This document shows positions 1 through 64,000 of a stretch of 64,000 nt of DNA, in pieces (position 1 is the first letter of the stretch; each line of letters opens with the position of its first letter). The translations under genes were made by a program, and so were the position numbers. Where the stretch lies: IMG/VR virus record IMGVR_UViG_3300027710_000011, positions 124,001 to 188,000 of that record; one strand, 5' to 3'. The notes below the pieces were generated by a model, which was not told the origin of the DNA, ran no database searches, and saw nothing but the letters and a program-made list of their open reading frames with translations.

Positions 1-550
1 TGAGATTGTGGTCGCGATACGCACTGCGGATACCGCCACCATCTATTTGATCCCAGCAGACCGGTGTGACTTGGTTGTCTGGCACCGTCACGACTGTCAG
101 ACCTGGAGATACTTCATTCACGGTGGTGGCTGCCATGAGTTCGTTATTTCCAACAAGCTCTTCATACTTGCTGGAAGTAATGTGGAGCCTGTTGGACTTC
201 ACGCCGGAACGAACTGCTGCTAGCACAATGCGTTTTTCCCAACGCTCCGTACTCATCGCCGGCAAAGATGCCCATTTGTAGTAAATTTCTAACGGAATGT
301 GCATCCGAAACGGAATCTGAGTCGAAGCTTTGTCAAAGCCAGAAAGCGGCTCATTGGTGGCCATTACATTACCGTTACCGCCTCTTATGTACTCGCTCAA
401 GACGTAAGTCAAGCCATACGCTTCAAAGCTCTCGCAACGAAGTTCGCCATACTGCTGTAACAATTCAGCGTCACTAAGTTTGAGAACTTCGGCAATGATC
501 TTGTCCACCTCGACGAAATTGGCGGCGTCGTAATAATCAATCTTACTCAT
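1..550 (-). CDS. hypothetical protein, runs off the window start (not in the ORF track)
   Basis: ATG at 550 overlaps the TGA of the upstream gene (ATGA coupling). Read by hand, the frame is open to position 1 (MSKIDYYDAANFVEVDKIIAEVLKL...). Confidence 0.75.
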   Translation of the reverse strand, partial: MSKIDYYDAANFVEVDKIIAEVLKLSDAELLQQYGELRCESFEAYGLTYVLSEYIRGGNGNVMATNEPLSGFDKASTQIPFRMHIPLEIYYKWASLPAMSTERWEKRIVLAAVRSGVKSNRLHITSSKYEELVGNNELMAATTVNEVSPGLTVVTVPDNQVTPVCWDQIDGGGIRSAYRDHNL

Positions 551-1029
551 GTTCTTTTTCCTATTTTGAGTTCTTGACCAATTTCCATATACAGCTCGTT
601 ATGTCGTCTTTCACGAGCTGCTAAGGCGTCGATGCAGGTGAACATGTTTGTGAACATGTCCTTCTCGCGAAGCCCGTTTCCGATAGTGTACGAGATCATC
701 TCAGGCGTGACCTCTGGCAACGGATAGTGTTTTTTGCAGAACTGCGCAAGCGTCATTGGACTTGCGTCAGGCAACTTGAAGGGCTTGTGACTGGATTCTT
801 TCACCGCCTGCATCACGGCAAGTTGGAAGTCAGAGGGATGATGCCTAGCGATCTTACTGGCATCGTTGCGAACCCACATCTCCTGACCTTCGGTTTTACT
901 GCGCAGCCAGCCGTCTTCTTCAAGAGTTTTGGCAGCCATCTCTTGAGCATGAGTCTTCCCAACTTGCATTGAAGACATTGCTGCAAAGAGAGCGAGACTT
1001 TGGTAAGGACGTAATGGAAAGCGTGCCAT
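547..1029 (-). CDS. hypothetical protein
   Basis: 160-aa ORF in a tightly packed minus-strand gene run. Confidence 0.7.
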   Translation of the reverse strand: MARFPLRPYQSLALFAAMSSMQVGKTHAQEMAAKTLEEDGWLRSKTEGQEMWVRNDASKIARHHPSDFQLAVMQAVKESSHKPFKLPDASPMTLAQFCKKHYPLPEVTPEMISYTIGNGLREKDMFTNMFTCIDALAARERRHNELYMEIGQELKIGKRT

Positions 1030-1058
1030 TTTCGTATCTTTCTGAGTTGAGACGAGCT

Positions 1059-1382
1059 CTAGTACTGACTGTCAAGTTCTGCGATTTCCTCAGCAGTGAT
1101 TTGAAGAGTCAGAATAGACATGCAGTCCTCAGGACTGATCACACCTGTCCAAAGCTCGCCGTCGGTTGTGACGATTGCGATCTTGTTTTGAAATGTAGTC
1201 GTATCAACATTCTTAGTGATACGACCGTAACTGATGAACAAGTTCTGAATGAACTGCTCGTCTTTGAATCTTGCTGTTGGAATCTGAATTTGCTTCAGTT
1301 GTTCTTCTTGTCTTGATCTGACGAATTCTGCGAACGTATCTTGGAAGTCCGCTTTCTTGTTTCGTGTCATAAACTCAAACAT
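1059..1382 (-). CDS. hypothetical protein
   Basis: 107-aa ORF with GAGGA SD upstream. Confidence 0.75.
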   Translation of the reverse strand: MFEFMTRNKKADFQDTFAEFVRSRQEEQLKQIQIPTARFKDEQFIQNLFISYGRITKNVDTTTFQNKIAIVTTDGELWTGVISPEDCMSILTLQITAEEIAELDSQY

Positions 1383-1431
1383 TTGGTTTCCTCACCCCCG
1401 TTTATTGATCTATACTTTTTACTGACGTAAT

Positions 1432-1459
1432 AAAAAAGAGCAGGATATCCTGCTCTTTT
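1432..1459. terminator. intrinsic terminator
   Basis: AAAAAAGAGCAGGA-TA-TCCTGCTCTTTT inverted repeat with A/T tails. Confidence 0.8.
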
Positions 1460-1470
1460 CCATCGTTGTT

Positions 1471-2325
1471 TTATTTTGTCTTTTGCGCTTCGTAATCAAC
1501 TTTCAAGCGATTCATCAGGTTTTCCATTTGAAACAGATCACGCTGATCGCTTGATGAGTTGAACACAATTTGACGTACTTCCTTTTCGAACATGCCGTGT
1601 TGGTTGCAGCACGAGTGATCAGGTAAGCACAGGCCGCGTTCAAAATCCGGTATTTCAACAGTTTGACTGTTGGCTTGTGCACGAGCGCGCAGCTGATGTT
1701 GTTTGCTCCACATGAAAGCCAGTGGTATTTTGAAGATAGGAATGTCCGCATTACCTTTGACACGGATGGGATCCATGTCTTCTAGATACGGAACCAACGA
1801 CTGATGAACAGAGTATCCTTCCACCCAACGCGACAACACGGTGATCCGGTCCAGAGATTCAATTCGCTTGATCAGACGAATGTCTTTCTCAGTGAACCCA
1901 TCTTTCTTGTATCGCAGCGTCATGTAATCCTGACAGTCTTCCGGTGTGAACTTCAAAGGAGGGCTATCTGGATCAAGCGCAATTGCATAGACACCAATCT
2001 GGATGAAACGGAACAAAGCGTATTCCGTATTCGTCGCAGTCTTGTGCCTGGTATGAAAAATCCGAGTCCACCAAGGAACGATCGAGATCAGTTCATCCAA
2101 TGTATGCATCTTGCTTGCGATGACGCGAATCTCTTTCAACGCGTCATGCAATGGGTTGGTGCACCTGTCGTGAAAATTCAGCTCGGTCGTGTTTGTTCCT
2201 ACATCCAGTTGATTGCTCAGGCGAAACGACTCTAGTTCTTCTTTGGCCTTCAAGACCAAATTGAACATCTGCCCTCGAGTTTCCTCAATGACTATCGTAC
2301 TTGTGTTCGTCACAATTCTCTCCAA
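1471..2325 (-). CDS. hypothetical protein
   Basis: 284-aa ORF; start uncertain (TTG 2325 or a later ATG). Confidence 0.7.
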   Translation of the reverse strand: MERIVTNTSTIVIEETRGQMFNLVLKAKEELESFRLSNQLDVGTNTTELNFHDRCTNPLHDALKEIRVIASKMHTLDELISIVPWWTRIFHTRHKTATNTEYALFRFIQIGVYAIALDPDSPPLKFTPEDCQDYMTLRYKKDGFTEKDIRLIKRIESLDRITVLSRWVEGYSVHQSLVPYLEDMDPIRVKGNADIPIFKIPLAFMWSKQHQLRARAQANSQTVEIPDFERGLCLPDHSCCNQHGMFEKEVRQIVFNSSSDQRDLFQMENLMNRLKVDYEAQKTK

Positions 2326-2457
2326 TCACATCTGTTTGAACAGTGGTGCAGATAACGGTTGGTTCCGTTACTCACACTCTCACTTCTTAATCCCTGCTCT
2401 AACAGTTCACGGAAGGCTCGTAAGGTCGACCTGGTTTTAATAGGTCGACCTTACACG

Positions 2458-4805
<2,348 letters not shown>

Positions 4806-4846
4806 TGGTTGATTCCTTGTTCGATTTATTGACTAATACCAGATCA

Positions 4847-4865
4847 GTGATATGTAACCAAGATA
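4847..4865 (-). promoter_or_regulatory. putative phage early-type promoter (ACATATCAC)
   Basis: The same 9-mer recurs 30-75 nt upstream of five minus-strand gene starts; resembles the phiKZ early consensus TATATTAC. Confidence 0.65.
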
Positions 4866-4895
4866 AAGTCCATTCAAATAAAGGACAAGTGACGT

Positions 4896-4925
4896 AATAA
4901 AGAGCGGGAAGTCCCGCTCTTTATT
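4896..4925. terminator. intrinsic terminator
   Basis: AATAAAGAGCGGGA-AG-TCCCGCTCTTTATT. Confidence 0.8.
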
Positions 4926-4934
4926 TATTCAGAC

Positions 4935-5687
4935 TTACTTCTTGGTGGCCAAGACATTGTTGTTGAATTCAATTTCATTTTTCAGAAGCGAATCCACCAC
5001 CATGCGACTCCAGCCCTCCAGTTCATCCCAGTGATCCGTACGCAGATCACGAAGAGCAATGTAGCCACCGTCTTCGTTGTCGTCTTCCACCGGATAGGCA
5101 GTCACGTCGCGAGGCAAGATGCCCATGTACAGCAGGCCCAGATGAACGCGACCAACGTCTTCACTGTGATCAACAATGACGCTCTTGGAATTCACAATTT
5201 GGAGTTCCAAATTTGCTGCTTCATTGACATCAGCAACGCGGAAGCCAACTTCTTCACCGATTTCGCGACGAACACACTTGTAGATGGTTTCATCAAACAA
5301 GAGATAGGACTCAGTGATGTCGCCGCTGACCTTCTCGCCCTTAGTCGCGTCTTCTTCTTCAACATGACCGCCGTAGCCGATCGAGAGCTTGCCGTGCAGG
5401 CGCGCTTCACCCTCGCCCTTGCCTGGCCGACGATACGTTGCCAAGCTGGTGGTCAGGAGACCAGTTTCCTGATCAATCTCGGTGGTAGGGAACAAGATGT
5501 ACGGGATGAAATGGAGGTAGTTGTGATCTTCCTCCAAATCGGCACGCTTGCGATATTCCAGATGAGGCTGGATGCTTTCCAGAATTGCTTGCGTACTCAG
5601 CCCGTGAATACCGTGCTCGAGCTTACCGCCAAGCGCGTGCGTCACGTGGTGTTTCTGCACGCACAGGACAAGGTTTTGATGCTTCAT
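4935..5687 (-). CDS. Nudix-family phosphoesterase (COG4112/YmaB-like)
   Basis: IPY...YRR...GEARLHGKLSIGYGGHVE, Nudix box REIGEEVG, VGRVHLG, LEGWSR. Confidence 0.85.
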   Translation of the reverse strand: MKHQNLVLCVQKHHVTHALGGKLEHGIHGLSTQAILESIQPHLEYRKRADLEEDHNYLHFIPYILFPTTEIDQETGLLTTSLATYRRPGKGEGEARLHGKLSIGYGGHVEEEDATKGEKVSGDITESYLLFDETIYKCVRREIGEEVGFRVADVNEAANLELQIVNSKSVIVDHSEDVGRVHLGLLYMGILPRDVTAYPVEDDNEDGGYIALRDLRTDHWDELEGWSRMVVDSLLKNEIEFNNNVLATKK

Positions 5688-7060
5688 TTGAATTCACCAG
5701 AGAAGGTTTGGGTTCCACGCTTCAGAGTGAAGTTGTCTTCGTCCAGGTCGGGATAGACTGCTTCACCAAAGCGGGGCTTGATTTCTTGCAGACGCTTATA
5801 GACGTCATGCATGTAGTGACGCAGAGTCTGGTGCACCGTCTTGCCTGTGCGCAGTTCGATCAGATATGCCAGCTGACCAAAGTCACACTCGTACTCCACT
5901 GGAACACGACACCCCATAGGGATAGCGTATTGCAGATTCACCCTGGTCGTATAGTTCGTACCAGAGCAGTAGTCTGAGTTGGTTTGTTCGATAGAACGAA
6001 TTGCTTTAGCAACACGTTCATTGATGCTTTCAGGCAGCTCCTTGGTGTACCAAGGATGCATACCGTGTTCGGCCGTCAGCGTAGGCATCAGACACACACC
6101 GTTGCGATGACGATGCAAGTCCCGGAAGGCACCAAAGTCGATCAAGCCGCCGATAGACCAGCGTGAATTGATGTTAGCGATGCGAGGCAGCAGCTCGTGC
6201 TTCTTACGCTGACCGACCCAGTTCTCGACGTATCGCTCATCCAAAGACTGACGGTTCTCCAGGATAGCACGCTTCATCATCGGTGGATAGAAGAACAGAC
6301 CCGAGCCCTTCATGTACGCGAAGCGTTCGCGCAGCACCTCGACACCAGGCGTGGCATCGGGATAGAAGTCCTTCAGGCCTACGAGCACGCGTTCTGCAAT
6401 GTCGCGCATCTCTTGAGCAGGGTGATGCAACATCGCGCCGAAGTGATCGTTGATCGTATCGAACGTACCTTGGAAGGCCACGTTGGTTGTGCAACCAGCT
6501 GGGAGGAGACCGCGACAGATGTCGAAAGCACGAGCCTTGATGGTATTGCTCCAAGTCGTCATGAGCGCATCGACTTTGTCACCCGGCGTCTCAGGAGGAA
6601 TATTCAGAGGATATTCACGAACCAAGCGTTCGGACACCAATGGCAAAGCATCGATGTAGATCTGACGGAATTCTTCCTGGATAGCAGGAATCATGTCATC
6701 CAATTCCCACTTCATCTTTGGCGAGACGAAAGGTTGGTTGGAGAAGTCGATGTAACGCGTCGACGATTCCTGGCCGTTGTACAACGGATGATCTTCAATG
6801 GCCTTGGCAGCCAACTGAGACACGCCTTCCAGCCAGATGGTGGTTGTACCCAGTTGACCCACCGACTTGTGACCGTAGTTCACGTAGAACTTCTGCAAGC
6901 GGCTGCGCAAAGATTGTTCTTCTTCAGGCGTCGCCGGCAGTCGAGTCAGAATAGACGCGTAGCTACGCGAATACATGGCCAGCAACATTGCCTGCACGTC
7001 TGGTGCAAAATGGTCAGTGATGCCGACGTGGATGACAGGGGCTACAACTTGAGTATTCAT
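5684..7060 (-). CDS. thyX: flavin-dependent thymidylate synthase, long two-domain type
   Basis: YGHKSV, QESSTRY, ARAFDICRGLLP, FRDLHRHR, LIELRT...H. ATG at 7060 preferred over TTG at 7096. Confidence 0.9.
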   Translation of the reverse strand: MNTQVVAPVIHVGITDHFAPDVQAMLLAMYSRSYASILTRLPATPEEEQSLRSRLQKFYVNYGHKSVGQLGTTTIWLEGVSQLAAKAIEDHPLYNGQESSTRYIDFSNQPFVSPKMKWELDDMIPAIQEEFRQIYIDALPLVSERLVREYPLNIPPETPGDKVDALMTTWSNTIKARAFDICRGLLPAGCTTNVAFQGTFDTINDHFGAMLHHPAQEMRDIAERVLVGLKDFYPDATPGVEVLRERFAYMKGSGLFFYPPMMKRAILENRQSLDERYVENWVGQRKKHELLPRIANINSRWSIGGLIDFGAFRDLHRHRNGVCLMPTLTAEHGMHPWYTKELPESINERVAKAIRSIEQTNSDYCSGTNYTTRVNLQYAIPMGCRVPVEYECDFGQLAYLIELRTGKTVHQTLRHYMHDVYKRLQEIKPRFGEAVYPDLDEDNFTLKRGTQTFSGEFK

Positions 7061-7108
7061 GCTTGTGGTTCTTTCTTGGATGAAGTAAATTTGCAATTAT
7101 TTTCTTGA

Positions 7109-7489
7109 CTAATTAGCTGGTCCAGTATCTTGCGCGATGAAACCAATGTGCTGATGACTGCGAAGCGGATTAAAAGCAAAAGCGCTTGGCTCAAGGACGA
7201 CAATTTGCTCACCGCTTAAGATGCCTCGATCCTTAGCGATGTTGATCATCTTCCTCTTCTTAGCCGTGATCATGTCGGGATTGATCTGGAAATTCAGCAA
7301 CCCATTTTCCTTGAGTAGCTCCACCACAGCTAAGAGATCGTGAATCTCGTAAATCAGATGCTCTTCGTTGGTAATGCCTTTGTCGGGAACAATGCTGTCA
7401 AGACCAAACAAGCTCGTCTTAGCAGCAGCTTGCCCAATCTCGTTACACTCTTCACCGGCCTTCATGAATAGATATTCAGCGTAGTTCAT
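7109..7489 (-). CDS. MazG-like nucleotide pyrophosphohydrolase
   Basis: EECNEIGQAAAK...FG...EIHDL matches the EExxE...ExxD metal-binding pattern. Confidence 0.75.
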   Translation of the reverse strand: MNYAEYLFMKAGEECNEIGQAAAKTSLFGLDSIVPDKGITNEEHLIYEIHDLLAVVELLKENGLLNFQINPDMITAKKRKMINIAKDRGILSGEQIVVLEPSAFAFNPLRSHQHIGFIAQDTGPAN

Positions 7490-7539
7490 ATTGACCTCAC
7501 TTCTAAAGTATCCTCAAGGTCTGTAATTAATAACCAAAA

Positions 7540-7568
7540 TAAAAGGAGGGCCGGAGCCCTCTCTTTAT
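7540..7568 (-). terminator. intrinsic terminator
   Basis: GAGGGC-CGGA-GCCCTC stem with an A-run on the + strand. Confidence 0.65.
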
Positions 7569-8713
7569 TCAGCCTGTACAGCTGGTTCGGGATGTTCTTT
7601 AGCGAACTCACGAATCGCACCGAGGAGATCATCTTTGTTCAAAGGAAGATGCGTATCCGCAGTCCACTCGCGTTCTTCACTGACATCGCCTTCAAAGCTA
7701 CGAACCTGATAGGTCAGCTTTCCAAACCAACCAATACCTGCGATTGGTCCATCCGGGAAATCAATACCGGCCATTTTTGATGGCAGGAATGTTCCGTAGT
7801 TCGCACCGAAGCTTTTGGGGTTCAGCAACGAAACAGACTTGGACGGAGGAAGCCAAACGTTTTCAACGTCAGCAATCGCACGTTCACGAGGCCGGCGCCA
7901 AACGGTGTACTTCTGTTCACCGCGATCGAGATGATGGTCATAACCGTAAACGACGTTCTCTTCCCAATAGTAACCTACCGGGACAACAGATTCGCCATCA
8001 ACATCCAACTTGATCTTGTATTCCCATCCGGGACACAATTGAGCACTGTGCAACTCGTTGAAGAACTTGAAGTTACTCACCAAGTCACGTGCCAGCTCCA
8101 GTGCGAAGCCGAACTTGTGCGAATCACGAATCTGAGGTTGCTTGTGAATGTGAGTGAACACGGCGCGCCATGTTTGCACTTCACGATCATTACCAACCTG
8201 GAACAAACCGTCGCTGTTCGGAGTGGAGTTAACTTTCCAATCCAAACCCAGAGGCGGTGTCATTGCGACAGCGTGACCATCATTCTTGTTGATGCGATAG
8301 GTTTGTGCGAACACAAAACCACCTGCGCGACAAGCTTCCAAATCTTCAATTTCGTTTTGCGAAACGATATCAAACGAAATGTCTGGAGTCTTGTACGCAT
8401 TACCGTTGATGTTACCCTTACGAAGAGCGTGCATTTGTTTCTTGCTGAGTGTGTAATACACGTCGCAAGCCACCATGTCTTCGCTGTAAGCGTACATCTT
8501 CAGAATACAAGCGTCCTTGTAGTCCGGGATGATTGCCAACAAACTCTGAGGGTTCTTGGCAATGAAGGTAACGATACCTTCACCTTCCGGATGCAAAGCA
8601 CAGCGATCCGCAGCTTGCTTTGCAAAAGGATAAACCTTGGATGTTTGGACATAATGCGTCTTCGAATACTTATTCAGCAATTCGAAGACGCTGTCCTTGA
8701 GTTCGATGCTCAT
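7565..8713 (-). CDS. hypothetical protein
   Basis: 382-aa ORF, TGATG-coupled to the upstream gene. Confidence 0.8.
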   Translation of the reverse strand: MSIELKDSVFELLNKYSKTHYVQTSKVYPFAKQAADRCALHPEGEGIVTFIAKNPQSLLAIIPDYKDACILKMYAYSEDMVACDVYYTLSKKQMHALRKGNINGNAYKTPDISFDIVSQNEIEDLEACRAGGFVFAQTYRINKNDGHAVAMTPPLGLDWKVNSTPNSDGLFQVGNDREVQTWRAVFTHIHKQPQIRDSHKFGFALELARDLVSNFKFFNELHSAQLCPGWEYKIKLDVDGESVVPVGYYWEENVVYGYDHHLDRGEQKYTVWRRPRERAIADVENVWLPPSKSVSLLNPKSFGANYGTFLPSKMAGIDFPDGPIAGIGWFGKLTYQVRSFEGDVSEEREWTADTHLPLNKDDLLGAIREFAKEHPEPAVQAE

Positions 8714-9696
8714 CAGGTGCTGATCCGTGAAGTGGCGGTCATCGAACGGAAAGTGTTGCGCAAGAACTTCTCACGCTCCAAAGCCTTCTCAGTCGTCATC
8801 TCGGGAGGCAACTTCAGCTGAGGCGCTGTGGGTTCCGGCGCTGCCTTGACGTAGGGGTTCTCGGGAATTGCGGCCAAGAACTTGTTCACTTCAGGCTTCG
8901 GCAAGAAGCTAGACGGAGCGAGGGAACCAGCCTGGGACTGTGACTGCGTTGTAGGGATTGGCGCAGCGGCTGGTGTGCTTTTCGGGGTAGCAGCTGTGAC
9001 AGGTTTTGTTTTCACAGCCTTCGTAGGCTTTTTTGCCGGTTCCACCTTCTTCACCGGAACAGCCTTGGTAGAAGGGCGAGCAACAGCAGTCTTCACCACA
9101 GTTGCAACGACGGCTTTCTTTGCTGCGGCCGGGATCTTGGAATCCTTGAGCATGGCCTTGACAGCCACAGCAGTCTTATCTGCCGTTGTCTTGGCAGCGT
9201 AGAACTTCTTGGCTTCACCCTTGGTCAAAGTCACCGAAGCGACGACTGGTTTGGCCGACTTCAAAGTGTTCTTCACGGGCGCTGTTGCTTTCGCACCTTG
9301 AACTGGCTTGATGCCTTGAACAGCAGCGACCTTTTTCACCGGCTCGAACTTCTTGGCAGTTTCTACGATCTTCTTGACCGCAGCTGGCGGAGCCGCTTTC
9401 TTGACGGGAACGACCTTCAACACGATGTTGTTGGCTTTGAGCAGTTTGTTAGCTGCATCCACCTTGGTCTGATTGCCGGACTTGATGGCTTCGCCAACTT
9501 GAGTTCCGATATAGCGTGCTTTGACGTGATCGACAATTGCTTGCTTGGTAGACACACCAGCGGGCTTCTTGACAGGGACGGAAGCCTTGGCAACAGCCTT
9601 CAAAGCAGGCTTTGCAGGTGCTGGCTTTTTGGCAGGCACTTGTTTGGTGGCGACAGGGATCTTTTTGTTCACAGGGATTGTGGGTTTGGTGGCCAT
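8713..9696 (-). CDS. Lys/Ala/Pro/Val-rich basic protein, histone H1-like
   Basis: Repeated PAKK/PVKK/VKK motifs, very few acidic residues, AAGGAG SD. Confidence 0.7.
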   Translation of the reverse strand: MATKPTIPVNKKIPVATKQVPAKKPAPAKPALKAVAKASVPVKKPAGVSTKQAIVDHVKARYIGTQVGEAIKSGNQTKVDAANKLLKANNIVLKVVPVKKAAPPAAVKKIVETAKKFEPVKKVAAVQGIKPVQGAKATAPVKNTLKSAKPVVASVTLTKGEAKKFYAAKTTADKTAVAVKAMLKDSKIPAAAKKAVVATVVKTAVARPSTKAVPVKKVEPAKKPTKAVKTKPVTAATPKSTPAAAPIPTTQSQSQAGSLAPSSFLPKPEVNKFLAAIPENPYVKAAPEPTAPQLKLPPEMTTEKALEREKFLRNTFRSMTATSRIST

Positions 9697-9706
9697 GATT
9701 GGCTCC

Positions 9707-10606
9707 TTAAAAATGTTTGAGAAACTCGTCCAAGGTATAACGGTCGATAGGAAGATTCAGCCAAGCAGACCAAGAGATCCAGCCTTGCCAAGTATCGTCC
9801 TTGCGTTTTGTAGTGACGAAAGTTTCGTCCGTCTGCAAGCAGGTCAAAATGCGCAGACCGTCGATCTCCATGGCAAAGATCAAGTTTGGCTTGCCTTCGG
9901 GATTGAAGAAGAATTTCTCTTGTAACTCACCCGTCAGCGCTTCTGAGGTCGAATGATCGATAAAGTCCGGACCGTTCTCGATGACGTACACATCAATACC
10001 GTTGATCATGCTCGTGATATCAGCGATACGAAGAACGTTTTTAGGGCTGTGGTTAGACTCACGATCCGTTGTCGAGCTCGGCATGTAGGCTTTGCAGAAC
10101 ACATTGCGCAGCTTATACAGATACATCTCGACAGTCACCTTCTGAGGCACAGGTGCCGGCAGGTTGTAAAGATCAATGTCGTCTTTGAGGGCGTCGATTT
10201 TCAGACGACGGAAGTGATGATGTTCGGTGCATTCATAACGAGTAACACCGTTATCGTGAAACTCGTTGTCCACCCAACCGTGACCTTCTGGTGGGTTGGA
10301 GTAGCCGCCTTTACGCGAATGCTCGACCGCACGATATTCCCAATCCGGATGAATCCGAAGTGAGTGCAAGCGTTTGGCCAGATCACTCTCCAGCCAAGAT
10401 GCGCTCACGTGATTACCGTAGATCGTCGCATTGATCCAAGCCTCAGAAGGTACTTCTTTGCACTTGCTTGGCCAAACTGCGCCAAGATCAGCAACGTAAC
10501 CGAGAAGTGCTTCCATGTTGGCAACCACGTTTTGGGAAGTTGTCGTTCCCAAAGCCTTGACGATGCGTTCATGAATTTCTTGCTGAGTATCTGTTTTCGT
10601 TTGCAT
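9707..10606 (-). CDS. hypothetical protein
   Basis: 299-aa ORF in the operon. Confidence 0.8.
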   Translation of the reverse strand: MQTKTDTQQEIHERIVKALGTTTSQNVVANMEALLGYVADLGAVWPSKCKEVPSEAWINATIYGNHVSASWLESDLAKRLHSLRIHPDWEYRAVEHSRKGGYSNPPEGHGWVDNEFHDNGVTRYECTEHHHFRRLKIDALKDDIDLYNLPAPVPQKVTVEMYLYKLRNVFCKAYMPSSTTDRESNHSPKNVLRIADITSMINGIDVYVIENGPDFIDHSTSEALTGELQEKFFFNPEGKPNLIFAMEIDGLRILTCLQTDETFVTTKRKDDTWQGWISWSAWLNLPIDRYTLDEFLKHF

Positions 10607-10615
10607 ACGAAGCCT

Positions 10616-11287
10616 TTAGCGACGTTGTTCGATGCCCAGGAAATGATAGTTCGTCCAATGACGACACGTCTTATCCAGTTCATTGAGAGTTGTGTTGTTG
10701 CTGATACGAGAGAAACGCTCGGGCTTGTGTTTCTCTTCGAACTCCATCAATGTCAACATGCCGTTGCGCACACTGGTATGGAATTCTTCAGCTTCTGTGT
10801 CCATGAAGTCCATGTTGCCGCGCTCACGCAAACGCTTAGCGCAAACGTCAGAGTTGGCTTGGACAAAGACCAAGTGATCGAGTTCTGGTGGCTTGATGAA
10901 GTTGTTGATCAAGTCGTCCACTTGAGGCAGCAACTTACGACCAAAACCTTGATAAGCCATCAGAGAAAACAAGAAGCGATCACAGATGACGATGGCGCCG
11001 CGTTGCAATGCTGGGATCGTTTGCGACGACAAGATGTCTGCATGACTTGCCGCGTAGAGCAGCAATTCAGATTCAGGTGTCAACGGATATTCGCGCTCCA
11101 GCAAGACCTTGCGAATTGGGCCATCGGGCGCACGAAGACGAACAACTTCTTGACCAGGAACAGCTTCTTGAATCAACTGGTGAAGAGTGTTCACAACTGT
11201 GGATTTACCAGCGCCATCCACGCCTTCAATGGCGATGAACTTGCCGGGGTATTTGGGATTAGTTCTGATGTTCACCAGTAACTCCAA
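10616..11287 (-). CDS. tmk: thymidylate kinase
   Basis: FIAIEGVDGAGKST P-loop, ELLLYAA, ICDRF, SLMAYQG. Confidence 0.93.
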   Translation of the reverse strand: MELLVNIRTNPKYPGKFIAIEGVDGAGKSTVVNTLHQLIQEAVPGQEVVRLRAPDGPIRKVLLEREYPLTPESELLLYAASHADILSSQTIPALQRGAIVICDRFLFSLMAYQGFGRKLLPQVDDLINNFIKPPELDHLVFVQANSDVCAKRLRERGNMDFMDTEAEEFHTSVRNGMLTLMEFEEKHKPERFSRISNNTTLNELDKTCRHWTNYHFLGIEQRR

Positions 11288-11390
11288 GAGATCAAAAAAA
11301 GATAAAAGGACTACATTGATTCCAGCTCTTCGCTTCGCTCAATGATCAACTATAAAAAGCGTGATTAGTGTAAAAAAAGATTAGCGCATA

Positions 11391-11421
11391 AATGGGAGCT
11401 GTCTTTCGACAGCTCCCAAAT
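11391..11421 (-). terminator. intrinsic terminator
   Basis: GGGAGCTGTC-TTTC-GACAGCTCCC, followed by TTTATGC on the minus strand. Confidence 0.8.
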
Positions 11422-11424
11422 GTT

Positions 11425-12015
11425 TCACTCTTCTTCCTTGATACGGATGAAAGACTTCACAGCCTGTTGCCATTTGCGATCTTCTGGTTGGAAGCTGGAA
11501 ACAACTTTGTTCACCAACATTCCACCGACGATTCGGTACACCTTCCCAGAGTGATTGTGCTTAACACGTGTGTAGGATTTCAAACCGTCTTCGAAATGCG
11601 CAATGATCGTGAGCTGTTGTTGGCTGACAAAATGCTCATGAGCTTTAAAGGCATTTGCAAAGGCGGTTGGTGTGATGGCGTCAACGCGCGGTACGTTTGC
11701 CTCAGGGATGCGACCGTAGCGTTGTTTGTACGCATACATTGCTTCTTCCCGGCTCTTGGTTATAGGAACCACCAGAGCGACACTTGGACCGTGCAGCTTA
11801 TCAACTTGCACTTCAACTTGAAAGTTCGTGTCAGCGTAATCGTTACACATGTCACGGAACCAGTCGGGAGCGGCGTGATGCATCCAGACCAAACGATCCG
11901 CAACGTGTCCGCTACGATCTCGCCCAATGACATTCAAGCCACTGAAGCGAAACTTACCGTTTGGGCAACGGTGGATCTTGACGAACCCTTGTCTTACTTT
12001 CTGTGCTTGATACAT
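11425..12015 (-). CDS. hypothetical protein, distant paralog of 12849-13610
   Basis: 196-aa ORF with GAGG SD; shared motif pattern (see findings). Confidence 0.75.
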   Translation of the reverse strand: MYQAQKVRQGFVKIHRCPNGKFRFSGLNVIGRDRSGHVADRLVWMHHAAPDWFRDMCNDYADTNFQVEVQVDKLHGPSVALVVPITKSREEAMYAYKQRYGRIPEANVPRVDAITPTAFANAFKAHEHFVSQQQLTIIAHFEDGLKSYTRVKHNHSGKVYRIVGGMLVNKVVSSFQPEDRKWQQAVKSFIRIKEEE

Positions 12016-12040
12016 TTGGTCCTCTTAGACCCAATCCTAA

Positions 12041-12229
12041 CTACATCAAAGCCCCTGGAACACAGTCGAACATGTTCCTTGATGTGCTGTAATCTGGATC
12101 AGGTATTAATTGCTCAATCGATGGATCTTTCTTGGACTCATCGACTTGCATTTTGGTTTTGATGATGGCTTCTTGTCGTTGTTGCTTCTTGCTTTTATTG
12201 CAAACTTCTCGACTGGTTTGATGACTCAT
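12041..12229 (-). CDS. small hypothetical protein
   Basis: 62-aa ORF with GAGG SD. Confidence 0.55.
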   Translation of the reverse strand: MSHQTSREVCNKSKKQQRQEAIIKTKMQVDESKKDPSIEQLIPDPDYSTSRNMFDCVPGALM

Positions 12230-12280
12230 GACATAACCTCGAATAGCAATTGGTAGGGCTTACCATACCAATTGCTTGAA

Positions 12281-12778
12281 TCAAGACATGTGGGTAGGAG
12301 TCGTCGGAATTTCATCCTCGCGAAAGATATTAGGACCTGAGCCACGCGTGTGTTTGGTTGCGTATTCTGGACCATACAGTGCTTGGCTGCGATGAATCAG
12401 CTTGGCGAAGTCTTGTCCGTAAAAGGCACATGCCACCAGGCCGGAGTCGTACAGGCAGTTATCGTACACAAAGTACATTGCCGACAACGATTCGAGGCTG
12501 GGTGTCAAAGACGGAATGGGTGCGAAGATCAACTTGATCTTGTCGTGGTTCACATTGACCAAGACTGAGAAGTGCTCGGCGATGTATTTCTCCATCGTCG
12601 TGAACAAGGCTGGTTGACGCTTGTTCGGCTTCAGCAGTTGCAAGGTGATTGCGGTGGAGACTGTTTCCAAATCACTCACGGTTTTACATGCAGTGATTTG
12701 TCGCAGAATACGACCTGGCTTGTTGAAAAGAACCATGTCCACAAGGCCGCGAAGGTTTTGAATCAGTTGGTTGAACAT
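12281..12778 (-). CDS. hypothetical protein
   Basis: 165-aa ORF with GAGG SD. Confidence 0.75.
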   Translation of the reverse strand: MFNQLIQNLRGLVDMVLFNKPGRILRQITACKTVSDLETVSTAITLQLLKPNKRQPALFTTMEKYIAEHFSVLVNVNHDKIKLIFAPIPSLTPSLESLSAMYFVYDNCLYDSGLVACAFYGQDFAKLIHRSQALYGPEYATKHTRGSGPNIFREDEIPTTPTHMS

Positions 12779-12804
12779 CTTTTTTCCTCTCTGAAATAGT
12801 TAGC

Positions 12805-12833
12805 AAAAAAGACGGGAGTAAACCCGTCTTTTT
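12805..12833. terminator. intrinsic terminator
   Basis: AAAAAAGACGGG-AGTAAA-CCCGTCTTTTT. Confidence 0.8.
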
Positions 12834-12848
12834 ATTCGCAGCACTTGC

Positions 12849-13610
12849 TTATTCGAACGGCGTGTAGCCGTCAGGATCAGCCAGCATTGCGTTGATCTTG
12901 TCCAGATCAAACAATTGGCGGTGGCGCATCACAACTTCAATGTCGCGATCCAAGATCATGCCGTTGGTACCAGCACGACCCACGTGTTGACGCAAACGGT
13001 CAGCACCGGACAACTCATAGTAGTAACCGTTGCGCATCACAACCAAAGCCGTAAAGGTCTTGGGGAAGATGCGTGCGATGGTGCCGACTTCGCCGTGCTT
13101 GAAGCCACGCGTGTAGAACAAGTGGCACAGCGTGTGATCGTCTTCGACCTTGAGCGATGACACGGAATTGCCGCGCAGCTTGAGCATGCGGGTTTTCCAT
13201 TCAACGACGGCTTGGTTCAAATTGCTGGCCGAAGGACGCACAAAGGCGATGTTGTCGTTCAGCAACGCCTTGACATTGACGCGGATCCAGATGTTCTCCA
13301 ACTCTTCAGGAATCTGAGGAGTCGCCAGCAGTTCTTTGAACCACTGATGACCGTGCTTGTCTGGGAGAAGGACGCGGTTGCGAGGCACAGGCTTTTCACC
13401 GCCAGTCCGACGATCACGACCACCGCCGATGCTCGGCAGCACGAGGCCGTGCATGTGGTGGGAAAGACGACGCTTGTCTTCGCTGTTGCCGCGGCGCACG
13501 TTCTCGATTGTCACCCAGCCTTCGATCTTTTCTTCCACTTGCACAACGGCTGATTTGTGCTCTTCTTGGTCGGCCGGTGTTTCGAGGACGGGTTGTTGTT
13601 GATCGGACAT
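12849..13610 (-). CDS. hypothetical protein
   Basis: GGAGAAACAT-ATG start at 13610 is preferred over TTG 13724; strongly biased codon usage. Confidence 0.8.
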   Translation of the reverse strand: MSDQQQPVLETPADQEEHKSAVVQVEEKIEGWVTIENVRRGNSEDKRRLSHHMHGLVLPSIGGGRDRRTGGEKPVPRNRVLLPDKHGHQWFKELLATPQIPEELENIWIRVNVKALLNDNIAFVRPSASNLNQAVVEWKTRMLKLRGNSVSSLKVEDDHTLCHLFYTRGFKHGEVGTIARIFPKTFTALVVMRNGYYYELSGADRLRQHVGRAGTNGMILDRDIEVVMRHRQLFDLDKINAMLADPDGYTPFE

Positions 13611-13797
13611 ATGTTTCTCCAGACGCAAAACGTCGAGTTGAATGAATACTGAGCTATGACTCGCCCAGCGAGAGTGGCATGATGATACTGCTGTTAGGTT
13701 TATTTTGCCCTTTAAACCTAACAAAAAATAATATCACTAGAGCAGGTTTTACCCTACCCTAGTGAATATTACTTATCGGCTCGAACGCCTAAGCCGT

Positions 13798-14982
13798 TTA
13801 ACCGGCTGTAGCGCTTTGAGCTTCACCGACTTCGATCTCGCTGACGCCCATCACTTCGCGGGCGGCTTCCTTGGAGATGAACAGAGCCAGAGACAGGTGG
13901 CTCTCGTCAGCGATCTTGAAGATCTCGCCGATCGGCTTCGTCCAACCAGTGTAGTCAACACCGGCTTCCAGGCTGGGACCGTTACCGCGGAAGATTTGAA
14001 CGTAGCCAGCGGCGCGATGCACCAGGACCATGTTCTTGTCTGCCAGGATCGGGTCAGCGAAGTGCACGAAGCGATCGCCTTCCAGGTTCGAGAAGCTGGT
14101 GACTGCTTCCACCGGTGTGGAGTTCACGATAGCCGCGATGTAGGCCATGTCCGAACGGGTGTAAGGGAACACCGTGGTCGGAGTAGCGGCTGTGAAGACC
14201 AGGTTGAAGAACTGGATGGATTGCTCCATTGGGCCGGAGTTCTTCAACTGGAAGTTCGTGGCCTGAGCGCGCTCCACATCGTAGTTCTCAGGATAGGCGT
14301 GGTGCAGATGGATGAGGCCCTGACGGACTTTCAACAACTCCATGCCCTTCTGGAACACGTAGGCCTTGGCCTGGTTCGCTGGCGAGACGATCATCGGCTG
14401 GCTCTGTTCTGCCAGATTCAAAGTCACGCTTTCGCGCTTGCCTTCAGCCATGAAGCTGACCTTGTCGCCGATCAGTGTCACGTTCACACCAGGTCCGATC
14501 GGGAAGATCAAGACGCGGACGCCGTCGATCTCTGTGGAACGGGGCTCAGACGTGCGGTACTTGATCGTGAGCGCCGAAGACATGGTCACGTTGGTGACGC
14601 AGCGACCCAAGTCATGAACCTTGTCGAAGAAGCGTTGTTCAGGCGACTGCTCAGCCTCGACGGGTGCCGGGGTTTCAGCAGTTACGCCAGCGTTATCTTC
14701 AACCGAGGCCGAATCGTCGGGCCGTTGGACTTCCGTAGTGTCACCACTATTGGAATCGGCTGGCGCTTCTGCGACAGGAGCGGCGGGGGTTTCAGTTGTT
14801 TCGGCGGAACGAATGTCATCGTTGACGTCCTTCTTGGTTTCAGCCTCGGGAGCCGTAGCCTTGTCTTTCTTGATGTAACGGTACACACCGTAGGCACCAA
14901 GACAGACCAGTGCAATGCCTGCACCGTAGACGCCGATGCGACCGAGACGAGAGATGTTGTTCAGTTGGAAATTCATGACCAC
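13798..14982 (-). CDS. membrane-anchored hypothetical protein
   Basis: N-terminal TM (IGVYGAGIALVCLGAYGVY) followed by RYIKK, an acidic Pro/Ala linker and a globular C-terminal part. Confidence 0.8.
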   Translation of the reverse strand: MVMNFQLNNISRLGRIGVYGAGIALVCLGAYGVYRYIKKDKATAPEAETKKDVNDDIRSAETTETPAAPVAEAPADSNSGDTTEVQRPDDSASVEDNAGVTAETPAPVEAEQSPEQRFFDKVHDLGRCVTNVTMSSALTIKYRTSEPRSTEIDGVRVLIFPIGPGVNVTLIGDKVSFMAEGKRESVTLNLAEQSQPMIVSPANQAKAYVFQKGMELLKVRQGLIHLHHAYPENYDVERAQATNFQLKNSGPMEQSIQFFNLVFTAATPTTVFPYTRSDMAYIAAIVNSTPVEAVTSFSNLEGDRFVHFADPILADKNMVLVHRAAGYVQIFRGNGPSLEAGVDYTGWTKPIGEIFKIADESHLSLALFISKEAAREVMGVSEIEVGEAQSATAG

Positions 14983-15064
14983 TCCTAAAAAACCAACACG
15001 AAAAGACTCGTGGTGGTGAATGTCTCGTGAAGCGGGATTACCCCACGAGTGTTTTCAAATTGGC

Positions 15065-15421
15065 TTAAACAGCCGCTGCTGGATCAGCTTGCGCTGACGA
15101 ACCGGGGAAGAACACTTCCTTAACCTTGACGCTGATGTTCTCGAAGAAACTGCGCACAGGGATCAGGAAGAGCGCGCCGACGGCCAGCAAGCAGAACACG
15201 CAAGCAAACACCTTGCCGAACAGCACAGCAGACAGAGTCGTACCACCAGCAACGACAGCGACGGCCGCAGCGATCACGATGACCACCATGGCGAAGATGA
15301 AGATGCGGTAGAGGGCGTGCATGACGATCTTCATCAAACCCTTGGCAATGCCAAGAATCAAAGCGGTGAAGAAGTCGCCGACAAGATCGGAATACTTGTT
15401 GTTGTCTTGTGTCGTGGACAT
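15065..15421 (-). CDS. small integral membrane protein
   Basis: 2-3 long hydrophobic segments; AGGAG SD. Confidence 0.8.
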   Translation of the reverse strand: MSTTQDNNKYSDLVGDFFTALILGIAKGLMKIVMHALYRIFIFAMVVIVIAAAVAVVAGGTTLSAVLFGKVFACVFCLLAVGALFLIPVRSFFENISVKVKEVFFPGSSAQADPAAAV

Positions 15422-15578
15422 GAAAAACTCCTATTGAATGAAAATGAAGGTTGGGATAAGTAACTCGTAAGGCTTTCCTTTCTAGAAAGTGTAGAGACTC
15501 GAGCATTGATAGCTCAAGCCTCTACACACTGTGTTAAGTGCTTGAAATAATCTAGAATCTAGATTACTTCTGACGCAC

Positions 15579-16211
15579 TTAGGCGGCGGCGGGAGCCGGC
15601 GTGGCGACCACGTCGGACTTCTTGAACCAGGACTTGACCTTGGTCCAAGCAGAGGTGGCCTTGTCAGCGGTGTAGTCGACGGCGGTGTTGATTGCCGGCA
15701 TAGCGGTGCTGAAGAAGAAGTACATGCCGCAGAGGATCAGGCCGTATTCGACAGCGACCATCATCAACGCAGACATGCCCAGGGCACCCATCCAGACGGC
15801 GAAGAAGTTCAGGGCGTAGAAGGTGCTCATGTAGGCGGCGATGTTGATCACCCACTTGGCAATGTTGCGCACATTGAACGACATGCGCAGCGTCCAGGTC
15901 ACGCCTTCTTCGCCCTTGGCGCCGCCAGGAGCAGCTTGCTCGGTCTTGGTGTCGGCAGCAGGGTCGCCCTTGGCGTTGGTTTGCTCAGCGCCGGCGGCGT
16001 TGACGTTTTCGGTGTTGGCGTTGGCGGCGGCGGCGTTTGCTTCTTGAGCGTTCGAGGTCTTGTTCGTGTTCATGGTGGTTTCTTTCTTTAACGATGGAAT
16101 GGAAGGGGACACAGGGGTTCTTGGAGCGGCAGGCCTTTGGACTCTTCGTCTCGGCCTTGGCTCCGGCTCGATAATGTAGTGTACTCCATTATCGATGATG
16201 TGGAGTGCCAT
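15579..16211 (-). CDS. membrane protein (2 TM); possible second start at 16073
   Basis: GGAG SD; Ala/Asn-rich N-terminal half followed by two hydrophobic helices. Confidence 0.8.
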   Translation of the reverse strand: MALHIIDNGVHYIIEPEPRPRRRVQRPAAPRTPVSPSIPSLKKETTMNTNKTSNAQEANAAAANANTENVNAAGAEQTNAKGDPAADTKTEQAAPGGAKGEEGVTWTLRMSFNVRNIAKWVINIAAYMSTFYALNFFAVWMGALGMSALMMVAVEYGLILCGMYFFFSTAMPAINTAVDYTADKATSAWTKVKSWFKKSDVVATPAPAAA

Positions 16212-16223
16212 ATTAGGCTCCGA

Positions 16224-16295
16224 TTAGAGGGGTCTGCGGAAGAACCCAAGCGTCGGAGGCGCACATACGCACACCCTTACTAACTTGGGTTCCAT
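16224..16295 (-). CDS. candidate 23-aa small protein MEPKLVRVCVCAPPTLGFFRRPL
   Basis: AGGAG-TAAC-ATG; the stop sits directly before the SD of the next gene. Confidence 0.4.
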   Translation of the reverse strand: MEPKLVRVCVCAPPTLGFFRRPL

Positions 16296-16327
16296 GTTAC
16301 TCCTGGGAGTGATAGGCTTGTGACTGG

Positions 16328-16606
16328 TTAAGCGTACTGATGACCAGAGCCGAACTTCGACGAAACGTAGTTGATCAGCTTGAAGATCTTGGCAACAGAG
16401 GCGTCGCGAACCAAGTTGTACAGACGAGCAACCTTCTTGTTGAACACCGTGAAGTAAATCAGCACGGCGAAAATGACCCAAGGCACAGCACCAGCGGGCA
16501 TGACGGACAACAAGATGCCGCCGAACAGAGCGAACATGATGCGACGCAATCCAGCGAAGAGGATGACCTCGACGATGAAATGGATGACAGCCTTAAGTGT
16601 GGACAT
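16328..16606 (-). CDS. small integral membrane protein
   Basis: 92 aa, mostly hydrophobic, with a basic C-terminal part. Confidence 0.8.
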   Translation of the reverse strand: MSTLKAVIHFIVEVILFAGLRRIMFALFGGILLSVMPAGAVPWVIFAVLIYFTVFNKKVARLYNLVRDASVAKIFKLINYVSSKFGSGHQYA

Positions 16607-16751
16607 GACAGTACTCTCTAAAAGGTTGGGGCTCGTTAAACGAGCAAGAGGGATTCTCTATCACTCCCAACCATGGATTGCGGAAACTTCGGGTTAATGA
16701 TTGCGTAATCGTAAGGCAAATTCCTTTCAGGTTATGTTGCACAAGACTGCT

Positions 16752-17000
16752 TTAGGCAGCAGCAGCCATCACGGGTTCGACGGCTTCGGCCGCAGCGACA
16801 CCGGCTTCGGCGACTGCCGCACCGCCTTTACCGAACCAACCGGCCACAGTGTTACCGATGCCGCGGAAGAAACCGCCGGTCGCCGACAAGACAGCAGAGG
16901 TCTGTGTGGGCAGGAAGTGGGCGCAACCCAGAGCCACGGCGATCAGAGCGCCGACGGTCAGAGCGATGGCGACGGCGTGCTTCTTGATGAACTTGAACAT
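16752..17000 (-). CDS. small membrane-associated protein
   Basis: GAGGA SD then MFKFIKKH, a hydrophobic helix ending ALGC (possible signal or lipobox-like), amphipathic middle and an Ala-rich tail. Confidence 0.75.
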   Translation of the reverse strand: MFKFIKKHAVAIALTVGALIAVALGCAHFLPTQTSAVLSATGGFFRGIGNTVAGWFGKGGAAVAEAGVAAAEAVEPVMAAAA

Positions 17001-17055
17001 GATGGTATCCTCTTTGGTTGTGGAAAATGATTGAGACCGGGATGATCTCACGTGT

Positions 17056-17072
17056 GTAATATTAGGCTGAGG
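17056..17072 (-). promoter_or_regulatory. putative early promoter (CTCAGCCTAATATTAC)
   Basis: Closest match in the window to the phiKZ early consensus TATATTAC; followed by a 5' hairpin TGAGATC-ATCCC-GGTCTCA. Confidence 0.6.
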
Positions 17073-17165
17073 TGTTTTTCATTCCTAATACAGCACAAAA
17101 GCCAGGTAAGTATTTTACACTCCACCTTAACTCAAACCAGTCATATGGGTCTGAAAAAATCTTCA

Positions 17166-17735
17166 TTATACTTTTTCTATAGCTTTTTCAAAACTCCAAC
17201 CTTTTTTAACAATTCTACTGTAGAGTACGTTGTAAGAAATATTTAAATATTTAGACCATTCTACCAAGGTCTTCGTTACACCGTTATGTGTGTATGTGTG
17301 TTTATTAGAAGGTAGTGCAATTGCTGTTTCTAAATCTAGACCTCTTGATAATCTGTTTTTAATGGTCTGTACCGACAACCCTGATTGTCTGGCAAGTTCT
17401 GACGCAGTTACTTTCACATCAGCTACGGTGTAATAAACGTTATTTCGCCTATTGCTGCTTTGTTCAAGATTTGTAGCCCAACAGCAATTGTCAGGTTCGT
17501 AGTTTCCGTTAGTGTCCTTGCGCTCAATTGAATGTTGATCAGATGGTCGGAACCCCATATCCAAAATAAAAGCTTCATAGCTGTCCATCCAGCGACTACA
17601 AATAGTAATACCGCGCCCTCCGTAATCCGGATACGCTGGATGATTTGGATTTAAACAGCGTTGTTTCATATTTGCCCAAACAGCATAATGGTTATTTACG
17701 GATACATCGTGAAGATGTTTCTCGTGTTGCAACAT
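17166..17735 (-). mobile_element. free-standing HNH homing endonuclease
   Basis: W.NMKQRC.N....Y..YGGRGITIC.RW...F..DMG..P....SIER.D.NGNYEP.NC.WAT..EQ..N, then HTH-like repeats; markedly AT-rich. Confidence 0.9.
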
Positions 17736-17809
17736 TTTTTAACTCCTGGTAATTATATCGAGTTTGTGATATGTTATCTGAAGTTTTTGCAATATAGTTT
17801 TTACAGCAT

Positions 17810-17839
17810 AAAGACAGGGTCCCGTAGGACCCTGTCTAT
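17810..17839. terminator. intrinsic terminator
   Basis: AGACAGGGTCC-CGTA-GGACCCTGTCT. Confidence 0.8.
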
Positions 17840-17852
17840 TACGTGTTTATTA

Positions 17853-18326
17853 CTACGATGAAAAAGCTTGTTTAGCTTCTTCCTTGTCACCACCGCTAGT
17901 TTCGTGGGTTGAAAAAGCAGAGATGAAAAGAACCCAGCGTTTAAAGAAACCGACGTTTGCGACTTTCATCGCTTCCAAGAAGACCATGTTTGCTTCGTAG
18001 CAATCCACCCTCATTCTGACCTTAGCGATTCTTACACGCCCAGTGGTGCGGAGATAATGGTGAACTATTGCTGCTTTCCCGTGAAGGGAATCTGGTTTAA
18101 TCCAGTTACGAAAGAATCGTGGCACCACGGCACCGGGCAAACACCATCCATGCGGGATGTGTACCCAGTACTCACGATCACGGTTACCGACATAGAAGTT
18201 CATGCACCCTCTAGTCACATAGACTGTTTGTCCTTCGCGTTGAGAAGACTTCTCGTCTACTGAGACACGGCTTGGTGCGTGAAACTTCAGGTAAGAAGTC
18301 AATTGACCACCTCGACCTAAAGACAT
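17853..18326 (-). CDS. DUF1353-like protein
   Basis: IP.G.....A.VPRFF...I.P....GKAAIVH.YL...EAN.VFLEAM...VG..KRW. Confidence 0.7.
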   Translation of the reverse strand: MSLGRGGQLTSYLKFHAPSRVSVDEKSSQREGQTVYVTRGCMNFYVGNRDREYWVHIPHGWCLPGAVVPRFFRNWIKPDSLHGKAAIVHHYLRTTGRVRIAKVRMRVDCYEANMVFLEAMKVANVGFFKRWVLFISAFSTHETSGGDKEEAKQAFSS

Positions 18327-18463
18327 ACACGACTCCTTAGAACCGTTTTAAAGCGTATTACGCAAACATACACCCGAATATCTAGACGATACGTTTAACG
18401 GCCTTGTAGAGCCGTTAAACGCGTTCTAGAGCCACTAGCTCAGGGTTTTCTTAAAGTGTCTCA

Positions 18464-19825
18464 CTAATCGTTATTCAGATCGATTTCGCGTTTAGTAAAA
18501 ACACTCAAATTACTGGCCGTGATGTGTCGATTAGTTTGGAAACCATTCCCTAGGGTTTGCACGTAGTGATGCGCATGGATCAGCACTCCGTATGTTTCCT
18601 TCACTGAATCTTCTTCCATGAACAAGATCTTCACCGGCATACCTGGGTACAACAGTGTGGGATCAGAGTTCTCCCAAGACATGGAGAGCAAAGCACCGTC
18701 ACGTATGGCGAGCTTTGAATATTCCACGTAAGGGTTTGAAGTGATTTTGTTATCACTGGTCAGGACGTTGTTGTAACCGTTGGGTCGCTTAATGGTCGTG
18801 AACTCATTATTCGTACCACCCCGGCCAGCAAGGGCTTTGTTACCCTCAACCTTGACAAAGCCTTCCATGAATTTGTCACCGTCACCAAAACGAACACCGT
18901 TACCGCTGTTGAGCATCATGCTCTCGGACTTGTTTTCTATTTTGGCTTCACCAGTCACAATGGCAGTGACAGCATCACCGTCTTTCTTGAATGTTCTCTC
19001 AGTACCCGGCATTCGATTCGGAGGAACACGAATCAAAGTCAACGTACGCTGAGCTTTATTGAAATCAACGTTGTTGTAGGGCTGGAAGATGTACCACGTA
19101 TCGTTCAGGAAGTAATACCCAAAGCCTGCGTTATACACGCCACATTTCTGATGGATGTAACCAGGAACGTTCACGAGTCGTGTTCCTTGCGGGATCACGA
19201 TGTGTTCTCTCTTTGTGGTATTGTTAGCAGGAAACATTTCCACACCAGTTGGAATTGCTTTCTGATCAGCATTAACGATCTTGGACTCGGTAGTCATCAC
19301 AGCTTTGATAACTTCTTCAACGGTAGCGTTTCTGAAAACACCACCAAAGCTTCTCATTCTGAATTGATCCACAGATTTCGTGATCAGCTGAAACTCCACA
19401 GTGAACATGTTGGTCAAATCAAGATCGGACTCACTAGGCTGATTATAGGTGTTCCCCGTAACAGCAGGATTCTTCGGGTCGACCATGACGGCAACGTATC
19501 GTTCCGACTGAATAGGACGCGAATCATCACTACCACCACCAACCTCGTTGACCGGGATCTTGTAAAGCGTGATTTCAAGCTTACTCATGTTCGGGTAGAT
19601 CTGGTACGTATAAGCACCACCACCTACTGTCAGAGTAAGGATGATTTCGTCTGTGAAGTTGTTGGTGTAATCACAGACGAAATCAATCGATAGCACCTTG
19701 AATGACTGAATCGTCTTGTCGGGAGTGCAATGGATATCTGCTGACCAAAAATAGCTTGCTGAGCCATTCTTGTTTGCAGCGATAGCCTTGATATCCGCGC
19801 CAAGGGCAGAGTCAAGAATATCCAT
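18464..19825 (-). CDS. virion structural protein (phiKZ gp101-like, baseplate hub-like)
   Basis: 453 aa; C-terminal W.NSDP.LLYPGMPV motif; last gene of the virion block by synteny. Confidence 0.6.
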   Translation of the reverse strand: MDILDSALGADIKAIAANKNGSASYFWSADIHCTPDKTIQSFKVLSIDFVCDYTNNFTDEIILTLTVGGGAYTYQIYPNMSKLEITLYKIPVNEVGGGSDDSRPIQSERYVAVMVDPKNPAVTGNTYNQPSESDLDLTNMFTVEFQLITKSVDQFRMRSFGGVFRNATVEEVIKAVMTTESKIVNADQKAIPTGVEMFPANNTTKREHIVIPQGTRLVNVPGYIHQKCGVYNAGFGYYFLNDTWYIFQPYNNVDFNKAQRTLTLIRVPPNRMPGTERTFKKDGDAVTAIVTGEAKIENKSESMMLNSGNGVRFGDGDKFMEGFVKVEGNKALAGRGGTNNEFTTIKRPNGYNNVLTSDNKITSNPYVEYSKLAIRDGALLSMSWENSDPTLLYPGMPVKILFMEEDSVKETYGVLIHAHHYVQTLGNGFQTNRHITASNLSVFTKREIDLNND

Positions 19826-20646
19826 TACAGCTGCTTGCCGCGGTTGTTACCCAGCAAGTTTTCGATGGACTGATTCGTACTGGACGTACGAGGCGCGCTT
19901 GTCGATGGCTGCAACGGTGCATTCCTTACGGTGACACCTGTGGTGCTAACGTTAGGACGGAAGAAGTCAGCCATGGACTTGCGTTCAGCGAACTGATCTT
20001 CTTCAACCAGTTCTTCATCCAGTTCAGGAGCTTGAAGCTTCTGATTGGCTCGCAATGGCTGAATGACGCGTACGCCCTTGATCTCACGTTCCTCAACGGG
20101 CTTCTCTTTGACACGGATGGCTTTGAGAAGGCTGCGTACACCGGCTGAGCGGATTTGAGACATGTGTGCTGAGATGAACTCATCATCGAAGTGCCACTTG
20201 GCACGTTCGTAAACCGAATGAGCAAAAGCATCAAGGTCGATCAAATCTTCCGTAGGAATATTCGTCGTATTGAGTCGATTGATCATGCGGTTTTTCCACA
20301 TCTCAAGGTAAGTCGAGATGGACTCATACATGCGCTTTGTGTCGGGCCCGTTGACAACGCCGATACGACAGCCTTGTTTGTAGAGCTCCACCAATTTGGA
20401 AATTGGCAGCATCACAACGCGCACTTCATCAGAGATCATCCGATCCGTACGGTCATCACCAGAGATAGGGACGCCAAACTCCTTGATGTCTTCAACGCTG
20501 CGCATTTGAAGAACAGGAAGTCGTACCAGATACAGTTCTTTGAAGATCGGGTACCTTGGATCATCAACTGGCAGAGGCTTCTCTTTGCCCACGTAAGGTG
20601 GAAACTGACCCGTTGGCCAAGGTGCAGGTGTTGTTACCTTTCCCAT
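19825..20646 (-). CDS. conserved jumbo-phage protein (gp100-like)
   Basis: 273 aa; synteny. Confidence 0.55.
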   Translation of the reverse strand: MGKVTTPAPWPTGQFPPYVGKEKPLPVDDPRYPIFKELYLVRLPVLQMRSVEDIKEFGVPISGDDRTDRMISDEVRVVMLPISKLVELYKQGCRIGVVNGPDTKRMYESISTYLEMWKNRMINRLNTTNIPTEDLIDLDAFAHSVYERAKWHFDDEFISAHMSQIRSAGVRSLLKAIRVKEKPVEEREIKGVRVIQPLRANQKLQAPELDEELVEEDQFAERKSMADFFRPNVSTTGVTVRNAPLQPSTSAPRTSSTNQSIENLLGNNRGKQL

Positions 20647-20655
20647 GACATCTCC

Positions 20656-22092
20656 TTAGATTCCTCGAATCGCTGCTTTGATGAGAATCAGCAGAATCGG
20701 AGTGAAGTAGAAACGATCCATCGTGTTCCAGTTGTTCATATCTTGCACCAAAGACTTCAGATGCCTGATCTCAAGCGGTTCGGCACTGAGGTACTTACGC
20801 AACTGCAATTCCAGTTGAGATTGAGCACCCTTAGTCGTATCGTTGATGTAGAACGCACGGGACAAGATGTAGCACCCATCCTTCATCGCTTTGTGAACCA
20901 GCGGAGGAGGCTCAGGATAATCGATTTCGTTGCCATCAACATCAGCAGCATTGAAACCATTGATCACCACATTGGGGAACATATCCGCCAAGCGCTTGTC
21001 GGCGCTGGGAAGCAAAGAGATCACGCTAGGACGCATCTCTTCAGGAGCGGGTTTCAACCCACTCGTGTCCACCAACTTCGGGTTCTTGATCTGAACGTAG
21101 TCAACTGTCAACACCGGATCGACCGGATAGATCACGCTACCCAAACCACTGTGATAGATGCTGTACAGCAAAGGTTCTCTGCTGAACTGCAAAGCGTTCA
21201 CAGTCCCGTATTCAACGAAACAATCCTTGAGCAACGTAATGTCGCGCTGCTTGATCATGCTCCAGATTTGCATGCTGCGCAAAGCGTCATCTTCATCGCG
21301 GTTGTATTCGCGCACATGCTGGGCTTCTTCGGTATCCCACGCATCGAAGAAATTGGTACAAGCATTGACCAAGAACGGGTCGTACACCACAGGCTTTTGA
21401 CCAGGCATCAGCATGGTCTTGAACTCACGGCTGAAGAAGGCACGGAAGTAGCGTGTAACCAATTCCTTGTAACTGCGGCGCAAGAAGTTGGTGATCTCAA
21501 ACTCTTCTTCAAAGAGCAGAGGGTTCTGGCCGTGATTGTGGAAGTCACGGTCGTAGAACAACTTGCGAACAGTCTTGTTCTCCAAGTCAGCCAGTCGATT
21601 ACCGGGCGATGTATCGATCAACTGGTATTCGATCTGATGTACTGTGCGTTTGAAAACGCTACGGCGTTCAGAGGTTGTGACTTGGAAGATACCTTCCTTG
21701 CCATCACCCAAGTCGGCCAGGAACATATCGCCCGTATTCGGGATGACGAACGGATAAACGGTTGCCGTACCACGAACAACCATTTGTTTCGTTTGCGGAT
21801 CTTGACTGGTCGTCAAGGGAGACGACACCTTCAATTCCATATCGGTGATACGGGTGTATTGCTGGAACACACCTGAGACCGATTGATTCTGGCCAGCGGT
21901 AGAACTGTCAGTGTTGAGCACTTGGCTGTAGTACTGACAAACCCACTCGCTACCTTCAATGTGAGTAAGCAGATTTTCCACTGCTTCTACTTTGGTGTTG
22001 ACTGTCACGCCCTGGTAATCCGGCACAGCAGTCTGAGTGATTGCTGGTACTGGCGCCGGACGCGTTTCGTCATCGGGTTCGACGATAGGCAT
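20656..22092 (-). CDS. virion structural protein (gp99-like, neck/head-completion candidate)
   Basis: LLTHIEGS.W...YYSQ, PNTGDMFLADLGDG, YDPF, FYFTPILL; synteny. Confidence 0.6.
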   Translation of the reverse strand: MPIVEPDDETRPAPVPAITQTAVPDYQGVTVNTKVEAVENLLTHIEGSEWVCQYYSQVLNTDSSTAGQNQSVSGVFQQYTRITDMELKVSSPLTTSQDPQTKQMVVRGTATVYPFVIPNTGDMFLADLGDGKEGIFQVTTSERRSVFKRTVHQIEYQLIDTSPGNRLADLENKTVRKLFYDRDFHNHGQNPLLFEEEFEITNFLRRSYKELVTRYFRAFFSREFKTMLMPGQKPVVYDPFLVNACTNFFDAWDTEEAQHVREYNRDEDDALRSMQIWSMIKQRDITLLKDCFVEYGTVNALQFSREPLLYSIYHSGLGSVIYPVDPVLTVDYVQIKNPKLVDTSGLKPAPEEMRPSVISLLPSADKRLADMFPNVVINGFNAADVDGNEIDYPEPPPLVHKAMKDGCYILSRAFYINDTTKGAQSQLELQLRKYLSAEPLEIRHLKSLVQDMNNWNTMDRFYFTPILLILIKAAIRGI

Positions 22093-22101
22093 CTTGTTTT
22101 C

Positions 22102-23637
22102 CTAGTGAGCGTTAATGACGAATGTCATCACGGTGTTGAACTGGATATGCTGCTTGTTCCAGCGTGAGTCAAAAGCTGTGTCAATCTTCTCAACAACTTT
22201 ATTGAACAGTTGATCGGACATGAAGTTTTGAGTCATGCACGTTGGATTGAGTTTTTCAATCTCGGGATCCAAAGTCATCATCAAGATGATGGCGGCTTTG
22301 CAATTGTTCCGAAGGCGCAGCTTAGCTTCTGGCGGCAGCAAACGAGGACGCTGGTACAAAGACAAGCGTACGTGGTATTGCGAACGAAGATCTGGCGGCT
22401 TACGGAGCATGACCTTGAGATCAGGCGTCACGTAATACTCATCCAACGGAATAGTCTTGTCGTTTTTGAAGACCACGACGTTGAAGATTGAATAACGATA
22501 CTTCGTCATCCACGGTGATTCGATCTTCATGAAATTCAGAACATCCGGATCGATGTGATGCTTAGAACCCAAGGGATCAAAGGACATCAGCTCAAGCGGA
22601 TTACTCTCATCGATGCTAGTCAGCGCTGTCACGACTCGCAATGTGTCCAAAGGAATCGTTCCGTTGTCAGGGATGAATTCATCAAAGGCCGGCATCGACA
22701 TACCTGGCATTCTTTGCTGAACCCGCAGTGCTTGGTTTTGAGCAAGGAACTGCGACATGGCGCCGGCAATCATCGAATACTCAAGCTTCGTGTCTTCGGG
22801 ACGCGGAGGTAATGAGGTTTGACGGAAAGCCTTGGCAATGAACTGATTGTGAATCATCAGCGGATACGACATCCAAACAACAGTAGGGATGTGAATCTTG
22901 GCTGTGTAGGTGAAATCAATATCCCACGAGCTATTTTCCGAATGCTTCTGACCTTCTTCGGATTCAGCAGGGAAATCAAAGTAGCCGATGATTTCTCCTT
23001 GCGTCTCAGCGATAGCCCAACGCGTGTTCTTACCCGCGTTATCACTGAGTACCGTAGCCTTAGGTGTGATGAAGCGATTCCAGTAAGCTGTGAAGGTTTC
23101 GCCGTAAGGCGCTACCTTCTCACGCATCTTGTTGATCTCTGCCGCAATGTCTATACATTCCTCAGGGATCAGATACGAGTAACTTGCTTTGTGGTAACGT
23201 GCTTCGCGATTTGCGGCAGCACGAGCGCGCAGATCGTTACGCCACATGCGAGCGTGATTGCGATCTACGAATTTGGATGTAAAGTTGAAGACAAGATCAA
23301 CTTCCACATACGACGGACGAATGAAGACTTTGGTTTCCGTATCGTTAAAGATGAGCGGATGATCCATGTAGTCCACAGATGCAGTCAGTTCCTGTTCCTG
23401 GTGAGTTCTTTCTTCCACGTTGATAATCCAACGGGCATCAGAGTCCAGCTGATTGAACTTGGGTTCCGTACCGATGGTTGAGCCAGGTTGAAACACTTCG
23501 GTGTTCTCGCCAGCATACATCAGCTGAGTTGTCCTTGGTAACCCGGTCCACTCCAGGACCTGCCTGGCAATATCGAGTACCGTCGGACGCAACATGCTCT
23601 CACGCACGTCCGGGATTAGATATATAGCTTTAGGCAT
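22102..23637 (-). CDS. virion structural protein (gp98-like)
   Basis: 511 aa; YPLMIHNQ and P.FDEF motifs; synteny. Confidence 0.55.
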   Translation of the reverse strand: MPKAIYLIPDVRESMLRPTVLDIARQVLEWTGLPRTTQLMYAGENTEVFQPGSTIGTEPKFNQLDSDARWIINVEERTHQEQELTASVDYMDHPLIFNDTETKVFIRPSYVEVDLVFNFTSKFVDRNHARMWRNDLRARAAANREARYHKASYSYLIPEECIDIAAEINKMREKVAPYGETFTAYWNRFITPKATVLSDNAGKNTRWAIAETQGEIIGYFDFPAESEEGQKHSENSSWDIDFTYTAKIHIPTVVWMSYPLMIHNQFIAKAFRQTSLPPRPEDTKLEYSMIAGAMSQFLAQNQALRVQQRMPGMSMPAFDEFIPDNGTIPLDTLRVVTALTSIDESNPLELMSFDPLGSKHHIDPDVLNFMKIESPWMTKYRYSIFNVVVFKNDKTIPLDEYYVTPDLKVMLRKPPDLRSQYHVRLSLYQRPRLLPPEAKLRLRNNCKAAIILMMTLDPEIEKLNPTCMTQNFMSDQLFNKVVEKIDTAFDSRWNKQHIQFNTVMTFVINAH

Positions 23638-23711
23638 TTTGGTTGTTCCAGTTTTCTAAGATATACACACGATTAGCCGACGATGTGTATTTTAACCAAC
23701 GCATCGACAAC

Positions 23712-23742
23712 ATAAACAGGAGGGGATTACCCTCCTGTTTAT
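23712..23742. terminator. intrinsic terminator
   Basis: ATAAACAGGAGGG-GATTA-CCCTCCTGTTTAT. Confidence 0.8.
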
Positions 23743-23753
23743 TTCTTCTTTGC

Positions 23754-25175
23754 TTACTTCAGTTGCAAACCAGAAGCAACGCTATGGCTGCCCTTAGCGT
23801 GAGCAGCAATGCTCTTCGAAATTGCGGTCAGCAAGTACGAGATCGTGCGGCCAGAAGCTTCGGACAGACGCGTGTACGGCACAGTCGCGCTCTTCGTGAT
23901 CGAGTTGGTCACGATGAGGGATTGCAGCGACATTGCGTAACAGAGTGGATTCTGAGTATCCATCTTGCTCACGCGTGATGCGATTTGATCGCAGCAAGTC
24001 CGAGAAAACGCAGTACGCTTCTGCAAAGATGCAGAGATGCTACGGCTGCCGGAGCGTGCGCTGTAGAACGTCAGCAATTGCTTCACGAGCTTGATAGCTT
24101 TGGCAATCTCAGCCATGCTCATTGCTTCCACTTCCACCACAGCGGCGGCGGAGACAGCGTCATTCACAACCGTGATGCGGTTGCGGTGCGCCACACGAGC
24201 GATCAGGTCTTGCACCGAAGTGCTGGAGTGCATGCTGATCGAGGCGAAGACATCTTTAGGGATGTACTCTGCTTCAATGCGAATGCCGCCAATCAGCTGC
24301 GGCGTTTGCGTAATGATGCTGCCGTCAGGACCAGACAGGTGAGCGGCAGGGTAGCCGCTGAACAAACGAGGCACATTGAACGCACCGGAGATTTGTTGCA
24401 GCAACCGAACCGTACCGTCACGCTGAGCGTGTTGAACAGTTTGACCTTCCGTTTTCTTGATGGCCAAATCGCTCTCGTACAGACGAACGAAGCCGGAACC
24501 GTATTCGTAGTTGGCATCGCCAACCGAATCCATGAAGTTGCCCATCACATCAGCGAACTTGGCGGATTCGGCAAGCAGCTCTTGCATGCTGCTGACGCCC
24601 TTGCCTTGAACGGTAGGCAACTGGATCTTGATGTTGTCAACGTTTTTGGTAAGGGTACCGGCGCTGCTCAGTTCGTCGTAAGCCTTTTCAAGCTTCTTCA
24701 AACGAGTTTCGCTACCACCAGCAATCAACATCAAACGCTGGATGTAGCTGGCGATGTAGGTGCTGGCTTGACGCAGCAGTTGCTTGATGGCCGCGATGAT
24801 GCGAGCAATGGTTTCTTTCACCTTGCGAACGACTTCCGCACCGGTGATGCGAGCATCACCCAACATGTCTTCCATGGCAGGCGTGATCACTTCACCAGTG
24901 TCTTCCGTGCCAGCAGCAGCGAAGTCGCCAGCCACCTGGATCAATGCTGCTTCCTTCGGAGTGATTTCGCGGATGTGATCGACAACGAACGCCAAATCTT
25001 CCAGAGCCGAGACCATCGGCGCTGCGCGTTCAGTTTCGGCAAAGGTGCCTTCGAGTTGTTGTTGCAGTGCGCATGCTTCTTCAATGGCCTGCACTTGCTC
25101 TTCAAGAGCGACAGTAGGCAGGACACCGAGACCGAGCGTGCGCTCTTTGTAAACAGTTGCAATGAGCTTGCTCAT
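23754..25175 (-). CDS. internal head (inner-body family) protein
   Basis: VALE/SALE/PAME sites followed by the amphipathic helix VVRKVKETIARIIAAIKQLL. Confidence 0.7.
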   Translation of the reverse strand: MSKLIATVYKERTLGLGVLPTVALEEQVQAIEEACALQQQLEGTFAETERAAPMVSALEDLAFVVDHIREITPKEAALIQVAGDFAAAGTEDTGEVITPAMEDMLGDARITGAEVVRKVKETIARIIAAIKQLLRQASTYIASYIQRLMLIAGGSETRLKKLEKAYDELSSAGTLTKNVDNIKIQLPTVQGKGVSSMQELLAESAKFADVMGNFMDSVGDANYEYGSGFVRLYESDLAIKKTEGQTVQHAQRDGTVRLLQQISGAFNVPRLFSGYPAAHLSGPDGSIITQTPQLIGGIRIEAEYIPKDVFASISMHSSTSVQDLIARVAHRNRITVVNDAVSAAAVVEVEAMSMAEIAKAIKLVKQLLTFYSARSGSRSISASLQKRTAFSRTCCDQIASRVSKMDTQNPLCYAMSLQSLIVTNSITKSATVPYTRLSEASGRTISYLLTAISKSIAAHAKGSHSVASGLQLK

Positions 25176-25276
25176 GATGTATTTTCTGTCGGTTGTTTAG
25201 TGCAGACCACGACTTTCAACAAGAAAGTCATTAGGAGAATTCTACATACAATGAAGAACGCAGAAAGCTGGTTGAA

Positions 25277-25312
25277 ATAAAACGAGTGAGCTTAAACACT
25301 CACTCGTTTTAT
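25277..25312. terminator. intrinsic terminator
   Basis: AATAAAACGAGTGAG...CTCACTCGTTTTATT. Confidence 0.8.
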
Positions 25313-25323
25313 TATTACGCCAA

Positions 25324-26553
25324 TTACGCCAACTTAGCGTTGATGCTTTGCTCTTCCACGTCACGGATGCGCGCAAGCGCTTTATTCAACGATGTGCATT
25401 CGCTATCGATTGCTGAGCTGAGCTTAGTGATCGAGGTGATGTCTTTGATGATGCCGCCGAGAATTTCGCGCATCTGCGAAGCCTTCATGGGACCATAGGT
25501 TTTTCTACCTGTGAGCTTGAGGTCGATATCATTATCGTGACGGCGCAGATGGTCCTTGAAATTCTTCATCTCTTGCTCAAGACTCTTGGACAGAGTTGTC
25601 AAGCTGAGAGCGCCGCTTTCGCCGAGGAAACGAGCGTAGTCCGAAACCACATCCTCGATTTCAGAGACCAGATCATGGCTGATCTTGCTCGTGTTTTCTT
25701 CAGACGGCTCATCACCACCACCAATCAGAGATTGCGTGACCACGAAGTAGTTCTTGCAGAACGAAGCTGTGGACGACAGAGTGTTCGTGTGATTGATGCG
25801 CTCGGTTTGAACTCCGATCTTCACGCCGGCGTGCCAGGTCTTTTCATCGAACTTCTTCTCAAAGTTCAAGAGCTGACGTTGTGCAGCTTCCATCTTGTTC
25901 AGCACGCTGACATCCATCGTTTCTTCAACGTGACCAGCTTCGGCTTCATTGGCCGCGATACGAGTCTCAGCCAGGTCGGCGACGATCGGGACGTATTGCT
26001 CAATAGCTTTGGAAAGCTCGAGCATACTGGCGCAGCGCTTGCGAATGCTGTTGATCTTGCGGCTATCAGCCGAACGGCCAACCATGTGCTTGAATGCGGA
26101 CACGGTTTCCTTGAGATGCTTGAAGCCATTGCGGAACTTCTCGATAGCCCAAGCAATGAAAGCCTTGATCTTTTCGACCACGTAGGCGATCATCTGTTTG
26201 ATCTTGTCGATGATGGCTTGAGACTTGTCGCTGGTCGAAACTTGTTCGACATTCATAACGGCGCTGGACTCGAGGGCTGGTGTGAACACAGCGCCACTGA
26301 TACCGGACGATGCACCAGCGATGTCGCCGATCACTTGAACCAGAGCGATGTCGGTGGCGTCGAGTTCTTTCAGGGATTCCAGAACCAGGCTCAAGTTTTC
26401 CAGACCAACAGCCACATCTTCGGCTTGCTTGGCATCGGTCAGGCAGTTCTCGATGTCCAGCACTTGGGCCAGACCTTCGTAGGTGTTAGCTACGGCGTCA
26501 GCTTCGGCTTCGGCTTCCAGAGCCAGAGACAAAGCGATATTCTTTTCAGTCAT
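25324..26553 (-). CDS. internal head protein
   Basis: LALE/GLE/PALE sites and an amphipathic helix; ATG at 26553 with GAGG SD. Confidence 0.7.
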   Translation of the reverse strand: MTEKNIALSLALEAEAEADAVANTYEGLAQVLDIENCLTDAKQAEDVAVGLENLSLVLESLKELDATDIALVQVIGDIAGASSGISGAVFTPALESSAVMNVEQVSTSDKSQAIIDKIKQMIAYVVEKIKAFIAWAIEKFRNGFKHLKETVSAFKHMVGRSADSRKINSIRKRCASMLELSKAIEQYVPIVADLAETRIAANEAEAGHVEETMDVSVLNKMEAAQRQLLNFEKKFDEKTWHAGVKIGVQTERINHTNTLSSTASFCKNYFVVTQSLIGGGDEPSEENTSKISHDLVSEIEDVVSDYARFLGESGALSLTTLSKSLEQEMKNFKDHLRRHDNDIDLKLTGRKTYGPMKASQMREILGGIIKDITSITKLSSAIDSECTSLNKALARIRDVEEQSINAKLA

Positions 26554-26616
26554 GTCAAACCTCTTCAGGGTTGGTAACTTGAGCTTAGTCAAGTTTTGTT
26601 AAATGCGTCATAAGAA

Positions 26617-26648
26617 GAGTATCAGATCCTTTTACGGATCTGATACTC
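26617..26648 (-). terminator. hairpin/terminator
   Basis: GAGTATCAGATCC-TTTTAC-GGATCTGATACTC. Confidence 0.7.
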
Positions 26649-26695
26649 AACTATGATCAGTCTACTGAAATGATCGCGTTATGCAATTCTGAACA

Positions 26696-28219
26696 TTACT
26701 TCAGGAGTGCAGTTTCGCCATCATTCTTTTCAGCTTTGCCTTCAAGCTTGGCAATACACAGATCAACGTAACGGATCACGTTGGCACTGGTACTGATAGC
26801 GAAAGCGAACGAACGCTCGTGGATGCCGGCGGCCAGGGCAGGAGCGATTGCGGAAATCGAGCGCAGGAAATCGCGGTCCTCATCAGCGAGGTCAACGTCT
26901 TCCTTGGATTCGATGTTTGCAACAGCTGCTTCCAGTTTGGACACCAGAATCTTGCCGGCCTTGAAATCACGCTGGAACTTGCGAATGATCGAAGTCGTCT
27001 TGATGACTGTCTCGAGGACATTCAACAAACCTTCCGGAGGCAGAACATCAAGGTCTTTGAGTTCAGCGTTGTCCGTGCGCTTGATCATGTATTCGAACTC
27101 GCGCAGATCTTCCGTGGTCTTGGGCAGACACAGAACACCCACGTGGTTACCAGGCAGCAAGTCGGTGGTCAGCACATCAACACGATCACCAGCGCCGTCG
27201 ATGTCGAATTCGGCATTGCTGGAGTCATGAGGGAAGTGACCGTCCAACGCACGCTTGAGCACGCGTGGGAAGTTTTCCATCATGCGACCGATATCCTTGT
27301 CCTGAACGAATGCTTCGATCAGGGTGTTCAGATAGTCGATGTAACCGGAGTCAGCAGACTCATAGGCGTCCTTGACCAGGTCGTGCATGTTCTGGAAAGC
27401 TGCATCGTTCCAGCCAGAATCCGTGTAGCCCAGCGCCATCTTCAGTCGTTGGTTGCTGATGACAGCACCTTCACCGACTGTGGAGCCACGCAGGCCACGA
27501 ACGCGCGAACGCATCGACATCGCGGCACGCTCAACTTTGGCGGCTGTGTTGAAGATACTGGCGAAGAATTCTTGAGCATGCACGTAGGCACGACGAACGG
27601 CCTCGATGATCGTGCGCAGCAGACGCACGACTTGATCGCGAATGCTGCTGACCTTTTCACGCATGCTGGCACCAAAGCCTGCGCCGTCCTCGAGGGCCAC
27701 TGCAGGGTTTTCCAAGCCAAGCTTGTTGTAGATGCTCTCAATCGCCAGATCAAGAACAGCACGACCGGCATCGGTGTCAGCTTCAACGGCCTTGGTTTCT
27801 TCGGCAGAGCTTGCCAAGTCTTCCAGCTCATGAACGGCCACGCATGCCTTCTTCAGGTCACTGGCGTTGGCATCAAGAGCACGTTCGCCGTCACGCATTT
27901 CGCCGACGTCTTCCAGGATGTCGATAATGTCGACTTCGCCGGCTTCGAGCTCAGGTGCGTCAGGATCCAGAGGACCATCTTCATCAAGCACTTCGTCAGC
28001 GGGTGTCTCGCGACTACCTTCGTCAACTTCATCGGCCACGACTTCTTGGATGGCTTCCACCGTGGTTTCAGGCTCTACCACCGGAGCGTCATCGGTACCA
28101 GCAGCAGGCACTTCGTCCTGATTACCAGTAGCTTCGCCGCTTTCCAAAGGCACTTCTTCACGACCTTCAGCAGTTGCTTCGAGAGCAACACGCATCAAGT
28201 TGTTTTGATTTTGTTTCAT
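26696..28219 (-). CDS. internal head protein with acidic propeptide
   Basis: VALE/AIE/VALE sites, acidic N-terminal third and an amphipathic helix. Confidence 0.7.
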   Translation of the reverse strand: MKQNQNNLMRVALEATAEGREEVPLESGEATGNQDEVPAAGTDDAPVVEPETTVEAIQEVVADEVDEGSRETPADEVLDEDGPLDPDAPELEAGEVDIIDILEDVGEMRDGERALDANASDLKKACVAVHELEDLASSAEETKAVEADTDAGRAVLDLAIESIYNKLGLENPAVALEDGAGFGASMREKVSSIRDQVVRLLRTIIEAVRRAYVHAQEFFASIFNTAAKVERAAMSMRSRVRGLRGSTVGEGAVISNQRLKMALGYTDSGWNDAAFQNMHDLVKDAYESADSGYIDYLNTLIEAFVQDKDIGRMMENFPRVLKRALDGHFPHDSSNAEFDIDGAGDRVDVLTTDLLPGNHVGVLCLPKTTEDLREFEYMIKRTDNAELKDLDVLPPEGLLNVLETVIKTTSIIRKFQRDFKAGKILVSKLEAAVANIESKEDVDLADEDRDFLRSISAIAPALAAGIHERSFAFAISTSANVIRYVDLCIAKLEGKAEKNDGETALLK

Positions 28220-28255
28220 GTCTAATCCCTTTTCAAGATTGCTACGTAGTAGTTA

Positions 28256-28285
28256 AGACGAGAGGTATTTCTACCTCTCGTCTCA
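28256..28285 (-). terminator. hairpin/terminator
   Basis: GACGAGAGGTA-TTTC-TACCTCTCGTC. Confidence 0.7.
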
Positions 28286-28292
28286 ATCCTGA

Positions 28293-30290
28293 TTAGGCTG
28301 CGGCAGGAGCCGGGGCTGCTCCCGCAGCCCCGGCAGGAGCTTCAGCCTTCTTCGGGGCCAGAGCGGCCAGCGACTTCTTGCAGTAGTTCAGCGAAGCGCT
28401 GTTGTTGGCGAACGCAACCTTCACGGCATTCGAAGTCAGGCCGGCAGCCAGTTGATGCAGAACCTTGCCCAATGCGGGATCGGGTTTGGCATCAGCACCG
28501 GCAGCTTTGGCGGCGTAACCGTTGAAGCTGTTCAAAGCACTCTTGAGCTGACGACTCATGTTGGTCAGAGCAGACATGCTCTTGGCGCTGTTGGCGATCA
28601 CAGTGGCCAGGCCGCGGACTTCAGGAGCAGACAGAGCCGGGATTGCGGTTGTCGCAACTTCGGCCGGGACGTACTGACGGCCGAAAGCCATCTTGGGCAG
28701 ATCAGCAGCAGTCTTGGGAACGTAAGCCCACAGGACTTGGTTGCCAGGCAGAACGGGCGAAGCAAAGCCCTGCGTGCCTTCAGGAGCAGCGGCAACGCCC
28801 AGCGAAGCCAGATCGTTGTTCGGCTTCAGAGCAGCAGCCACGTTGCCGTAGATTGCTTGAACCAGCTTTTCCTTGTTGGCCAAGCTGGCATCACCGGTTT
28901 CACCAGCGCGCTCAACCATCTTGGTGATGCCGTCGACGAAGATGCCGCCGTTGGCAGCAATTTTGTCCAGTGTGCCGTTGACGGACACCATCTGCTGCAC
29001 GATGTTCTTAGGAACAGCGGTGCCGATGGCGAAAGCCTTAGCCAAAGCAGCGTCTTCCAGCGGTTTGTCGGAACGAGCATCGCCCATGGCTGTGGCTTGT
29101 TTCAGCAAGCCAGCTGCTTGTTGACCTTGGAGAACGGCGCCAGAGGCCAGCTTGTCGTAGAAACCGATGACCATGCTGATGAATTTGGCGATGGCGGCCT
29201 TGATGACTTCCCACACGTCCTTGGCGGTCTGCTTGATTTCTTCCAGAGCGATGGAAGTTGCCGAGATGCGGACGCCAGGCTGTTCAAAGGACTCCATGGC
29301 CAGGATGCCGATGGGAGGAGCCAGCTTCAAAGTTTGGTGGATGTGTTCCACAGCCACTTCCAGAACTTGAGCAGCAGCCTTGGGCAGGCCGCCTTCTTCA
29401 GCGCTGGATTCCACGATGTCGGCGATCTTGCTCAGGGCTTCACCACCTTCGTTGTAGGTGTTCAGCTCGGTGGCCATTTCGTCCAGCTCAGGTGCGATCT
29501 GATCAGCAGTGATCATTTCGGGCGAAGAGCCGATGGGGGTGGTATCGGAAGTGACAACCAGGTCTTCCTTGGACACGGCAGCTTCGGCACCTTCTTCGCC
29601 TTCAGCCTTGGTCTCGTCGATGGCGGACTGCACTTCTTCAGCAGCAGCATCCGACTCGGCAGGAGTCGGCGTAGCGTCCACAGCGGGTTCGTCAGCAGCA
29701 GGCACTTCAGCCGCAGGGGCGTCAGCGGCCGGTTCAGCTGCAGGCTCACCGCCTTCAACAGGAGCCGCGTCGGCGGCAGGAACTGCGTCAACCGCAGGCG
29801 CGTCTTCAGCAGGAGGTGCATCGGCAGCAGGTGCTGCGTCAGCAGGAGCATCGGCCGGGACGTCGGCTGCGGGAGCAGCGGCTTCGCCTTCGGCAGGCAC
29901 AGCGTCGACAGCAGGTGCGTCCACAGCGTCAGCAGCGACATCAGCAGCGCCACCGGCATCGGCGGGAGGAACTTCAGCGACAGCTTCAGGCACCACTTCA
30001 GCCACAGGCTCAGCAGGAGCGGGAGGCACTTCCACCACAGCAGTACCTTCGGCCGGCTTGGAAGCTTGTTCCACTTCGACCTTGATGATCACGGTCGGAG
30101 CAGTTGTTTCGGCCACAGGAGCGACTTCGGGAACACCGGCTTCACCAGCGCCGGCGGCCACGGCGTCAGCGGTCGTGTCGGCAGCGGCTTCGGTCGGCAC
30201 AACCGCGGGGACTTCGTCAGATTCCAGAGCGACAGCGGATTGGCGGGCCATCAAGCCGGCGAGAACTGCGCGGTTCAGATTACGTTGCAT
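28293..30290 (-). CDS. major internal head / inner-body protein (gp93-family-like) with long Ala/Pro/acidic propeptide
   Basis: VALES, ~200 aa of low-complexity A/P/D/E, AMESF...IALEE, amphipathic helix and LPGN; strongly biased codons. Confidence 0.75.
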   Translation of the reverse strand: MQRNLNRAVLAGLMARQSAVALESDEVPAVVPTEAAADTTADAVAAGAGEAGVPEVAPVAETTAPTVIIKVEVEQASKPAEGTAVVEVPPAPAEPVAEVVPEAVAEVPPADAGGAADVAADAVDAPAVDAVPAEGEAAAPAADVPADAPADAAPAADAPPAEDAPAVDAVPAADAAPVEGGEPAAEPAADAPAAEVPAADEPAVDATPTPAESDAAAEEVQSAIDETKAEGEEGAEAAVSKEDLVVTSDTTPIGSSPEMITADQIAPELDEMATELNTYNEGGEALSKIADIVESSAEEGGLPKAAAQVLEVAVEHIHQTLKLAPPIGILAMESFEQPGVRISATSIALEEIKQTAKDVWEVIKAAIAKFISMVIGFYDKLASGAVLQGQQAAGLLKQATAMGDARSDKPLEDAALAKAFAIGTAVPKNIVQQMVSVNGTLDKIAANGGIFVDGITKMVERAGETGDASLANKEKLVQAIYGNVAAALKPNNDLASLGVAAAPEGTQGFASPVLPGNQVLWAYVPKTAADLPKMAFGRQYVPAEVATTAIPALSAPEVRGLATVIANSAKSMSALTNMSRQLKSALNSFNGYAAKAAGADAKPDPALGKVLHQLAAGLTSNAVKVAFANNSASLNYCKKSLAALAPKKAEAPAGAAGAAPAPAAA

Positions 30291-30392
30291 GTTGAAACTC
30301 CATTCGAATGGGGATGTACTTTTTGGTACGAATTCAGAAAAGCCTACTTCCGGAAAGGCTTTATCTACAGGATTGTGAGGCTGAGGCGTTTT

Positions 30393-30992
30393 TTAATCGT
30401 TCATGCCGAACAAGATGTGACCAGTGGTCAGCATGTCACTGAAGCCGCCGGACTGATGCATCCATTGTTGAACGACTTCGTCGATCGACAAGTTCAACTG
30501 AGCGACTTCGGTCAGATTACGGCGACCAAAGTAAGTGACTGCTTTCTCAGACAACGCAGTCGAACTCACGCGGCGCTCGTCTTCATCCAAGATCACGTTC
30601 CAGTTCTGGACAGCCATGCGGCGATTACCCGTCATCAGGTAGTGCAGCGTGTCATCCAAGAAGTCCCGGTGAGTTTCACCAAAAGAGGGACTTTGGAATT
30701 GAGCTGTATACCACTCAGCGAAGTTTGTGGTACCGAAGGCCAGCATGAAGTCCAGCATGGCTTGTTCTTTGAAGTCGAACTTGCGAGCGTTCAGGTCATT
30801 ACGACCCAGACTCTGGTACGCGCTTTCCACCTTCAAGTTCGCAATGATGACCTTGTCATCGTTGGTATCGAACAAGGAGACGTCGTATTGCAGACGGCCC
30901 GACGGACGAGGCTTGCGTTCCAGGATTGGCTCAAGCTGGGCACCCAGGAAACCTCGTGGGTAAATCTTGAACTTTCCGAGAAGGCTGTTCAT
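30393..30992 (-). CDS. conserved jumbo-phage protein (gp91-like)
   Basis: YPRGFLG..L.P, W...Q..SP; synteny. Confidence 0.6.
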   Translation of the reverse strand: MNSLLGKFKIYPRGFLGAQLEPILERKPRPSGRLQYDVSLFDTNDDKVIIANLKVESAYQSLGRNDLNARKFDFKEQAMLDFMLAFGTTNFAEWYTAQFQSPSFGETHRDFLDDTLHYLMTGNRRMAVQNWNVILDEDERRVSSTALSEKAVTYFGRRNLTEVAQLNLSIDEVVQQWMHQSGGFSDMLTTGHILFGMND

Positions 30993-31906
30993 TACGCACC
31001 CTCCAGCTCAGCCACGGTTGCTTGCATAGCTTGCACACGTGACTCGCATTGAGCGATGGTCTTCTCCAGCTTGGCGTTCGGGCGCTTGGCTTGGAGTTCC
31101 TTCATGAGCTGCAAACGCAACTCGATGAGGCGCAGCTCTTCCTTGGATTCGTTGAAGCGAGCGACTTGCCACTCGGCAATCACCATGCGAACGAAGTAGA
31201 TCGGATTTGCCTTGGTGGCAATGATGCCTGCCTTCATCGGATCGAGCTTGTTGAGGCCCACCGTGGAGTTCAGGTTGTTCTCGTTGGATTCGCTGACCGT
31301 GATTTCAGGGACTTCGTTCAGCTTCTTCATCACCGTAGCAACGTCGCCGATGGCAGTACCGTAGGCGACCAAGAAGTCGCTGAAGGTTTCTTCCAACCAC
31401 TTGCGCTCGTCCTTGGTGATGGAATCTTCGATCACGGTGCCGGATTCTTCATACCGGGCGCTCTCGTAAACGAAGATCATATTCAGCCACTTGCGGCCGT
31501 ACTTGGACACCAGGTAGATTGCGTTGACGTACTGCAGCACAGCGGCTTGCTTGTAGGTCAGGCCCAGCGACGACACTTGCCCAGACAGGTTTGCTTGCAC
31601 CAGCTTCTCAGCCGTGTTCAAGTTTTCCTGCACCGTCTTCAGATGGTGAGCGATGTGAACAATGGGGTTACCATTGTCAGGGCCGGAAACGCTGCGCTTG
31701 AAGTCGGAAACCATACCGGAGATGGTCTCATCCTTGAACTTCCAACTGCGAGCCAAGTCGGCCGCGAAGCTGTAGGATGCTTGAAGCTTTTCGAGTTCAC
31801 CACGAGTGATGCGGATGTCCTCGATGATGGTGTCCTTGTTGAAAATGGCCACCAGTTTCGAAACGAAGTCTTTGAATTTCATAAGGTCTACGGACCCGAC
31901 TCTCAC
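30992..31906 (-). CDS. virion head protein (gp90-like)
   Basis: NPIYFVRM.IAEWQ followed by a coiled-coil C-terminus; start may be ATG 31882. Confidence 0.65.
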   Translation of the reverse strand: MRVGSVDLMKFKDFVSKLVAIFNKDTIIEDIRITRGELEKLQASYSFAADLARSWKFKDETISGMVSDFKRSVSGPDNGNPIVHIAHHLKTVQENLNTAEKLVQANLSGQVSSLGLTYKQAAVLQYVNAIYLVSKYGRKWLNMIFVYESARYEESGTVIEDSITKDERKWLEETFSDFLVAYGTAIGDVATVMKKLNEVPEITVSESNENNLNSTVGLNKLDPMKAGIIATKANPIYFVRMVIAEWQVARFNESKEELRLIELRLQLMKELQAKRPNAKLEKTIAQCESRVQAMQATVAELEGA

Positions 31907-31947
31907 GCCGGGCGCGTCTCCTGAATAAGAAGGTTGGAAGATAACTC

Positions 31948-31974
31948 TAGACTGGGAGGCACACCTCCCAGTCT
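31948..31974. terminator. hairpin/terminator
   Basis: TAGACTGGGAGG-CACA-CCTCCCAGTCTA. Confidence 0.75.
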
Positions 31975-31981
31975 ATTGTTT

Positions 31982-33118
31982 TTAGAACGATGGCGAAGAG
32001 CCGAGGCGGTACGCCGAAAGGATGTCCGAGATATCGGGACCGGAACCCTTGTTGGCAGCCTTCAGGTCACGGAAAGAAACGCTGACAGGATCAGGAATGC
32101 CGCGGGTGTAGAAAGTCGCACGATCGCGACCCGTATCCACAACGACCAGGATCATCAGGTAGGTCTTTTCGAAAACCTTCTGACGTGCTTTGGAGTCCGC
32201 CATGCGCAGGCCCAGGGCGACTTCGGCTTCCAGACGGGTGTCATCAGACATGATGAGCAGATTGGAAGCCGTGGCGACCGAGAAGTTGCCGGTCACCAAG
32301 CTGGCAACGGCATTGTTCGAGCGGCGGCTCAGGATCGACGAGTAGATGCCGGCCTTGTCGTCCTTCAGATGTTGCTTGTGAGCATCCACCAAATCTTGAC
32401 AAGCAATCAGGTCGCGGAAGAACTCGATTTCACCCGAACGCCACTGGTAAACACGTTCGCTGAACGACACGTCTTTACTTCCGGCGCTAAGAATATGAAT
32501 GAGACTCTTTGGTGTGATGGAATTTGCCATCAGTCGCACCGACACCGGGATGCAGACTTTGTTGTCACCATCGCTCACCGTGACGTTGATCATTTTGCCA
32601 ACTGACAGGTTCGACAGTTGACGAAGTTCTGCGTTGACGTCCTTCTCGACGCTGGCAGATTCCATGGCAATCGCAGCTTGCTCACGATTGCGGATGTCGC
32701 CAGGAACCGGCAGCCGGTGCTCGAAGCTTTGGTAGGATTCCATACCGAGGCTGATCAGATCAACGCGGTCCTTGCCTTCGGCGTATTGTTCCAAACCAAG
32801 CATGTGGCCGGCGATGGAAGCTTTGCCATCACGGTTCGGATTGAGCTTCTCCAAAGTCTTGATGACTTCGACCTGGCCGACACTTGTTGTCAGCGCGGCG
32901 GCTTGCAAGTAGTAGCCACTGAACAAAGCCAACAGGCTTTGCTGGATGTCCGGCAGAGCTTCATTGCTCAGCAACGTTTGGTCGATGAGCAGAAGAGGTT
33001 CGACGCGAGCAGCGCTTGTGTAACCAACCAGGGAATCAGACCCTTCGCGGACACCGGCAAGCATCTTGGTAGCTTGCTGCAAAGCAGCAATGCCGGTAGA
33101 AGCAACTTGTTCGTACAT
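31982..33118 (-). CDS. virion head protein (gp89-like)
   Basis: ARVEP, GYYLQA, LNPNR, NLSVGK, GEIEFFRDLI..QDL; GLE/GME/AME sites. Confidence 0.65.
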   Translation of the reverse strand: MYEQVASTGIAALQQATKMLAGVREGSDSLVGYTSAARVEPLLLIDQTLLSNEALPDIQQSLLALFSGYYLQAAALTTSVGQVEVIKTLEKLNPNRDGKASIAGHMLGLEQYAEGKDRVDLISLGMESYQSFEHRLPVPGDIRNREQAAIAMESASVEKDVNAELRQLSNLSVGKMINVTVSDGDNKVCIPVSVRLMANSITPKSLIHILSAGSKDVSFSERVYQWRSGEIEFFRDLIACQDLVDAHKQHLKDDKAGIYSSILSRRSNNAVASLVTGNFSVATASNLLIMSDDTRLEAEVALGLRMADSKARQKVFEKTYLMILVVVDTGRDRATFYTRGIPDPVSVSFRDLKAANKGSGPDISDILSAYRLGSSPSF

Positions 33119-33148
33119 GATGTATTCCTTAGACAGGATTGATTTCCA

Positions 33149-34234
33149 ATGGGTAATTTAACTTACGACAATCTACAGACGCCTGATGGATCCAGTTCAG
33201 CCATTAAGGCCAAGCTCGATGAAATCAGTGCTAACAACTCGATTGGTCAGATCAGCACGGCGGTTTTCGATACCATCTACGGTATCAACCATCGGCAAAC
33301 TCCCAACTCGGTTGCTATCAACAAAGACTATTATGGTCTGACGTTTTTCACCAGACCAAATATGAACATGCGCACTGCAAACATTCGAGCAGTGCGTCAA
33401 TTCATTCCTCTCCTGAGCACAGAAGAAAAGAGTATGGGTCGCGCGATCCGTGCCATGTTGGACACAGATGCGAGTGAACATCAACACGACACTCCTCTGA
33501 TCGACAATGAACAAGCGTTCATACCTATTCTCACAAACCAACTGGAGTCAATCTCTGGATGGCCTGATGTGACGGTTCCGTTTTATACAACGAAGCCTGG
33601 TGCATATGGTGAAGAGGTCAGTTTTGCTGACGGCATCACGCAGATCTACAGATCATACGATATACGAGCTAACTTTCGTAATATCAACGGTGATCCGATT
33701 ATGAATTTGTTCTTGTACTGGTGCTGGTATCAGTCCATGGCATTTCAAGGTATCGTTACTCCGTACATGAGGCATTTGATTCAAAACACGATGGATTACA
33801 ACACGCGAATTTATCGCTTGGTTTTGGATGAATCTCGTCGCTACGTTCAGAAGATTGGTGCATGCGGCGCAGCCTTCCCGATCGATACCCCGATTGGCAA
33901 CGCATTCAACTTTGACTCTGACGGCCCTATCAATCGCGGTAACGATAAAATCTCGATTACGTTCCATTGCAATGGCGCAATGTATCAAGACCCAATCTTG
34001 GTGCATGAGTTCAACCAAACTGTTTGTGGTCAAAACGCAAACATGATTGGTACGGATGAAGAGCGTTCGAGGAGGCTTGTGAAGTTGACGCCTATCGAGT
34101 GCAATGTTTTCAATCATCGCGGTTATCCACGTATTGATCCCGATACGTACGAACTGCAATGGTGGGTCAAGATAGCTGAATATCGCGAACTGCTCGGGTC
34201 TAACTCTAATGATGATCCGTTGGCAGATTTCTAA
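33149..34234 (+). CDS. virion structural protein (gp88-like, tube/baseplate-related)
   Basis: GLTFFTRP, FIPILTN...SISGWPD, DYNTRIYRLVLD, YPRIDP...EL.WW. Confidence 0.65.
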   Translation: MGNLTYDNLQTPDGSSSAIKAKLDEISANNSIGQISTAVFDTIYGINHRQTPNSVAINKDYYGLTFFTRPNMNMRTANIRAVRQFIPLLSTEEKSMGRAIRAMLDTDASEHQHDTPLIDNEQAFIPILTNQLESISGWPDVTVPFYTTKPGAYGEEVSFADGITQIYRSYDIRANFRNINGDPIMNLFLYWCWYQSMAFQGIVTPYMRHLIQNTMDYNTRIYRLVLDESRRYVQKIGACGAAFPIDTPIGNAFNFDSDGPINRGNDKISITFHCNGAMYQDPILVHEFNQTVCGQNANMIGTDEERSRRLVKLTPIECNVFNHRGYPRIDPDTYELQWWVKIAEYRELLGSNSNDDPLADF

Positions 34235-34255
34235 AAACTACTGAGAAAATTCCTC

Positions 34256-37180
34256 ATGAACAACACAGTCGCTTCCCGTCTAGGGGATGTATCGAAATTC
34301 ATGTACAACCCCTCGGCAATTCAACGAGCTGCGGTTGGCTTGATTTCAGCAGTGACGAACGGCGAGATTGAACTTGTTGATCCGAGCAATCCGGTGGTCA
34401 TGTGTATTGAAAATGCATCGATCAATACTGCTGCTTGGATGATCGAGAATGCAGCTCTGACTCGTCGCCAATACCCGGCTGCTGCCCAGACGATCGAAGA
34501 TCTCTATCCTCACATGAGCGATAAAGATTACATCGATCGCTTTGCAGTACCCACTAAAGGCAACTTCGTCTTCTTCTTCGGTGAAGATGAGATCTTGTCT
34601 AAGCTGGTGGCCGATGCCAGCAACAACGGTGTTCGTAAAGTTGTGATTCCTCGCAACACTTACGTGACGGTCAACGATACGGTATTCAGCTTGCAATACC
34701 CGATCGAGATTCGCCAGATGGCTCACGGTGGTTTGCAGATCGTTTACGACGTAGATGCGCTGTCTCCGCTCCAACGCCTGGCTACCAACTTGATCGAATG
34801 GAAGATCTTGACTGCTGCTGACGGTACTCGTCTGCTGGCCTTCTCGGTCGAGATGACTCAGTTCAAGATCAACAGCCAAAACAACTCAGTGACGAACGCC
34901 ACTGGTTTTGTGCAGAACATCGCGATCACTGATCAATTCTTCTTTGGTCGTGTGTTTCAAAAGAACAACGATGGTTCGTACAAAGAACTGGCTACCACTC
35001 ACACGGAAGAGATCTTTGATCCGGCGACACCTACCGCTGTCTTCACGGTCTTAGAAGGCTCTGTTCGCGTCAAGATCCCTCAGGTCTACTTGACAACAGG
35101 AATGGTGAGTGGTTCGATTCGGATTGACATCTACGAAACCAAAGGTGTTTTGTCGATGAACATGATCTCGTATCGTCCCGAGCAATACTTGCTCAAGTAC
35201 GAAGCATACAGTCCGAGCGAGAAGAATGAGTACGTTGCTCCTTTGGCAACATTGCGCATCAACAGCGTGATGTCGTCTTCGGTGATCAACGCTGGTCAGA
35301 ACGGTCTGACATTCGAGCAGCTTCGCAAACGCGTTATCAGCAATGCGATTGGCTCTCCTGATCTCCCGATTACCAATACGCAGATCGAAGCATCTCTGGA
35401 GCGTGAAGGTTACGCTGTTGTTAAGAACATTGACAACATCACCAATCGTGCATTCCTGGCTGCTCGCTCGTTGCCTGATCCGCAAGCCAGTGAATTGATC
35501 ACAGCAGCTGCTGCGGGTATCAGCACGTTGTCTACTTCAGTCGAAGACGTTGTCAAGGTCTCTACGGTTGTGAATAACGGTGACGTTGTCACGATCAAGC
35601 CAGAGACCTTGTACAAGAACATCAACGGTGTTGTGCAGATTGTTTCTGATTCTGAAGTGTCTGCGCTGAGCGCAATGCCTCCTGATCAGATGGCGATCGT
35701 GGTCAACAATGCCAACTACATGTACACGCCTTTCTACTACGTGATGGATTCGTCCAGCAACGAGTTTGGTTTGCGTGCCTACCACTTGGATACTCCTATT
35801 GTGGAATCCAAGTCGTTCATTGGCGAGAACGATACGACGCTGTTGCAAGTCGGTACTGACCAGTACTCAATCATTCGGTCCGCAAACGGCTATGTGATTG
35901 AAATCCAGACCAAGAGCTCTGATGACTGGAAGGGTTTGCGAGACGATCAAGTGTTTGTCCAGCTGGCTTACATCCCGACGGGCGACGTTGATCGCGCTTA
36001 CGTGCAAGGCATGCTGGTCGGTAAGTCGGATGAGGGTGAACGCATCTATCACTTCCCGATCAATACCACTTGGAAGATTGGCGCAGATAACGAGATGCAA
36101 GTCTCGTCGTTCCTGATGTTCAACAATACACCTCGCAATGTGAACTTGCCGTTGCTGAAGGACTTCGATGTTCTTTACTCGACAAACACGCCTCGTGGTG
36201 CCAATTGGGTTGTGAGTAATACAGACGCGTTCTTGGGCTACTTCTTGCTGCCTCAGGATACGTACGCCATTACTCACGAGACTCTGTCGGTGCGCTTGGG
36301 TCACTTCTTGAAATACTTGTGGTGCCGTGCTCGCACTATTGTTGGTGAAGCCAATTACGAGAAATGGGCGATGGATGTTCCTGCTCTTTACGCAGAGGAC
36401 ATTTATCAAACAGATCCAGTGACCGGTTCTGCATTTGAGATTGATGCTGACGGAAACCTTCAATACACGATTCTCCACAAGAAGGGTGATCCTGTTATCG
36501 ATGATCATGAACGACCTGTTTACAAGCATCGTATCGGCGACATCAAGCTTGACGCCTACGACAGTCCTATCGTGATCAACTCACGCAATCTGGTTCGCCA
36601 GATGGACATGTTCTTGATTGAAGGCAGTTACTACCTGGCCACTAACCAGGTGACTGCTGAGTATCGGAACTACTTGCGTACGACGGTGGTGGATTGGCTG
36701 ACAGAAGACTTGCCCAGCATGGGTAACAACCTTCTGGAACAAACCAGTCTGTTCTACTACCCGATCACAAGCGTGGGACTGATCAAGGTCTTGTTCGCTA
36801 ACGGCCTGGAAACCTATCTAGAAGCCGGTCAATCGTTCCGCTGTACCCTGTACGTCAACAGTGCTGTGTACAACAACTACGACCTGCGTGCGACACTGAC
36901 TGTGAACACCATCAAGACGATCAGTCTTGAGTTGCAAAAGCGCATTGTGTCAATGTCCAACATCATTGACGCATTGAAGACTTCCTACAAGGACGACGTC
37001 ATTTCGATTGAGATGTCCGGTCTGGGTGGGAACAAGAATCTCAACGTGGTAACGATCATCGATGATGCGCAGCGCTTGTCGCTTCGTAAGATGTTGGTGA
37101 CTCGTAACGACGAGACGCTTGGTTTGCAAGAAGGTGTCGAAGTTACGTTTGTGCTTCACGAAAGAGCTAGTTTGATGTAA
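34256..37180 (+). CDS. large virion structural protein (gp87-like, baseplate wedge candidate)
   Basis: 974 aa; DPSNP, LY.HMSDKDY, FSLQYPIEIR, DNITNR. Confidence 0.65.
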   Translation: MNNTVASRLGDVSKFMYNPSAIQRAAVGLISAVTNGEIELVDPSNPVVMCIENASINTAAWMIENAALTRRQYPAAAQTIEDLYPHMSDKDYIDRFAVPTKGNFVFFFGEDEILSKLVADASNNGVRKVVIPRNTYVTVNDTVFSLQYPIEIRQMAHGGLQIVYDVDALSPLQRLATNLIEWKILTAADGTRLLAFSVEMTQFKINSQNNSVTNATGFVQNIAITDQFFFGRVFQKNNDGSYKELATTHTEEIFDPATPTAVFTVLEGSVRVKIPQVYLTTGMVSGSIRIDIYETKGVLSMNMISYRPEQYLLKYEAYSPSEKNEYVAPLATLRINSVMSSSVINAGQNGLTFEQLRKRVISNAIGSPDLPITNTQIEASLEREGYAVVKNIDNITNRAFLAARSLPDPQASELITAAAAGISTLSTSVEDVVKVSTVVNNGDVVTIKPETLYKNINGVVQIVSDSEVSALSAMPPDQMAIVVNNANYMYTPFYYVMDSSSNEFGLRAYHLDTPIVESKSFIGENDTTLLQVGTDQYSIIRSANGYVIEIQTKSSDDWKGLRDDQVFVQLAYIPTGDVDRAYVQGMLVGKSDEGERIYHFPINTTWKIGADNEMQVSSFLMFNNTPRNVNLPLLKDFDVLYSTNTPRGANWVVSNTDAFLGYFLLPQDTYAITHETLSVRLGHFLKYLWCRARTIVGEANYEKWAMDVPALYAEDIYQTDPVTGSAFEIDADGNLQYTILHKKGDPVIDDHERPVYKHRIGDIKLDAYDSPIVINSRNLVRQMDMFLIEGSYYLATNQVTAEYRNYLRTTVVDWLTEDLPSMGNNLLEQTSLFYYPITSVGLIKVLFANGLETYLEAGQSFRCTLYVNSAVYNNYDLRATLTVNTIKTISLELQKRIVSMSNIIDALKTSYKDDVISIEMSGLGGNKNLNVVTIIDDAQRLSLRKMLVTRNDETLGLQEGVEVTFVLHERASLM

Positions 37181-37199
37181 AAAATAAAAGGAGTGTTGG

Positions 37200-37252
37200 A
37201 AGGAGTGTAACCGCCATAGCTAAAAAGCTAATGGCGGTTACACTCCTTTTAT
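37200..37252. terminator. long bidirectional terminator between convergent genes
   Basis: AAGGAGTGTAACCGCCAT...ATGGCGGTTACACTCCTTTT. Confidence 0.85.
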
Positions 37253-37253
37253 T

Positions 37254-37967
37254 TTACGTCTTATTTACAGCTTCTTCTATTGACAACTTATCCCGATTGA
37301 TTCTTTGATGAAGTTTCCAATACGGGATCCCTGATGATTTTGATATCTCAGAGAGACTCATCTGTTGTCCATTGAATAAGAAAGTTTTTGGTTGTGTGAG
37401 TGGGCCAAAAACCTTATCTAGTGGCCAGTTGTTATTTAATCGATTTTCAAGTGTAGCTACTTCAATCCCGATTAAATTGGACCATTCAGAAAGCGTAAGC
37501 GTCTTATCATCAAAAGTGTAAGTGCTTGGTTTGCGAATTTCAGGATTTAAAGCTTCGCTGACGCTAGCGCCTTTACTTAATCTTGTATAAATTGTCTTAG
37601 CAGAAACATTCAACTTTCTGCTCATTTCAGCTACAGTTCCTTTATTTCCATCGTGTTCCAGTACGACATTTGTTCTAAGATTGTTAGCTTGCTCCATAGG
37701 AGTTGCCCAACGACAATTACCAGGTTCGTAATTCCCATTCATGTCGGGGAAGCGATCAATTGAATATTCAGGGCCAGGCTTAGAACCCATATCGGTATAG
37801 AAGTTTTCGAAAGAATTCCTCCATCGATCACAAATCGTAATACCACGACCACCGTAGTTGTGATAAGCAGGATTATTTTGATTAAAACAACGAGCGATCA
37901 TGCTACACCAGCTTTGGTACTCGCTAGTCTTGGACATTCCGTGCGTGCTATTTATACCAGTTACCAT
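37254..37967 (-). mobile_element. free-standing HNH homing endonuclease
   Basis: HGMS...EY.SW.SM..RC.N....Y.NYGGRGITIC.RW..SFENF..DMG.KP...SIDR..D.NGNYEPGNCRWAT..EQANN plus 3 HTH-like repeats; AT-rich; GGAGG SD before ATG 37967. Confidence 0.9.
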
Positions 37968-38110
37968 AATGCCATCCTCCAATTCTTGACACAAAGGTGA
38001 TATGTGGTTATAAAACCGTAGACTTCGTTCTGCATGAGCGCGCAAGTCTTCGTTAATTGAGACGTCATAAATGGAGGGATCACTCCCTCCATTTATGCTA
38101 TCTAGTTTGT

Positions 38111-39562
38111 TTACGAATAAACAAGCTTCTCGATTGCTTCCGGTGTAGAGTTCACCAGGGTTGCCATCTTCTTGCAGTATTGACCCACAAAGAAATCCAT
38201 GTCGATTTGGAAATTCATGCACGCTGTGAGCAATTTCACAGTGTGTTTGTGAATCCAAATCGCCAGCTGCATAGCTGCTTTCAGGAGGTGGTGAACTTCC
38301 TTGATCAACGCAGTGTTGCTGCTCTTTCTCATCTTTTCAATGATAGTAAAGCAACTTTTCATGCAATCGTCGAGGCTGTTCGTTTCTTCAGCTGCGCCCT
38401 TCTCACTGAACTGAATTTCCTTGTTGACAATGAGAATGCGTTCAGCGATGAAACCTAACGTCACCGTATCGCTTTGCTGTTCCGTCATGGGCTCGATGCC
38501 GTCGGTCATTCGCTCCAGCTTTTGAATGTAGCCGAACAAATCACCGTCATGTATACGAGACAGACGTCTCATATAGGTCGATAGCTGTCTCTGAAGATCT
38601 CTATCGGTGGAATCTGCATCAAGACCTTTTAACGTGTCTTTAACAGCGGCGAGCACGTCACCGTTCTGTGCTTTTGAGGAAATGATCTCTTCAAAAACAC
38701 GATCGGTTCTTGAAACAGTAATCGCGCCGTGTTCGTTCTCACAAAACCCCACACGAACTTGTTTCAATCTGTCGAGCAACTTTTCAGTAGCGTCAGAGAT
38801 GGCTGTTTGATCGGACAGGTCTTTTGACAGTTTGGAAACACTGTCGACAAGCTTCTTGGGAGTATGGAAGTTTTTCTCCAGAGCAGTCATGTTCTTTACG
38901 AGAGTTCCAAGACCCTCGCTGCTCTGACGATATTTCCGCATGAGATCGGAAGTGACAAACTTCTTGTACTGCACACGTATCCACTCGATCGCTTCGAGGA
39001 TATATTTCTTGAGCTTCTCAATCAGCTCTTCGATTTTCATCCCCACTTCAGTAGCGTCTATCTCTTTCGAGGATTCACTTCTGCCTAAGCGCTTGAGTCG
39101 AGCCGATATGATCGGATCTTTGGACAAATCAACCCCTTGGCGCTGGTAAAGGGGATTTCGGTTAAGCAGCGGTATGGCTTCAAGCAGCGCGCTTTTCATT
39201 GCTTGGTTGCCGTTTTTATCGGCACTGAAGCTATCTGCCTCATACTCAAACGAAGCCACAACGTTCTTACCAGGCTCGATCTTTTCCATATGGCCGCAAG
39301 CAATGTGACCATACTCGTGATCCATGATTGCATTTTTAGCGGATGCTGAAAGCTTATTCCAAATACTGGTGATCGCGAAGATGATGTGTTCACCGTAAAC
39401 GATCAGATCCGGCTCTCTCACGATGCTTTTGACGTCAATGACAGCGTGTTTTGGAATAGCACCAATCCCCACCATCTCCAGGTACTTGTAGGTACCCATG
39501 TCGGAGAAGTCGCTTTCTTCGATAAACAGAATCTGTCCGTACGCGCACTTTTCGGTTTTCAT
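38111..39562 (-). CDS. zincin-like (HEXXH) domain fused to an internal-head-protein module
   Basis: IMDHEYGH...EYEADSFSA, then DATE and the amphipathic helix IEELIEKLKKYILEAIEWI. Confidence 0.6.
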   Translation of the reverse strand: MKTEKCAYGQILFIEESDFSDMGTYKYLEMVGIGAIPKHAVIDVKSIVREPDLIVYGEHIIFAITSIWNKLSASAKNAIMDHEYGHIACGHMEKIEPGKNVVASFEYEADSFSADKNGNQAMKSALLEAIPLLNRNPLYQRQGVDLSKDPIISARLKRLGRSESSKEIDATEVGMKIEELIEKLKKYILEAIEWIRVQYKKFVTSDLMRKYRQSSEGLGTLVKNMTALEKNFHTPKKLVDSVSKLSKDLSDQTAISDATEKLLDRLKQVRVGFCENEHGAITVSRTDRVFEEIISSKAQNGDVLAAVKDTLKGLDADSTDRDLQRQLSTYMRRLSRIHDGDLFGYIQKLERMTDGIEPMTEQQSDTVTLGFIAERILIVNKEIQFSEKGAAEETNSLDDCMKSCFTIIEKMRKSSNTALIKEVHHLLKAAMQLAIWIHKHTVKLLTACMNFQIDMDFFVGQYCKKMATLVNSTPEAIEKLVYS

Positions 39563-39579
39563 TCTTTATTGCTCCCGTG

Positions 39580-40599
39580 TTAGTGCACGATGATGGGCAT
39601 TCTTGTTACGTTCTTTTGACCGATTTTGCTCATGAGTTGCGAAACCGTCTGAACGTAGACATCTGCTTTCTGAACGACAAATGCCTCAGCGTGAATGATG
39701 TCGGACAGCAACGTGACGACGGCGTCAGTTTTTGATCCAGAACCATCAGTGATAGCCTGCATGCCACCTTCGCTTTCAAGCGTCTTCAGAATTGCCGTCA
39801 ACGTCTTAACGTTGCTCTCATGCGCATCGTTAATGCTGTTAAAAATATTGACGATTTGTTCAATCTTCTTAGCGGCATCGTCAGTGTGGAGATTTTCACT
39901 CACAAGCTTATCAGCTTTTTCGTGAGCGTCGAGGGCCATTGATTTAAAGCTATCGACCTTATCCTTGAGGGACTTGAAGAATTGCTTATTTTCAATGAAC
40001 TTGTCCAGGTTAGCAGCCAGAGTGCTGATCCGAACACAGTCTTCACAAATCGCCATAAAGGCTGCGACATTTTCCTTATCAATGAATTCAGAAAAAATGG
40101 TTCGATCTTTTTCTGACATTTCATCAATAAGCTTATTGCCTTTGCTGGTGACAGAACTTGCAATCAAGGCAAAGCGATTTCCGACATCTTTCGGAACAAC
40201 ATCCTTGCCCTTAAAGAATTTGAGGATCAATGCCTTGCAGGCACGGAACCATTCTGCAAGTTTTGCGATAACAGCTTTGAAGAAGGAAATGATCTTCTGG
40301 ATGATTTCCTTGAAAACGGATTTCTTCTCACCGTCAACTGCCTCAAGGGCAAAGCTGTAACGAGTCTTCGTTACAGCTTGACTGTAGAAGCCCAGAGGGC
40401 AATCGTCAGTAACCATGCCAGGAACCAAGTCCATTGATTCCATAGCGATCTTCTGGTTCATACCACCGATTGCTTGGAGGCTGTTTCGCAGAGAGTCCAA
40501 GCCGCGAAGCTTGGTTACCAACGTACCGACGCTTGGATCTGGAGCGATTTCTTCGAGAGATACCGCGCCCAATTCCGCGTCTTCTTTAAAACCATTCAT
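39580..40599 (-). CDS. internal head protein (paralog of 40667-41965)
   Basis: GGMNQ..AMESM.LVP..VT.DCPLGFYSQ..TKTRYSFALEAV leader. Confidence 0.7.
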   Translation of the reverse strand: MNGFKEDAELGAVSLEEIAPDPSVGTLVTKLRGLDSLRNSLQAIGGMNQKIAMESMDLVPGMVTDDCPLGFYSQAVTKTRYSFALEAVDGEKKSVFKEIIQKIISFFKAVIAKLAEWFRACKALILKFFKGKDVVPKDVGNRFALIASSVTSKGNKLIDEMSEKDRTIFSEFIDKENVAAFMAICEDCVRISTLAANLDKFIENKQFFKSLKDKVDSFKSMALDAHEKADKLVSENLHTDDAAKKIEQIVNIFNSINDAHESNVKTLTAILKTLESEGGMQAITDGSGSKTDAVVTLLSDIIHAEAFVVQKADVYVQTVSQLMSKIGQKNVTRMPIIVH

Positions 40600-40666
40600 G
40601 TTGTTACCTCAGGTGTTTTTTATTCCGGAATTGGTGCGGTATCAGCACTCCTGCATTTATGCTGCT

Positions 40667-41965
40667 TCAGACATAAAGTCTTTGCACGCCCTCAATGTCG
40701 AGATGTTTTGCCAGCTCGTCACAATCGATGTGTTCGTTTTTTGGTTTGAACGATTGTGCTTTACTCATAGCCGTCTTAGCGATCCATTCATACCCGCGTA
40801 AAGAATCCTCAATAGCATCAACAAGGTACTTGAACTCATAAATGAAGTTCTTGCAGGACTCTGTCAATCGCGAGATTGATTTTTGCGCAGTGAGGATGGC
40901 TTTCATGTTCTCATCGATGTTGCGCATTTCGTCATCACTGACTTTGCCACTCATGTCAATCTTGAACAAGACTAAACCAGACGCGCTACTTGAAAAATCA
41001 CCGAAGAAAGCAAGTACTTTCTTGTTCTCTTTCGCAAAAAAGAGCAATTCAACAAGCTCATTCGGCGTGAGAGTTTTCTCGCCGCTGCTTTCAGAATGAA
41101 GTCTTTTTTCAAGGATCGAATTAGCAAGTGAGTTTAACTCGCTCACCAATTCTTTATTTGTGAAGAAAACGCTATGTCTGACGTTATCCGAGTTTCTAAT
41201 GAAGTCTTTAATTTCATCTTGCAGCTTGTGTGCAACTTCAAAAGCTTTGTGAAACTGTTTAAGAGTTTCAGGATGAGCTTTTAAATAGCGCAAAAAGGAC
41301 AACCTCAAACCAAATCTGGAAATTGGCTTTCTGGCGTACCAGACTGAATCACGAGCAAACTTGTCAACAAACACCTGAGATTCACTCTCAGAAATCCCAT
41401 GCACATACTGCACCAAAGATTCAGCGTACTTGTAGTTATCGGCCAACATTTCTTGATATTGCACGACAAAATGAAGAACGGCGTCGTGGGCGTTTGAGAA
41501 TTTGTTGGCTTGCGCCAAGGTCTTCTCTTTCACTTCTGGATCCAAGAAACGCTTGATGGCGTGAATGATCTTACCCATCCATTCCTTGAATTTCTCCCAC
41601 ATCCTCGTAAGGATACTCTTTCTTTCTTCCTCTACTGCTTCGAGAGCAAAGCTGTAGCGAGTCTTCGTGATGTCTTGACTGTAAAAGCCCAAGGGACAAT
41701 CAGCAGTGACAAGGCTTGGAACCAAGCTCATTGATTCCATGGCCAGCTGTTGATTCATGCCGCCAAGGTTTTCCAACGTAGCTTGGAGGTAATCCAGGCC
41801 GCGTTGTTTCGTCATCAAGGCACTGATGTCCAAATCTTCATTCAGCTCAGGAACTTCACCTGGCACAACTTCTTGGAAGACGGCTTGGTCAAATTCCTTA
41901 GCCGCTTCCTTTGCCGGCTCGATGACTTCATTATCGAGCTCAACACCTTCGTTAAGGCTTGACAT
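40667..41965 (-). CDS. internal head protein (paralog of 39580-40599)
   Basis: Same leader, different C-terminal domain. Confidence 0.7.
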   Translation of the reverse strand: MSSLNEGVELDNEVIEPAKEAAKEFDQAVFQEVVPGEVPELNEDLDISALMTKQRGLDYLQATLENLGGMNQQLAMESMSLVPSLVTADCPLGFYSQDITKTRYSFALEAVEEERKSILTRMWEKFKEWMGKIIHAIKRFLDPEVKEKTLAQANKFSNAHDAVLHFVVQYQEMLADNYKYAESLVQYVHGISESESQVFVDKFARDSVWYARKPISRFGLRLSFLRYLKAHPETLKQFHKAFEVAHKLQDEIKDFIRNSDNVRHSVFFTNKELVSELNSLANSILEKRLHSESSGEKTLTPNELVELLFFAKENKKVLAFFGDFSSSASGLVLFKIDMSGKVSDDEMRNIDENMKAILTAQKSISRLTESCKNFIYEFKYLVDAIEDSLRGYEWIAKTAMSKAQSFKPKNEHIDCDELAKHLDIEGVQRLYV

Positions 41966-41975
41966 GGTTTAGTCC

Positions 41976-42506
41976 TTAGCAGACGGGCGCCGAAATTGGC
42001 GAGACAGTCGCGATGGCTTCACCGTTGTTGGCTGCCACTTCAGCGTTCTTGGCTTCTTGAGCATCCTTGAGCTTTTGCAAGATGTCGCGGATGCCGATTT
42101 CCAAGGCGCCGATGTGAGTGGCCATGCGGTTCAAGGCGTCCATCTCTTCACGAGAGAAGTTGCGAGCAACATTGAAGTAGCCGCAGAAGTAGTCGTCCGG
42201 AGTTGTTGTGTGAACACGACGAACGTGGATGGTTTCGTAGCGCATCATCCAGAACTTGCGAACCAGTTCCAGCGACAGACGCACATCGAAAGGAGCAACT
42301 TCATTGAAAGCACCAACGTGGTCACGAGCAATCATCGCGCCGGAACGAGCGAATTCGGAAACAGCGCTGTCCACCTTAGCGGCCGGCACGGCAATGAAGT
42401 CAGCCACGCTGCTAGCAACAGCGGCAGCAATAGCGAAGGTGCGATCAGGGCCGGTCAGGCGAATGGTGGAAACGTTGCTCAGAAACTTGATGTAATCGGT
42501 TTTCAT
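41976..42506 (-). CDS. virion protein (gp85-like)
   Basis: FNEV....V...FW..RY; synteny. Confidence 0.55.
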   Translation of the reverse strand: MKTDYIKFLSNVSTIRLTGPDRTFAIAAAVASSVADFIAVPAAKVDSAVSEFARSGAMIARDHVGAFNEVAPFDVRLSLELVRKFWMMRYETIHVRRVHTTTPDDYFCGYFNVARNFSREEMDALNRMATHIGALEIGIRDILQKLKDAQEAKNAEVAANNGEAIATVSPISAPVC

Positions 42507-42520
42507 AATTCTCTTTCAGT

Positions 42521-43873
42521 TCAGATGGATTTGAGAGCTGCCGCCTTGGCGTACAGATCATTGTGGGCGAGACCTTCCAGTTGCCTTTGGAAGGTTACGT
42601 TGGCTTGACGGTTAGCCGCGTTGGCGTTGAAGAAAGCAAAAACCTTCGAGACGAGCGTGGGCTCAGAAGAACCGAGCTTGAGCACCTTATCCATGAAGGC
42701 AAGTTCTTCGTTCAGTTGTTTAACGTACGCAGCGTTAAACTTGGTGTTACCGCGAGCCAGAGCAACTTTAATTGCCTGCACCTGCTGGTTACGCAGTCTG
42801 ACCAAACGACCGTGGTTGCTATCGTACATAGGTTCGAAAGGACTCACATCTTCTTTAGAGATGAGACCAACGCCTAGGATTGCGGCCACGATACCGATGA
42901 TGACCATGAACGGGGCACCAGTAGCGACCAAGCCACCACCTAGTACGGTTGCAACAAGACCGCCGACGAAACGCGCAGCTTGAGTGTAGTAGAGCGTGGC
43001 GCGATCTTGCATCGAATAGTCCGGATTCCATTTCATCAGCTTATTCAAAGCTGAGAACAAATGAGCGCCAGCACCATGTCGAGCCGCGTATTGATCGGCT
43101 AACATTTCAAAGGTGTTCATGTCGTAAAAGCTATGGCCGGATTGTGTCCGGATTGCTTTCATGCCATTGCTCAAAAGCACAGTGCTCACCACCATGTCTT
43201 CAGCGTTTTCAATGGACTGAACGACGTTACGATCAATGCCAAGATCCTTACCGGCAGTCCTGATAATCGTCGCGCGCTTGCTTGGTTCTTTCACATTCAG
43301 AAGATCGCGTTGCAGCTCAGCCAATACTTGATTGGTGGAGACTGAACGATCCAGGAATTCCAGCGATGTCCAGAAGTGACCGATCTCGTGCAAAAGCAAA
43401 GAGCAGTATTCTTCATCGGTGAACTTGGCACCGAATGCTTCCTTGTACAACATCTCTCGACTCATGCTGAGTTCGCCATGAATTGTCTTGGAGATGCTTC
43501 CTGTTGCGACACATTTCTTCAAATCGAGACTGACGCTGAGTTCCTTCTTGAACGCATTGATTGACTTGATAATTTCATCGTTATTATCGATGGCAACAAA
43601 GTCGTAGGAATTGAAGATGTGACTCCAATCCAAACGCGTGAAGAAGATAGAACCAGTGGCTCCGACCGCTAGATCAAAGTTGATGATCAAGCCAGTGCGA
43701 TCAAGCACTGTCTTACTCAACCTCTTCTCCAGGTTTTCCCACTCGGCGTTCGAAGCCGCAGCGCGTTGATCAGTCGGAAAAGTAGCCAGGTCAGCTAACA
43801 GATCTTTGAAGAAACCGTCACCTTGAAAATGTATAGCTTCTGTCGCAATTGACAGATTCTTTTCGGTGGACAT
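42521..43873 (-). CDS. virion protein (gp84-like) with HEXXH motif and a hydrophobic hairpin
   Basis: IATEAI.FQ N-terminus, LLHEIGH, EMLADQYAARHG, two Gly-rich hydrophobic segments, LE.LA.N.LY C-terminus. Confidence 0.65.
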   Translation of the reverse strand: MSTEKNLSIATEAIHFQGDGFFKDLLADLATFPTDQRAAASNAEWENLEKRLSKTVLDRTGLIINFDLAVGATGSIFFTRLDWSHIFNSYDFVAIDNNDEIIKSINAFKKELSVSLDLKKCVATGSISKTIHGELSMSREMLYKEAFGAKFTDEEYCSLLLHEIGHFWTSLEFLDRSVSTNQVLAELQRDLLNVKEPSKRATIIRTAGKDLGIDRNVVQSIENAEDMVVSTVLLSNGMKAIRTQSGHSFYDMNTFEMLADQYAARHGAGAHLFSALNKLMKWNPDYSMQDRATLYYTQAARFVGGLVATVLGGGLVATGAPFMVIIGIVAAILGVGLISKEDVSPFEPMYDSNHGRLVRLRNQQVQAIKVALARGNTKFNAAYVKQLNEELAFMDKVLKLGSSEPTLVSKVFAFFNANAANRQANVTFQRQLEGLAHNDLYAKAAALKSI

Positions 43874-43902
43874 GGTTTTGCCTTTTATGTTGTCAGTACT
43901 GT

Positions 43903-43917
43903 AATCACATAAATTAG
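43903..43917 (-). promoter_or_regulatory. putative late promoter (CTAATTTATGTGATT)
   Basis: 15-nt exact repeat of 45284-45298; contains the TATG core of phiKZ late promoters; lies upstream of a virion gene. Confidence 0.6.
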
Positions 43918-43939
43918 CGTAATGATTGACATACGCATA

Positions 43940-43966
43940 AAGAGGGAGGGTAGACCTCCCTCTTTA
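43940..43966. terminator. bidirectional terminator
   Basis: GCATAAAGAGGGAGG-GTAGA-CCTCCCTCTTTATGC. Confidence 0.8.
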
Positions 43967-43981
43967 TGCTACTTACGTCTG

Positions 43982-45220
43982 TTACCGGGAATTAATGAAT
44001 TCCTTGACCACACGCGTATTCAGATCATGGACAGACTTCCAGACCGTGTTCAAAACGTTCAAGCCCAAGACCACTTGAATCAAGTTCCCGCGAACCAAGA
44101 AGCTGTGGACTTGCGTCACATACTCGGAATGCGCGTCGAACGTACCTGTCGGACTCTTGACAGCTGAGTCGTTGAGTTTGTTCAAAGCATCCAAGAAGAC
44201 CTTGGAGTTAGTCGCGAAGAAATTCTTGATCTGGTTGGCGTACTTGACGATCTCGTCGTTCAGAGCCACCAAGCGATCTTGAAGATCTTGAGCTTTCATC
44301 AAGTTTGTCGTGATCGTCACGCGGCCCAATGCCAAGTCATCCTTGGCTGGAGGTTTGATCGAAGCACGATACTTCAACACGCCTGCATACTGGTTGTCTT
44401 TGATTTCTTCCAGGATGTGAATGCAGTTGAAAACCTTCAGCTCAGTAGCGAAGTGACGAGCCCTGCGCTCACCTTCTTCAACTACGTGTCTGCAGGTTTC
44501 ATCAAAGACTTGCAGATTTGCATCCGGCGCATTCATCAGCTTGTTGTAAGCTTCGATGACGAACTTGCAATGACGGAACTGCAAAGTCAACAATGCCACG
44601 GTGTCCTTGATGTAGCTAGCTGCCAACTGCTCCAACTTCTCAGTCTCAGCGATGATCTTCGAGTACTCGAGATGCAAGAAGCTTGGAATCTGGATAGGGA
44701 TTGAACCCGTTGAGTATCCTTCAGTAGCGACGGAAGGACTATCGGGCTGGCTTTTAGCCAGATCCAGTAAGCGCTGCGTTTCATTCAAGGAGCGCTTGTT
44801 CTGCTCTTCTGAACTGAGGATATGCATCACGTAGTTCTTGATGCGGTTGAACATGTCAACAGCAAACGCGATGATCTTCTTGATGAACTCTTTGATCTTG
44901 TCCATCACGCTGGCCTGCGCGCCTTCAACGGCTTCCAGAGCCAAGGCGTACTTTTGCTCTTTACTCAGGATACCAACTTGACGCTTGTTTGTACCGAGTA
45001 CGGCACAAGCCGCGCCGTAGCTTTCCATAACGAGCGAACCACTAGCGTCGTTGGCTTCGGTCAACTGACGCTTAAAGGCGCTGAGTTCGGCAGAACGCTG
45101 CAGAGATTCACTGAAGCCGGCCACGAGCTCATTGAGGTCGTTTGTGTACGACTCAGTGCAAAGCTCAGTAAGAGAAGTCTTTGGATCAACGAGAAGACTA
45201 TCCCAGATTATCTTGTTCAT
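43982..45220 (-). CDS. internal head protein
   Basis: LALE/VATE sites and the amphipathic helix VMDKIKEFIKKIIAF. Confidence 0.7.
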   Translation of the reverse strand: MNKIIWDSLLVDPKTSLTELCTESYTNDLNELVAGFSESLQRSAELSAFKRQLTEANDASGSLVMESYGAACAVLGTNKRQVGILSKEQKYALALEAVEGAQASVMDKIKEFIKKIIAFAVDMFNRIKNYVMHILSSEEQNKRSLNETQRLLDLAKSQPDSPSVATEGYSTGSIPIQIPSFLHLEYSKIIAETEKLEQLAASYIKDTVALLTLQFRHCKFVIEAYNKLMNAPDANLQVFDETCRHVVEEGERRARHFATELKVFNCIHILEEIKDNQYAGVLKYRASIKPPAKDDLALGRVTITTNLMKAQDLQDRLVALNDEIVKYANQIKNFFATNSKVFLDALNKLNDSAVKSPTGTFDAHSEYVTQVHSFLVRGNLIQVVLGLNVLNTVWKSVHDLNTRVVKEFINSR

Positions 45221-45283
45221 ACCAACCCTTAAAGCAAAAGATGTGTTTTTACAGGAACAATCTTTCCTGTGTTAAGGTACTGC

Positions 45284-45298
45284 AATCACATAAATTAG
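45284..45298 (-). promoter_or_regulatory. putative late promoter (CTAATTTATGTGATT)
   Basis: Exact repeat of 43903-43917. Confidence 0.6.
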
Positions 45299-45323
45299 AT
45301 TCATTGCTCATAAAAGGACTGAC

Positions 45324-47030
45324 ATGAGTAAAAACGCAATGCTCGATTTCAAACCCGAGGACATTGTCGGACGAGAATGTCGTCACGTCACCTATTGTCC
45401 TCCGAAAGACAACGGTCGTGGTGACTTGCACGTCATCAAGGAAATCTTGCACCTGAAGGACGGACGTATTGTTCCTAACCTGCGCAAGGTCTCCAATTAT
45501 CAACGCCCCTTCTGGATCACCAAGAAGGGTTATCAGAATCACAAGGACAAAAAAGAATCTGAAGAGATCTCGCGTCTCCAAGAATTCCGTTGCACCCAAA
45601 CTGATTTGACACGGCGTATCGCTATGGCGTTGGATAATCCAGGCATGCAGGGCGGTATGCGTCGTATTTGTCGCAGCCCCTACGTGTATGGTGCCGACAT
45701 CACGGCAGCTGCTCTGATCAAGCAGGGTTATATCGACAAGTGGCCTGACATCAATACGCCTTTCTCAGTCTGCTACGCTGATACGGAAACAGATGTGGTG
45801 ATTGGTCACGAGGAAATCCTCATGGCTACGGTGAGTTGGAAGGATAAGGCTTACACCGTTATCCAGGCCGACTTCGTTAAGGGTTTCTCCAACGTTATTC
45901 CTCGCTTGCACGCTATGGCTGAAAAGCTCATGGGTGACGTGATCAGGGAACGTAACCTCAAGTGGGAATTCGTTATCGCCAACAGCGAAGCCGAGGTGGT
46001 GATCAAGACGTTTGAGAAAGCGCACGAATGGGGTCCTGACTTCCTGGCCATCTGGAACATCGACTTCGACATCCCACGCATGATCAAAGCGTTGGAGAAG
46101 GTGGGCATTGATCCTGCTCAAGTTCTGTGCGATCCATCTATCCCGCCTGAGTTCCGTTTCTTCAAGTACAAACAGGGTCCAAGCCAGAAGGTTACAGCTT
46201 CCGGTAAGGCTACACCGATTAAACCCGCTGACCGCTGGCACACGCTGTACGCCCCTGCAAAGTTCTATGTCATCGACGGCATGTGTGCGTACAAGAAAGT
46301 CCGTACAGGCCAGCCTGAGCAATCCTCGTACGGTTTGGACGCCATCCTGACGGCTGAAGAGGTCGGTATCAATAAGCTGGACATCGAGGAAGCAAAACAC
46401 GTCGACGGTTTGGCTTGGCACCGCTTGATGCAAACCAAGTTCCAATTGGAATACATCATCTATAACGGTGGTGACTGCATCTGTGGTGAGAAGCTCGATG
46501 AGAAGATCAATGACTTGTCCATTGCGCTTCCCATGATGACTGGTTGCTCTGAGTTTGATAACGTCAAGTCTCAGCCTCGTCGTACGGTGGACATGCTTCA
46601 CACGTTTATGCAGAAGTACGGTCACGTCATTGGCACTACGTCCGATGAGATGAACGATGAGTTGGATGAACTCACAGTCGATCTTAAGGGTTGGATTGTG
46701 ATGCTTCCTGCCCACCAGGTTGCTGACAACGGTATTCAGATCATCGAAGAGATTCCGCATCTGCGCAGCAACATTCGCAGAGACGTGGGTGACTTGGACG
46801 TGAGTGCTAGTTATCCAAACGGTGGTGAGGTGTTCAACATCTCTAAGCACACGACGTCTAAGGAAATCATTGACATCGAAGGCGTCAGTGAATACCAGCG
46901 TCGAATGCAGGGCGTGAACTTGTCGGGAGGACACACGAACGCTGTGGAGATCTGTACGAATGTTCTTGGCCTTCCTGCCTTGCCTGATCTGTTACACAAG
47001 TTCAAGCAAGACAAGGGTTTGTTTAACTAG
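45324..47030 (+). CDS. split family-B DNA polymerase, exonuclease-containing part (phiKZ gp82-like)
   Basis: Exo I DTETD, Exo II WNIDFDI, SYGLDAIL, Exo III-like YIIYN..D and PolB motif A DLDVSASYP; no motif B or C. Confidence 0.8.
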   Translation: MSKNAMLDFKPEDIVGRECRHVTYCPPKDNGRGDLHVIKEILHLKDGRIVPNLRKVSNYQRPFWITKKGYQNHKDKKESEEISRLQEFRCTQTDLTRRIAMALDNPGMQGGMRRICRSPYVYGADITAAALIKQGYIDKWPDINTPFSVCYADTETDVVIGHEEILMATVSWKDKAYTVIQADFVKGFSNVIPRLHAMAEKLMGDVIRERNLKWEFVIANSEAEVVIKTFEKAHEWGPDFLAIWNIDFDIPRMIKALEKVGIDPAQVLCDPSIPPEFRFFKYKQGPSQKVTASGKATPIKPADRWHTLYAPAKFYVIDGMCAYKKVRTGQPEQSSYGLDAILTAEEVGINKLDIEEAKHVDGLAWHRLMQTKFQLEYIIYNGGDCICGEKLDEKINDLSIALPMMTGCSEFDNVKSQPRRTVDMLHTFMQKYGHVIGTTSDEMNDELDELTVDLKGWIVMLPAHQVADNGIQIIEEIPHLRSNIRRDVGDLDVSASYPNGGEVFNISKHTTSKEIIDIEGVSEYQRRMQGVNLSGGHTNAVEICTNVLGLPALPDLLHKFKQDKGLFN

Positions 47031-47054
47031 AATTAAACAAAAAAAGAAGTAGCA

Positions 47055-47086
47055 TAGAGAGGAGGCCTAGGCCTCCTCTCTTTATG
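47055..47086. terminator. bidirectional terminator
   Basis: AGAGAGGAGGCCTAGGCCTCCTCTCTTTATGC. Confidence 0.8.
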
Positions 47087-47095
47087 CGGTCTAGT

Positions 47096-47515
47096 TCAGG
47101 TGAACGGCGACTTTGTTTTACGACACGTCAGCTTCAGCTGAGGCATGCGGTAAGTCTTCTTGCGCATCATCATTGCAGTACCAGGAGAACCATCTTTAAG
47201 CTCTTCCTTGATGAGATTGATCAAGAAGGTGATGTTCTCTTTAATCTCATCGATTCTAGCCTTAGGGATTTTGTTCTTGTACTTAGCCTGCTTGTTGGTT
47301 ATCTCGCTGTTATAAACGTCTTCGCCCGCCACCTTAAGCGAGGATTCGCTATCAGTCATTCTCGCGGCCGAAATAAGGTAAAGACCACTGGTCGTGAAGA
47401 TCATTTGCTTATCGCCAACGATTCGACGATTACGAATACCCTTGGTTTCTTCCAGGAGTTTTTCCAACCGAAGCTCAACACTACGGTAGATTGTTTCTCT
47501 AGTCTTGCTAGTCAT
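47096..47515 (-). CDS. basic hypothetical protein
   Basis: 139 aa; AAGGAG SD. Confidence 0.7.
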   Translation of the reverse strand: MTSKTRETIYRSVELRLEKLLEETKGIRNRRIVGDKQMIFTTSGLYLISAARMTDSESSLKVAGEDVYNSEITNKQAKYKNKIPKARIDEIKENITFLINLIKEELKDGSPGTAMMMRKKTYRMPQLKLTCRKTKSPFT

Positions 47516-47539
47516 GACTATATCTCCTTGGTTGATTTA

Positions 47540-48088
47540 TCACTTGGTTGGTGGATCAAACTTCAAGGTCTTGGTGACCTCTTTCATTTGACGATACCAC
47601 TTTTTACAGCCGTTCTCATCAACTTCATCAGGGATAGGGAAGAAACGCTCAACCGGGCGACCATCTTGGTTGTTGATAGTAAAGATGGTCGAATCTCCGA
47701 AGGCTTCGAAGCCGCCTTGGAAGATAACACGAATCACGATATCTTCCGGATCTTTGTCTCTGCACCAGAGATGCAGGCTCACCGGACGGTACAAATGCCG
47801 GAAGGTAGCTTTCGTGCCATGATCCTCGACCTTCATCAAATACTGAGAGTAGAACATCAAATCCGAAATGGCAGCGCCGTTAGCGATCTGACGTTCGAAC
47901 CATTCACAGGCCTTGAGCGGGTAACCGTTAGTCATGTCGAACCATGCGTCGAGCGGATGGACCACGACGACATCACTGCGTATGGAATCGCCTTTTATTG
48001 TTTCTTTGATTTCATCCCAAGACTGATGCTTGATCAGCGCGAAGGTCTTACCTGTATCTTCGTTTTTAGTTGATTGTTCAACTGACAT
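47540..48088 (-). CDS. hypothetical protein
   Basis: 182 aa; AAGGAG SD; ACATATCAC motif at 48141-48149. Confidence 0.75.
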   Translation of the reverse strand: MSVEQSTKNEDTGKTFALIKHQSWDEIKETIKGDSIRSDVVVVHPLDAWFDMTNGYPLKACEWFERQIANGAAISDLMFYSQYLMKVEDHGTKATFRHLYRPVSLHLWCRDKDPEDIVIRVIFQGGFEAFGDSTIFTINNQDGRPVERFFPIPDEVDENGCKKWYRQMKEVTKTLKFDPPTK

Positions 48089-48171
48089 TTCATTTCTCCT
48101 TTATGATGTCTAACGGGATTGTTCCCAGCATCACAAGTAGGTGATATGTGGTTGAAAGTAAATAGACAGCA

Positions 48172-48202
48172 TAAAGCAGGTGAGGTTTCCCCCACCTGCT
48201 TT
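48172..48202 (-). terminator. intrinsic terminator
   Basis: AAAGCAGGTG-AGGTTTCCCC-CACCTGCTTT. Confidence 0.75.
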
Positions 48203-48462
48203 AGCCCAGACTCCGACATCTGATCACAATTGTTTTCACGCACCTTTCCCAAGAAGCGTGAACATATCGTGGTTAATACAAAAGAACAAAGTGTAGCTCA
48301 GCTACCCGCAAAAGTGTAGCAACAAACAGTAGTGGCTATTTGCTGAAACGCTTGCTTAGTCAGACCTCAAACAAGGTCATGGTTCCGTGATGACTCGCAG
48401 TTGAGACAATGCATCGGCAAGTTAATGACATGTGAGCTCACATATAAATGTAAGCGAATACG

Positions 48463-48897
48463 TCATTCCTCTTGTTTGCCAGGGTTCAACTTTGAACTGT
48501 ACGCTTTGACGCGCAACAGCTGTTCACTTGCTGACTTGATGCGGCATCCGCTCACACCAAGCTTTGTGGCCGTTTCAATCCACGTCTCGATTACCTTTGG
48601 GGCGGCTGGGTCTGTGGATCGCAGCAAGAAAACAGGTTCATCTTTCGGAATGTAAGGTGGTGTTCCTTCTGGTGGAAAGAATGCCAACATCTCTTGCATC
48701 CGATTTCGAATCTCTTCAAAATTAGATTGCTTAAACAAGATATCGACATTTAATAGGCGGAGAGCGTCGGCTGCAAATCTTCCCATTGCAGTATCTTCGC
48801 GGCCGTCATGGGTGGCTGACAATATTAGCCGAACAAGCATGTACTCGTACGGTGTTATGTCCTGGAAACATTCATACTTGTCGCTACCGTAGATCAT
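48463..48897 (-). CDS. hypothetical protein
   Basis: 144 aa; GAGGA SD; C-terminal DEPVFLLR..D..AP..I..W motif. Confidence 0.7.
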   Translation of the reverse strand: MIYGSDKYECFQDITPYEYMLVRLILSATHDGREDTAMGRFAADALRLLNVDILFKQSNFEEIRNRMQEMLAFFPPEGTPPYIPKDEPVFLLRSTDPAAPKVIETWIETATKLGVSGCRIKSASEQLLRVKAYSSKLNPGKQEE

Positions 48898-48948
48898 AGA
48901 CCATCCTCTTTAAGGATTCCCAACTCCGGCCCCCGACCCGGTTCATTT

Positions 48949-49266
48949 TTATTCCACCCTGGGTAAAGAGTCAACGATCTGCTGTTCTTTTTTCTGAGAC
49001 GTTGCGGCCAGCTTCAACATTTGGATTACTCTGTGTGTTGGCTGGTCAATAAATTCAGTAAAAGATAAGCCGAAGTGATCAAATATTCGTTTGGACTTGT
49101 ATTCTTTCATTCGCTCATGCACCGCACCGTCTGTGAATACGTCCTCGCATTCATTCATCAGGATGGGACCGTACGGATGTGCGTCCGTGGGGTCGTCGTG
49201 ATTACGAATGCCAAAGGTCTGTTCGTATCGATCTAACAAGAACAAACGAACAGACGTGGACGGCAT
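48949..49266 (-). CDS. small conserved protein (gp78-like), possibly the -1 frameshift extension of the upstream gene
   Basis: F..FGLSFTEFIDQP motif; frame is open upstream past 49410; no SD at the ATG. Confidence 0.6.
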   Translation of the reverse strand: MPSTSVRLFLLDRYEQTFGIRNHDDPTDAHPYGPILMNECEDVFTDGAVHERMKEYKSKRIFDHFGLSFTEFIDQPTHRVIQMLKLAATSQKKEQQIVDSLPRVE

Positions 49267-49355
49267 TTGAGGAGCTGACGCGATAAGGTCGTTTAATTCC
49301 CTATACGCATCAACTCCTTCCTCAAACTTCGGATCACAGACGTGAATGCTACCTG

Positions 49356-50960
49356 CTATTCGTCGGTCGGGACGATCCGACTGACTCGATGCATGAGCAG
49401 GGAAAAAAACACACCAATCACGTCGATGGGGATCAGATGCGGGAAACGTGGCAGATTGGTTTCTTTGCCAGAGGTTTCAGGAATCGCAATCACCGCCGCC
49501 GTCGAATCGTTGATGAACGAGTCAATTGCTGGGTAATACTTTTCCTGGATTTCCTTGACGCCGCTCAAGACTTCCAGCATGCTGTCGATGGTTTCAACAT
49601 CGTTATAGCTGTTGCCGTCGATCGTGATGTTGGCAATCCAATGACCGTACTGGCGCATACGCGACAGATTGGCGTGATCCAAGATGGAGCGATTGCGGCC
49701 TTCCACATCGGTGCGATCACCAGTGAAGGTACGGTCGATCACGCTGATCAGCGAGTCAATCCACACTTGGGTCGAACGAACGTAGTCGCCAATGCTCGGA
49801 ACCTTGAGACCGATCGTGACTTGATCATCCTTGAGTTGGATGGTGCGGCCGGACGAATGGATGAACTGTTCACGGTAGATTTTGACCATGTCATCCGTGA
49901 TTTGTTCCGGCTGACGATTGCTCATGTGAGCCTTTTGGCGATCAGTGAAGGCTGTTTGATCAACCCACATCAGCTTGCCCACATCGATCAAACCGGTGAT
50001 CACGTTCTTGCTAACGATGCCTTCAGCAGTCACACTGGAGCGGGCGAACTGGAAGCCGTTAGGCCAGATGGTGCAAGCCAGACCCCAGACCAGGATTGGC
50101 AAGTCAAGAATGCTGATCTTGTCGCGCAGATTCTTGCTGTCCTTCAGAGTGGTCGAGTAGACGTGATCCATGATCATGTCCACAATGTTGTCCACCAAGT
50201 AGCCCGAGGTATTGGAGAAGGCCATACCGAATGTAACGCGGCCCAGAGCAATACGAGCTTGCTCGTTGCGCTCACGCAGTTCCAGGTACGCAGAGTCTTT
50301 CGGAGTCTTCAGCGTGATGTGGAAGCCAGAATGCCACAGAGGGATCTGAACCAAACCACCACTGCCCAGCAAAGCGCGCATGCGAATCAGCGCGTTCTCG
50401 CCGGTGAGCTTTTGACCTTCTTTGTCGGCAAACTTCGGCGACGAGAAAGCAAGACGACCATTCGGAGTGTCCAGGCCTTGACGCCAAGCCGAACCTTCAC
50501 GAGTGATTGCAGGAACCAGCAGACCACGTTTCAAGCGAGGGATCTCGCCTTGATCAAGAATGCCTGCCCAGGTCTTGCCAATATTGGTGGCGAAGTCCTT
50601 GGCATCAGGGTGACGCAGGTTTGCTTCCGTATTGGCAGCAGTGGCCGCAGGCAAAGCCATTGTTTCAAGACTGGTGTCCAGAGTACCGTCGAGGTGACGA
50701 ATACCCTTCTTGACATCCTCGTAGTCTTGTTGAACAGTGCTGCAGTCGACGAACCCGAGCATCTCCGGAGTTGCCGATGCGCGGGCATCAGGTTCTTCAG
50801 CATCAAGCTTGGGTGGAACAACAGAAGCCGGAGCTTCTTCATGAGTCTTCACTTCCTCGACTGGCTGTGCAACTTCAACAGCCACGGGCTCGGCAAGAGC
50901 TGGGGGTTCTGCAGGCATTTCCGGCGGAAGGCCGGCGGCTTCATTGGTATCTGTAATCAT
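49356..50960 (-). CDS. conserved jumbo-phage protein (gp77-like; tail/baseplate assembly chaperone candidate)
   Basis: QIPLWHSGF.ITLK.P, WGLA...WP.G, LRQY.HWI-like motif, ends IPID....FF. Confidence 0.65.
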   Translation of the reverse strand: MITDTNEAAGLPPEMPAEPPALAEPVAVEVAQPVEEVKTHEEAPASVVPPKLDAEEPDARASATPEMLGFVDCSTVQQDYEDVKKGIRHLDGTLDTSLETMALPAATAANTEANLRHPDAKDFATNIGKTWAGILDQGEIPRLKRGLLVPAITREGSAWRQGLDTPNGRLAFSSPKFADKEGQKLTGENALIRMRALLGSGGLVQIPLWHSGFHITLKTPKDSAYLELRERNEQARIALGRVTFGMAFSNTSGYLVDNIVDMIMDHVYSTTLKDSKNLRDKISILDLPILVWGLACTIWPNGFQFARSSVTAEGIVSKNVITGLIDVGKLMWVDQTAFTDRQKAHMSNRQPEQITDDMVKIYREQFIHSSGRTIQLKDDQVTIGLKVPSIGDYVRSTQVWIDSLISVIDRTFTGDRTDVEGRNRSILDHANLSRMRQYGHWIANITIDGNSYNDVETIDSMLEVLSGVKEIQEKYYPAIDSFINDSTAAVIAIPETSGKETNLPRFPHLIPIDVIGVFFSLLMHRVSRIVPTDE

Positions 50961-50975
50961 CTTGTTCTTTCTGGA

Positions 50976-51677
50976 TCAGTGAACAGTTTCTTTGACTTCC
51001 ACATCAGTGATGACGGTCGGATCTTGTTCCGGAGTCATACCGGGTTCCTCGGCCACCACGTTCATGTGCAAGTGAGTAGCAATGTGCTCAGTCACTTGCT
51101 TGGAGAGTTCAGTGGCGACTTCCGGGGCGGCAGCGGCCAACTTTGCTTCAGCAGCAACGATGATTTCCGTCACCGACTCGATCATGGGACGCACGTTGGC
51201 TTCGAACTGTTCAGTCCAAACCAAGTAGTCATTGTGCAGCATGATCGCTTTGAGGTGCTCGTCGGCATTGCTCGAAGCACCAGTGTTCTCGGCATGCTGC
51301 GCGCGGATGCCGGAATAGAACTTGGCAAATTCGGTCAAGTCGCGAGCCAGCACGCTGGCCGTGCGGTTGAGATGTTCCATGTTGTCAACATGCTTCATCA
51401 ACTCAGCGTTGCGAAGAATCGGCAACAGGGCGCCAGGAGATGCCAGCAGCTGACCACAGCGGCCGGCGATTTGATTCAGGTCATCCCAAACCTTATTGTT
51501 CTCGGGCGGCTGAATCAAGTTGTCGGCAACAGTCGTGCCTTTCTTGGTCAAACCAGTGGCGCGGCGCTGAGCGCGATTCATTCCGCCAGCCAGCATGTTT
51601 GCGGCCAAGGCCGTCTTTTTCGGATCAGTGGTCGGAACTTCAATGCCGTGGACTTTTCGAGTGTTAGTTTTGCTCAT
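50976..51677 (-). CDS. hypothetical protein
   Basis: 233 aa; AGGAG SD; basic N-terminus with NRAQRR. Confidence 0.8.
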   Translation of the reverse strand: MSKTNTRKVHGIEVPTTDPKKTALAANMLAGGMNRAQRRATGLTKKGTTVADNLIQPPENNKVWDDLNQIAGRCGQLLASPGALLPILRNAELMKHVDNMEHLNRTASVLARDLTEFAKFYSGIRAQHAENTGASSNADEHLKAIMLHNDYLVWTEQFEANVRPMIESVTEIIVAAEAKLAAAAPEVATELSKQVTEHIATHLHMNVVAEEPGMTPEQDPTVITDVEVKETVH

Positions 51678-51884
51678 GATTTTCTCCTGAGGGATATCAA
51701 CTTAAGAATGGCGGATAGCCCTCAACTTACGAATCAGTCCAGGGCCTGATCGTATAAATTGTTAAAAGCACTCATTAAGAACGAGATGCGGCTTCGCTAC
51801 AGAATTCAAAGAAACGTGTATTTTTTCCCTTATTATTCCGCAATATTTTGATTCATTCTCTATATATGAAAAAAGGGTGTCCCC

Positions 51885-52778
51885 ATGCTGGATTCATTGA
51901 ACGTTTATTTACAAACGTCAACAACTCCGGAACTACGAGCTGCAATTGCTGATGCCTTTGATATTTTCGAAGAGTACGGCCTCGAGGATCCTGACGTTGG
52001 TTTCGAAGATATCTTGATGACCTCGGAAGACGAAGGAGTCTCTGAAGTCATGACACGCGTCATTGCCTTGACCGAGGAATTGCAAGATAGCATTCTGGGT
52101 CAGTTGCAGATCAAGTTGGCTGATGAGGCTTCCGTTTCAGAAGGCAACACAGTTTTGCGAGCTTTGAAGCAATTGGAGTCCTCTGACTTCAATGACGAGA
52201 TTCACCAAGTCTGTCGTGAGAACACTGACACGATCGAGAGCTTGGCTGAAATCTTGAATTTGGTTACAGGTATCGATACCGAGCGCCTGATGCCTATGTT
52301 TGAAGAAGTCAGTTCTTCTTTGATCAAGCGCATTGGTGAAAGAGCCGCTCTTTACGTGGCAGAACATCGCGATGCGGTTGATGTTGAAAAGAATTCGGAA
52401 CTGATGAAAAGGTTCCTAGCTTACCGCCTTGCCATGGACAGTCAACCGCTGTTCATGTACGACATGTTGATTGCCAGTGTTCCGCTGAATCAACCGTACA
52501 AGACTTACCACGTCAAAATCATGCAGGCTATTCAAGCTCAAGAGCTTGCTTCGCCAATGATGCCTCGTCTTCGTCAAGTCAAAACTGCTGTGCAACTTTG
52601 CGCAGCAGTCATCGTGGCCTGCGACACACAAGACGCCAACATGCGTAATGTGGTCATGGCTGAATTGGAAAAGACCTACAGCGACATTGATGCGATTACT
52701 CCTATCTACGTCGAAATCGATTCCATCATGAACAAGTTCCATGCCCTTATGAACTCGGGTATGGGAAAGGCTGAATAA
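51885..52778 (+). CDS. conserved protein (gp79-like)
   Basis: 297-aa acidic helical protein, TAATG-coupled to the RNAP subunit gene. Confidence 0.7.
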   Translation: MLDSLNVYLQTSTTPELRAAIADAFDIFEEYGLEDPDVGFEDILMTSEDEGVSEVMTRVIALTEELQDSILGQLQIKLADEASVSEGNTVLRALKQLESSDFNDEIHQVCRENTDTIESLAEILNLVTGIDTERLMPMFEEVSSSLIKRIGERAALYVAEHRDAVDVEKNSELMKRFLAYRLAMDSQPLFMYDMLIASVPLNQPYKTYHVKIMQAIQAQELASPMMPRLRQVKTAVQLCAAVIVACDTQDANMRNVVMAELEKTYSDIDAITPIYVEIDSIMNKFHALMNSGMGKAE

Positions 52779-54118
52779 TGAAACGACTTGATTTCTTCAT
52801 CGCTGCTTTAAAAGCAGAAGTTCACCTACGCACGGCCTGGGTGATTTCTGCCTTCAGCTTGATCTCTGAGAACCCAGATGCCTGGAAGGAAAACAGCACG
52901 CCTGGTGATCCTTCCAACTATCCTTTCCGGGTAGTTCAAAATGCGGCTGGTCATTTCTTTGTCAACCCTAGCAACGTTGATGAACTCGTCATGATCGAAG
53001 ATGCTCCTGCGGGCAAACCCATCTTCGAGATGAAAGAAGAGATCGATGTACCTGCTGGTACTTTGGTCAACATTGCAACTGACACGCACACCACTTACGG
53101 CAATCTGCTGTTCAACGCTTTGTGCTTGGTCTATCCGTTTGGGAATAAAATCCCATTTCAGAACGGCGACATCAGTACAAGCAAGTTGGAAGAAATGATC
53201 GTTGACCGCTTGAAGAGCACCAACGATAAAGAAGCTGCTGCATGGGAAGGTGAAGGTCGTAATCCAAAGTGGATTTACGTTGATGAGCATTTGAAGTTTG
53301 TCAACGCAATGTTTGCGCTTGGTGCTTTTACACAACTGTGCGTGCCTGCTTGTTCCGAGAAATCAATGACGTCTCCTCCCGGATTGGCAGAATTGCGCGA
53401 ACGTCTCTTGGCTGAGAACAAGGAACGCTTGCACGATCCAGAAGTGATTGCCAAGATTGATGCCGAGCTGGTTGGTTACTTGAAGGAATACCTCAAGGGA
53501 GATTCTTCCATGGGTTTCCTGAGCAAGAAATCTTTCGACGTTGTTCGCAAGAAACTGTTCTTGATGAACGGCGCTGAAGCCAGTTTGGAAAAAGACAACA
53601 GCTTCCAGTTGGTTACTCGTTCCCTGAACGACGGCTGGGACATGAAAGACTTCTCTGCACTTTGCACTGGCTCACGCTCTGGTTCTTACAACCGTGGCGC
53701 TCAGACAGAGTTGGGTGGCGAGGCCGTGAAATGGCTGTTCCGTGCTTCTTCTAACTTGGCAGTGGTTGGTAAAGACTGTGGTTCCCGCATGGGTAACTAT
53801 ATGTTTGCTGCTCCCGGTGAAGAACATAAACTGATTGGATTCACCGCCCTCATCGGTAATGACAATGTCAAGATCGATAAGACAAACGTCGGAACATACA
53901 TGGGTAAGCGTCTTTTGATTCGCTCGCCAATGTATTGCAAGATGCCCAAGACTGACTTCTGCGAAGCTTGTATTGGTGACCGCTTGGCAAACTCACCTAC
54001 GGGCTTGTCTACTGCTGTTGCTCACTACGGCGACACCTTCATGGCATTGTTCATGTCAGCCATGCACAGCAACGTGCTGGAGCTGCAGAAGATGGACTTC
54101 AAGTCGGCCATTGTTTAA
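52778..54118 (+). CDS. virion RNA polymerase beta' subunit, C-terminal part (phiKZ gp80-like)
   Basis: SR.GSYNRG..T.LGGE bridge-helix region, DCGS, RSPMYC.....FC..C.G zinc site, FMSAMH. Confidence 0.85.
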   Translation: MKRLDFFIAALKAEVHLRTAWVISAFSLISENPDAWKENSTPGDPSNYPFRVVQNAAGHFFVNPSNVDELVMIEDAPAGKPIFEMKEEIDVPAGTLVNIATDTHTTYGNLLFNALCLVYPFGNKIPFQNGDISTSKLEEMIVDRLKSTNDKEAAAWEGEGRNPKWIYVDEHLKFVNAMFALGAFTQLCVPACSEKSMTSPPGLAELRERLLAENKERLHDPEVIAKIDAELVGYLKEYLKGDSSMGFLSKKSFDVVRKKLFLMNGAEASLEKDNSFQLVTRSLNDGWDMKDFSALCTGSRSGSYNRGAQTELGGEAVKWLFRASSNLAVVGKDCGSRMGNYMFAAPGEEHKLIGFTALIGNDNVKIDKTNVGTYMGKRLLIRSPMYCKMPKTDFCEACIGDRLANSPTGLSTAVAHYGDTFMALFMSAMHSNVLELQKMDFKSAIV

Positions 54119-54195
54119 TGGTCTTTTTTACCTTACCAACGTGATCATGTGTTATGGTTAAGAACAGAAACAAACCTTTCAAATCGGAGCCTGGA

Positions 54196-55047
54196 ATGAG
54201 CAATGAGAACAAACCTGAAACCCTCGTCACTGGTGACGCTGGCGCTGCTGTCGCTGGCGGGAACGATGCATCTGCAGCCAACGCCGCAGGCATCAATGAT
54301 CAATCGGGCGCTGCAGCAACAACCGGTGAATCCGCAGCCGCCAATTCGCAACCCGAATCCGGTGGTGACGCTCAACAAGCTAACGAAGCGCCGAATCCGG
54401 ACTCAGCATCACAGCCTGAGCCTGAAGTCGTGATCACACCAGCGCCGGCTCCGGCACTGCAAGCTGTGTTGCCGCCTCCAGCGCCAAAGTTGCAACCTTC
54501 GATTGCTCCTACCCCGGATGCACCCAAGGCTGTCGTGGCCGCTGTGGTTCAAGAATTGCCCAGCAGCTCTATCACTGGCATCACGCCTCACGAGAACGTG
54601 AATCGTCTGCTGGCCGAAGTGCCCAAGAGCAAGCACGGCATCATCCACTTCCTGGTGGAATACGCTCGTGACATGGCTCCTCGTCGTCCCATCCCGACGG
54701 CCGAAGGCGCCAGCTATCAAGTCAACTTGTACCGTCAGCTGCATGCGTTGATCAACAAGGAAGACGAGCACTTCCGTCCGCTCTTCACCGCTGTTCTGCG
54801 CATGTTCGAAAACGAAGCAGACGGCTGCTTCCGTGCAAGCCACGCTTTCCGCTTCATGGAAAGCGTGTCGCTGAATCGTGATGAGCGCGAATCCTTCAAC
54901 AGCCTGATCGACGCCTTGCGCTTGCTGGGTCCTGTTCAAGGCCGCAAGGAAGCCGGAACGCAGATCAGCCTGTCCAAGGTGTTGGCCAAGAACATGACTG
55001 ACTCCGGTCGCTCGCGTGTCTTGAGCTACTTCGACGGCAGTATCTAA
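54196..55047 (+). CDS. conserved protein with disordered Ala/Pro N-terminus (gp81-like)
   Basis: GGAG SD before ATG 54196; conserved-looking C-terminal Y...M.P...G...Q..LY. Confidence 0.7.
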   Translation: MSNENKPETLVTGDAGAAVAGGNDASAANAAGINDQSGAAATTGESAAANSQPESGGDAQQANEAPNPDSASQPEPEVVITPAPAPALQAVLPPPAPKLQPSIAPTPDAPKAVVAAVVQELPSSSITGITPHENVNRLLAEVPKSKHGIIHFLVEYARDMAPRRPIPTAEGASYQVNLYRQLHALINKEDEHFRPLFTAVLRMFENEADGCFRASHAFRFMESVSLNRDERESFNSLIDALRLLGPVQGRKEAGTQISLSKVLAKNMTDSGRSRVLSYFDGSI

Positions 55048-55067
55048 GGTCTTTGATCTTTAGAAAA

Positions 55068-55108
55068 TAACAACACTACGAGGCCTAAGTGCTTCGTAGT
55101 GTTTTATT
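55068..55108 (+). terminator. intrinsic terminator
   Basis: AACACTACGAGGC-CTAAGT-GCTTCGTAGTGTTTTATT. Confidence 0.75.
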
Positions 55109-55139
55109 CTGTGTAGCACGTTATTACAAAGGACCCCTC

Positions 55140-56033
55140 ATGTCAAAGAACTTTCAGGTAGGCAACACTGATCCCTACATCTCCAAAATTCAACAAGCAA
55201 TCAACGAAAAGTTGGGCCCAGTTGACGCCAGCAAAATGCCTGGTAAAGCCTATCTGGTAAGCGATGGTGGTTTTGGTCCCAAGACTCGTGATGCCTTGAT
55301 GGCATTTCAAAAGTCAGTTGGTCTGAGCGCATCAGGCACGTACGATGCTGCAACTGCTGCGGTACTTGATCCATACATTGACCAGCGGTTCTTGTCTGAC
55401 GAAGACTTCTCTGGTGCTTCTCAAACGCTGCAAATTGAAGAAGCACTCATTCGCGCTGTGACCGAAGTCGAAGGTCGTGGCCGTGGTTTCTTGCCCGATG
55501 GGCGGCCTTTGATTCTGTTTGAACGCCATGTGTTCCGTCAGCAATTGCTCAAGCTAATGAAGGCGTCGACGGCAACGGCAGTAAGCGTTGCCAAGATTCT
55601 GGGCGTGGGCGTTCCTGTGACTGGTCCGAACATCGCGTTGCTGGACGATACGATGATGTCTTTGCATGGCGACATCTATTCCGAAAAGCTTGGTGGTTAT
55701 ATCGGTGGTGCATCCGAATATAAGCGTTTGGAAAAAGCTGCTCAATTCAGCCTGAGTGCTGCTCGTTCTTCCGCTAGCTGGGGTATGTTCCAGATCATGG
55801 GTTACCACTTCGCTACGCTGGGCTACGGCTCAGTTGAAGAAATGGTGAAGCTGGCATGCGTGAGCGAAACATCTCACCTGAAGGACTTCTGCAAGTTTGT
55901 TCAAGCAGATCAAAAACTCATCACGTCTTTGCGCGGTAAAGACTATCTGACTTTTGCACGGACTTACAACGGTCCTGGCCAACAAGGTTACGATGAGAAG
56001 ATCCGTACCGCCTATCAGAAGTTCAAGAACTAA
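55140..56033 (+). CDS. modular endolysin: peptidoglycan-binding domain plus DUF3380 N-acetylmuramidase
   Basis: DGGFGPKTRDALMAFQ...L.ASG; AV.EVE..G.GFL.DGRP.ILFERH.F; SASWGMFQIMG; FAR.YNGP. Confidence 0.92.
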   Translation: MSKNFQVGNTDPYISKIQQAINEKLGPVDASKMPGKAYLVSDGGFGPKTRDALMAFQKSVGLSASGTYDAATAAVLDPYIDQRFLSDEDFSGASQTLQIEEALIRAVTEVEGRGRGFLPDGRPLILFERHVFRQQLLKLMKASTATAVSVAKILGVGVPVTGPNIALLDDTMMSLHGDIYSEKLGGYIGGASEYKRLEKAAQFSLSAARSSASWGMFQIMGYHFATLGYGSVEEMVKLACVSETSHLKDFCKFVQADQKLITSLRGKDYLTFARTYNGPGQQGYDEKIRTAYQKFKN

Positions 56034-56054
56034 ACAAAAAAAATAAGGCGTAAT

Positions 56055-56089
56055 AGAGCCAGAGCTGGGTGACCAGCTCTGGCTCTTAT
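56055..56089. terminator. bidirectional terminator
   Basis: AGAGCCAGAGCTGG-GTGA-CCAGCTCTGGCTCT. Confidence 0.85.
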
Positions 56090-56105
56090 TCCGTGACCTT
56101 GCTTC

Positions 56106-56555
56106 TTACGAAGCTTCGGTACCGGGGGCAGGCTTTTCAGCCGGCGTAGGCGCAACCTTGACCAGACCGACACTCATCTGTTCAATGCTGTCCATGATGG
56201 CGTGGCCGGTCCTGGACATCTCGGCTCGGGCGGCGGGCGTCATGACCGGTTTACCGTCGTCTGCAGGAGCAGGTGTCACGCTCCAAGTACCGCCGACGAG
56301 GCCGGCATCAGGCTTGACTTCTTCGGTTTTCGGAGCGTTCATCTGGATCAGCTTTTCCAACGCTCCCATAGCGCGAGTCAAACGAACCGTGATTTCGCCG
56401 ACAGTCTCGGTCGAAACGACGTAGCCTTCCAACGTCGGTTGCTTCGTCAGCAAAGCAATCGTCAGACCCATGTCTTCATGAGTCTTCTTGAACATGTGGC
56501 TGACGATAGCGCGGCGCTGATCATCAGTCAGAGGTGTTTTGTTTTCTTCAGACAT
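56106..56555 (-). CDS. hypothetical protein
   Basis: 149-aa ORF. Confidence 0.7.
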   Translation of the reverse strand: MSEENKTPLTDDQRRAIVSHMFKKTHEDMGLTIALLTKQPTLEGYVVSTETVGEITVRLTRAMGALEKLIQMNAPKTEEVKPDAGLVGGTWSVTPAPADDGKPVMTPAARAEMSRTGHAIMDSIEQMSVGLVKVAPTPAEKPAPGTEAS

Positions 56556-56619
56556 TGTGAGTCCCGTGATAAAAATAGAAGACTAAGGGTGGTTAGCCCT
56601 TAGTCAAGCAACACCTACG

Positions 56620-58179
56620 TTACCCGAGCGGGATAGCGTAAGTGGATGAGCCACAAACTAAAGCTCTGGTCAGCAACAACTCTTTCTTCTTCATGTGATA
56701 ATCAACGTGTTTAGACACGTCTGTACACACGAAGTAGATGAAACGTAGCTTCATGTCAGCATACTTCTCAGGATTTGTTACTGGAAGATTTCTCAATCGT
56801 CCAAAGCCTTGGATGTTGGATGCTGAACTCGACACCGCCGTCGTTAAGATGACAGTGGAGAGTTGATCAATGTCGTGTCCCGTGCCGGCCGATTGCAAGG
56901 TACTTACAGCGATCTCTGCATCCAACAAGTTCTCATACGGGTCATCTTCGACATAACGCCGAACATCTTTACCCGGATAAGTTTTCTTCAAGTACTGCGC
57001 CACTAGCGTGCACAAGTCAATCGATGCGCAATATACGAGCAGGCGATTGCCTTGTTTGTAGTCCTTCAAATAGTGATCGTGAATTGCAACATCAATCAAG
57101 TTCATGTACCCCTGCAGGAGTAATGGGTACTTGATGACGCTTTGTTCAAAGGCATGGTGACTGTAAGTCGAGGAGCCCCACTCCGACGTCTTCAGTAAAT
57201 CAGGCCTTTTGACACTATAGAACAATGCAGTGGATTCGATATATCGGTCATATGCGAGTCCAGCGTAGCGATGGTCTTTTGGATAACCGACCTCGTACAT
57301 ACGAGAAAGGAACGGATCATCGTTGATCAAGGTCGCCGAGAGCGAGATTGTCAATGGGCAGTGACAATACAAGTCCATCTTAAAGTTCAAATGGAAGTCT
57401 TGGTGAACCTCGTCGATGATTCGAACACCAGCGCCCAGAATTGGAAGGAGTTCTTCTGGGTAACAATCGTAGCCTTGGCTCAGACTGTAATCGCCTTTTC
57501 TCTCATACAACGTAAACCAGTTTTGTAGCGTTCTATTACTAATGATTACTACTCTTGCCTTGAGCTGACCGCTCTTGGCTGTGGCAATCAAATTCATCAA
57601 AGCAGCAGAGCCGTTGATCAGGATGGTTTCCTTTTTAGGGATACCACAAATCTTCTCAAAATCGCTAGCCCATTTCTCCATGTACTGGGGTTTAAGGATA
57701 ACGACAACTCTGGCTTTTGTGGCAGCAGCTCTATTTGCTGCCAAGAACGTCTTGCCCTTTCCTGGTTGGATTTCAACCAGCTTCCGTGTGTTCGGGAGCG
57801 AGGACAACAGGTATTCCGCAATCGGTTCCTGGTAGTCTCGCAATGTCCATCCCGGCAAAACGGAGATATCCACGGGCGCACCTTTCGGCGGCTCATGGAT
57901 AGTAACCTGGTAGAACTCAGGCAGGATTGAGATGTTGTTTAAATGAGTGACGAATGCGTCGTATTGGTTGATATGGAAACGAAACTCGCTTCCATCTCGT
58001 ACACGCGCACCAAACACTTTCAGCGGAGCGCGGACGTATTTACGCCCAACGCGGACAAGACCCATCTGAATGTAGTTCTTCGCAAACTGTGTTACTACCT
58101 CACGCCCACGAGGAGAGCAAAGCGACAGTTTGAAAAAGTGCGAGTACACATCAACCTTGAAGTATTGGTGCAAATACAT
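56620..58179 (-). CDS. superfamily 2 helicase (phiKZ gp75/UvsW-like)
   Basis: Q motif LRDYQ, Walker A PGKGKT, DEVH, SAT, motif VI IQGFGRLR. Confidence 0.9.
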   Translation of the reverse strand: MYLHQYFKVDVYSHFFKLSLCSPRGREVVTQFAKNYIQMGLVRVGRKYVRAPLKVFGARVRDGSEFRFHINQYDAFVTHLNNISILPEFYQVTIHEPPKGAPVDISVLPGWTLRDYQEPIAEYLLSSLPNTRKLVEIQPGKGKTFLAANRAAATKARVVVILKPQYMEKWASDFEKICGIPKKETILINGSAALMNLIATAKSGQLKARVVIISNRTLQNWFTLYERKGDYSLSQGYDCYPEELLPILGAGVRIIDEVHQDFHLNFKMDLYCHCPLTISLSATLINDDPFLSRMYEVGYPKDHRYAGLAYDRYIESTALFYSVKRPDLLKTSEWGSSTYSHHAFEQSVIKYPLLLQGYMNLIDVAIHDHYLKDYKQGNRLLVYCASIDLCTLVAQYLKKTYPGKDVRRYVEDDPYENLLDAEIAVSTLQSAGTGHDIDQLSTVILTTAVSSSASNIQGFGRLRNLPVTNPEKYADMKLRFIYFVCTDVSKHVDYHMKKKELLLTRALVCGSSTYAIPLG

Positions 58180-58226
58180 CCAGTGGGCTCCGTGTGGGGT
58201 GGTTGTTTAGACCACCCCTTACTCTC

Positions 58227-60239
58227 TTACATCTGACGACTGCCGTACTGAGTTACTTCGCGTGGCATGATGAGGCCATCGAAGATATGCTCAAAGCGGT
58301 TAGGCAACAGATACGTTGCGGGGTTTGTGATGATTTCACCATGACGCTCGTAAGCCATACGAGGAGCCAGATTACGGTAGTCCATGGTCAGACGCATAAC
58401 GCCCATACCTTGTTTGCCCCACGGTTTCGGGAGCGCGTAATCGTTCTCTTCGGCGGACACGATCATTGCTGCGTACAACACGACTTCCAGGATCGCCAGG
58501 TTCACGTTCAGCTTTTCGTTCACCAAAGTAAACAGATCAACTAGCAGTGATGCCGGGGACATGAAGTTATCGCGCTTTTCCGTATCCTCCACGCACGACT
58601 CGATCATGACGGCAATCTCTCGAGAGTGATCGCTCATGTTGAATGTGCGCAGCGGCAGGGTAAGAATCGATTTCTCGAAATCCCAACCATCCATATCGAT
58701 CACTACGTTGCCGTGTTGATCGTACGTCCATTTCTTCTCGCGGACATGCCGAAGCATATCGTGAGTGAAAGATGACAAGCGACGCTTTTCATTGACCTGG
58801 ATTTCCTGGTCATAGATCATTTTGTCGGTGGTCACTTGGACGCTGATAGCTTTGATCTCGGTAACTCGAGGCGTCTGCAACTTCAGGATGTCATCGATCT
58901 CCAAGACATCGGTCAGGTTCTTCACTTCTGAAGCCTTCACAATTATGGAAATCTTATTCCCCTTCAAACGATCAGAGAGTTTATAGGAATTTCCACCTCC
59001 GACCACTTGCAGGAACTTCTGATCTTCTTGGGTCAAGATGGCTGGCTCAACCGTAGCTGTGCCATCCAAGTGCTTGACCGACAGCACTGCTTGCGACGAT
59101 TGCTGCGTGACGTACGTAGCGCACAACTGGCCCAGATTGGTATTGTCCGGGATGGAATCCGAGATCTTGCCGAAGCAAACACGACACACACCGGATGGAT
59201 CTGGGTGGAAACAGTTGAACACCGAACGCATGTTGATCTTGCGACCAACCAAGTGCGTGTCTGTTTCTTTGACCGTCTTCAGCACGCCGTCGTCGTCCAT
59301 GTAGTTCTTGCCGACGATCTGGCTCAAGTCACCCTCATAGGTGACCTCGCCATCAACAACTTCGCGACCACGAACGTACCAGCCCAAGTACTTGGTTGAA
59401 CCACAATCTTCGTGATGCAACGTTTCCACAGCCTGCGAGACGAACTGCAAACGACGTGAGAAGTACTCAGCGGTCTGCAACGGTTCTTTCGCGAACTCCA
59501 TCGACTTGGACGCTGACCGTGATTCGATCATGTTGTCGTGGATGGAACGGATGCCGTGAATGTAGCCTGACAGGATCGGATGAGCGAACCGGTCCGAGTT
59601 GGTATCTGTCAGGAAGCCACGCGGCCCCAAGCACTGGTGAAGCTGTTTCTCACTGATCAAGTTAGACCGGATCATCTTGGAGATAGGCGACAACAACATC
59701 TCAGGCGTGTCCCGCAGGACGCTAGAGATGGTGCTGTAAGCACCTGTGATCGAAGCTTCTGTGGGTTCCAGCCTGGATTCCATCTCGACCATCGCAGGAG
59801 TTTGCAAGACCTTGATGAAATCCACGACATCCAGGGAGATCACGTATTCTTCCAACCGATACGACATGTCGTTGTACATCATGTTCGTCACTTCGTACGC
59901 CATCTTGGCCATATCGAAGCGAAGTTGACGACGCTCTTGCTCGCTAGGTATCAGCTCACAATGGTAGTCGTACACGTCCCACAACACTGTTTTGATCAGG
60001 CTGAGGTGCGTGCTCGGCGACACACGGCGACCGTTCAACATCTTCTTCAGATGGTGCGACATCTTGATCGGAGCGCCGGGATACGCACGGTGGAACTCCC
60101 ACGCATAGCGAGAGTACAACGTGGTCTTTTCATTGACTTCGTAATCACCATCATCAAAACGAATGGTGAACACTCCGGTCAACGTATCCCAGCATTCTTC
60201 GATGGGAAGGTTAACGATGTTTCTTGCCGGGATGATCAT
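58227..60239 (-). CDS. non-virion RNA polymerase beta' subunit, C-terminal part (phiKZ gp74-like)
   Basis: QCLGPRGFLTD, ESRSA, EYFSRRLQ, DCGS, RS...C.......C..CFG, QAVLSVKH. Confidence 0.88.
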   Translation of the reverse strand: MIIPARNIVNLPIEECWDTLTGVFTIRFDDGDYEVNEKTTLYSRYAWEFHRAYPGAPIKMSHHLKKMLNGRRVSPSTHLSLIKTVLWDVYDYHCELIPSEQERRQLRFDMAKMAYEVTNMMYNDMSYRLEEYVISLDVVDFIKVLQTPAMVEMESRLEPTEASITGAYSTISSVLRDTPEMLLSPISKMIRSNLISEKQLHQCLGPRGFLTDTNSDRFAHPILSGYIHGIRSIHDNMIESRSASKSMEFAKEPLQTAEYFSRRLQFVSQAVETLHHEDCGSTKYLGWYVRGREVVDGEVTYEGDLSQIVGKNYMDDDGVLKTVKETDTHLVGRKINMRSVFNCFHPDPSGVCRVCFGKISDSIPDNTNLGQLCATYVTQQSSQAVLSVKHLDGTATVEPAILTQEDQKFLQVVGGGNSYKLSDRLKGNKISIIVKASEVKNLTDVLEIDDILKLQTPRVTEIKAISVQVTTDKMIYDQEIQVNEKRRLSSFTHDMLRHVREKKWTYDQHGNVVIDMDGWDFEKSILTLPLRTFNMSDHSREIAVMIESCVEDTEKRDNFMSPASLLVDLFTLVNEKLNVNLAILEVVLYAAMIVSAEENDYALPKPWGKQGMGVMRLTMDYRNLAPRMAYERHGEIITNPATYLLPNRFEHIFDGLIMPREVTQYGSRQM

Positions 60240-62386
60240 TTGTCTTCAGTCTCCATCTGGTTACCAGCAGAGCCGGCGACGTAGGGTTTGTACATGAACT
60301 TCCATCCACCGCACAAGGCCAAGTGTTTGACCAACTGCAGAGGACGCGCGTTGCCCAGCGGAATTTCATTGCGATCCACAGCACACGCAATATCTGTTGG
60401 CTTATCAGCCAGCAAAACACTGCGAACAATCGAGCGGTGAGTCGGGATGTTGTTGTTGCGATCCAGAATCTCTGCCGTTGGCAAAGGTCCGATCGTAGAC
60501 AGCAAGATTCGAACTTCCGCATCGCCGAAAGCACGGATGGCTTGATTCCGTGTTGGCGACGTGTACTTATCACGGCTGGTGATTGGTGCAAGGACGCCGA
60601 AGTTCTGGAACTTGCCGGAAGACACAGCAGTCCAGTCATCACCAGTCTTTTCCAGAATGATGATGTACATCGAACCAATTCGTACAGGGTTCTTGGTCGT
60701 GCGACGGATGCCGGAGTTGCCGACATACGAGACAGGGCCGTAAACCGTCTTGAATTCGTTCTCGAGTTGCGCAATCACATCTGGACCATACGCTTGGTTG
60801 TCTGGCGGATGATGGATGCGGTTGACACCTTCCTCGATGATTTCTTTCAGATGGTATTCGAACGGCTGTTTGTACGTGCCGTCAATGAACCACTGATGTA
60901 CGTGCGGTATCACGATCTCGTACCAGCGCAGCAGACGATCTTTCACCGTTTGCATGTTTGCGTGCGTACGAAGGTATTCTTGATTGATTGGACCGCTGTC
61001 TGGCTTGATTCCAAAAGCATTCCGAATCTCAACCAAGAGATCGCGTTTACTTGCGTTCAAATACAACTCGTACAGACCGCCAAGATTCTGGCGTGCAAAA
61101 CGAGCGTTCGGATCCATGATCAGGTCAGCACGATTGCCGGCAGAATCCACCGGCATCTCATCATCTTCAGCAATGTGACAGATCACACCCTTACCGCCGT
61201 ACTGATCGGTGAGCTTGAAGCCGATGTTTGGCGTGATGTCGTATTCGATCACGAATTCCATGCGCCAGTCGTCCAGCGGAATACCGCGGTACGTCTTCGT
61301 CACGCGATCTGAGGATTCGCTTTCACCAGTTCCCTTAAAACCAAGAACGGTGTAAGCTTCCCTGACCAACGTGTGGAATTCTTCGCTGAGCGAAAGCGAG
61401 TCGCCACGATTGCGCTTGAAAATCTCGTACTCCGTGATGATTTCACGGTAGTAACGACGGCTTGCTTCGTTGTACTTGGCAGCCTGAACTTCCATGCCGA
61501 TTGGTGTTGTCGGCACCGAAGACTCAGCGTCGTGCATCACACGGATGTCGATGATTTTGCCGCCGGCAGACGTGTACGTGCTGCGATCAAAGACGTGATC
61601 CAGATGACGTGTCGAGTTGACAGTGATTTCGACGGGTTCGAAATCTTCATCGTAGCTGCGCAAAGACATCAGCACACCGTCGGGCGCGACGTATTCACCG
61701 ATGTCTGGGAAAGCCTTGTAGACCTTGTCTGTACCGTATTTGTTCAGCGGATAGAACTTCGATCCCCACTCAACGATACGACGCTCGTAGGTTTTGAACG
61801 AGAACTGCTTCAACAAACTACGACTAACGACAATACCGTCTTCAGCAACGCCTGGTACTGACATGAGTGCGATGTTGCACTCACGGCCGTACATGTAGTT
61901 ACCGTGCTTGCCAATAGCTGGCGAAGATTGCAGCACAGTTCCTGCGGCAATAGAAGCGCCGACACTAACTTTACTGCGATCTGTTGTGTTCTTGAACGCA
62001 AAGCCGAAATACGGATGATTGCTGTGGAAATCCACGAGCGAAATGCAGCCGATCTCTTTGGTATGCGCATTTTCGTAGATAACGAGTGTTTCCGGGTTAT
62101 GGCTAATACCGGAATCAAGCGTTTGACGATAACGAGGGATGATGCGGATGATGTCTGCATCGACCGGCATGGTTTTCGAGAAGGTGTACTTACCGTACTC
62201 CTGCTCCATGCCGCTTTGAATGCTCTTCTCGGTTGAGCCACTGATCACCAGAGCTTGGCTGATGTGGCTGGAGAACATTTGCTTTCGCGACGCACTGTTG
62301 TAAATGTCGAAGCTTGTCAACCCGAGGACGGTTGTGAGCTTTTGCGAGAGCTGGTTGGGTTTTCGGATATGCGGGTTTGTCATCAA
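60236..62386 (-). CDS. non-virion RNA polymerase beta subunit, C-terminal part (phiKZ gp71/73-like)
   Basis: SASRKQM, EDGIVVS, GFKLTDQYGGKGVI, ADLIMDP, RQNLG, R.FG..E. Confidence 0.9.
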   Translation of the reverse strand: MMTNPHIRKPNQLSQKLTTVLGLTSFDIYNSASRKQMFSSHISQALVISGSTEKSIQSGMEQEYGKYTFSKTMPVDADIIRIIPRYRQTLDSGISHNPETLVIYENAHTKEIGCISLVDFHSNHPYFGFAFKNTTDRSKVSVGASIAAGTVLQSSPAIGKHGNYMYGRECNIALMSVPGVAEDGIVVSRSLLKQFSFKTYERRIVEWGSKFYPLNKYGTDKVYKAFPDIGEYVAPDGVLMSLRSYDEDFEPVEITVNSTRHLDHVFDRSTYTSAGGKIIDIRVMHDAESSVPTTPIGMEVQAAKYNEASRRYYREIITEYEIFKRNRGDSLSLSEEFHTLVREAYTVLGFKGTGESESSDRVTKTYRGIPLDDWRMEFVIEYDITPNIGFKLTDQYGGKGVICHIAEDDEMPVDSAGNRADLIMDPNARFARQNLGGLYELYLNASKRDLLVEIRNAFGIKPDSGPINQEYLRTHANMQTVKDRLLRWYEIVIPHVHQWFIDGTYKQPFEYHLKEIIEEGVNRIHHPPDNQAYGPDVIAQLENEFKTVYGPVSYVGNSGIRRTTKNPVRIGSMYIIILEKTGDDWTAVSSGKFQNFGVLAPITSRDKYTSPTRNQAIRAFGDAEVRILLSTIGPLPTAEILDRNNNIPTHRSIVRSVLLADKPTDIACAVDRNEIPLGNARPLQLVKHLALCGGWKFMYKPYVAGSAGNQMETEDK

Positions 62387-62458
62387 TTGTCCTCTTTTTT
62401 GATGTACTACACGGGCTATTTGTCTTGCAAGGTCTTTTGTATGATTGTCACACCCTTA

Positions 62459-62475
62459 GTGATATGTGACTGAAA
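62459..62475 (-). promoter_or_regulatory. putative early promoter of the nvRNAP operon (TTTCAGTCACATATCAC)
   Basis: Recurrent motif, about 75 nt upstream of the beta-subunit start. Confidence 0.65.
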
Positions 62476-62502
62476 CAACTTAGAACTTAGCGAGGTTTCT
62501 CA

Positions 62503-62847
62503 ATGGCAGCAATAGACGGACTCATGGTGTCGGATGGTGCCGACATCTATTACACCCAAGCTTTCCATAACGTGTTGGAAGACCACATGACTTATTTACG
62601 TGGTTTGAAGTCAACAACTAGACAAGAGGTTGACCCTATCGACGTTGTTCGTTACCAAGCCGATTTGTTTGGCTTGCTAGGGAAGTTTGGGATTAAGCCC
62701 GAGCTTCACTGGACTGTGATGCGTATGTCCAACATTGTGTCACCTGCCAAGGTTCCTGAAGATTTGTCTCACATCCTGGTTCCGGATGAGATGGAGATTA
62801 ACCGACTGAAACAAACAGTCGTGACGACCTCTAAAATCCAAAAGTAA
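62503..62847 (+). CDS. conserved small protein (gp70-like)
   Basis: GAGG SD; YY...F..VLEDH..YL, Y.ADL.GLL, HW..MR. Confidence 0.7.
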   Translation: MAAIDGLMVSDGADIYYTQAFHNVLEDHMTYLRGLKSTTRQEVDPIDVVRYQADLFGLLGKFGIKPELHWTVMRMSNIVSPAKVPEDLSHILVPDEMEINRLKQTVVTTSKIQK

Positions 62848-62858
62848 AAGCAAGACTA

Positions 62859-62889
62859 AAAGGGGTCCCGTGAAGGACCCCTTTTATGA
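62859..62889. terminator. bidirectional terminator
   Basis: AAAAGGGGTCC-CGTGAA-GGACCCCTTTTATG. Confidence 0.8.
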
Positions 62890-62895
62890 CGTCAC

Positions 62896-64000
62896 TTAGA
62901 TGCCGGCAAAGCCGCCACCGTTGTTGCCGTTGTTCCCATAGCCGTTGCTATAACCAGGACCGCCGGAACGACCCCAGATCGGAACATGCGGAGGACGTTG
63001 TTGCGGCTGCAATTGCTGACCAGCGAAGGGATGAGCGCCGTAGCCGTAACCCATCTGCTGAACCGGTTCAACGTAGTTCGGCAAGAACTTGTTCAGGCTT
63101 TGCCCAATAACGCCAGGCGTCGCACCGACACGAGCCATACCTGCGTTTTGCTGGATGGGCTGTTGCACGGTCAACGGTGCGTTGTGAACCACATTAGCCG
63201 GCATCCCATAAGCAGGACGCTGAACAACGGGTTGCGGACGCGCTGGAGCTGTAGGACGTGGGCCAAAGATCGTGTCGTTGCTGCGATCTTCAGCAACAGC
63301 CGGAGCTTCGACTTGCTTGACAGTTGCGGGAGCTTGGCTTGTTGACAAGGTATTCTCGCCATCCCAAGGCGCTTGGTTCAGCGCTGGTTTGACGATACTG
63401 CCAGGAACTTCGATCTTCGGCCGATCCGAACCAGGCAGCTTGCCTTCATTGCCGGGCTGAGCTGGGACCAGGTTGATCTTCGCTTGAATCGCAGACAGGT
63501 TCTCGAAGGTGCTGACCCAATCCATCGGGTATTGCATGGAATCACGATCAGGGATCACCGTCTCGCCGAACAGCTCGGTCATTTCGTTCACCAAACCACC
63601 CAGCGAACGAGTAGCTTGCATCACGGCATCCAACGTTGGAGCAACTGTGGAGTCGCTGCCGCGGTTGTAATGACCAGCAATGGCGATGTTCGGCACCATG
63701 TACTCGACCAACTTGATCAAGCATTCACGATGCGCCTTCTTCACGCGGACGCCGTAGATCATGTTGGGCTGACCAGTTGCTGGACGCTTCAACAGCTCTT
63801 CGTAGAACGGGAATGACACAACGGCCAAGCGCTGCACAGTGCGTCCACCAATCTCGCCGCCGCGTTTGATGAAGAAACGCATGAAGCATTTCCCATCTTG
63901 GCTGACCGACATTGCTTCCAGGATTTTCGAGTAGGCTTCGACGATGTCTTCGTCGATATCCTTCAGGTTATCCATGAACAACGTTTGGTCAGGCGTCAGA
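62896..64000 (-). CDS. probable phage-nucleus protein import factor PicA/Imp1 (phiKZ gp69-like), 5'-truncated by the window
   Basis: Frame is open to the window end (LTPDQTLFM...); IKRGG...R.AVVSFP, GS.S..AP, P...GNEG; position next to gp70-like and the nvRNAP beta gene; disordered Q/P/G/N tail. Confidence 0.55.
   Translation of the reverse strand, partial: LTPDQTLFMDNLKDIDEDIVEAYSKILEAMSVSQDGKCFMRFFIKRGGEIGGRTVQRLAVVSFPFYEELLKRPATGQPNMIYGVRVKKAHRECLIKLVEYMVPNIAIAGHYNRGSDSTVAPTLDAVMQATRSLGGLVNEMTELFGETVIPDRDSMQYPMDWVSTFENLSAIQAKINLVPAQPGNEGKLPGSDRPKIEVPGSIVKPALNQAPWDGENTLSTSQAPATVKQVEAPAVAEDRSNDTIFGPRPTAPARPQPVVQRPAYGMPANVVHNAPLTVQQPIQQNAGMARVGATPGVIGQSLNKFLPNYVEPVQQMGYGYGAHPFAGQQLQPQQRPPHVPIWGRSGGPGYSNGYGNNGNNGGGFAGI

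What the first reader, a model, noticed from the sequence alone, without database searches (positions are those of the whole stretch)
12849..17072. Candidate early operon of five membrane proteins behind the best early-promoter match
Seen: TAATATTAC at 17056-17064 precedes a run of five TM-containing ORFs (82, 92, 210, 118, 394 aa) and one soluble ORF. All have strongly biased, C-ending codons and no family I can recognise. Known: phiKZ-like phages transcribe early genes with the injected virion RNAP while the genome sits in a membrane-bound early vesicle. Inference: this is a dedicated early membrane-remodelling module (early-vesicle maturation, mRNA export or superinfection exclusion).
Basis: partly seen in the sequence, partly recalled or inferred. 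Interest (0 to 1): 0.7.

Follow-up and report, generated by a model that had tools for sequence, protein, structure and literature searches.

The report
Fast-evolving early membrane-protein cassette, jumbo phage

Summary
The ORFs are real. Five minus-strand genes (A 82, B 92, C 210, D 118, E 394 aa) carry predicted TM helices. All have correct-frame coding signal, strong C-ending codon bias and no known family or fold. The cited promoter is wrong. TAATATTAC occurs once in the 276.8-kb genome, scores 0 bits against the genome's own promoter motif, and is not conserved in relatives. The genome's motif is TCTA..TTTCAGnnACATATCAC. It has 26 sites, all on the gene strand, directly upstream of chimallin, PhuZ and an RNAP beta subunit. 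A strong terminator (13734-13765) ends the unit after E, so soluble F is a separate, well-conserved gene. Against a sister genome the flanking genes are 89-97% identical in protein, but A-E only 35-58%. A-E is therefore a hypervariable accessory island, absent from other chimalliviruses. The spanins and the endolysin lie elsewhere, so it is not the lysis cassette. The best reading is an early envelope-interface module, such as superinfection exclusion or defence interplay. No RNA data were listed, so the timing is inferred.

The parts
17812..17837 (-). Intrinsic terminator closing the upstream virion-gene block, just after the DUF1353 gene (17853-18326)
   Evidence: RNA fold of 17780-17855 gives -28.9 kcal/mol, z -7.3. 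The hairpin is conserved in L002 and L003.
17756..17797 (-). P_HNH: early-type promoter motif, core CATATCAC at 17766-17773
   Evidence: PWM score 27.3 bits. It is orthologous to the promoter of the 174-178-aa RNA_pol_A_CTD-like gene of L002/L003.
17166..17735 (-). HNH homing-endonuclease gene (189 aa, GC 0.39). It stands where relatives carry the alpha-CTD-like gene.
   Evidence: phrog_3377, E 5.9e-59. No match to the 174-aa relative gene in the own genome. Atypical codon score of 0.003.
17130..17171 (-). P_A: conserved early-type promoter variant, TTTTTTCAGACC-CATATGAC-TGGTTTGAGTTAAGG, core 17140-17147. This is the probable promoter of A-B-C.
   Evidence: PWM 19.4 bits, rank 19 genome-wide. 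The same element is aligned in L002 and L003, where a terminator hairpin precedes it. It is present in L032.
17056..17064 (-). It lies in the presumed 5' UTR of A and pairs with an upstream GTATTAGG in the predicted fold.
   Evidence: PWM 0.0 bits. Not conserved. Unique in the genome. Fold.
16752..17000 (-). Gene A, 82 aa: basic N-terminus, one TM (residues 9-27), Gly-rich GFF..IG..AGWF segment, ...PAAA C-terminus
   Evidence: The ATG start and its RBS are conserved. The lipobox-like ALGC is invariant in 3 orthologues, but its Cys is Ala in L032.
16607..16751 (-). Structured A-B intergenic region containing the GAAAGGAAtttGCCTTACGATTAC element (CCTTACGA at 16709-16716) and a nested hairpin followed by a T-run
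   Evidence: 75% column identity across 3 phages. Consensus fold has 2 compensatory pairs. The element is repeated before D.
16328..16606 (-). Gene B, 92 aa: two TM helices and a basic C-terminal tail
   Evidence: It is the most divergent gene: 35% identity to L002, dN/dS 0.77.
15579..16211 (-). Gene C, 210 aa: Arg/Pro-rich N-terminus, low-complexity linker, hydrophobic C-half, conserved TWTLR and AWTKVKxWFKKS motifs, ...PAPAAA end. Has an internal SD+ATG at Met47.
   Evidence: Duplicated in L002 as 174 + 161 aa. Highest C3 but one in the genome.
15521..15562 (-). P_D: second early-type promoter variant, core CTTAACAC at 15531-15538, with a doubled TCTAGA upstream element
   Evidence: PWM 15.3 bits. 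The region shows 82% column identity in 3 phages. The L032 orthologue has the canonical CCATATCAC core.
15065..15421 (-). Gene D, 118 aa: amphipathic N-helix plus two strong TM helices, KVKEVF motif, ...DPAAAV end
   Evidence: Only 3 clusters in 5.8 billion proteins.
14992..15064 (-). Long hairpin followed by UUUUUU between D and E; a possible attenuator
   Evidence: -29.1 kcal/mol, z -4.8. Also found by the terminator-like scan.
13798..14982 (-). Gene E, 394 aa: N-terminal TM anchor, about 75-aa acidic disordered linker, about 270-aa two-lobed alpha/beta domain of unrecognised fold. Predicted N-out/C-in.
   Evidence: AlphaFold2 pLDDT is about 85 over residues 111-380. No fold match. Only 7 representatives in 1.84 billion proteins. 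K+R counts are 0-2 before the TM and 3-5 after it in 5 of the 6 orthologues with a detectable TM; L032 gives 0 before and 1 after.
13734..13765 (-). T_E: strong intrinsic terminator (13-bp stem plus U-run) 33 nt after the E stop. This is the downstream boundary of the hypervariable island.
   Evidence: -35 kcal/mol, z -7.4. High nucleotide identity to L002 resumes at 13779.
12849..13610 (-). Gene F, 253 aa, soluble. A separate and much better conserved gene with its own conserved upstream element; not part of the membrane cassette.
   Evidence: 91/89/61% identity to orthologues, against 70/52/43% for E. 12 clusters. Upstream element conserved in 6 lineages.

Best explanation
Window 13734-17171 (minus strand) is a self-contained accessory cassette of an uncultivated chimallivirus (phiKZ-like nucleus-forming jumbo phage).

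Shown:
- It has five genuine genes for small or anchored inner-membrane proteins (A-E).
- A strong terminator insulates it from the late virion block upstream.
- Two conserved variants of the genome's own early-type promoter precede it (P_A before A-B-C, P_D before D-E).
- A strong terminator closes it after E.
- Its codon bias equals that of the most abundant proteins (major head protein, chimallin, PhuZ).
- It diverges about 10-fold faster at non-synonymous sites than its flanks, while gene order, topology and short motifs are kept.

Inferred:
- The injected virion RNAP transcribes the genes early.
- The products insert into the host inner membrane, with the tails of B, C and D and the large domain of E facing the cytoplasm.
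- They act at the phage-host or phage-phage interface.

Most likely role: exclusion of, or competition with, superinfecting related jumbo phages at the membrane site of genome entry. Interplay with envelope-associated host immunity is the close alternative. An arms race would explain the rapid turnover. The architecture part I hold at about 0.8, early timing at about 0.65, and the exclusion/interface function at about 0.35.
For: Coding: (dN/dS below 1 in all five genes).

TM content and topology.

Promoter class:
- 19 exact CATATCAC copies, 18 of them on the gene strand.
- 26 PWM sites, all on the minus strand, 24 of them intergenic.
- Strong sites lie directly upstream of chimallin (phrog_4795), PhuZ (phrog_4733) and RNAP beta (phrog_3295).
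- The architecture (T-rich upstream element plus extended -10-like core) and the site number match the phiKZ early promoters described in PMC8244752.
- This fits the statement that only the early motif is bioinformatically detectable in these phages (PMC7598289).
- phiKZ gene 54 (chimallin) is used as an early marker.

P_A and P_D are conserved at orthologous positions in L002, L003 and L032.

Terminators.

Island pattern:
- 85.5-87% nucleotide identity in the flanks against 69-71% in patches inside.
- Protein identity 89-97% in the flanks against 35-58% in A-E.
- dN 0.31-0.60 in A-E against 0.01-0.06 in the flanks.

Codon bias shared with the major head protein, chimallin, PhuZ and tail sheath.

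Accessory status:
- Family sizes of 3-7 clusters.
- Absent from GenBank phages.
- The syntenic slot holds other genes in LucasX and FLC9, and five unrelated small TM ORFs in RP12.

The lysis genes are accounted for elsewhere.
Against: There are no expression data. No RNA run was listed, so early timing rests on promoter analogy.

P_A and P_D are the weaker, core-mismatched members of the motif set (19.4 and 15.3 bits against 37-47). P_A shares a TGAGTTAA box with only one other site in this genome, so these promoters could form a different temporal subclass.

No sequence or fold similarity links any of the five proteins to a known exclusion protein.

Topology comes from a Kyte-Doolittle scan and charge counts, not from a dedicated predictor.

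Elevated dS (1.0-1.8, near saturation) means part of the divergence could reflect older allelic exchange rather than continuous diversifying selection.

Five genes is more than known Sie systems need.
Confidence: 0.4

Rival explanations
1. A-E are phage-made integral membrane components of the early-infection (EPI) vesicle or of the vesicle-to-nucleus hand-off. E's cytoplasmic domain would be tethered to the vesicle surface, for example to recruit ribosomes, chimallin or export factors.
For: Early-type promoters and abundance-type codon bias. The predicted cytoplasm-facing, linker-tethered domain of E. The literature says specific early proteins associate with the EPI vesicle, and that how the genome and mRNAs cross it is unknown. 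Hypervariability could reflect escape from immune sensors that watch this stage, such as Juk and Avs5.
Against: The cassette is not conserved outside one small clade. It is absent from the syntenic slot of LucasX and FLC9, and replaced by unrelated genes in RP12. tblastn of E (and of F) finds no hit in 50,697 phage records. The EPI vesicle forms at injection, before any new phage protein exists. None of the papers consulted uses the word 'transmembrane' or names a phage-encoded integral membrane protein of the vesicle.
Confidence: 0.15
2. The cassette is an early host-takeover or counter-defence module. Its small membrane proteins would inhibit host envelope functions (transport, proton-motive force, division, secretion) or neutralise membrane-acting abortive-infection effectors.
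For: The same evidence for early timing, membrane location and rapid evolution. The E-F slot also swaps cargo between lineages: a secreted 110-aa protein in L002, L003 and L032, a different 104-aa protein in L030, and nothing here or in L005. That is typical of host-interaction loci.
Against: No similarity to any known anti-defence or defence protein. The only PADLOC hit is a 29-residue TM match to ZorA at E 0.0015. With the present data this reading cannot be told apart from the exclusion reading.
Confidence: 0.2
3. The cassette contributes to lysis or its timing (holin, antiholin or lysis-inhibition components).
For: B (2 TM plus basic tail) and D (2-3 TM) have holin-like size and shape. C has a conserved internal SD+ATG, reminiscent of dual-start holin genes. 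No TM gene sits beside the endolysin.
Against: An Rz/Rz1-type spanin pair with a holin-like gene next to it lies about 110 kb away, at genome 29701-30896. The endolysin is at window 55140-56033. The cassette sits behind early-type promoters, not late-type ones. In phiKZ the lysis genes form one cassette with the endolysin. E is not coiled-coil like an i-spanin.
Confidence: 0.08
4. The ORFs are non-functional or mis-called, and the region is junk or non-coding.
For: No homologues outside a handful of metagenomic contigs. Longer antisense ORFs exist on the plus strand.
Against: Frame-specific codon signal. Conserved order, lengths, starts and RBSs in at least 7 lineages. dN/dS of 0.23-0.77. Conserved motifs.
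Confidence: 0.02

Closest known systems
phiKZ early (virion-RNAP) promoters and early operons
   Same: A recurring intergenic motif with a T-rich upstream part and an AT-rich, roughly 9-nt, -10-like core. A few dozen copies per genome, co-oriented with the genes, upstream of chimallin, PhuZ and RNAP genes.
   Different: The cassette's own promoters are degenerate variants. Transcription has not been measured.
T4 Imm / Sp and T5 Llp superinfection-exclusion proteins (comparison from my own knowledge of these systems)
   Same: Small early-expressed envelope proteins of virulent phages, with one or two TM helices or a lipid anchor, that protect the infected cell from further injection. Such genes are typically variable accessory genes.
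   Different: No sequence similarity: no PHROG or Pfam hit. There are five genes instead of one or two. E has a large domain predicted to be cytoplasmic. The lipobox of A is not universally conserved. No phenotype is known.
phiKZ lysis cassette gp141-gp144 (PMC12894885)
   Same: A cluster of small membrane proteins that includes an anchored protein and a possible lipoprotein.
   Different: This phage has its spanin pair and its endolysin elsewhere. The cassette shows no coiled-coil i-spanin, no embedded or adjacent o-spanin, and no endolysin, and it has early-type promoters.
Ralstonia phage RP12 ORF230-ORF226 (positional analogue)
   Same: The same genomic slot, between the phrog_3245 virion gene and thymidylate kinase, starts with five small ORFs that carry 1-3 predicted TM helices.
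   Different: No detectable homology. RP12 has no E-like large anchored protein. The RP12 ORFs are themselves uncharacterised.

Membership tests
Jumbo-phage early (vRNAP) promoter class of this genome | A recurrent conserved motif in intergenic DNA, co-oriented with genes, upstream of hallmark early genes | tested here: met
   26 PWM sites, all on the minus strand, 24 intergenic. Sites lie before chimallin, PhuZ and RNAP beta.
   0.0 bits. CCTTAATAC in L002 and deleted in L003.
Jumbo-phage early (vRNAP) promoter class of this genome | P_A (17140-17147) and P_D (15531-15538) match the motif and are conserved | tested here: met
   19.4 and 15.3 bits, ranks 19 and 21 of 553,462 positions. Aligned in L002 and L003. 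The L032 P_D orthologue has the canonical core. Both are weaker than the 37-47-bit sites.
Jumbo-phage early (vRNAP) promoter class of this genome | Transcription starts there within minutes of infection, independently of new protein synthesis | not testable with these tools
   No RNA run was listed for this metagenomic phage.
Holin/spanin/endolysin lysis cassette | An i-spanin (TM plus periplasmic coiled coil) immediately followed by, or overlapping, an o-spanin lipoprotein; usually next to the holin and endolysin | tested here: not met
   The spanin pair is at genome 30051-30896 (phrog_456, phrog_7584) and the endolysin at window 55140-56033. E is alpha/beta globular. The gene after E in relatives has a signal peptide without a lipobox Cys.
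Known superinfection-exclusion proteins (T4 Imm/Sp, T5 Llp/Cor type) | Sequence membership in the families | tested here: not met
   No PHROG hit at E <= 0.01 and no Pfam hit above cut-off. No PADLOC or NCBIfam hit.
Known superinfection-exclusion proteins (T4 Imm/Sp, T5 Llp/Cor type) | Small early envelope protein; for the Llp/Cor type, a lipobox Cys | tested here: inconclusive
   Size, TM content and promoter class fit. The A-L-G-C of gene A is invariant in 3 orthologues, but the Cys is Ala in L032.
Known superinfection-exclusion proteins (T4 Imm/Sp, T5 Llp/Cor type) | Expression blocks infection by the same or related phages | not testable with these tools
   Needs a cultivated relative and its host.
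Chimalliviridae core machinery (EPI vesicle / nucleus) | Conserved across the family | tested here: not met
   tblastn of E (and of F) finds no hit in 50,697 phage records. Only 7 representatives of E in 1.84 billion proteins. Absent from the syntenic slot of LucasX, FLC9 and RP12.

The most novel reading that the evidence does not exclude
A-E are the first phage-encoded integral membrane proteins of the chimallivirus early-infection vesicle or nucleus hand-off. Made in the first minutes, they would insert into the vesicle-forming inner membrane. E would display a new-fold domain on a long acidic tether, to organise translation, chimallin nucleation or genome transfer. The cassette would be hypervariable because host sensors of this stage (Juk- or Avs5-like) select for escape. 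The unrelated TM-ORF cluster in the same slot of RP12 would then be its functional analogue.
Probability: 0.12. Interest if true: 0.85.

Novelty: new variant of a known kind. Interest (0 to 1): 0.45.

Why it matters
Nucleus-forming jumbo phages begin infection inside a membrane vesicle. None of the papers consulted here names a phage-encoded membrane protein for that stage. How these phages exclude or compete with co-infecting relatives at the envelope is also poorly understood.

This analysis provides three things:
- a sharply bounded, early-promoter-driven, rapidly diversifying membrane-protein cassette, together with a positional analogue in a cultivated phage (RP12), as a concrete candidate locus for such functions;
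- the clade's own early-promoter motif, which can be used to annotate early genes in related metagenomic genomes;
- a demonstration that transferring the phiKZ consensus to distant relatives gives a misleading promoter call.

Tried and rejected
- **Nucleotide search.** Megablast of the region against GenBank phages gave no match.
- **Protein searches.** tblastn of E and F against phages gave none. An IMG/VR scan with F gave none.
- **Family libraries.** Pfam, PHROGs, PADLOC and NCBIfam gave only sub-threshold noise: Claudin_2, BAT2_N, US29, ZorA TM, SecB.
- **PDB profile searches** for E and F gave only low-complexity or weak hits.
- **Structure of E.** The second, from 8 sequences, was usable.
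- **Fold searches on the usable model found nothing:**
  - Foldseek against PDB: best E 0.08, TM at most 0.15.
  - AFDB clusters: TM at most 0.16.
  - BFVD: two hits reach E below 0.001 (best 4.8e-4), but with TM at most 0.14.
  - VIA wide: best Z 4.6, below the tool's noise level.
  - ESM Atlas, by shape and by features: nothing (for F).
- **RNA evidence.** Only DNA runs from subsurface and drinking-water metagenomes hold the sequence, and no RNA run was listed. Read laying was not used because only contigs of DNA runs were available.
- **Rfam:** no family. **tRNA:** none.
- **Lipoprotein reading of A:** weakened by the Cys-to-Ala change in L032.
- **AATATCAC on the plus strand at 13730** as an antisense promoter: rejected, because it is the descending arm of terminator T_E.
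- **The 408-aa plus-strand ORF** opposite E: rejected by the codon model.
- **The lysis-cassette reading:** rejected.
- **Complex prediction** was not run. I make no binding claim, and the alignments (3-8 sequences) are too shallow.

Full report
**Identity of the genome.** The window is bases 124001-188000 of a 276,772-bp IMG/VR virus record with 49.7% GC. It is a phiKZ-like nucleus-forming jumbo phage.
- The virion gene at 18464-19825 (phrog_3245) has its best relatives in Burkholderia FLC9 (41%), Xanthomonas LucasX and Ralstonia RP12/RP31.
- The genome encodes chimallin, PhuZ and a phage RNAP beta subunit, a phiKZ-type major head protein and a tail sheath.
- The only public runs holding the sequence are DNA runs from subsurface and drinking-water metagenomes. 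No RNA run was listed.

**The ORFs.**
- A codon model trained on the genome's long genes gives each of them +0.20 to +0.34 bits per codon over the best alternative frame (genome median 0.21).
- The longer antisense ORFs score negative. This includes a 408-aa ORF opposite E that a naive longest-ORF caller would pick.
- A hydropathy scan finds one TM in A, two in B, a hydrophobic C-half in C, two strong TMs plus an amphipathic helix in D, one N-terminal anchor in E, and none in F.
- GC3 of A-E is 0.67-0.76, ranks 5-28 of 268 genes. The top of that ranking holds the major head protein (rank 1), chimallin, PhuZ and tail sheath. In this genome the C-ending bias therefore tracks abundance, which suggests that A-E are made in quantity.

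**The promoter.**
- It occurs once in the genome, and TATATTAC only twice.
- A k-mer enrichment on upstream regions instead recovered CATATCAC: 19 copies, 18 on the gene strand, mostly intergenic, embedded in tcta..tt..TTTCAGnnACATATCAC(t).
- A PWM from 17 sites finds 26 positions above 4 bits. All are on the minus strand and 24 are intergenic.
- The strong sites (37-47 bits) lie directly upstream of chimallin, PhuZ, RNAP beta, a homing endonuclease and many ORFans.

The motif's build, site number and target genes match what is described for phiKZ early promoters (PMC8244752). They also fit the general statement that the early motif differs from phage to phage and is the one class that can be found bioinformatically (PMC7598289). 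Chimallin (phiKZ gene 54) is a standard early marker. I therefore read this as the early (virion RNAP) promoter class. That is an inference, not a measurement.

It scores 0.0 bits. It reads CCTTAATAC in L002 and is deleted in L003. In the predicted fold it pairs with an upstream complement.
- Eighty-three nucleotides upstream lies a 19.4-bit site (core CATATGAC, 17140-17147). It is conserved, with its TTTCAGAC upstream box and a TGAGTTAA downstream box, in L002, L003 and L032, and usually follows a terminator directly.
- A second site (15.3 bits, core 15531-15538) lies before D, in an intergenic region with 82% column identity across three phages. Its L032 orthologue has the canonical CCATATCAC.
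- A third site (27.3 bits, 17766-17773) drives the HNH gene. It is orthologous to the promoter of a 174-178-aa RNA_pol_A_CTD-like gene that relatives carry there and this genome lacks.

**Boundaries.**
- A strong terminator follows the DUF1353 gene (-28.9 kcal/mol, z -7.3).
- A long hairpin plus U-run lies between D and E (-29.1 kcal/mol, z -4.8).
- A 13-bp-stem terminator with a U-run follows E (-35 kcal/mol, z -7.4).
- The A-B and B-C spacers hold conserved hairpins with a few compensatory pairs.
- F has its own upstream element, conserved in six lineages.

The unit is therefore P_A-A-B-C-P_D-D-E-T_E, not a six-gene operon.

**Relatives and evolution.** E has only 7 representatives among 1.84 billion proteins, D has 3 clusters and F has 12. 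The contigs that carry them keep the same order in at least seven lineages: virion genes, DUF1353, (alpha-CTD-like gene), A, B, C, D, E, (variable gene), F..., thymidylate kinase.

Against the sister genome L002:

| Measure | Flanking genes | A-E |
|---|---|---|
| Nucleotide identity | 85.5-87% | 69-71%, in patches |
| Protein identity | 89-97% | 35-58% |
| dN | 0.01-0.06 | 0.31-0.60 |
| dN/dS | 0.03-0.15 | 0.23-0.77 |

The island's edges coincide with P_A and T_E. The slot between E and F also swaps cargo between lineages. C is duplicated in L002 and looks like a fusion of the two copies here.

The same genomic slot holds almost nothing in LucasX. It holds a 90-aa ORF with one predicted TM (gp327), followed by non-TM ORFs, in FLC9, and five unrelated small TM ORFs in RP12. 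A-E is thus an accessory, fast-turnover locus, not core machinery.

**Protein features.**
- A has a basic N-terminus, one TM and an ALGC lipobox-like motif. The motif is invariant in three orthologues, but its Cys is Ala in L032, so lipidation is doubtful.
- B, C and D end in basic amphipathic tails (KVKEVF; AWTKVKxWFKKS).
- A, C and D end in ...PAAA-type tails.
- E has more K+R after its TM than before it in five of the six orthologues with a detectable TM, while L032 gives only 0 before and 1 after. This predicts a cytoplasmic C-terminal domain on a roughly 75-residue acidic tether.
- The 8-sequence AlphaFold2 model is confident (about 85) over residues 111-380. It matches nothing in PDB, AFDB clusters, BFVD or the ESM Atlas.

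**Excluding lysis.** A textbook spanin pair lies at genome 30051-30896: a TM plus coiled-coil i-spanin, followed by an LSGC lipoprotein, both hitting Rz-like PHROGs. A holin-like gene sits next to it. The endolysin is at window 55140-56033. In phiKZ these functions form one cassette. The A-E cassette is about 110 kb from the spanins and 38 kb from the endolysin.

**Interpretation.**
- Shown: real membrane-protein genes; conserved early-type promoter variants; terminator-bounded; abundance-type codon bias; extreme local divergence with retained architecture; clade-restricted.
- Inferred: early, abundant insertion into the inner membrane and an interface function.

I rank superinfection exclusion or competition between related jumbo phages first, with interplay with envelope-associated immunity as its close alternative. 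Such loci are typically early, membrane-bound, accessory and fast-evolving, and chimalliviruses enter through a membrane vesicle where a cytoplasm-facing anchored protein could act.

The EPI-vesicle-maturation or mRNA-export reading remains possible but is weakened by the lack of family-wide conservation. It is also weakened by the vesicle forming before any new phage protein exists.

The finding is a solid candidate locus with an unproven function.

Noticed in passing
window 17166-17735 (-) and window 37254-37994 (-): There are two paralogous HNH homing-endonuclease genes (phrog_3377, E 6e-59 and 7e-65), each directly behind an early-type promoter. The first stands where relatives L002, L003 and L032 carry a 174-178-aa RNA_pol_A_CTD-like gene, which this genome lacks. 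It has low GC (0.39) and atypical codon usage.
   Followed up: partly
G000:C1:29701-30896 (outside the window; L044-L046): Probable lysis genes: an i-spanin (170 aa, TM plus coiled coil), an o-spanin lipoprotein (104 aa, lipobox LSGC) and a 104-aa single-TM holin-like protein. The two spanins hit Rz-like PHROGs.
   Followed up: partly
window 55140-56033 (+): Endolysin (PG_binding_1 plus muramidase-type domain; phrog_1224, E 1.6e-78) with no TM gene beside it. The lysis genes are therefore dispersed, unlike the single phiKZ cassette gp141-144.
   Followed up: partly
window 16709-16739 (-) and 15465-15495 (-): A local repeated element, GAAAGGAAnnnGCCTTACGAkTwAC, occurs only twice in the genome: in the 5' regions of B and of D. 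It is conserved at both places in L002, L003 and L032. It may be a cassette-specific RNA or DNA regulatory site.
   Followed up: partly
window 16073-16211 (-), gene C: A conserved in-frame Shine-Dalgarno plus ATG at Met47 is present in all four orthologues and could give a second, shorter isoform. L002 carries C as two tandem paralogues (174 and 161 aa), and the gene here looks like a fusion of the two.
   Followed up: partly
C-termini of A (16752), C (15579), D (15065): Three of the five proteins end in ...PAAA, ...PAPAAA or ...DPAAAV, and the tails are conserved in orthologues. The matching DNA, GC(N)GC(N)GCCTAA, is also conserved. I could not tell whether this is a degron or sorting tag, or a signal at the nucleotide level.
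   Followed up: no
L002:11182-11514, L003:10222-10560, L032:7191-7529; absent between window 13611 and 13797: The slot between E and F is variable. It holds a 110-aa secreted protein (cleavable signal peptide, KPP motif, two Cys) in three lineages, an unrelated 104-aa protein in L030, and nothing in this genome or L005.
   Followed up: partly
window 12849-13735 (-): F (253 aa, soluble) is far better conserved than the cassette (89-91% to close relatives, 12 clusters). It has its own upstream element (..TCATGCCACTCTCACTGGGCGAGTCATAGC..), conserved in six lineages and unlike the early motif. No family or fold was found for it.
   Followed up: partly
whole genome (G000): All 26 promoter-like sites are on the minus strand. 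Many are fused to the preceding terminator in a recurring terminator-CTTTATGC-GTCTA-T-rich-TTTCAG-core module. A subclass with a degenerate core but a strong CTGTATCCTAGAATATTTCAGA upstream half occurs at 107380, 80239, P_A and P_D; two of these also carry a TGAGTTAA box. The subclass may be a separate temporal class.
   Followed up: partly
L049 (Ralstonia phage RP12) 8504-10269: In RP12, ORF230-ORF226 occupy the same slot between the phrog_3245 virion gene and thymidylate kinase. They are five small ORFs with 1-3 predicted TM helices each and no detectable homology to A-E. This is a possible functional analogue in a cultivated phage.
   Followed up: partly
window 13762-14988 (+), 16340-16621 (+), 16701-17030 (+), 11392-12162 (+): Long plus-strand ORFs opposite real minus-strand genes, a consequence of the high GC3. 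Gene callers that prefer the longest ORF pick them: the public gene call for L002 chose the antisense ORF opposite B.
   Followed up: yes

What the first reader, a model, noticed from the sequence alone, without database searches (positions are those of the whole stretch)
16304..16669. Perfect 12-nt inverted repeat brackets one gene, with a competing 5'-UTR fold
Seen: TGGGAGTGATAG (16304-16315) and CTATCACTCCCA (16658-16669) flank the 92-aa gene, so its 5' and 3' UTRs can pair and loop out the ORF. The upstream arm can instead form a local multi-stem fold: GGUUGGG/CCCAACC closing GCUCGUU/AACGAGC and AGAG/CUCU hairpins, just 5' of the start. The downstream arm abuts the SD of the 23-aa ORF. Inference: an RNA switch or RNase III-type processing stem that couples translation of neighbouring genes.
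Basis: partly seen in the sequence, partly recalled or inferred. Interest (0 to 1): 0.6.

Follow-up and report, generated by a model that had tools for sequence, protein, structure and literature searches.

The report
Conserved long-range mRNA helix bracketing a phage gene
In an uncultivated phiKZ-like jumbo phage, the leader of a small membrane-protein gene base-pairs with the start region of the next reading frame about 350 bases away; related phages keep this pairing through matching changes, so it is very likely a real RNA regulatory element whose effect is still unknown.

Summary
TGGGAGTGATAG (16304-16315) and its exact reverse complement (16658-16669) flank the 92-aa gene (16328-16606, minus strand).

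By count alone the repeat is unremarkable: the genome has 11 such repeats against 9.1 expected. However, it is the only one that spans a gene with both arms in non-coding DNA.

Relatives decide the matter. Four lineages, whose 92-aa proteins are only 22-36% identical, all keep the pairing:
- One keeps it unchanged.
- One shifts the register by 2 nt.
- One has a U-A to C-G exchange plus a bulge.
- Two lineages lack both arms, and also lack the element that follows the gene.

The duplex is larger than reported. It has 11-12 bp, a 5-7-nt bulge carrying GGAG, and a second 5-7-bp helix over the AUG of the small ORF. The geometry is the same in all four lineages.

Full-length folds favour the long-range helix. 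The 5'UTR alone adopts the local hairpin, which is older and more widely conserved.

The most likely role is a post-transcriptional gate on the downstream unit, acting on translation or through RNase III-type cleavage. No RNA data exist, and modelled ribosome-site access barely changes with or without the 5'UTR. I class it as a new variant of a known kind, of moderate interest.

The parts
16658..16676 (-). 5' strand of the long-range duplex in the 5'UTR of the 92-aa gene. CCAUGG(U) at 16676-16670 is the helix B strand.
   Evidence: The strand is identical in L003 and L010 and co-varies with its partner in L006. The arm part is absent in L008 and L055.
16304..16315 (-). It starts 12 nt after the stop codon of the 92-aa gene.
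   Evidence: Pair probability is 0.58-0.97 in the 557-nt transcript.
16297..16303 (-). Purine-rich bulge GGAGUAA on the 3' strand, between helix A and helix B. It holds the Shine-Dalgarno-like GGAG of the small ORF.
   Evidence: The bulge is 5-7 nt in all four lineages. GGAGU is kept in three; L010 has GAAGC at the same place (L010's 3' strand reads ...CUCC GAGAAGCACC AUGG).
16292..16296 (-). 3' strand of helix B (C-AUGG). It contains the start codon of the small ORF, with A of the AUG at 16295.
   Evidence: Helix B is 5 bp here and 7 bp in L003, L010 and L006. Position -2 varies A / U / C / C against G (mismatch, wobble, pair, pair).
16624..16672 (-). Local alternative fold of the 5'UTR. P1 (16672-16666 with 16630-16624) encloses two small hairpins. 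P1 shares UGGG with helix A and GG with helix B.
   Evidence: P1 is present in all six lineages, including the arm-less L008 and L055. L006 has a G-C to A-U exchange, and L003 and L008 have a U.G wobble, which points to RNA on the sense strand.
16328..16606 (-). The looped-out gene. It encodes a 92-aa hydrophobic protein of unknown function from a fast-evolving family of about 12 known members.
16224..16295 (-). 23-codon small ORF, a possible leader. Its RNA forms a strong hairpin at 16293-16241.
   Evidence: The ORF is open for 22-24 codons in all four arm-bearing lineages, but the reading frame and the peptide are not conserved. Its UAA lies 13-17 nt before the next gene's ATG. The evidence that it is translated is weak.
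15579..16211 (-). Downstream gene: a 210-aa membrane protein with a conserved N-terminal extension and an in-frame internal start at 16073-16071. It is the presumed target of the regulation.
16706..16728 (-). Conserved 5'UTR motif GAAAGG-N5-GCCUUACGAUUA, about 30 nt upstream of the duplex strand. It occurs only twice in the genome.

Best explanation
This is a genuine long-range RNA-RNA interaction, maintained by selection, within one polycistronic phage mRNA on the minus strand. A continuous 19-nt stretch of the 5'UTR of the 92-aa membrane-protein gene pairs with the sequence just after that gene. Helix A has 12 bp. It is followed by a 5-7-nt bulge that displays GGAG, and then by helix B, which contains the AUG of the next reading frame. 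The 92-aa ORF is looped out.

The same 5' nucleotides can first form a local hairpin, P1. P1 is the older element. It leaves 6-8 nt of the arm exposed in its multiloop, where they could serve as a nucleation site.

Inferred sequence of events:
1. P1 forms while the RNA is being made.
2. Once the 3' partner has been transcribed, the more stable long-range duplex takes over.
3. The start region of the downstream unit (the small ORF and, through it, the long form of the 210-aa membrane protein) is then locked or marked. The 92-aa gene stays translatable.

The phage encodes a nuclear-shell (chimallin) homologue. Its mRNAs are therefore probably finished and exported before they meet ribosomes. That would make a helix spanning a whole ORF workable.

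Shown here: the pairing, its geometry, its conservation and covariation, and its thermodynamic preference. Inferred: the order of folding and the effect on expression.
For: - Sequence: the 12-bp perfect repeat and the local fold are as described.
- Conservation: L003 keeps both arms unchanged although the enclosed protein is only 36% identical.
- Register shift: L010 keeps 12 bp but shifted by 2 nt, losing pairs at one end and gaining them at the other.
- Covariation: L006 has U-A to C-G, a 1-nt bulge and extra distal pairs.
- Cross-pairing: L006's arms pair with each other at -19.2 kcal/mol, but with the other lineages' arms at only -13.1 to -14.2.
- Duplex strength: -25 to -31 kcal/mol, against -13 to -15 for shuffles, with 0-5 of 2000 shuffles as good.
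- Geometry: helix A ends at -9/-10 from the AUG, and helix B covers the AUG, in all four lineages.
- Co-occurrence: arms and downstream element are both present in 4 of 4 lineages and both absent in L008 and L055.
- Ensemble folding: helix A probability is 0.58-0.97, 0.94-0.98, about 1.0 and 0.65 in the four roughly 555-nt transcripts.
- Strand: P1 shows wobble pairs and one compensatory exchange on the sense strand.
- Position: it is the only gene-spanning perfect repeat with both arms non-coding.
- Phage type: a chimallin homologue at E 4e-32. The phage nucleus uncouples transcription from translation (PMC12908238, abstract).
- Precedent: 5'-3' long-distance interactions replacing metastable hairpins in toxin mRNAs (PMC6733600).
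Against: - Only four independent arm-bearing lineages are available, and three of them share nearly the same arm sequence. The covariation therefore rests mainly on L006 and on the register shift in L010.
- No transcript data exist. No RNA run holds the locus, and the contigs that were laid do not cover the arms.
- Computed opening energies of the small ORF's ribosome site are high with or without the 5'UTR (11.7 vs 11.4, 16.2 vs 14.0, 12.0 vs 9.7, 13.2 vs 13.0 kcal/mol). Simple occlusion by the 5' arm is therefore not predicted to matter much.
- The small ORF's peptide is not conserved.
- Its GGAG-to-AUG spacing of 4 nt is at the short edge for this genome, where the peak is 5-8 nt.
- The whole-region fold is not more stable than shuffles (z = -1.26).
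Confidence: 0.45

Rival explanations
1. RNase III-type processing or stability element. Helix B, the bulge and helix A stack into a 17-19-bp interrupted duplex that the host RNase III cuts at the bulge. The 92-aa mRNA would then end in a base-paired 5'/3' 'panhandle' that resists exonucleases. The downstream unit would be released with a free ribosome site.
For: - The size and shape, two helices with an asymmetric loop on one strand, resemble phage T7 single-cut RNase III sites (my own knowledge).
- The geometry is conserved.
- Modelled ribosome-site access is hardly affected by the pairing, which favours a role other than occlusion.
Against: - The duplex is shorter than the roughly two helical turns typical of RNase III substrates (my own knowledge).
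- The phage has no RNase III gene, and the host is unknown.
- The distance from the stop codon to helix A varies from 4 to 32 nt between lineages.
- No processed ends could be examined.
Confidence: 0.25
2. A 5'UTR-derived small RNA acting in trans. Transcription stops after P1 and yields a short RNA whose exposed loop, together with CCAUGG, pairs with the -20 to +3 region of the small ORF on separate mRNA molecules, as a classical repressor sRNA does.
For: - The complementarity spans -20 to +3 around an AUG, the usual sRNA target window.
- P1 is followed by a short U run in the window and in L003.
- Most small RNAs found in jumbo phage 201phi2-1 arise by premature termination in 5'UTRs (PMC11512511).
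- The arm has no other good match in the genome.
Against: - The U run is not conserved in L006, L008, L010 or L055.
- P1 is a 7-bp stem closing a junction, unlike this genome's long perfect terminator hairpins.
- The terminator scan did not flag it.
Confidence: 0.1
3. A DNA-level feature, not an RNA one. The two arms would be a pair of binding sites in opposite orientation for one protein, or remnants of terminal inverted repeats of a small mobile cassette.
For: - Matching changes at two sites for the same protein would also look like covariation.
- The gene between the arms is hypervariable (22-36% identity).
- The neighbourhood is plastic, with an HNH endonuclease island next door.
Against: - L006 has a 1-nt length difference between the two arms. 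A helix tolerates that as a bulge; identical protein sites would not.
- Helix B and P1 use G.U pairs that exist only in sense-strand RNA.
- L008 and L055 carry the gene without the arms, so the arms do not bound a mobile unit.
- There are no target-site duplications.
Confidence: 0.07
4. No function for the pairing. Each arm would be conserved for its own local reason (the 5' arm as part of the 5'UTR fold, the 3' arm as context of a ribosome site), and the complementarity would be a coincidence carried along by descent.
For: - The genome-wide count of such repeats is at chance level.
- Three of the four lineages share almost the same arms.
- The z-score of the whole fold is unremarkable.
Against: - In L006 and L010 both arms changed, yet 11-12 bp are retained.
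- Both arms were lost together in two lineages.
- It is the only non-coding, gene-spanning repeat in the genome.
Confidence: 0.12

Closest known systems
5'-3' long-distance interaction in type I toxin mRNAs (hok/Sok tac-fbi pairing; aapA/IsoA of Helicobacter)
   Same: - The mRNA encodes a small hydrophobic membrane protein.
- A 5' element first forms metastable local hairpins.
- That element later pairs with a sequence beyond the ORF, giving a stable folded-back RNA that controls translation (PMC6733600).
   Different: - Here the sequestered start belongs to the next reading frame, not to the looped-out gene.
- The 3' partner is internal to a polycistronic RNA rather than at the transcript's 3' end.
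- No antisense RNA is known.
- The protein has 92 aa, is not known to be toxic, and matches no toxin family.
Long-distance pairing that controls a downstream start in RNA phages (the MS2 coat-replicase 'Min Jou' interaction) and fold-back inhibition of IS10 transposase read-through transcripts
   Same: The start region of a downstream cistron is held in a helix whose other strand lies hundreds of nucleotides upstream (my own knowledge of these systems).
   Different: - In MS2 the upstream strand lies inside the translated coat gene, so ribosomes open it. Here it lies in an untranslated leader, so translation of the 92-aa gene cannot open it directly.
- The host here is a dsDNA jumbo phage.
RNase III processing stems (phage T7 R sites; the long-range stems flanking 16S and 23S rRNA)
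   Same: - Complementary sequences flank a functional unit.
- Two stacked helices have an asymmetric internal loop, as in T7 single-cut sites (my own knowledge).
   Different: - Only 17-19 bp.
- No cleavage data.
- No phage-encoded RNase III.
- T7 sites are local hairpins, not gene-spanning.
5'UTR-derived small RNAs of phiKZ-like phages (201phi2-1 sRNA005 / phiKZ sRNA upstream of gp182)
   Same: A conserved, structured 5'UTR element in a late or structural region of a nucleus-forming jumbo phage (PMC11512511).
   Different: - There is no sequence or positional homology.
- Those RNAs have no known target. Here a specific complementary site is identified.

Membership tests
Any curated RNA family (Rfam 15) | A match to a covariance model at or near its gathering score | tested here: not met
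   In 14900-17300, both strands, the only hit is a chance miRNA match (20.5 bits against a gathering score of 62, E 0.95), and it lies elsewhere (15488-15528).
Type I toxin-antitoxin mRNA with a 5'-3' long-distance interaction | The long-distance helix sequesters the ribosome site of the looped-out toxin gene itself | tested here: not met
   The helix covers the AUG at 16295 of the next ORF. The 92-aa gene's own site lies 50 nt from the 5' arm and has the lowest opening energy of the sites tested in three of the four lineages (2.8-9.9 kcal/mol; in L003 the next gene's site is lower, 8.6 against 9.9).
Type I toxin-antitoxin mRNA with a 5'-3' long-distance interaction | A small hydrophobic toxin of a known family, plus a cis-encoded antisense RNA | tested here: inconclusive
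   The protein is hydrophobic, but it has 92 aa and no hit in Pfam, PHROGs or the Atlas. An antisense RNA cannot be tested without RNA data.
RNase III processing site | About two turns (roughly 20 bp or more) of coaxial double-stranded RNA | tested here: inconclusive
   There are 5-7 bp plus 11-12 bp, interrupted by a 5-7-nt one-sided bulge, giving 17-19 bp in total.
RNase III processing site | Cleavage by RNase III | not testable with these tools
   No RNA runs are available. The phage has no RNase III domain. The host is unknown.
Translational coupling by long-distance pairing (MS2 type) | The downstream start is sequestered by a distant upstream strand | tested here: met
   In all four lineages the AUG lies in helix B and GGAG lies in the bulge between the two helices.
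Translational coupling by long-distance pairing (MS2 type) | The upstream strand lies inside the translated upstream cistron, so ribosome transit opens the helix | tested here: not met
   The 5' strand (16676-16658) is 52-70 nt upstream of the 92-aa start codon at 16606.
Transposon or MITE terminal inverted repeats | The repeats bound a unit that is present or absent as a whole, with target-site duplication | tested here: not met
   L008 and L055 have the gene without the arms. The sequences next to the arms (GGT / GGA) are not duplications.
Intrinsic terminator or attenuator (for the local fold P1) | A GC-rich stem followed by a conserved U run | tested here: not met
   The scan did not call it. 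The U run is present in the window and L003 but not in L006, L008, L010 or L055.

The most novel reading that the evidence does not exclude
In nucleus-forming jumbo phages, mRNAs are completed and exported before they are translated. In that setting, gene-spanning 5'-3' helices could act as built-in timers or gates. A metastable leader hairpin would give way to a long-range duplex that decides when, or whether, the next membrane protein is made. That protein has a long and a short form and could be lysis-related. Alternatively, the leader would be released as a small RNA that targets its own operon. Either case would be a first example of eukaryote-like, structure-based mRNA control specific to this phage lifestyle.
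Probability: 0.15. Interest if true: 0.7.

Novelty: new variant of a known kind. Interest (0 to 1): 0.45.

Why it matters
Post-transcriptional control in nucleus-forming jumbo phages is almost unexplored. This locus offers a compact candidate of about 600 nt. It has two alternative folds, both supported by covariation, and a defined target site, so it can be tested with a cloned fragment without growing the phage. If the pairing does gate expression of neighbouring membrane proteins, it would show that long-range mRNA structure, familiar from RNA phages and toxin mRNAs, is also used by large DNA phages whose transcription and translation are separated in space. If it has no effect, it is a caution about reading function into short conserved complementarity.

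Tried and rejected
Searches for relatives that gave nothing usable:
- Megablast, distant blastn and tblastn of the locus against GenBank phages: no match.
- IMG/VR scans with the 92-aa protein and the virion protein: none. With a profile, only relatives at 45% identity or less, which lack the gene.
- Pattern scan of JGI metagenomes for the two 5'UTR motifs: 41 hits, all chance except the window's own record, L053.
- Looser motif scan of IMG/VR: too unspecific, and the hits in jumbo contigs were chance.
- Exact 19-mer in GTDB genomes: one hit, a coincidence inside an HtrA-like protease gene of an archaeal MAG. None in IMG/VR.
- DNA could not be fetched for four further relatives (the contigs of P0005, P0008, P0011 and P0083).
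- L002-L005 are identical over the locus, so they provide no within-lineage variation.

RNA evidence:
- Sequencing runs: no RNA holder. The four partial DNA holders do not cover 16255-16824.

Protein identity of the 92-aa and 210-aa products:
- Pfam, PHROGs, the word search, an exhaustive profile search (11 hits, all unnamed) and the Atlas gave nothing.

Ideas considered and dropped:
- The arms as a genome-wide motif: unique in the genome.
- AGATTWTTTCA and GAAAGG...GCCUUACGA as general promoters: each occurs only twice.
- Group I intron, bypass or read-through readings of the small ORF: the frame differs in L006, and both flanking genes have their own starts.
- A simple occlusion switch: not supported by the opening-energy calculation.

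No alternative genetic code was used, and no spliced model was involved.

Full report
CONTEXT. The window is bases 124001-188000 of a 276,772-bp IMG/VR virus record. The record has these features of a phiKZ-like phage:
- phiKZ-type internal head proteins and a split multisubunit RNA polymerase;
- a virion protein whose best named relatives are Burkholderia, Xanthomonas and Ralstonia jumbo phages at 35-41% identity;
- a homologue of the phiKZ nuclear-shell protein (E 4e-32).

It is therefore an uncultivated member of the nucleus-forming phiKZ-like group. Its DNA was found in a subsurface metagenome.

Around the finding all genes run on the minus strand, in this order:
- a DUF1353 protein (17853-18326);
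- an HNH endonuclease in an AT-rich island (17166-17735);
- four predicted membrane proteins without any family: 82 aa (16752-17000), 92 aa (16328-16606), 210 aa (15579-16211) and 118 aa (15065-15421).

THE OBSERVATION. The two 12-mers are exact reverse complements at the stated coordinates, 342 nt apart, just outside the 92-aa ORF. The local fold is as described: P1 GGUUGGG/CCCAACC closes two small hairpins, and six nucleotides of the arm stay unpaired in the junction. The downstream arm ends directly before GGAG and the ATG (16295) of a 23-codon ORF. The minimum-energy fold of 16200-16760 uses the long-range helix, but the region as a whole is no more stable than shuffles (z = -1.26).

CHANCE. 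The genome holds 11 perfect inverted repeats of 12 nt or more with a 50-500-nt gap. Simulated genomes hold 9.1 +/- 3.1. Number alone therefore says nothing. The 12-mer is not a dispersed motif. This pair is distinguished by position: it is the only one with a gap above 150 nt whose arms both lie outside every ORF of 90 aa or more, and such DNA makes up 6.5% of the genome.

RELATIVES. No isolate phage and no other IMG/VR record has the locus. I found relatives through the neighbouring virion protein and fetched their contigs. Six lineages carry a homologue of the 92-aa gene, and these proteins are only 22-36% identical to the window's. An exhaustive profile search found just 11 family members, all unnamed.

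What the six lineages show at the arms:
- L003 (identical to L002, L004 and L005): both arms are unchanged.
- L010: the 12 bp are kept but moved by two positions. Two pairs are lost at the proximal end and two gained at the distal end.
- L006: one U-A pair has become C-G, one pair has become a single-nucleotide bulge, and two pairs are added distally, giving 7+4 bp.
- L006 cross-pairing: its arms pair with each other at -19.2 kcal/mol, but with the other lineages' arms at only -13.1 to -14.2.
- L008 and L055: both arms are missing. The 5'UTR keeps only a minimal P1 hairpin, and the roughly 100-nt element after the gene is absent too.

Presence and absence of the two arms are thus perfectly linked across the six lineages.

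THE DUPLEX IS LARGER THAN REPORTED. Directly 5' of the upstream arm lies CCAUGG(U). It pairs with (N)CAUGG, the start codon region of the small ORF. The structure consists of:
- a continuous 19-21-nt 5' strand (16676-16658);
- a 3' strand made of helix A (16315-16304), a 5-7-nt bulge with GGAG (16303-16297), and helix B (16296-16292).

Measured from the AUG, the helix positions are the same in all four lineages. The duplex energy is -25 to -31 kcal/mol, against -13 to -15 for shuffled partners, and 0-5 of 2000 shuffles are as good. In partition-function folds of the four transcripts of about 555 nt, helix A has probability 0.58-0.97, 0.94-0.98, about 1.0 and 0.65. The 5'UTR alone adopts P1.

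P1 is present in all six lineages. It has a G-C to A-U exchange in L006 and U.G wobbles in L003 and L008, so it is an RNA structure on the sense strand. The 8 nt AGUGAUAG are not part of P1 itself: six of them (AGUGAU) stay unpaired in the junction and the last two lie in the small AGAG stem, so the exposed part could start the exchange.

THE DOWNSTREAM UNIT.
- The small ORF is open for 22-24 codons in all four arm-bearing lineages and ends in UAA 13-17 nt before the next ATG. Its frame and peptide differ between lineages. This is only weak evidence that it is translated.
- Its GGAG-AUG spacing of 4 nt is short for this genome.
- Its RNA forms a strong hairpin (z = -2.9 here).
- The 210-aa gene that follows has a conserved N-terminal extension and a 13-bp hairpin with three covarying pairs inside its first 15 codons. 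It also has an in-frame internal start that gene callers prefer in three relatives.
- The start of this gene is therefore unusually rich in conserved RNA structure.

MECHANISM. I consider it likely (about 0.8) that the pairing is real and selected at the RNA level. What it does is less clear.

The position of the 3' strand, from -20 to +3 around an AUG with GGAG in the bulge, is what one expects of an element that controls initiation. The sequence of a local hairpin first and a long-range helix later matches the metastable-hairpin / long-distance-interaction logic of hok and aapA toxin mRNAs (PMC6733600). In a phage whose nucleus 'strictly uncouples transcription from translation' (PMC12908238), a helix spanning an ORF would not be disturbed by co-transcriptional ribosomes.

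Against a simple occlusion switch, computed opening energies barely depend on the partner. For the small ORF's site they are about 10-16 kcal/mol in either case, and for the 92-aa site 3-10 kcal/mol.

The main rival is an RNase III-type processing or stabilising duplex of 17-19 bp with a one-sided bulge. The phage encodes no RNase III. A third possibility is that the 5'UTR is released as a small RNA acting in trans. Such 5'UTR-derived RNAs are common in 201phi2-1 (PMC11512511), but P1 is a poor terminator and its U run is not conserved. DNA-level explanations fit the bulge in L006, the wobble pairs and the arm-less gene copies poorly.

COMPARISON AND NOVELTY. No Rfam family matches. The element works like known long-distance translational or processing controls, but it fails the defining features of each family that could be tested:
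- It does not sequester the looped-out gene's own start, as type I toxin mRNAs do.
- Its upstream strand is not inside a translated cistron, as in MS2.
- It is not a mobile-element repeat.

I class it as a new variant of a known kind, found so far only in a small clade of uncultivated jumbo phages.

LIMITS.
- Only four lineages carry the arms.
- There are no RNA data.
- The host is unknown.
- DNA for four further relatives could not be fetched.

Noticed in passing
window 16706-16728 and about 15462-15482 (minus strand): The motif GAAAGG-N3-5-GCCUUACGA, a possible 4-bp mini-hairpin plus ACGA, occurs only twice in the 277-kb genome. Both copies are in the 5'UTRs of membrane-protein genes (92 aa and 118 aa). 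Relatives conserve it at the same places. It could be a protein-binding or processing site.
   Followed up: partly
window 17151-17161 and 15542-15552 (minus strand): AGATTWTTTCA occurs in non-coding DNA only at these two places, at the head of the two sub-clusters of membrane-protein genes. Similar sequences follow terminator hairpins in L010 and L055. It may be a cluster-specific promoter element.
   Followed up: partly
window 17166-17735: An HNH endonuclease gene (PHROG 3377, E 6e-59) sits in an AT-rich island, GC 0.34-0.42 against 0.50-0.60 in the flanks. Relatives carry an unrelated 174-178-aa gene or nothing at this site. It is likely a mobile homing-endonuclease insertion.
   Followed up: partly
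window 16168-16195 (minus strand): A 13-bp hairpin lies inside codons 6-15 of the 210-aa gene. It is kept in five lineages, with three pairs changed on both sides, and it contains a GGAGU.
   Followed up: partly
window 16071-16073: An in-frame internal ATG (Met47 of the 210-aa protein) is preceded by a purine-rich stretch. Gene callers use this start in L006, L008 and L010. The membrane protein may therefore be made in a long and a short form.
   Followed up: no
window 16224-16295: The 23-codon ORF is open in all four arm-bearing lineages (22-24 codons), although indels shift its frame and the peptide is not conserved. Its stop always lies 13-17 nt before the next ATG.
   Followed up: partly
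window 15489-15527: A 16-nt inverted repeat (88% complementary, 7-nt loop) forms a hairpin between the AGATTATTTCA motif and the GCCUUACGA motif, upstream of the 118-aa gene.
   Followed up: no
whole genome, e.g. window 4896, 23712, 25276, 38066, 43935: About 50 long perfect hairpins framed by ATAAA ... TTTAT account for nearly all the excess of short-gap inverted repeats (79 observed against about 10 expected). They are probably the phage's terminator family.
   Followed up: no
G000:C1:199770-201578 (outside the window): A 706-aa open frame is 26% identical to the phiKZ nuclear-shell protein gp54 over residues 18-600 (E 4e-32). The phage is probably nucleus-forming.
   Followed up: partly
G000:C1:112031-112130 and 112925-113068 (outside the window): Two further perfect 12-nt inverted repeats, with gaps of 76 and 120 nt, have arms that lie wholly or mostly outside long ORFs (five bases of one arm of the second repeat fall inside an ORF of 90 aa or more). 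They may be other structured RNAs.
   Followed up: no
L230:2700-2718: The 19-mer of the 5' strand occurs once in GTDB genomes, inside an HtrA-like protease gene of an archaeal MAG, where it encodes PWLGVIG. This is a chance match, not a relative.
   Followed up: yes

What the first reader, a model, noticed from the sequence alone, without database searches (positions are those of the whole stretch)
23754..45220. Eight genes share an 'AxE site + amphipathic helix + variable body' architecture
Seen in ORFs 23754, 25324, 26696, 28293, 38111, 39580, 40667 and 43982: an acidic leader (a zincin-like domain in 38111), an A-x-E site, then a K/I/F/W amphipathic helix (e.g. IIQKIISFFKAVIAKLAEWF, MWEKFKEWMGKIIHAIKRFL), followed by largely dissimilar C-termini. 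Known: paralogous processed head proteins exist in phiKZ and SPN3US. Inference: the leader plus helix is a portable capsid-loading or ejection tag carrying interchangeable cargo. It may insert into membrane after injection and could be engineered for protein delivery.
Basis: partly seen in the sequence, partly recalled or inferred. Interest (0 to 1): 0.6.

Follow-up and report, generated by a model that had tools for sequence, protein, structure and literature searches.

The report
Jumbo-phage processed internal head proteins
The eight genes are this new phiKZ-like jumbo phage's internal head and ejection proteins, made with a cleavable acidic leader. This architecture is already described for phiKZ and SPN3US, so the finding is ordinary, but sibling phages keep the leaders while the mature parts are swapped exactly at the cleavage site.

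Summary
All eight minus-strand ORFs carry an acidic leader, an A-x-E site and then an amphipathic helix.

It is a known architecture. The window is syntenic with phiKZ gp84-gp99. Genes 23754-30290 sit where the phiKZ inner-body operon sits (Pfam PF12699). Genes 40667 and 39580 sit at the gp86 / SPN3US gp47 position. The genome encodes a gp175-type prohead protease. The solved phiKZ capsid cleavage site E163 aligns with A-M-E-146 of this phage's capsid protein.

The "unrelated cargo" reading is only partly right:
- Three bodies are PF12699 by sequence.
- 25324 is PF12699 by predicted fold, and its best solved match is phiKZ gp86.
- 43982 is PF12699-like by language-model features.
- The bodies of 40667 and 39580 are undetermined.
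- 38111 is an orphan with an M48-like zincin in front.

The helix looks like the first helix of the mature helical domain rather than part of the tag. None of the helices is hydrophobic enough to span a membrane.

The new detail comes from sibling phages. Leaders are 82-89% identical in four of six gene pairs. Mature parts are only 19-63% identical. DNA homology stops at the cleavage-site codon in two genes. Verdict: a new member of a known kind, of modest interest.

The parts
28293..30290 (-). Internal head protein precursor (665 aa). It has a 350-aa Ala/Pro/Glu-rich acidic leader with sites ALE-23, AME-333 and ALE-350 (codons 29241-29249). The helix covers aa 351-382 (29145-29240). The body is canonical PF12699.
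   Evidence: Pfam PF12699 91.4 bits, full length. PHROG 2497 'internal head protein' 4e-20. Foreign tag HMM 1e-26. Body HMM 4e-29. It sits at the position of the phiKZ gp92-97 operon.
26696..28219 (-). Internal head protein precursor (507 aa). The leader covers aa 1-177 (net charge -39) with sites ALE-14, AIE-161 and ALE-177 (27689-27697). The helix covers aa 188-222 (27554-27658). The body is canonical PF12699.
   Evidence: Pfam PF12699 67.5 bits. Tag HMM 7e-18. Body HMM 7e-26.
25324..26592 (-). Internal head protein precursor (422 aa). The leader covers aa 1-108 with sites ALE-26 and ALE-108 (26269-26277). The helix covers aa 124-156 (26125-26223). The body is not recognised by Pfam but has a PF12699-type predicted fold.
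23754..25175 (-). Internal head protein precursor (473 aa). The leader covers aa 1-102 with sites ALE-25 and AME-102 (24870-24878). The helix covers aa 115-145 (24741-24833). The body is canonical PF12699.
   Evidence: Pfam PF12699 37.7 bits. Tag HMM 4e-25. Body HMM 1e-35. The sibling's 859-aa orthologue carries the same leader followed by two site+helix+body units. The window gene keeps only the second unit.
43982..45220 (-). Divergent PF12699-like head protein precursor (412 aa). The leader covers aa 1-96 with VMES at aa 64-67 and ALE-96 (44933-44941). The helix covers aa 104-133 (44822-44911).
   Evidence: Pfam PF12699 below threshold, 20.5 bits, on the helix only. Foreign tag HMM 4e-7. ESM-Atlas feature hits 0.92-0.93 to PF12699 clusters. 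The mature part is 94% identical to the sibling's.
40667..41965 (-). Precursor at the gp86 position (432 aa). The conserved leader covers aa 1-109 with AME-77 and ALE-109 (41639-41647). The helix covers aa 116-139 (41549-41620). The all-alpha mature part differs in every related phage.
   Evidence: It lies between the gp85-like and gp87-like genes. Homologues cover only the N-terminal third, at 45-72% identity. Against the sibling, the leader is 85% identical and the mature part 19%. The AlphaFold2 model is all helix but of low confidence.
39580..40599 (-). Second gene of the gp86-position type (339 aa), present only in this phage. The leader covers aa 1-86 with AME-54 and ALE-86 (40342-40350). 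The helix covers aa 93-128 (40216-40323).
   Evidence: 56% identical to 40667 over the leader only. PHROG 32764, N-terminal part only. Absent from four related phages.
38111..39562 (-). Orphan protein (483 aa). Residues 1-165 form a small M48/M78-like zincin with HEYGH and an E-x-x-A-D motif. It has an ATE-172 site (39047-39055), a helix at aa 175-204 (38951-39040) and a helical body. Its membership of the architecture is uncertain.
   Evidence: ESM-Atlas structure matches for residues 1-165, TM 0.58-0.64 by the matched peptidase models. Pfam Peptidase_M48 weak, E 0.04. No homologue among 5.8 billion proteins. Tag HMM 0.16.
37254..38258 (-). HNH homing endonuclease. It lies inside the 4.47-kb segment (about 37171-41637) that has no counterpart in the sibling phage.
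   Evidence: PHROG 3377, 2.4e-64. DNA comparison with L005 and L008.
42521..43873 (-). Homologue of phiKZ gp84, a head protein. It has an HEIGH...E-x-x-A-D zincin motif and a strongly hydrophobic segment near aa 320. It lies between tag-bearing genes.
   Evidence: phmmer against phiKZ gp84, 2.6e-11. PHROG 2767, 2.7e-60. Kyte-Doolittle 19-residue maximum 2.63.
30393..33118 (-). Homologues of phiKZ gp91 (vertex-binding complex), gp90 and gp89. They separate the first cluster from the gp87/gp88 pair.
   Evidence: Pfam PhiKZ_gp91, 6e-27. phmmer against gp89, gp90 and gp91.

Best explanation
The eight genes encode precursors of internal head proteins of a phiKZ-like (nucleus-forming type) jumbo phage.

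Proposed mechanism:
1. Each precursor is made with an acidic N-terminal leader.
2. The leader brings the precursor into the procapsid. It probably does so by binding the inner face of the capsid shell or a gp177-like assembly protein. This step is inferred from phiKZ and SPN3US.
3. The phage's gp175-type prohead protease then cuts after A-x-E at several places in the leader. The last cut falls just upstream of a long amphipathic helix.
4. That helix is the first helix of the mature, helix-rich domain. It is not a separate tag.
5. The freed mature domains form the internal protein mass (inner body) and the vertex-binding complex. Many are probably ejected into the host with the DNA. This step is inferred from the homologues.

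The leaders are held constant because they must fit conserved assembly partners. The mature parts evolve fast or are replaced by recombination at the leader/mature junction.

Shown here: the sequence architecture, family membership, synteny, the presence of the protease, alignment of the capsid protein's cleavage site, and the conservation break at the site. Inferred: the cleavage itself, docking, ejection, and any function in the host.
For: - Synteny with phiKZ gp84-gp99, with the first cluster in the place of gp92-97.
- PF12699 and 'internal head protein' PHROG hits.
- The same site-plus-helix layout can be read in phiKZ gp86, gp93, gp94, gp95 and gp162.
- Protease homologue at genome 232700-233473: phmmer against gp175 1.5e-35, PHROG 3014 9e-81. 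A gp177 homologue lies next to it.
- The phiKZ capsid protein is cut at E163|N164 (PMC11297242). That residue aligns with AME-146 here.
- SPN3US gp53 and gp54 (PF12699) are cut after A-x-E, and mature gp53 starts with GWKETLKDLFER (PMC10052503).
- phiKZ gp86 is cut at SQE just before its helix. SPN3US gp47 sits at the same locus, is cut at ALE-111, and its propeptide was inferred to target the prohead (PMC5694885).
- The 25324 model's body starts with helix 120-170, and its best solved match is phiKZ gp86 from residue 120.
- Leader versus mature conservation, and breakpoints at the site codon. The dN/dS ratio is 0.09-0.13 in leaders and 0.25-0.40 in mature parts of 23754, 25324 and 28293.
Against: - No proteomic, expression or structural data exist for this phage, so cleavage at the named sites is inferred.
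- The leader-capsid complex prediction gave no answer.
- 26696 shows no leader/mature contrast (58% versus 52%), and 43982 shows the opposite contrast (74% versus 94%).
- The tag HMM from foreign proteins is not significant for 39580 or 38111.
- The bodies of 40667, 39580 and 38111 have no detectable relative of known fold.
Confidence: 0.85

Rival explanations
1. One reading: leader plus amphipathic helix is one portable loading and ejection tag that carries unrelated cargo domains, and the helix inserts into the host membrane after injection.
For: - Bodies fall into several groups without detectable sequence similarity.
- Mature parts are replaced behind a constant leader.
- phiKZ gp93 co-localises with a lipid compartment after injection (bioRxiv 10.1101/2024.03.24.586471).
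- SPN3US gp47 has a predicted transmembrane helix at its mature N-terminus (PMC5694885).
Against: - The conservation break lies before the helix, so the helix travels with the body.
- At least four, probably five, of the eight bodies belong to one family or fold.
- The helix is the first element of the modelled domain and of the aligned part of solved gp86.
- The helices are not hydrophobic enough to span a membrane.
Confidence: 0.15
2. The proteins serve mainly as an internal scaffold or core for building the large capsid, like T4 gp22. They would be degraded and expelled rather than kept and ejected.
For: - No separate scaffold protein is known in phiKZ-like phages (PMC5694885).
- The precursors carry multiple A-x-E sites.
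- The gp93 and gp162 leaders line the capsid like tape-measure proteins (PMC11297242).
Against: - Mature parts of the homologues are abundant in finished virions, at hundreds to thousands of copies, and several are injected (PMC5694885; Goslar preprint 10.64898/2026.04.21.720040; bioRxiv 10.1101/2024.03.24.586471).
- A-x-E sites cluster in the leaders, not in the bodies, for most of the eight.
Confidence: 0.1
3. The shared pattern is a chance effect: A-x-E tripeptides and amphipathic helices are common in alpha-helical proteins.
For: - Leave-one-out HMMs built within the genome are weak for four of the eight.
- 38111 fits only by pattern.
Against: - Foreign-family HMM E-values run from 1e-26 to 4e-7 for five genes.
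- The pattern is enriched at p = 1.3e-6.
- Synteny with the phiKZ genes.
- 479 cluster representatives in a 1.84-billion-protein library match the tag profile at E<=1e-3.
Confidence: 0.02

Closest known systems
PF12699 (phiKZ_IP) internal head / inner-body proteins: phiKZ gp92-97, gp162 and gp163; SPN3US gp53 and gp54; Goslar gp53-58
   Same: - Same operon position.
- Long acidic propeptide with several S/A/G-x-E sites.
- The maturation cut falls just before an amphipathic helix that opens a helix-rich domain.
- Several paralogues per genome.
- Three window genes pass the Pfam threshold, and two more fit by fold or by language-model features.
   Different: Sequence identity to any named phage is low; the neighbouring gp98 homologue is only about 35% identical to its best match. 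This phage has four or five members, against eight in phiKZ and two in SPN3US. Cleavage, copy number and ejection are untested here.
Gene at the gp86 position: phiKZ gp86 (vertex-binding complex, PDB 8Y6V chain G), 201phi2-1 gp148, SPN3US gp47
   Same: - Lies between the gp85-like and gp87-like genes.
- Propeptide of about 110 residues ending in [AS]-x-E.
- Helical mature part.
- The locus is already noted as unusually divergent between phages (PMC5694885).
   Different: This phage has two such genes, an orphan with a zincin domain in front, and an HNH endonuclease, where four relatives have one gene. Sequence similarity to gp86 itself is only marginal (profile E 0.007). The predicted transmembrane helix of gp47 is absent.
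T4 internal proteins IPI, IPII, IPIII and Alt with their capsid targeting sequence (CTS)
   Same: An N-terminal address peptide is removed by the prohead protease after a small-residue-x-Glu motif. The cargo is packaged and ejected with the DNA. The CTS has been used to package foreign proteins (as cited in PMC5694885).
   Different: The T4 CTS is 10-20 residues and binds the scaffolding core. Here the leaders are 86-350 residues, are cut several times, and in phiKZ partly remain as capsid-lining fibres. There is no sequence relation.
Polymorphic toxin loci (CDI/Rhs type), as an analogy only, from general knowledge
   Same: A constant N-terminal delivery part and a variable C-terminal part meet at a short conserved motif. 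The motif also marks the recombination or processing point.
   Different: No toxin or immunity genes are present, and the mature parts mostly share one helical fold. There is no evidence that the mature parts act on host targets.

Membership tests
PF12699 phiKZ_IP internal head proteins | Match to the Pfam model above its gathering score | tested here: met
   Met for 23754 (37.7 bits), 26696 (67.5) and 28293 (91.4) against a cut-off of 27. 43982 scores 20.5, below the cut-off. 25324, 38111, 39580 and 40667 have no hit.
PF12699 phiKZ_IP internal head proteins | Helix-rich fold shared by the paralogues | tested here: inconclusive
   25324 meets it: Foldseek gives 78 BFVD hits at E<=1e-3, including Pfam-confirmed RP12 members. 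The 40667 model is too poor to judge (pLDDT 59). 38111, 39580 and 43982 were not folded.
PF12699 phiKZ_IP internal head proteins | Location in the operon between the gp91-like and gp98-like genes | tested here: met
   23754 to 30290 lie between the homologues of gp91 (30393) and gp98 (22102).
PF12699 phiKZ_IP internal head proteins | Removal of the N-terminal propeptide by the gp175-type protease at S/A/G-x-E | not testable with these tools
   The sites and the protease gene are present, and the capsid protein site aligns with the solved phiKZ site. Cleavage itself needs proteomics.
PF12699 phiKZ_IP internal head proteins | High copy number in the virion and ejection with the DNA | not testable with these tools
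   Known only for homologues (PMC5694885; bioRxiv 10.1101/2024.03.24.586471; preprint 10.64898/2026.04.21.720040).
gp86-position / vertex-binding complex protein | Gene lies between the gp85-like and gp87-like genes | tested here: met
   40667, 39580 and 38111 lie between 41976 (weakly gp85-like) and 34256 (gp87, E 5e-199).
gp86-position / vertex-binding complex protein | Sequence or structural similarity to phiKZ gp86 (8Y6V chain G) | tested here: inconclusive
T4-type capsid targeting sequence system | Short (10-20 aa) N-terminal targeting peptide that binds the scaffold core | tested here: not met
   The leaders are 86-350 residues long. The system works like a CTS system but is not a member of it.

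The most novel reading that the evidence does not exclude
The A-x-E codon at the leader/mature junction may be a cassette-exchange joint. On this reading the leader is a fixed address label that also supplies the homology for recombination. Phages of this lineage could then swap, duplicate, fuse in tandem or delete the mature ejected domains without disturbing capsid assembly. The gp86-position locus and part of the inner-body operon would work as a polymorphic, host-directed payload system.

Evidence so far:
- Two junction-precise breakpoints between sibling phages.
- One leader followed by two site+helix+body units in the sibling.
- Mature parts with no detectable similarity in 9 of 10 pairs, behind one leader, across five related phages.
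- A lineage-specific expansion beside an HNH endonuclease.
Probability: 0.35. Interest if true: 0.55.

Novelty: new member of a known kind. Interest (0 to 1): 0.3.

Why it matters
The biological role of the PF12699 and gp86-type proteins is described as a key unsolved question of the nucleus-forming jumbo phages (Goslar preprint). This window adds a divergent phage with a clean natural experiment. The leader is held constant while the mature part is replaced, with the break at the cleavage site. That separates an assembly constraint on the leader from a fast-changing function of the mature part, possibly directed at the host. It also points to where a foreign protein could be grafted for packaging. 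The general architecture, the capsid-targeting idea and protein delivery by fusion are already published, so the finding does not open a new field.

Tried and rejected
- Megablast of the second cluster against 50,697 phage records found no match.
- The search for related loci with the gp84-like protein in IMG/VR found nothing.
- Leave-one-out tag HMMs built within the genome were weak for 25324, 26696, 28293 and 38111. They were replaced by an HMM built from foreign family members.
- hhalign of the non-canonical bodies against the PF12699 body profile, and against each other, gave nothing significant. The best result was 25324 against the main body at E 0.022.
- AlphaFold2 of 40667 had low confidence (pLDDT 59, pTM 0.36). 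Its searches in BFVD, PDB and VIA-wide gave only generic helical-bundle matches.
- The ESM-Atlas structure search with the 25324 model was uninformative, with TM below 0.3.
- The word-index search for 38111 found only the protein itself.
- Complex prediction of the mature capsid protein with the 23754 leader (aa 26-102) returned no verdict. It counts neither for nor against binding.
- Thomas et al. 2012, the source of the phiKZ cleavage sites, is not held in the library. Its sites are quoted second-hand from PMC5694885 and PMC11297242.
- A transmembrane role for the helices was considered and set aside on hydropathy.

Full report
**What the window is.** The window is bases 124001-188000 of a single 276,772-bp contig. 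No phage record matches it at DNA level. Its proteins match phiKZ-like jumbo phages at about 27-35% identity, best to Burkholderia phage FLC9 and Ralstonia phages RP12 and RP31. phmmer with phiKZ proteins shows colinearity with phiKZ gp84-gp99:
- 20656 corresponds to gp99 and 22102 to gp98.
- 30393, 30992 and 31982 correspond to gp91, gp90 and gp89.
- 33149(+) corresponds to gp88 and 34256(+) to gp87.
- 42521 corresponds to gp84. 41976 is weakly gp85-like (Pfam).

The first four genes of the finding (23754-30290) sit exactly where phiKZ has its inner-body operon, gp92-97. Genes 40667, 39580 and 38111 sit where phiKZ has gp86.

**Checking the observation.** All eight ORFs are present as described. 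Each has an acidic N-terminal part, an A-x-E site and an amphipathic helix within 25 residues of the site. In five of the eight genes (26696, 28293, 39580, 40667 and 43982) a second site of the [AVG][MLI]ES type lies 25-30 residues upstream of the final site. The four genes of the first cluster also have a site near residues 14-26.

A loose pattern scan of all 89 large ORFs of the genome picks 6 of the 8 and 2 of the other 81 (p = 1.3e-6). A tag HMM made from 108 family members of other phages, with no sequence of this phage or its sibling, finds 28293, 23754, 25324, 26696 and 43982 at E 1e-26 to 4e-7. It finds 40667 at 1e-3, 39580 at 0.017 and 38111 at 0.16. So the architecture is real, and homologous for at least five genes. 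Genes 40667 and 39580 are tied in by synteny and by leader homology to the gene at the same position in RP12 and FLC9. 38111 fits by pattern only.

**What the genes are.** Pfam PF12699 ('phiKZ-like phage internal head proteins') matches 23754, 26696 and 28293 above threshold over the whole mature part. It matches 43982 below threshold on the helix. PHROG 'internal head protein' families agree.

The same layout of sites and helix can be read directly in phiKZ gp86, gp93, gp94, gp95 and gp162. The genome carries a gp175-type prohead protease (phmmer 1.5e-35; PHROG 3014 9e-81) with gp176 and gp177 homologues beside it. The phiKZ capsid protein is cut between E163 and N164 (PMC11297242), and that residue aligns with E146 of an A-M-E motif in this phage's capsid protein.

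The published work covers the rest:
- SPN3US gp53 and gp54 (PF12699) lose propeptides of 125-137 residues by cuts after A-x-E. Mature gp53 begins with an amphipathic stretch (PMC10052503, PMC5694885).
- phiKZ gp86 is cut at SQE just before its helix. SPN3US gp47 occupies the same locus and is cut at ALE-111.
- The gp47 propeptide was inferred to target the prohead like the T4 capsid targeting sequence.
- The gp86/gp47 locus was noted as unusually divergent (PMC5694885).
- C-terminal fluorescent fusions of phiKZ gp93 are packaged and injected (bioRxiv 10.1101/2024.03.24.586471).
- After cleavage, the leaders of gp93 and gp162 stay bound to the inner face of the capsid (PMC11297242).

A profile of the tag (alignment A1) finds 479 cluster representatives at E<=1e-3 in a library of 1.84 billion proteins. 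Among the 147 best with a usable body, 119 bodies form one BLAST-connected family and the rest form 17 small groups. An HMM of the large family matches the bodies of 23754, 26696 and 28293 at E 1e-35 to 1e-26. It does not match the other five, and profile-profile comparison adds nothing.

At fold level the picture changes:
- The AlphaFold2 model of 25324 has a confident body and a disordered leader. Foldseek gives 78 BFVD matches at E<=1e-3. All of the 50 listed that carry a name are proteins of jumbo phages or uncultured myoviruses. Two of them, RP12 ORF240 and ORF235, are PF12699 by Pfam.
- 43982 matches PF12699 clusters by ESM-Atlas features at 0.92-0.93, sharing 214-217 of 256 features.
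- The 40667 model is poor, and its searches are uninformative.
- 38111 has no relative at all.

So at least four, probably five, of the eight bodies are one family or fold. Three remain open.

**The helix.** The helix is amphipathic but not hydrophobic enough to cross a membrane. The Pfam model includes it. In the 25324 model it is the start of a 50-residue helix that opens the mature domain. It aligns with the start of the modelled gp86 chain. It is best read as the first helix of the mature domain.

**The new detail: leaders are fixed and mature parts change.** A sibling phage (ENA contig of 276,853 bp; loci L005 and L008) shares the gene order. Most neighbouring virion genes are 85-97% identical. 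The tag-bearing genes behave differently:

| Gene | Leader identity | Remainder identity |
|---|---|---|
| 23754 | 89% | 63% |
| 25324 | 88% | 44% |
| 28293 | 82% | 55% |
| 40667 | 85% | 19% |
| 26696 | 58% | 52% |
| 43982 | 74% | 94% |

In 40667 protein identity falls from about 88% to about 20% right after ALE-109. BLASTN homology ends at window base 41637, and the ALE codons are at 41639-41647. In 23754 homology ends at 24871, and the AME-102 codons are at 24870-24878. The sibling's orthologue (859 aa) has the same leader followed by two site+helix+body units. The window gene keeps only the second unit.

Across five related phages the gene at the gp86 position keeps its leader (57-85% identity). 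Its mature part is at background level (18-23%) in 9 of 10 pairs, while the DNA polymerase next door is 73-95% identical. The dN/dS ratio is 0.09-0.13 in the leaders and 0.25-0.40 in the mature parts of 23754, 25324 and 28293. Synonymous sites are close to saturation, so these ratios are rough.

The four relatives have one gene at the gp86 position. This phage has 40667, 39580 and 38111 plus an HNH endonuclease, in a 4.47-kb segment of lower G+C content that has no counterpart in the sibling.

**Mechanism and verdict.** The most likely mechanism is the published one:
1. The leader docks the precursor in the procapsid.
2. The prohead protease cuts after A-x-E.
3. The helix-rich mature parts are freed inside the head, and many are ejected with the DNA.

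The constant leader fits a constraint from conserved assembly partners. The changing mature part fits either relaxed selection or a host-directed role. My attempt to predict a leader-capsid complex gave no verdict.

The finding is a new member of a known kind. The junction-precise exchange is a modest new point that would need more genomes and proteomics to establish.

Noticed in passing
window 37254-38258 (-), within the segment 37171-41637: An HNH homing endonuclease (PHROG 3377, 2.4e-64) lies in a 4.47-kb segment of lower G+C content (0.45). The segment also holds the body of 40667, plus 39580 and 38111. The sibling phage has only 0.98 kb there. The endonuclease may have helped the local gene gain.
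   Followed up: partly
window 38111-39562 (-) and 42521-43873 (-): Two head-gene-cluster proteins carry M48-type zincin motifs (HExxH followed by E-x-x-A-D). One is the orphan 38111, in its first 165 residues. The other is the gp84 homologue 42521, which also has a strongly hydrophobic segment near residue 320. phiKZ gp84 shows the same motifs. A packaged metallopeptidase is implied but untested.
   Followed up: partly
genome 89086-89955 (+), outside the window (locus L012): A 289-aa ORF has AME-28 followed by an amphipathic helix that resembles the mature start of SPN3US gp53. Near its C-terminus it has three A-x-E sites (ATE-196, ALE-205, ALE-216) directly before long hydrophobic segments. 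It may be a ninth protease substrate. It has no PHROG hit; the foreign tag HMM gives E 7e-5.
   Followed up: partly
L008:15502-18081 (sibling phage): An 859-aa protein has one leader and two successive site+helix+body units (AME-102 and SME-500). It looks like a polyprotein that would yield two mature internal proteins.
   Followed up: partly
window 31982-33118 (-): The gp89 homologue, which is not PF12699, carries GMES and AMES motifs near residues 125-128 and 151-154. It is probably another protease substrate without the tag.
   Followed up: no
window 29241-30290 (-): The leader of 28293 is a 350-residue Ala/Pro/Glu/Val-rich acidic low-complexity stretch (net charge -59). It raises local G+C content to 0.59. 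It is still 82% identical to the sibling's leader.
   Followed up: no
window 20002-24802 compared with 24871-30290: Synonymous divergence from the sibling is uneven. dS is about 0.2 in the gp98-like gene but about 0.9-1.4 in the inner-body operon and about 0.9 in the gp89-like gene. This suggests a mosaic history of the region.
   Followed up: no
L008:13680-14060 (sibling phage): A 126-aa ORF lies between the sibling's second and third inner-body genes. It has no counterpart in the window.
   Followed up: no

Follow-up and report, generated by a model that had tools for sequence, protein, structure and literature searches.

A conserved candidate -1 frameshift site in a giant-phage gene resembling the T4 baseplate-hub assembly chaperones

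A run of seven T's near the end of a 534-codon phage gene probably makes some ribosomes slip back by one base and add a further domain to the protein (our estimate of the probability is roughly 0.75). The same unannotated arrangement is found in all 90 phiKZ-like giant-phage loci examined, in a protein that resembles the baseplate-hub assembly chaperones of T4. The sequence anatomy and its conservation are evident, whereas the occurrence of the shift, its ribosomal nature, its efficiency and the function are inferred in the absence of protein, Ribo-seq or reporter evidence. According to this reading, most ribosomes translating the gp77-like mRNA terminate at the zero-frame stop, whereas a minority slip back one base on the U-run (UUU UUU at Phe518-Phe519) and continue in the -1 frame through the zero-frame stop. 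The predicted products are 534 aa and about 670 aa. In the longer one, the last 15 residues, the end of a C-terminal helix, are replaced by a flexible linker and a conserved helical domain. The downstream 105-aa ORF would not be a separate gene but the tail of the transframe product. The site was found in the window, i.e. the whole 64,000-nucleotide stretch that was analysed (positions 124,001 to 188,000 of IMG/VR virus record IMGVR_UViG_3300027710_000011), and the coordinates of its parts are listed in the table. A search for near-identical DNA in phage genomes gave no match, so the window phage is new at the DNA level.

Features of the proposed recoding unit and its upstream neighbour, in coordinates of the window
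Coordinates	Strand	Feature	Size and details
50976..51677	-	Upstream gp78-like gene; context only, not part of the recoding unit	233 aa
49356..50960	-	Zero-frame gene; homolog of phiKZ gp77 / PhiPA3 gp074 (phrog_4585) and distant relative of the T4 gp26/gp51 hub assembly proteins	534 aa; stop TAG 49358-49356
49403..49410	-	Proposed shift site G_UUU_UUU_U	T7 run 49409..49403 (A7 on the + strand), covering Phe518 and Phe519
48949..49407	-	-1-frame extension (phrog_12109)	152 codons from the run plus TAA (48951-48949); disordered linker of about 20 residues followed by a conserved helical domain of about 130 residues
49356..49402	-	Dual-coding overlap	Zero frame: C-terminal helix tail, SLLMHRVSRIVPTDE followed by the stop; -1 frame: start of the linker, PAHASSQSDRPDRR
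48949..49266	-	ORF as a gene caller would call it, from ATG 49266; truncated reading of the extension domain	105 aa

The preliminary description, which had proposed a -1 frameshift of the tail-chaperone type joining two adjacent genes, is confirmed with respect to the sequence. The zero-frame protein ends in IDVIGVFFSLLMHRVSRIVPTDE, and the gene reads GTG TTT TTT TCC at the run. The -1 frame, which reads WCVFFPAHASSQSDRPDRRIAGSIHVCDPKFEEGVDAYRELNDLIASAPQMPSTS, is open from about 20 codons upstream of the run to the TAA. No ATG, GTG or TTG is found in that frame before ATG 49266, and the bases preceding that ATG (TCAGCTCCTCAA) hold no SD. A fusion of residues 1-519 with 151 -1-frame codons gives 670 aa, as had been proposed. 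T7 runs are rare in the window, with 6 observed against 17.7 expected from shuffled sequences. However, the label 'gp78-like', which had been given to the downstream ORF, is wrong: the gene order in PhiPA3 and phiKZ is gp78-like, gp77-like and then the extension, and the downstream ORF belongs to the PHIKZ076.4 / PhiPA3 gp073 / 201phi2-1 gp135 family, the annotations of which are truncated. The zero-frame protein was found by tblastn in 191 phage records and matches its PHROG family with E=8e-98. Its AF2 model has a pLDDT of 85 and a pTM of 0.84, with a predicted helix at residues 514-529.

Comparison with relatives supports a recoding site, and none of the sequence-level tests that had been named as able to refute the idea did so. 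In 79 of 79 IMG/VR loci and in 11 of 11 further isolates the downstream ORF is in the -1 frame, open without interruption from the T-run. phiKZ shows the same, and the isolates include PhiPA3-like, RSF1, Xoo-sp14, CR5, a Machinavirus, a Vibrio phage and Bacillus phage AgentSmith. The density of -1-frame stops in the gene body is 0.094 per codon, which gives a naive log10 P of -47.7 for 64 representatives, although this and the other P values treat representatives as independent, which they are not fully. There are 15 different linker lengths (23-45 codons), all of which preserve the frame. Across relatives, -1-frame stops occur as close as 7 nt before the end of the run and zero-frame stops as close as 24 nt after it. 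The downstream ORF has no conserved start of its own: 45 of 64 relatives have no ATG, GTG or TTG between the run and the conserved HV..P.FG anchor, and in phiKZ the first start is 221 nt past the stop, inside the domain.

The homologous position carries T5-T8 in all relatives. The first Phe codon is TTT in 64 of 64 representatives, although elsewhere in the same genes TTT is used 402 times and TTC 647 times, and 55 against 338 times in the GC-rich ones (log10 P = -35). The base preceding this codon is T in 62 of 74 sequences, against 0.283 expected (p = 5e-23). An in-phase U_UUU_UUN heptamer is present in 58 of 74 and is kept even where the protein reads V-F-L (GTT TTT TTA / TTG). By contrast, the window belongs to a minority of 12 of 74 with G_UUU_UUY, which is not the canonical X_XXY_YYZ, and 4 have U_UUU_NNN. 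Four clades have a decayed run (T_TTT_ATC and similar), yet keep the open frame.

Codon choice indicates that the -1 frame is read directly after the run. Of 211 conserved columns, the strongest biases are at F518 TTT (z 10.3), L522 CTC (z 10.2) and T520 ACC (z 5.3), all within the run and overlap. The third bases of T520 ACC and L522 CTC are what give Pro and Arg of the conserved -1-frame motif FF-Y-P-x-R, and the zero-frame tail is also conserved (FFxLLxQ[KR]). In an alignment of 64 relatives, the extension includes a conserved domain, and the AF2 model of the extension has a pLDDT of 86. Both this model and the PHROG profile show that the domain begins upstream of ATG 49266. The profile score rises from 76.5 to 88.5 bits when the 31 codons before this ATG are included, and the ATG is residue 49 of the extension, located after predicted helix 34-44. 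The extension profile finds 1841 clusters in public data, in which gene calls start anywhere between profile positions 1 and 56. No naturally fused single-ORF homolog was found among the best 150 of these hits.

No stimulatory element was found. Folding of the 75 nt following the run in 72 sequences gave a mean z of -0.2 with no shared hairpin; only a sporadic 4-bp CUGC/GCAG hairpin appeared, which follows from the Leu-Leu-x-Gln codons. An SD-like element upstream was present in at most 14% of sequences against a 6% background, which is not convincing. Efficiency may therefore be low, although such elements are not obligatory for low-level phage frameshifts.

The same fusion of about 670 aa could be produced by transcriptional slippage, if the phage or host RNA polymerase adds an extra U in a fraction of transcripts. 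The site is a homopolymer in every relative, no RNA stimulator typical of efficient ribosomal frameshifting was found, and the 12 G_UUU_UUY sites, including that of the window, fit run length better than phase. However, the run is short for slippage (mostly T6-T7) and its phase is conserved, with T_TTT_TTC/A/G variants keeping the heptamer while shortening the run. In addition, RNA-seq contigs of phiKZ-like infections from four studies carry the unedited T7 and are continuous across both ORFs, but contigs hide minor variants, so that only majority editing is excluded. We consider this mechanism unlikely, yet not excluded.

Even less likely is that there is no fusion and the downstream domain is translated on its own, by termination-reinitiation or from a non-canonical start near the gp77 stop (for example, ATA 49359-49357 overlapping TAG, or ATT 49347-49345). 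In RP12/RP31 an ATG does overlap the gp77 stop (TGATG), the structured domain begins close to the zero-frame stop and stop-start coupling is common in phages. Nevertheless, besides the lack of canonical starts in most relatives, the -1 frame is kept open and coding for FF-Y-P-x-R for 8-21 codons upstream of the zero-frame stop, which an independent start near the stop would not require, and the T-run itself would remain unexplained. Finally, the run might merely encode a conserved Phe-Phe (F518 in 64 of 64, F519 in 60 of 64), with the 105-aa ORF being the real gene or the metagenomic assembly of the window carrying an indel. This is very improbable, since the arrangement recurs in 90 independent loci, including finished isolate genomes, codon choice at Phe518 is opposite to the preference of each genome, T4 gp26 encodes the same FFxLL motif as TTC TTT without a run, and the 105-aa ORF cuts a predicted helix.

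The gp77 family appears to be distantly related to T4 gp26 and gp51, which are listed as hub assembly chaperones (PMC3004832). Both T4 proteins hit PF12322 strongly, and 2 of 63 gp77-family members hit it at best E=5e-5, whereas the window protein has no Pfam hit at E<=0.01 and none of ten AT-rich divergent members hit PF12322. A Foldseek search of BFVD recovered a 'Baseplate hub assembly protein, T4-like' (prob 1.0, E 1.7e-4, TMt 0.50). An Atlas structure search, run with the model of the best feature hit rather than of this protein, gave TM 0.72 to a PF12322 cluster. All models are predicted, since no solved structure of gp26 or gp51 turned up, and searches of PDB folds with both of our models gave nothing below E=1. 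The C-terminal layout AhP-x-CPxC...FFxLL is shared with T4 gp26, although hhalign of the family profile against single T4 gp26 and gp51 sequences aligned only the CPxC motif. Some GenBank annotators already write 'T4 gp26 like'. The T4 proteins are 208 and 249 aa and lack the N-terminal part of about 250-300 residues, and T4 gp26 ends at FFELL, with no -1 extension. T4 gene 26 also gives two products, 26 and the nested 26', but the second is made by internal initiation and not by frameshift.

The tail-chaperone logic of the preliminary description is thus plausible but unproven. As in lambda G/GT and P2 E/E+E' (Levin 1993; Xu, Hendrix and Duda 2004; summarised in PMC5009743), the proposed -1 shift is placed a few codons before the stop of the first ORF, the second ORF lacks its own start, two products would share an N-terminal part, presumably at a fixed ratio, and no strong RNA stimulator is present. 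The lambda and P2 products act in morphogenesis and are absent from the virion; gp77 is not mentioned among the 40 virion proteins of the phiKZ atlas, which is only indirect evidence. However, there is no detectable homology: Pfam gives nothing, tail-chaperone hits in BFVD have E>0.3, and a language-model score of 0.87 to P2 GpE is below the threshold of the method and is only a lead. The first ORF is about 500-700 aa rather than about 100-150 aa, the slip motif is a U-run, and the locus is not located between tube and tape-measure genes but next to gp78-like, gp79-like, RNA polymerase subunit, helicase, DNA polymerase and nuclease genes. In E. coli dnaX (A_AAA_AAG), tandem slippage on a homopolymeric heptamer inside a long gene likewise yields two products, but there the shift truncates the protein and is driven by an upstream SD and a downstream hairpin. 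As at transcriptional slippage sites, a homopolymer run would give access to an overlapping frame.

By analogy and distant homology, the short form would act as a baseplate-hub assembly factor like T4 gp26/gp51, and the long form would tether it to a second partner at a fixed low ratio, as in lambda G/GT. More tentatively, all phiKZ-like giant phages (Chimalliviridae and their relatives, including a Bacillus phage) might share an obligatory -1 frameshift that turns a gp26/gp51-type chaperone into a two-form system, the missing counterpart of the 'universal' tail-chaperone frameshift in this lineage of contractile-tail phages. This would also hint that T4 gene 26 solves the same two-product problem by other means. 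Frameshifting of this general kind is known from other phages; what would be new is a family-wide recoding event in a group of model phages (phiKZ, PhiPA3, 201phi2-1, RAY-like, SPN3US-like), which is not annotated in any of the 17 GenBank records inspected and for which nine literature searches found no published description, the literature hits for 'gp77' referring to the numbering of other phages. It would correct the annotation of a gene to which gene callers currently give arbitrary, truncated N-termini; in phiKZ, a 219-nt 'gap' before PHIKZ076.4 would in fact be coding. It would also give a handle on baseplate or hub assembly in nucleus-forming jumbo phages, an essentially unstudied step, tying it to the poorly understood T4 chaperones. 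A natural U-run shifter without an obvious stimulator is a simple test case for low-level frameshifting and for how phage ribosome-modifying factors might affect it. A 786-aa antisense ORF on the + strand was rejected as a real gene, being a shadow ORF seen in the GC-richer relatives.

On the minus strand, the 534-aa ORF ends with ...IDVIGVFFSLLMHRVSRIVPTDE*. Its residues Phe518-Phe519 lie in the context GTG TTT TTT TCC, which forms a T7 run. The frame one base back reads ...WCVFFPAHASSQSDRPDRRIAGSIHVCDPKFEEGVDAYRELNDLIASAPQMPSTS... and stays open from about 20 codons upstream of the run to its TAA. No ATG, GTG or TTG occurs in this frame before the ATG of the 105-aa ORF, and that ATG is not preceded by an SD. 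No promoter-like or terminator-like site separates the two ORFs. Runs of this kind are under-represented in the window, with 6 T7 runs observed versus 17.7 expected. Thus, the preliminary description of the sequence, in which a T-run near the end of the 534-aa gene is followed by an open -1 frame with no start before the ATG of the 105-aa ORF, is accurate.

Coordinates of the features in the window and in the compared loci (L numbers denote individual loci of the comparison)
Sequence	Position	Strand	Feature
Window	50960..49356	-	534-aa gp77-like ORF
Window	49358-49356	-	TAG of the 534-aa ORF
Window	49409..49403	-	T7 run at Phe518-Phe519
Window	49266	-	First ATG in the -1 frame, start of the 105-aa ORF
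Window	48951-48949	-	TAA of the -1 frame
Window	48944-48946	-	ATG 3 nt after the TAA of the extension, opening a 20-codon ORF
Window	48897..48463		Next sizeable gene, 144 aa
Window	11294-11300, 11372-11378, 47039-47045, 56036-56043	-	The only other T7 or longer runs
Window	49389-51749	+	786-aa antisense ORF
L084 (phiKZ NC_004629)	2899-3118		219-nt annotated gap between PHIKZ077 and PHIKZ076.4
L085 (T4 NC_000866)	7803-8429	-	gp26
L022, L026, L027	around 3770-4020		Decayed run
L046/L047	around 3805		Decayed run
L096 (Klebsiella phage FBKp24); L080, L081	2370-2490 (L096)		Long zero-frame tail after the run
L009 / L002 (Ralstonia RP12 / RP31)	3647-3651		ATG overlapping the gp77 stop (TGATG)

The window comes from a 276,772-bp IMG/VR contig with no close DNA relative among sequenced phages. 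The 534-aa protein belongs to phrog_4585 and is the homolog of phiKZ gp77 / PhiPA3 gp074. By contrast, the downstream ORF is not gp78-like, contrary to the preliminary description. In PhiPA3 and phiKZ the gene order is gp78-like, gp77-like and then this ORF, and its relatives are PhiPA3 gp073, 201phi2-1 gp135 and PHIKZ076.4 (phrog_12109). Homology to relatives continues upstream of the ATG of the 105-aa ORF, right up to the gp77 stop, and the PHROG profile score rises from 76.5 to 88.5 bits when the 31 codons in question are added. An AlphaFold model of the -1-frame product (pLDDT 86) shows a disordered linker (residues 1-20) followed by a helical domain, with the ATG corresponding to residue 49, after helix 34-44. 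Thus, the 105-aa ORF is a truncated reading. Downstream of the extension, a closely following ATG opens only a very short ORF, whereas the next sizeable gene has no PHROG or Pfam match.

To examine whether this arrangement is conserved, we collected 80 loci from IMG/VR using a family alignment, together with phiKZ and 13 other annotated isolate loci; eleven of the newly collected isolates were included in the frame test. In 79 of 79 usable IMG/VR loci the ORF following the gp77 homolog is in the -1 frame, and this frame is open all the way back to a T-run located 30-64 nt before the stop. The same holds for 11 further isolates, namely, LucasX, pEa_SNUABM_54, Viktualia, Eowyn, Xoo-sp14, RSF1, Bacillus phage AgentSmith, a Machinavirus, Cronobacter CR5, Vibrio Yong XC31 and Klebsiella FBKp24. 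In the lineage of the latter phage (L096, L080, L081) the zero-frame tail after the run is 118 nt long, much longer than elsewhere, yet the -1 frame stays open through all of it (166 codons). The arrangement is also found in phiKZ itself, where the annotated PHIKZ076.4 begins 221 nt after the gp77 stop, although homology and the open frame begin at the run. The apparent intergenic gap of phiKZ is open in the -1 frame and homologous to PhiPA3 gp073 from locus position 3001. PHIKZ076.4 as annotated (80 aa) is a truncated piece. Statistics were computed on 64 representatives (less than 80% identical over the last 300 residues; mean column identity of 28%). Stops in the -1 frame occur at 0.094 per codon in the gene body, and openness over the roughly 17 overlap codons in all 64 representatives therefore has a naive log10 P of -47.7. 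These probabilities ignore shared ancestry; however, at this divergence synonymous sites and indels are effectively randomised, so the qualitative conclusion stands. The linker between the run and the conserved HV..P.FG anchor takes 15 different lengths (23-45 codons), always in frame. In 45 of 64 representatives there is no canonical start anywhere before the anchor, and most of the rest have only the GTG of the anchor's own Val. Ralstonia RP12 and RP31 represent the only lineage seen in which an ATG overlaps the gp77 stop in the -1 frame; both a fusion and a stand-alone extension protein could be made there.

The first Phe codon of the site is TTT in 64 of 64 representatives. Elsewhere in the same genes Phe is encoded by TTT 402 times and by TTC 647 times, and 55 and 338 times, respectively, in the GC-rich genomes (log10 P = -35). 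The preceding base, a third codon position of ten different codons, is T in 62 of 74 sequences against 0.283 expected (p = 5e-23). The heptamer U_UUU_UUN is present in the zero-frame phase in 58 of 74 sequences, 12 carry G_UUU_UUY, including the window, and 4 carry a decayed U_UUU_NNN. In AgentSmith and pEa_SNUABM_54 the protein reads Val-Phe-Leu, but the heptamer is kept (GTT TTT TTA / TTG). The clades represented by L022, L026, L027 and L046/L047 have a run decayed to T5-T6 (T_TTT_ATC, T_TTT_ACC, T_TTT_TCC, T_TTT_ATT), but still keep the -1 frame open and have no independent start before the domain; the extension may be made there by P-site-only slippage at lower efficiency. T4 gp26, which ends with ...CPECGKTHAHVIRGLKEFFELL*, has the same motif order as the gp77 family, including FFxLL, yet its Phe-Phe is encoded by TTC TTT and there is no extension. 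Across relatives, the last -1-frame stop lies as close as 7 nt before the end of the run and the zero-frame stop as close as 24 nt after it, leaving the run as the only common place to change frame.

Codon choice was scanned over the 211 columns with a conserved amino acid. The three strongest departures from each genome's own usage are F518 TTT (z 10.3), L522 CTC (z 10.2) and T520 ACC (z 5.3), with F519 close behind. The third bases of ACC and CTC are the first bases of the -1-frame codons CCN and CGN. Indeed, the -1 frame reads a conserved FF-Y-P-x-R-[PSA]-E, with Y in 43, P in 41 and R in 32 of 64 representatives, while the zero frame keeps FFxLLxQ[KR]. The -1 frame is therefore under protein-level selection from the first codon after the run, well upstream of the zero-frame stop.

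The core inference of the preliminary description, a 534-aa protein plus a -1 fusion of about 670 aa, is thus strongly supported by comparative sequence evidence, though not yet by protein data. Selection on the -1 frame directly after the run is predicted by a frameshift, but not by an independent start near the stop. The conserved phase of the heptamer points to tandem tRNA-Phe slippage by the ribosome. In the case of the window (G_UUU_UUU_U), the P-site re-pairing would have a first-position mismatch, or the slip would involve only the P-site tRNA on the second UUU; either way, the product is residues 1-519 followed by FPAHASS..., 670 aa in all. We found neither a conserved downstream structure nor an SD-like element upstream, and a low efficiency is therefore expected, as with lambda G/GT. 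The main alternative is transcriptional slippage. Assembled RNA-seq contigs of phiKZ-like infections from four studies carry the unedited T7, which excludes majority editing only. In the AlphaFold model of the 534-aa protein (pLDDT 85, pTM 0.84), Phe518-519 open the last predicted helix, 514-529, and the long form thus swaps the end of that helix for the linker and the extra domain.

Neither model has a match among solved structures. Nevertheless, several lines of evidence link the gp77 family to T4 gp26/gp51. Against predicted viral structures, the gp77-like model hits a 'Baseplate protein' (E 1e-30) and a 'Baseplate hub assembly protein, bacteriophage T4-like' (E 1.7e-4, prob 1.0). The ESM Atlas links the family to PF12322 clusters with a feature score of 0.90, and its structure search, run with the model of the best feature hit rather than of this protein, gave TM 0.72. 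In addition, 2 of 63 members hit PF12322 at E = 5e-5. T4 gp26 and gp51 are both PF12322, and a T4 review lists both as hub assembly chaperones (PMC3004832); the T4 record also carries a nested CDS, 26', sharing the stop of gp26. The C-terminal AhP-x-CPxC...FFxLL layout is shared with gp26. Three GenBank records already name the protein 'putative baseplate hub assembly protein', one with the note 'T4 gp26 like'. The phiKZ cryo-EM atlas of 40 virion proteins does not mention gp77, which fits a non-structural assembly factor. By contrast, the extension domain has no informative relative; a language-model score of 0.87 to P2 GpE is below the reliability line of the method. Thus, the chaperone reading is plausible through distant similarity to T4 gp26/gp51, and the analogy with G/GT put forward in the preliminary description is reasonable as a working model, but is not shown.

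Frameshifting of this kind is well known, whereas this instance, its gene family and its breadth appear to be new. None of the 17 GenBank records inspected annotates a joined CDS, and no description was found in the literature searched, which included a large recoding review, a frameshift-prediction paper and the phiKZ and Goslar structure papers. Annotated starts of the small ORF are scattered, from overlapping the gp77 stop to 219 nt after it. In a search of 1.84 billion representative proteins, the extension profile finds 1,841 clusters, of which the best 150 are all 104-186 aa, with N-termini falling anywhere between profile positions 1 and 56. Such scatter is the signature of gene callers guessing a start. 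On the opposite strand, the 786-aa ORF runs antisense across the gp77-like and gp78-like genes. The same antisense frame is fully open in at least 12 of 64 relatives, mostly the GC-richer ones, and it looks like a compositional shadow ORF.
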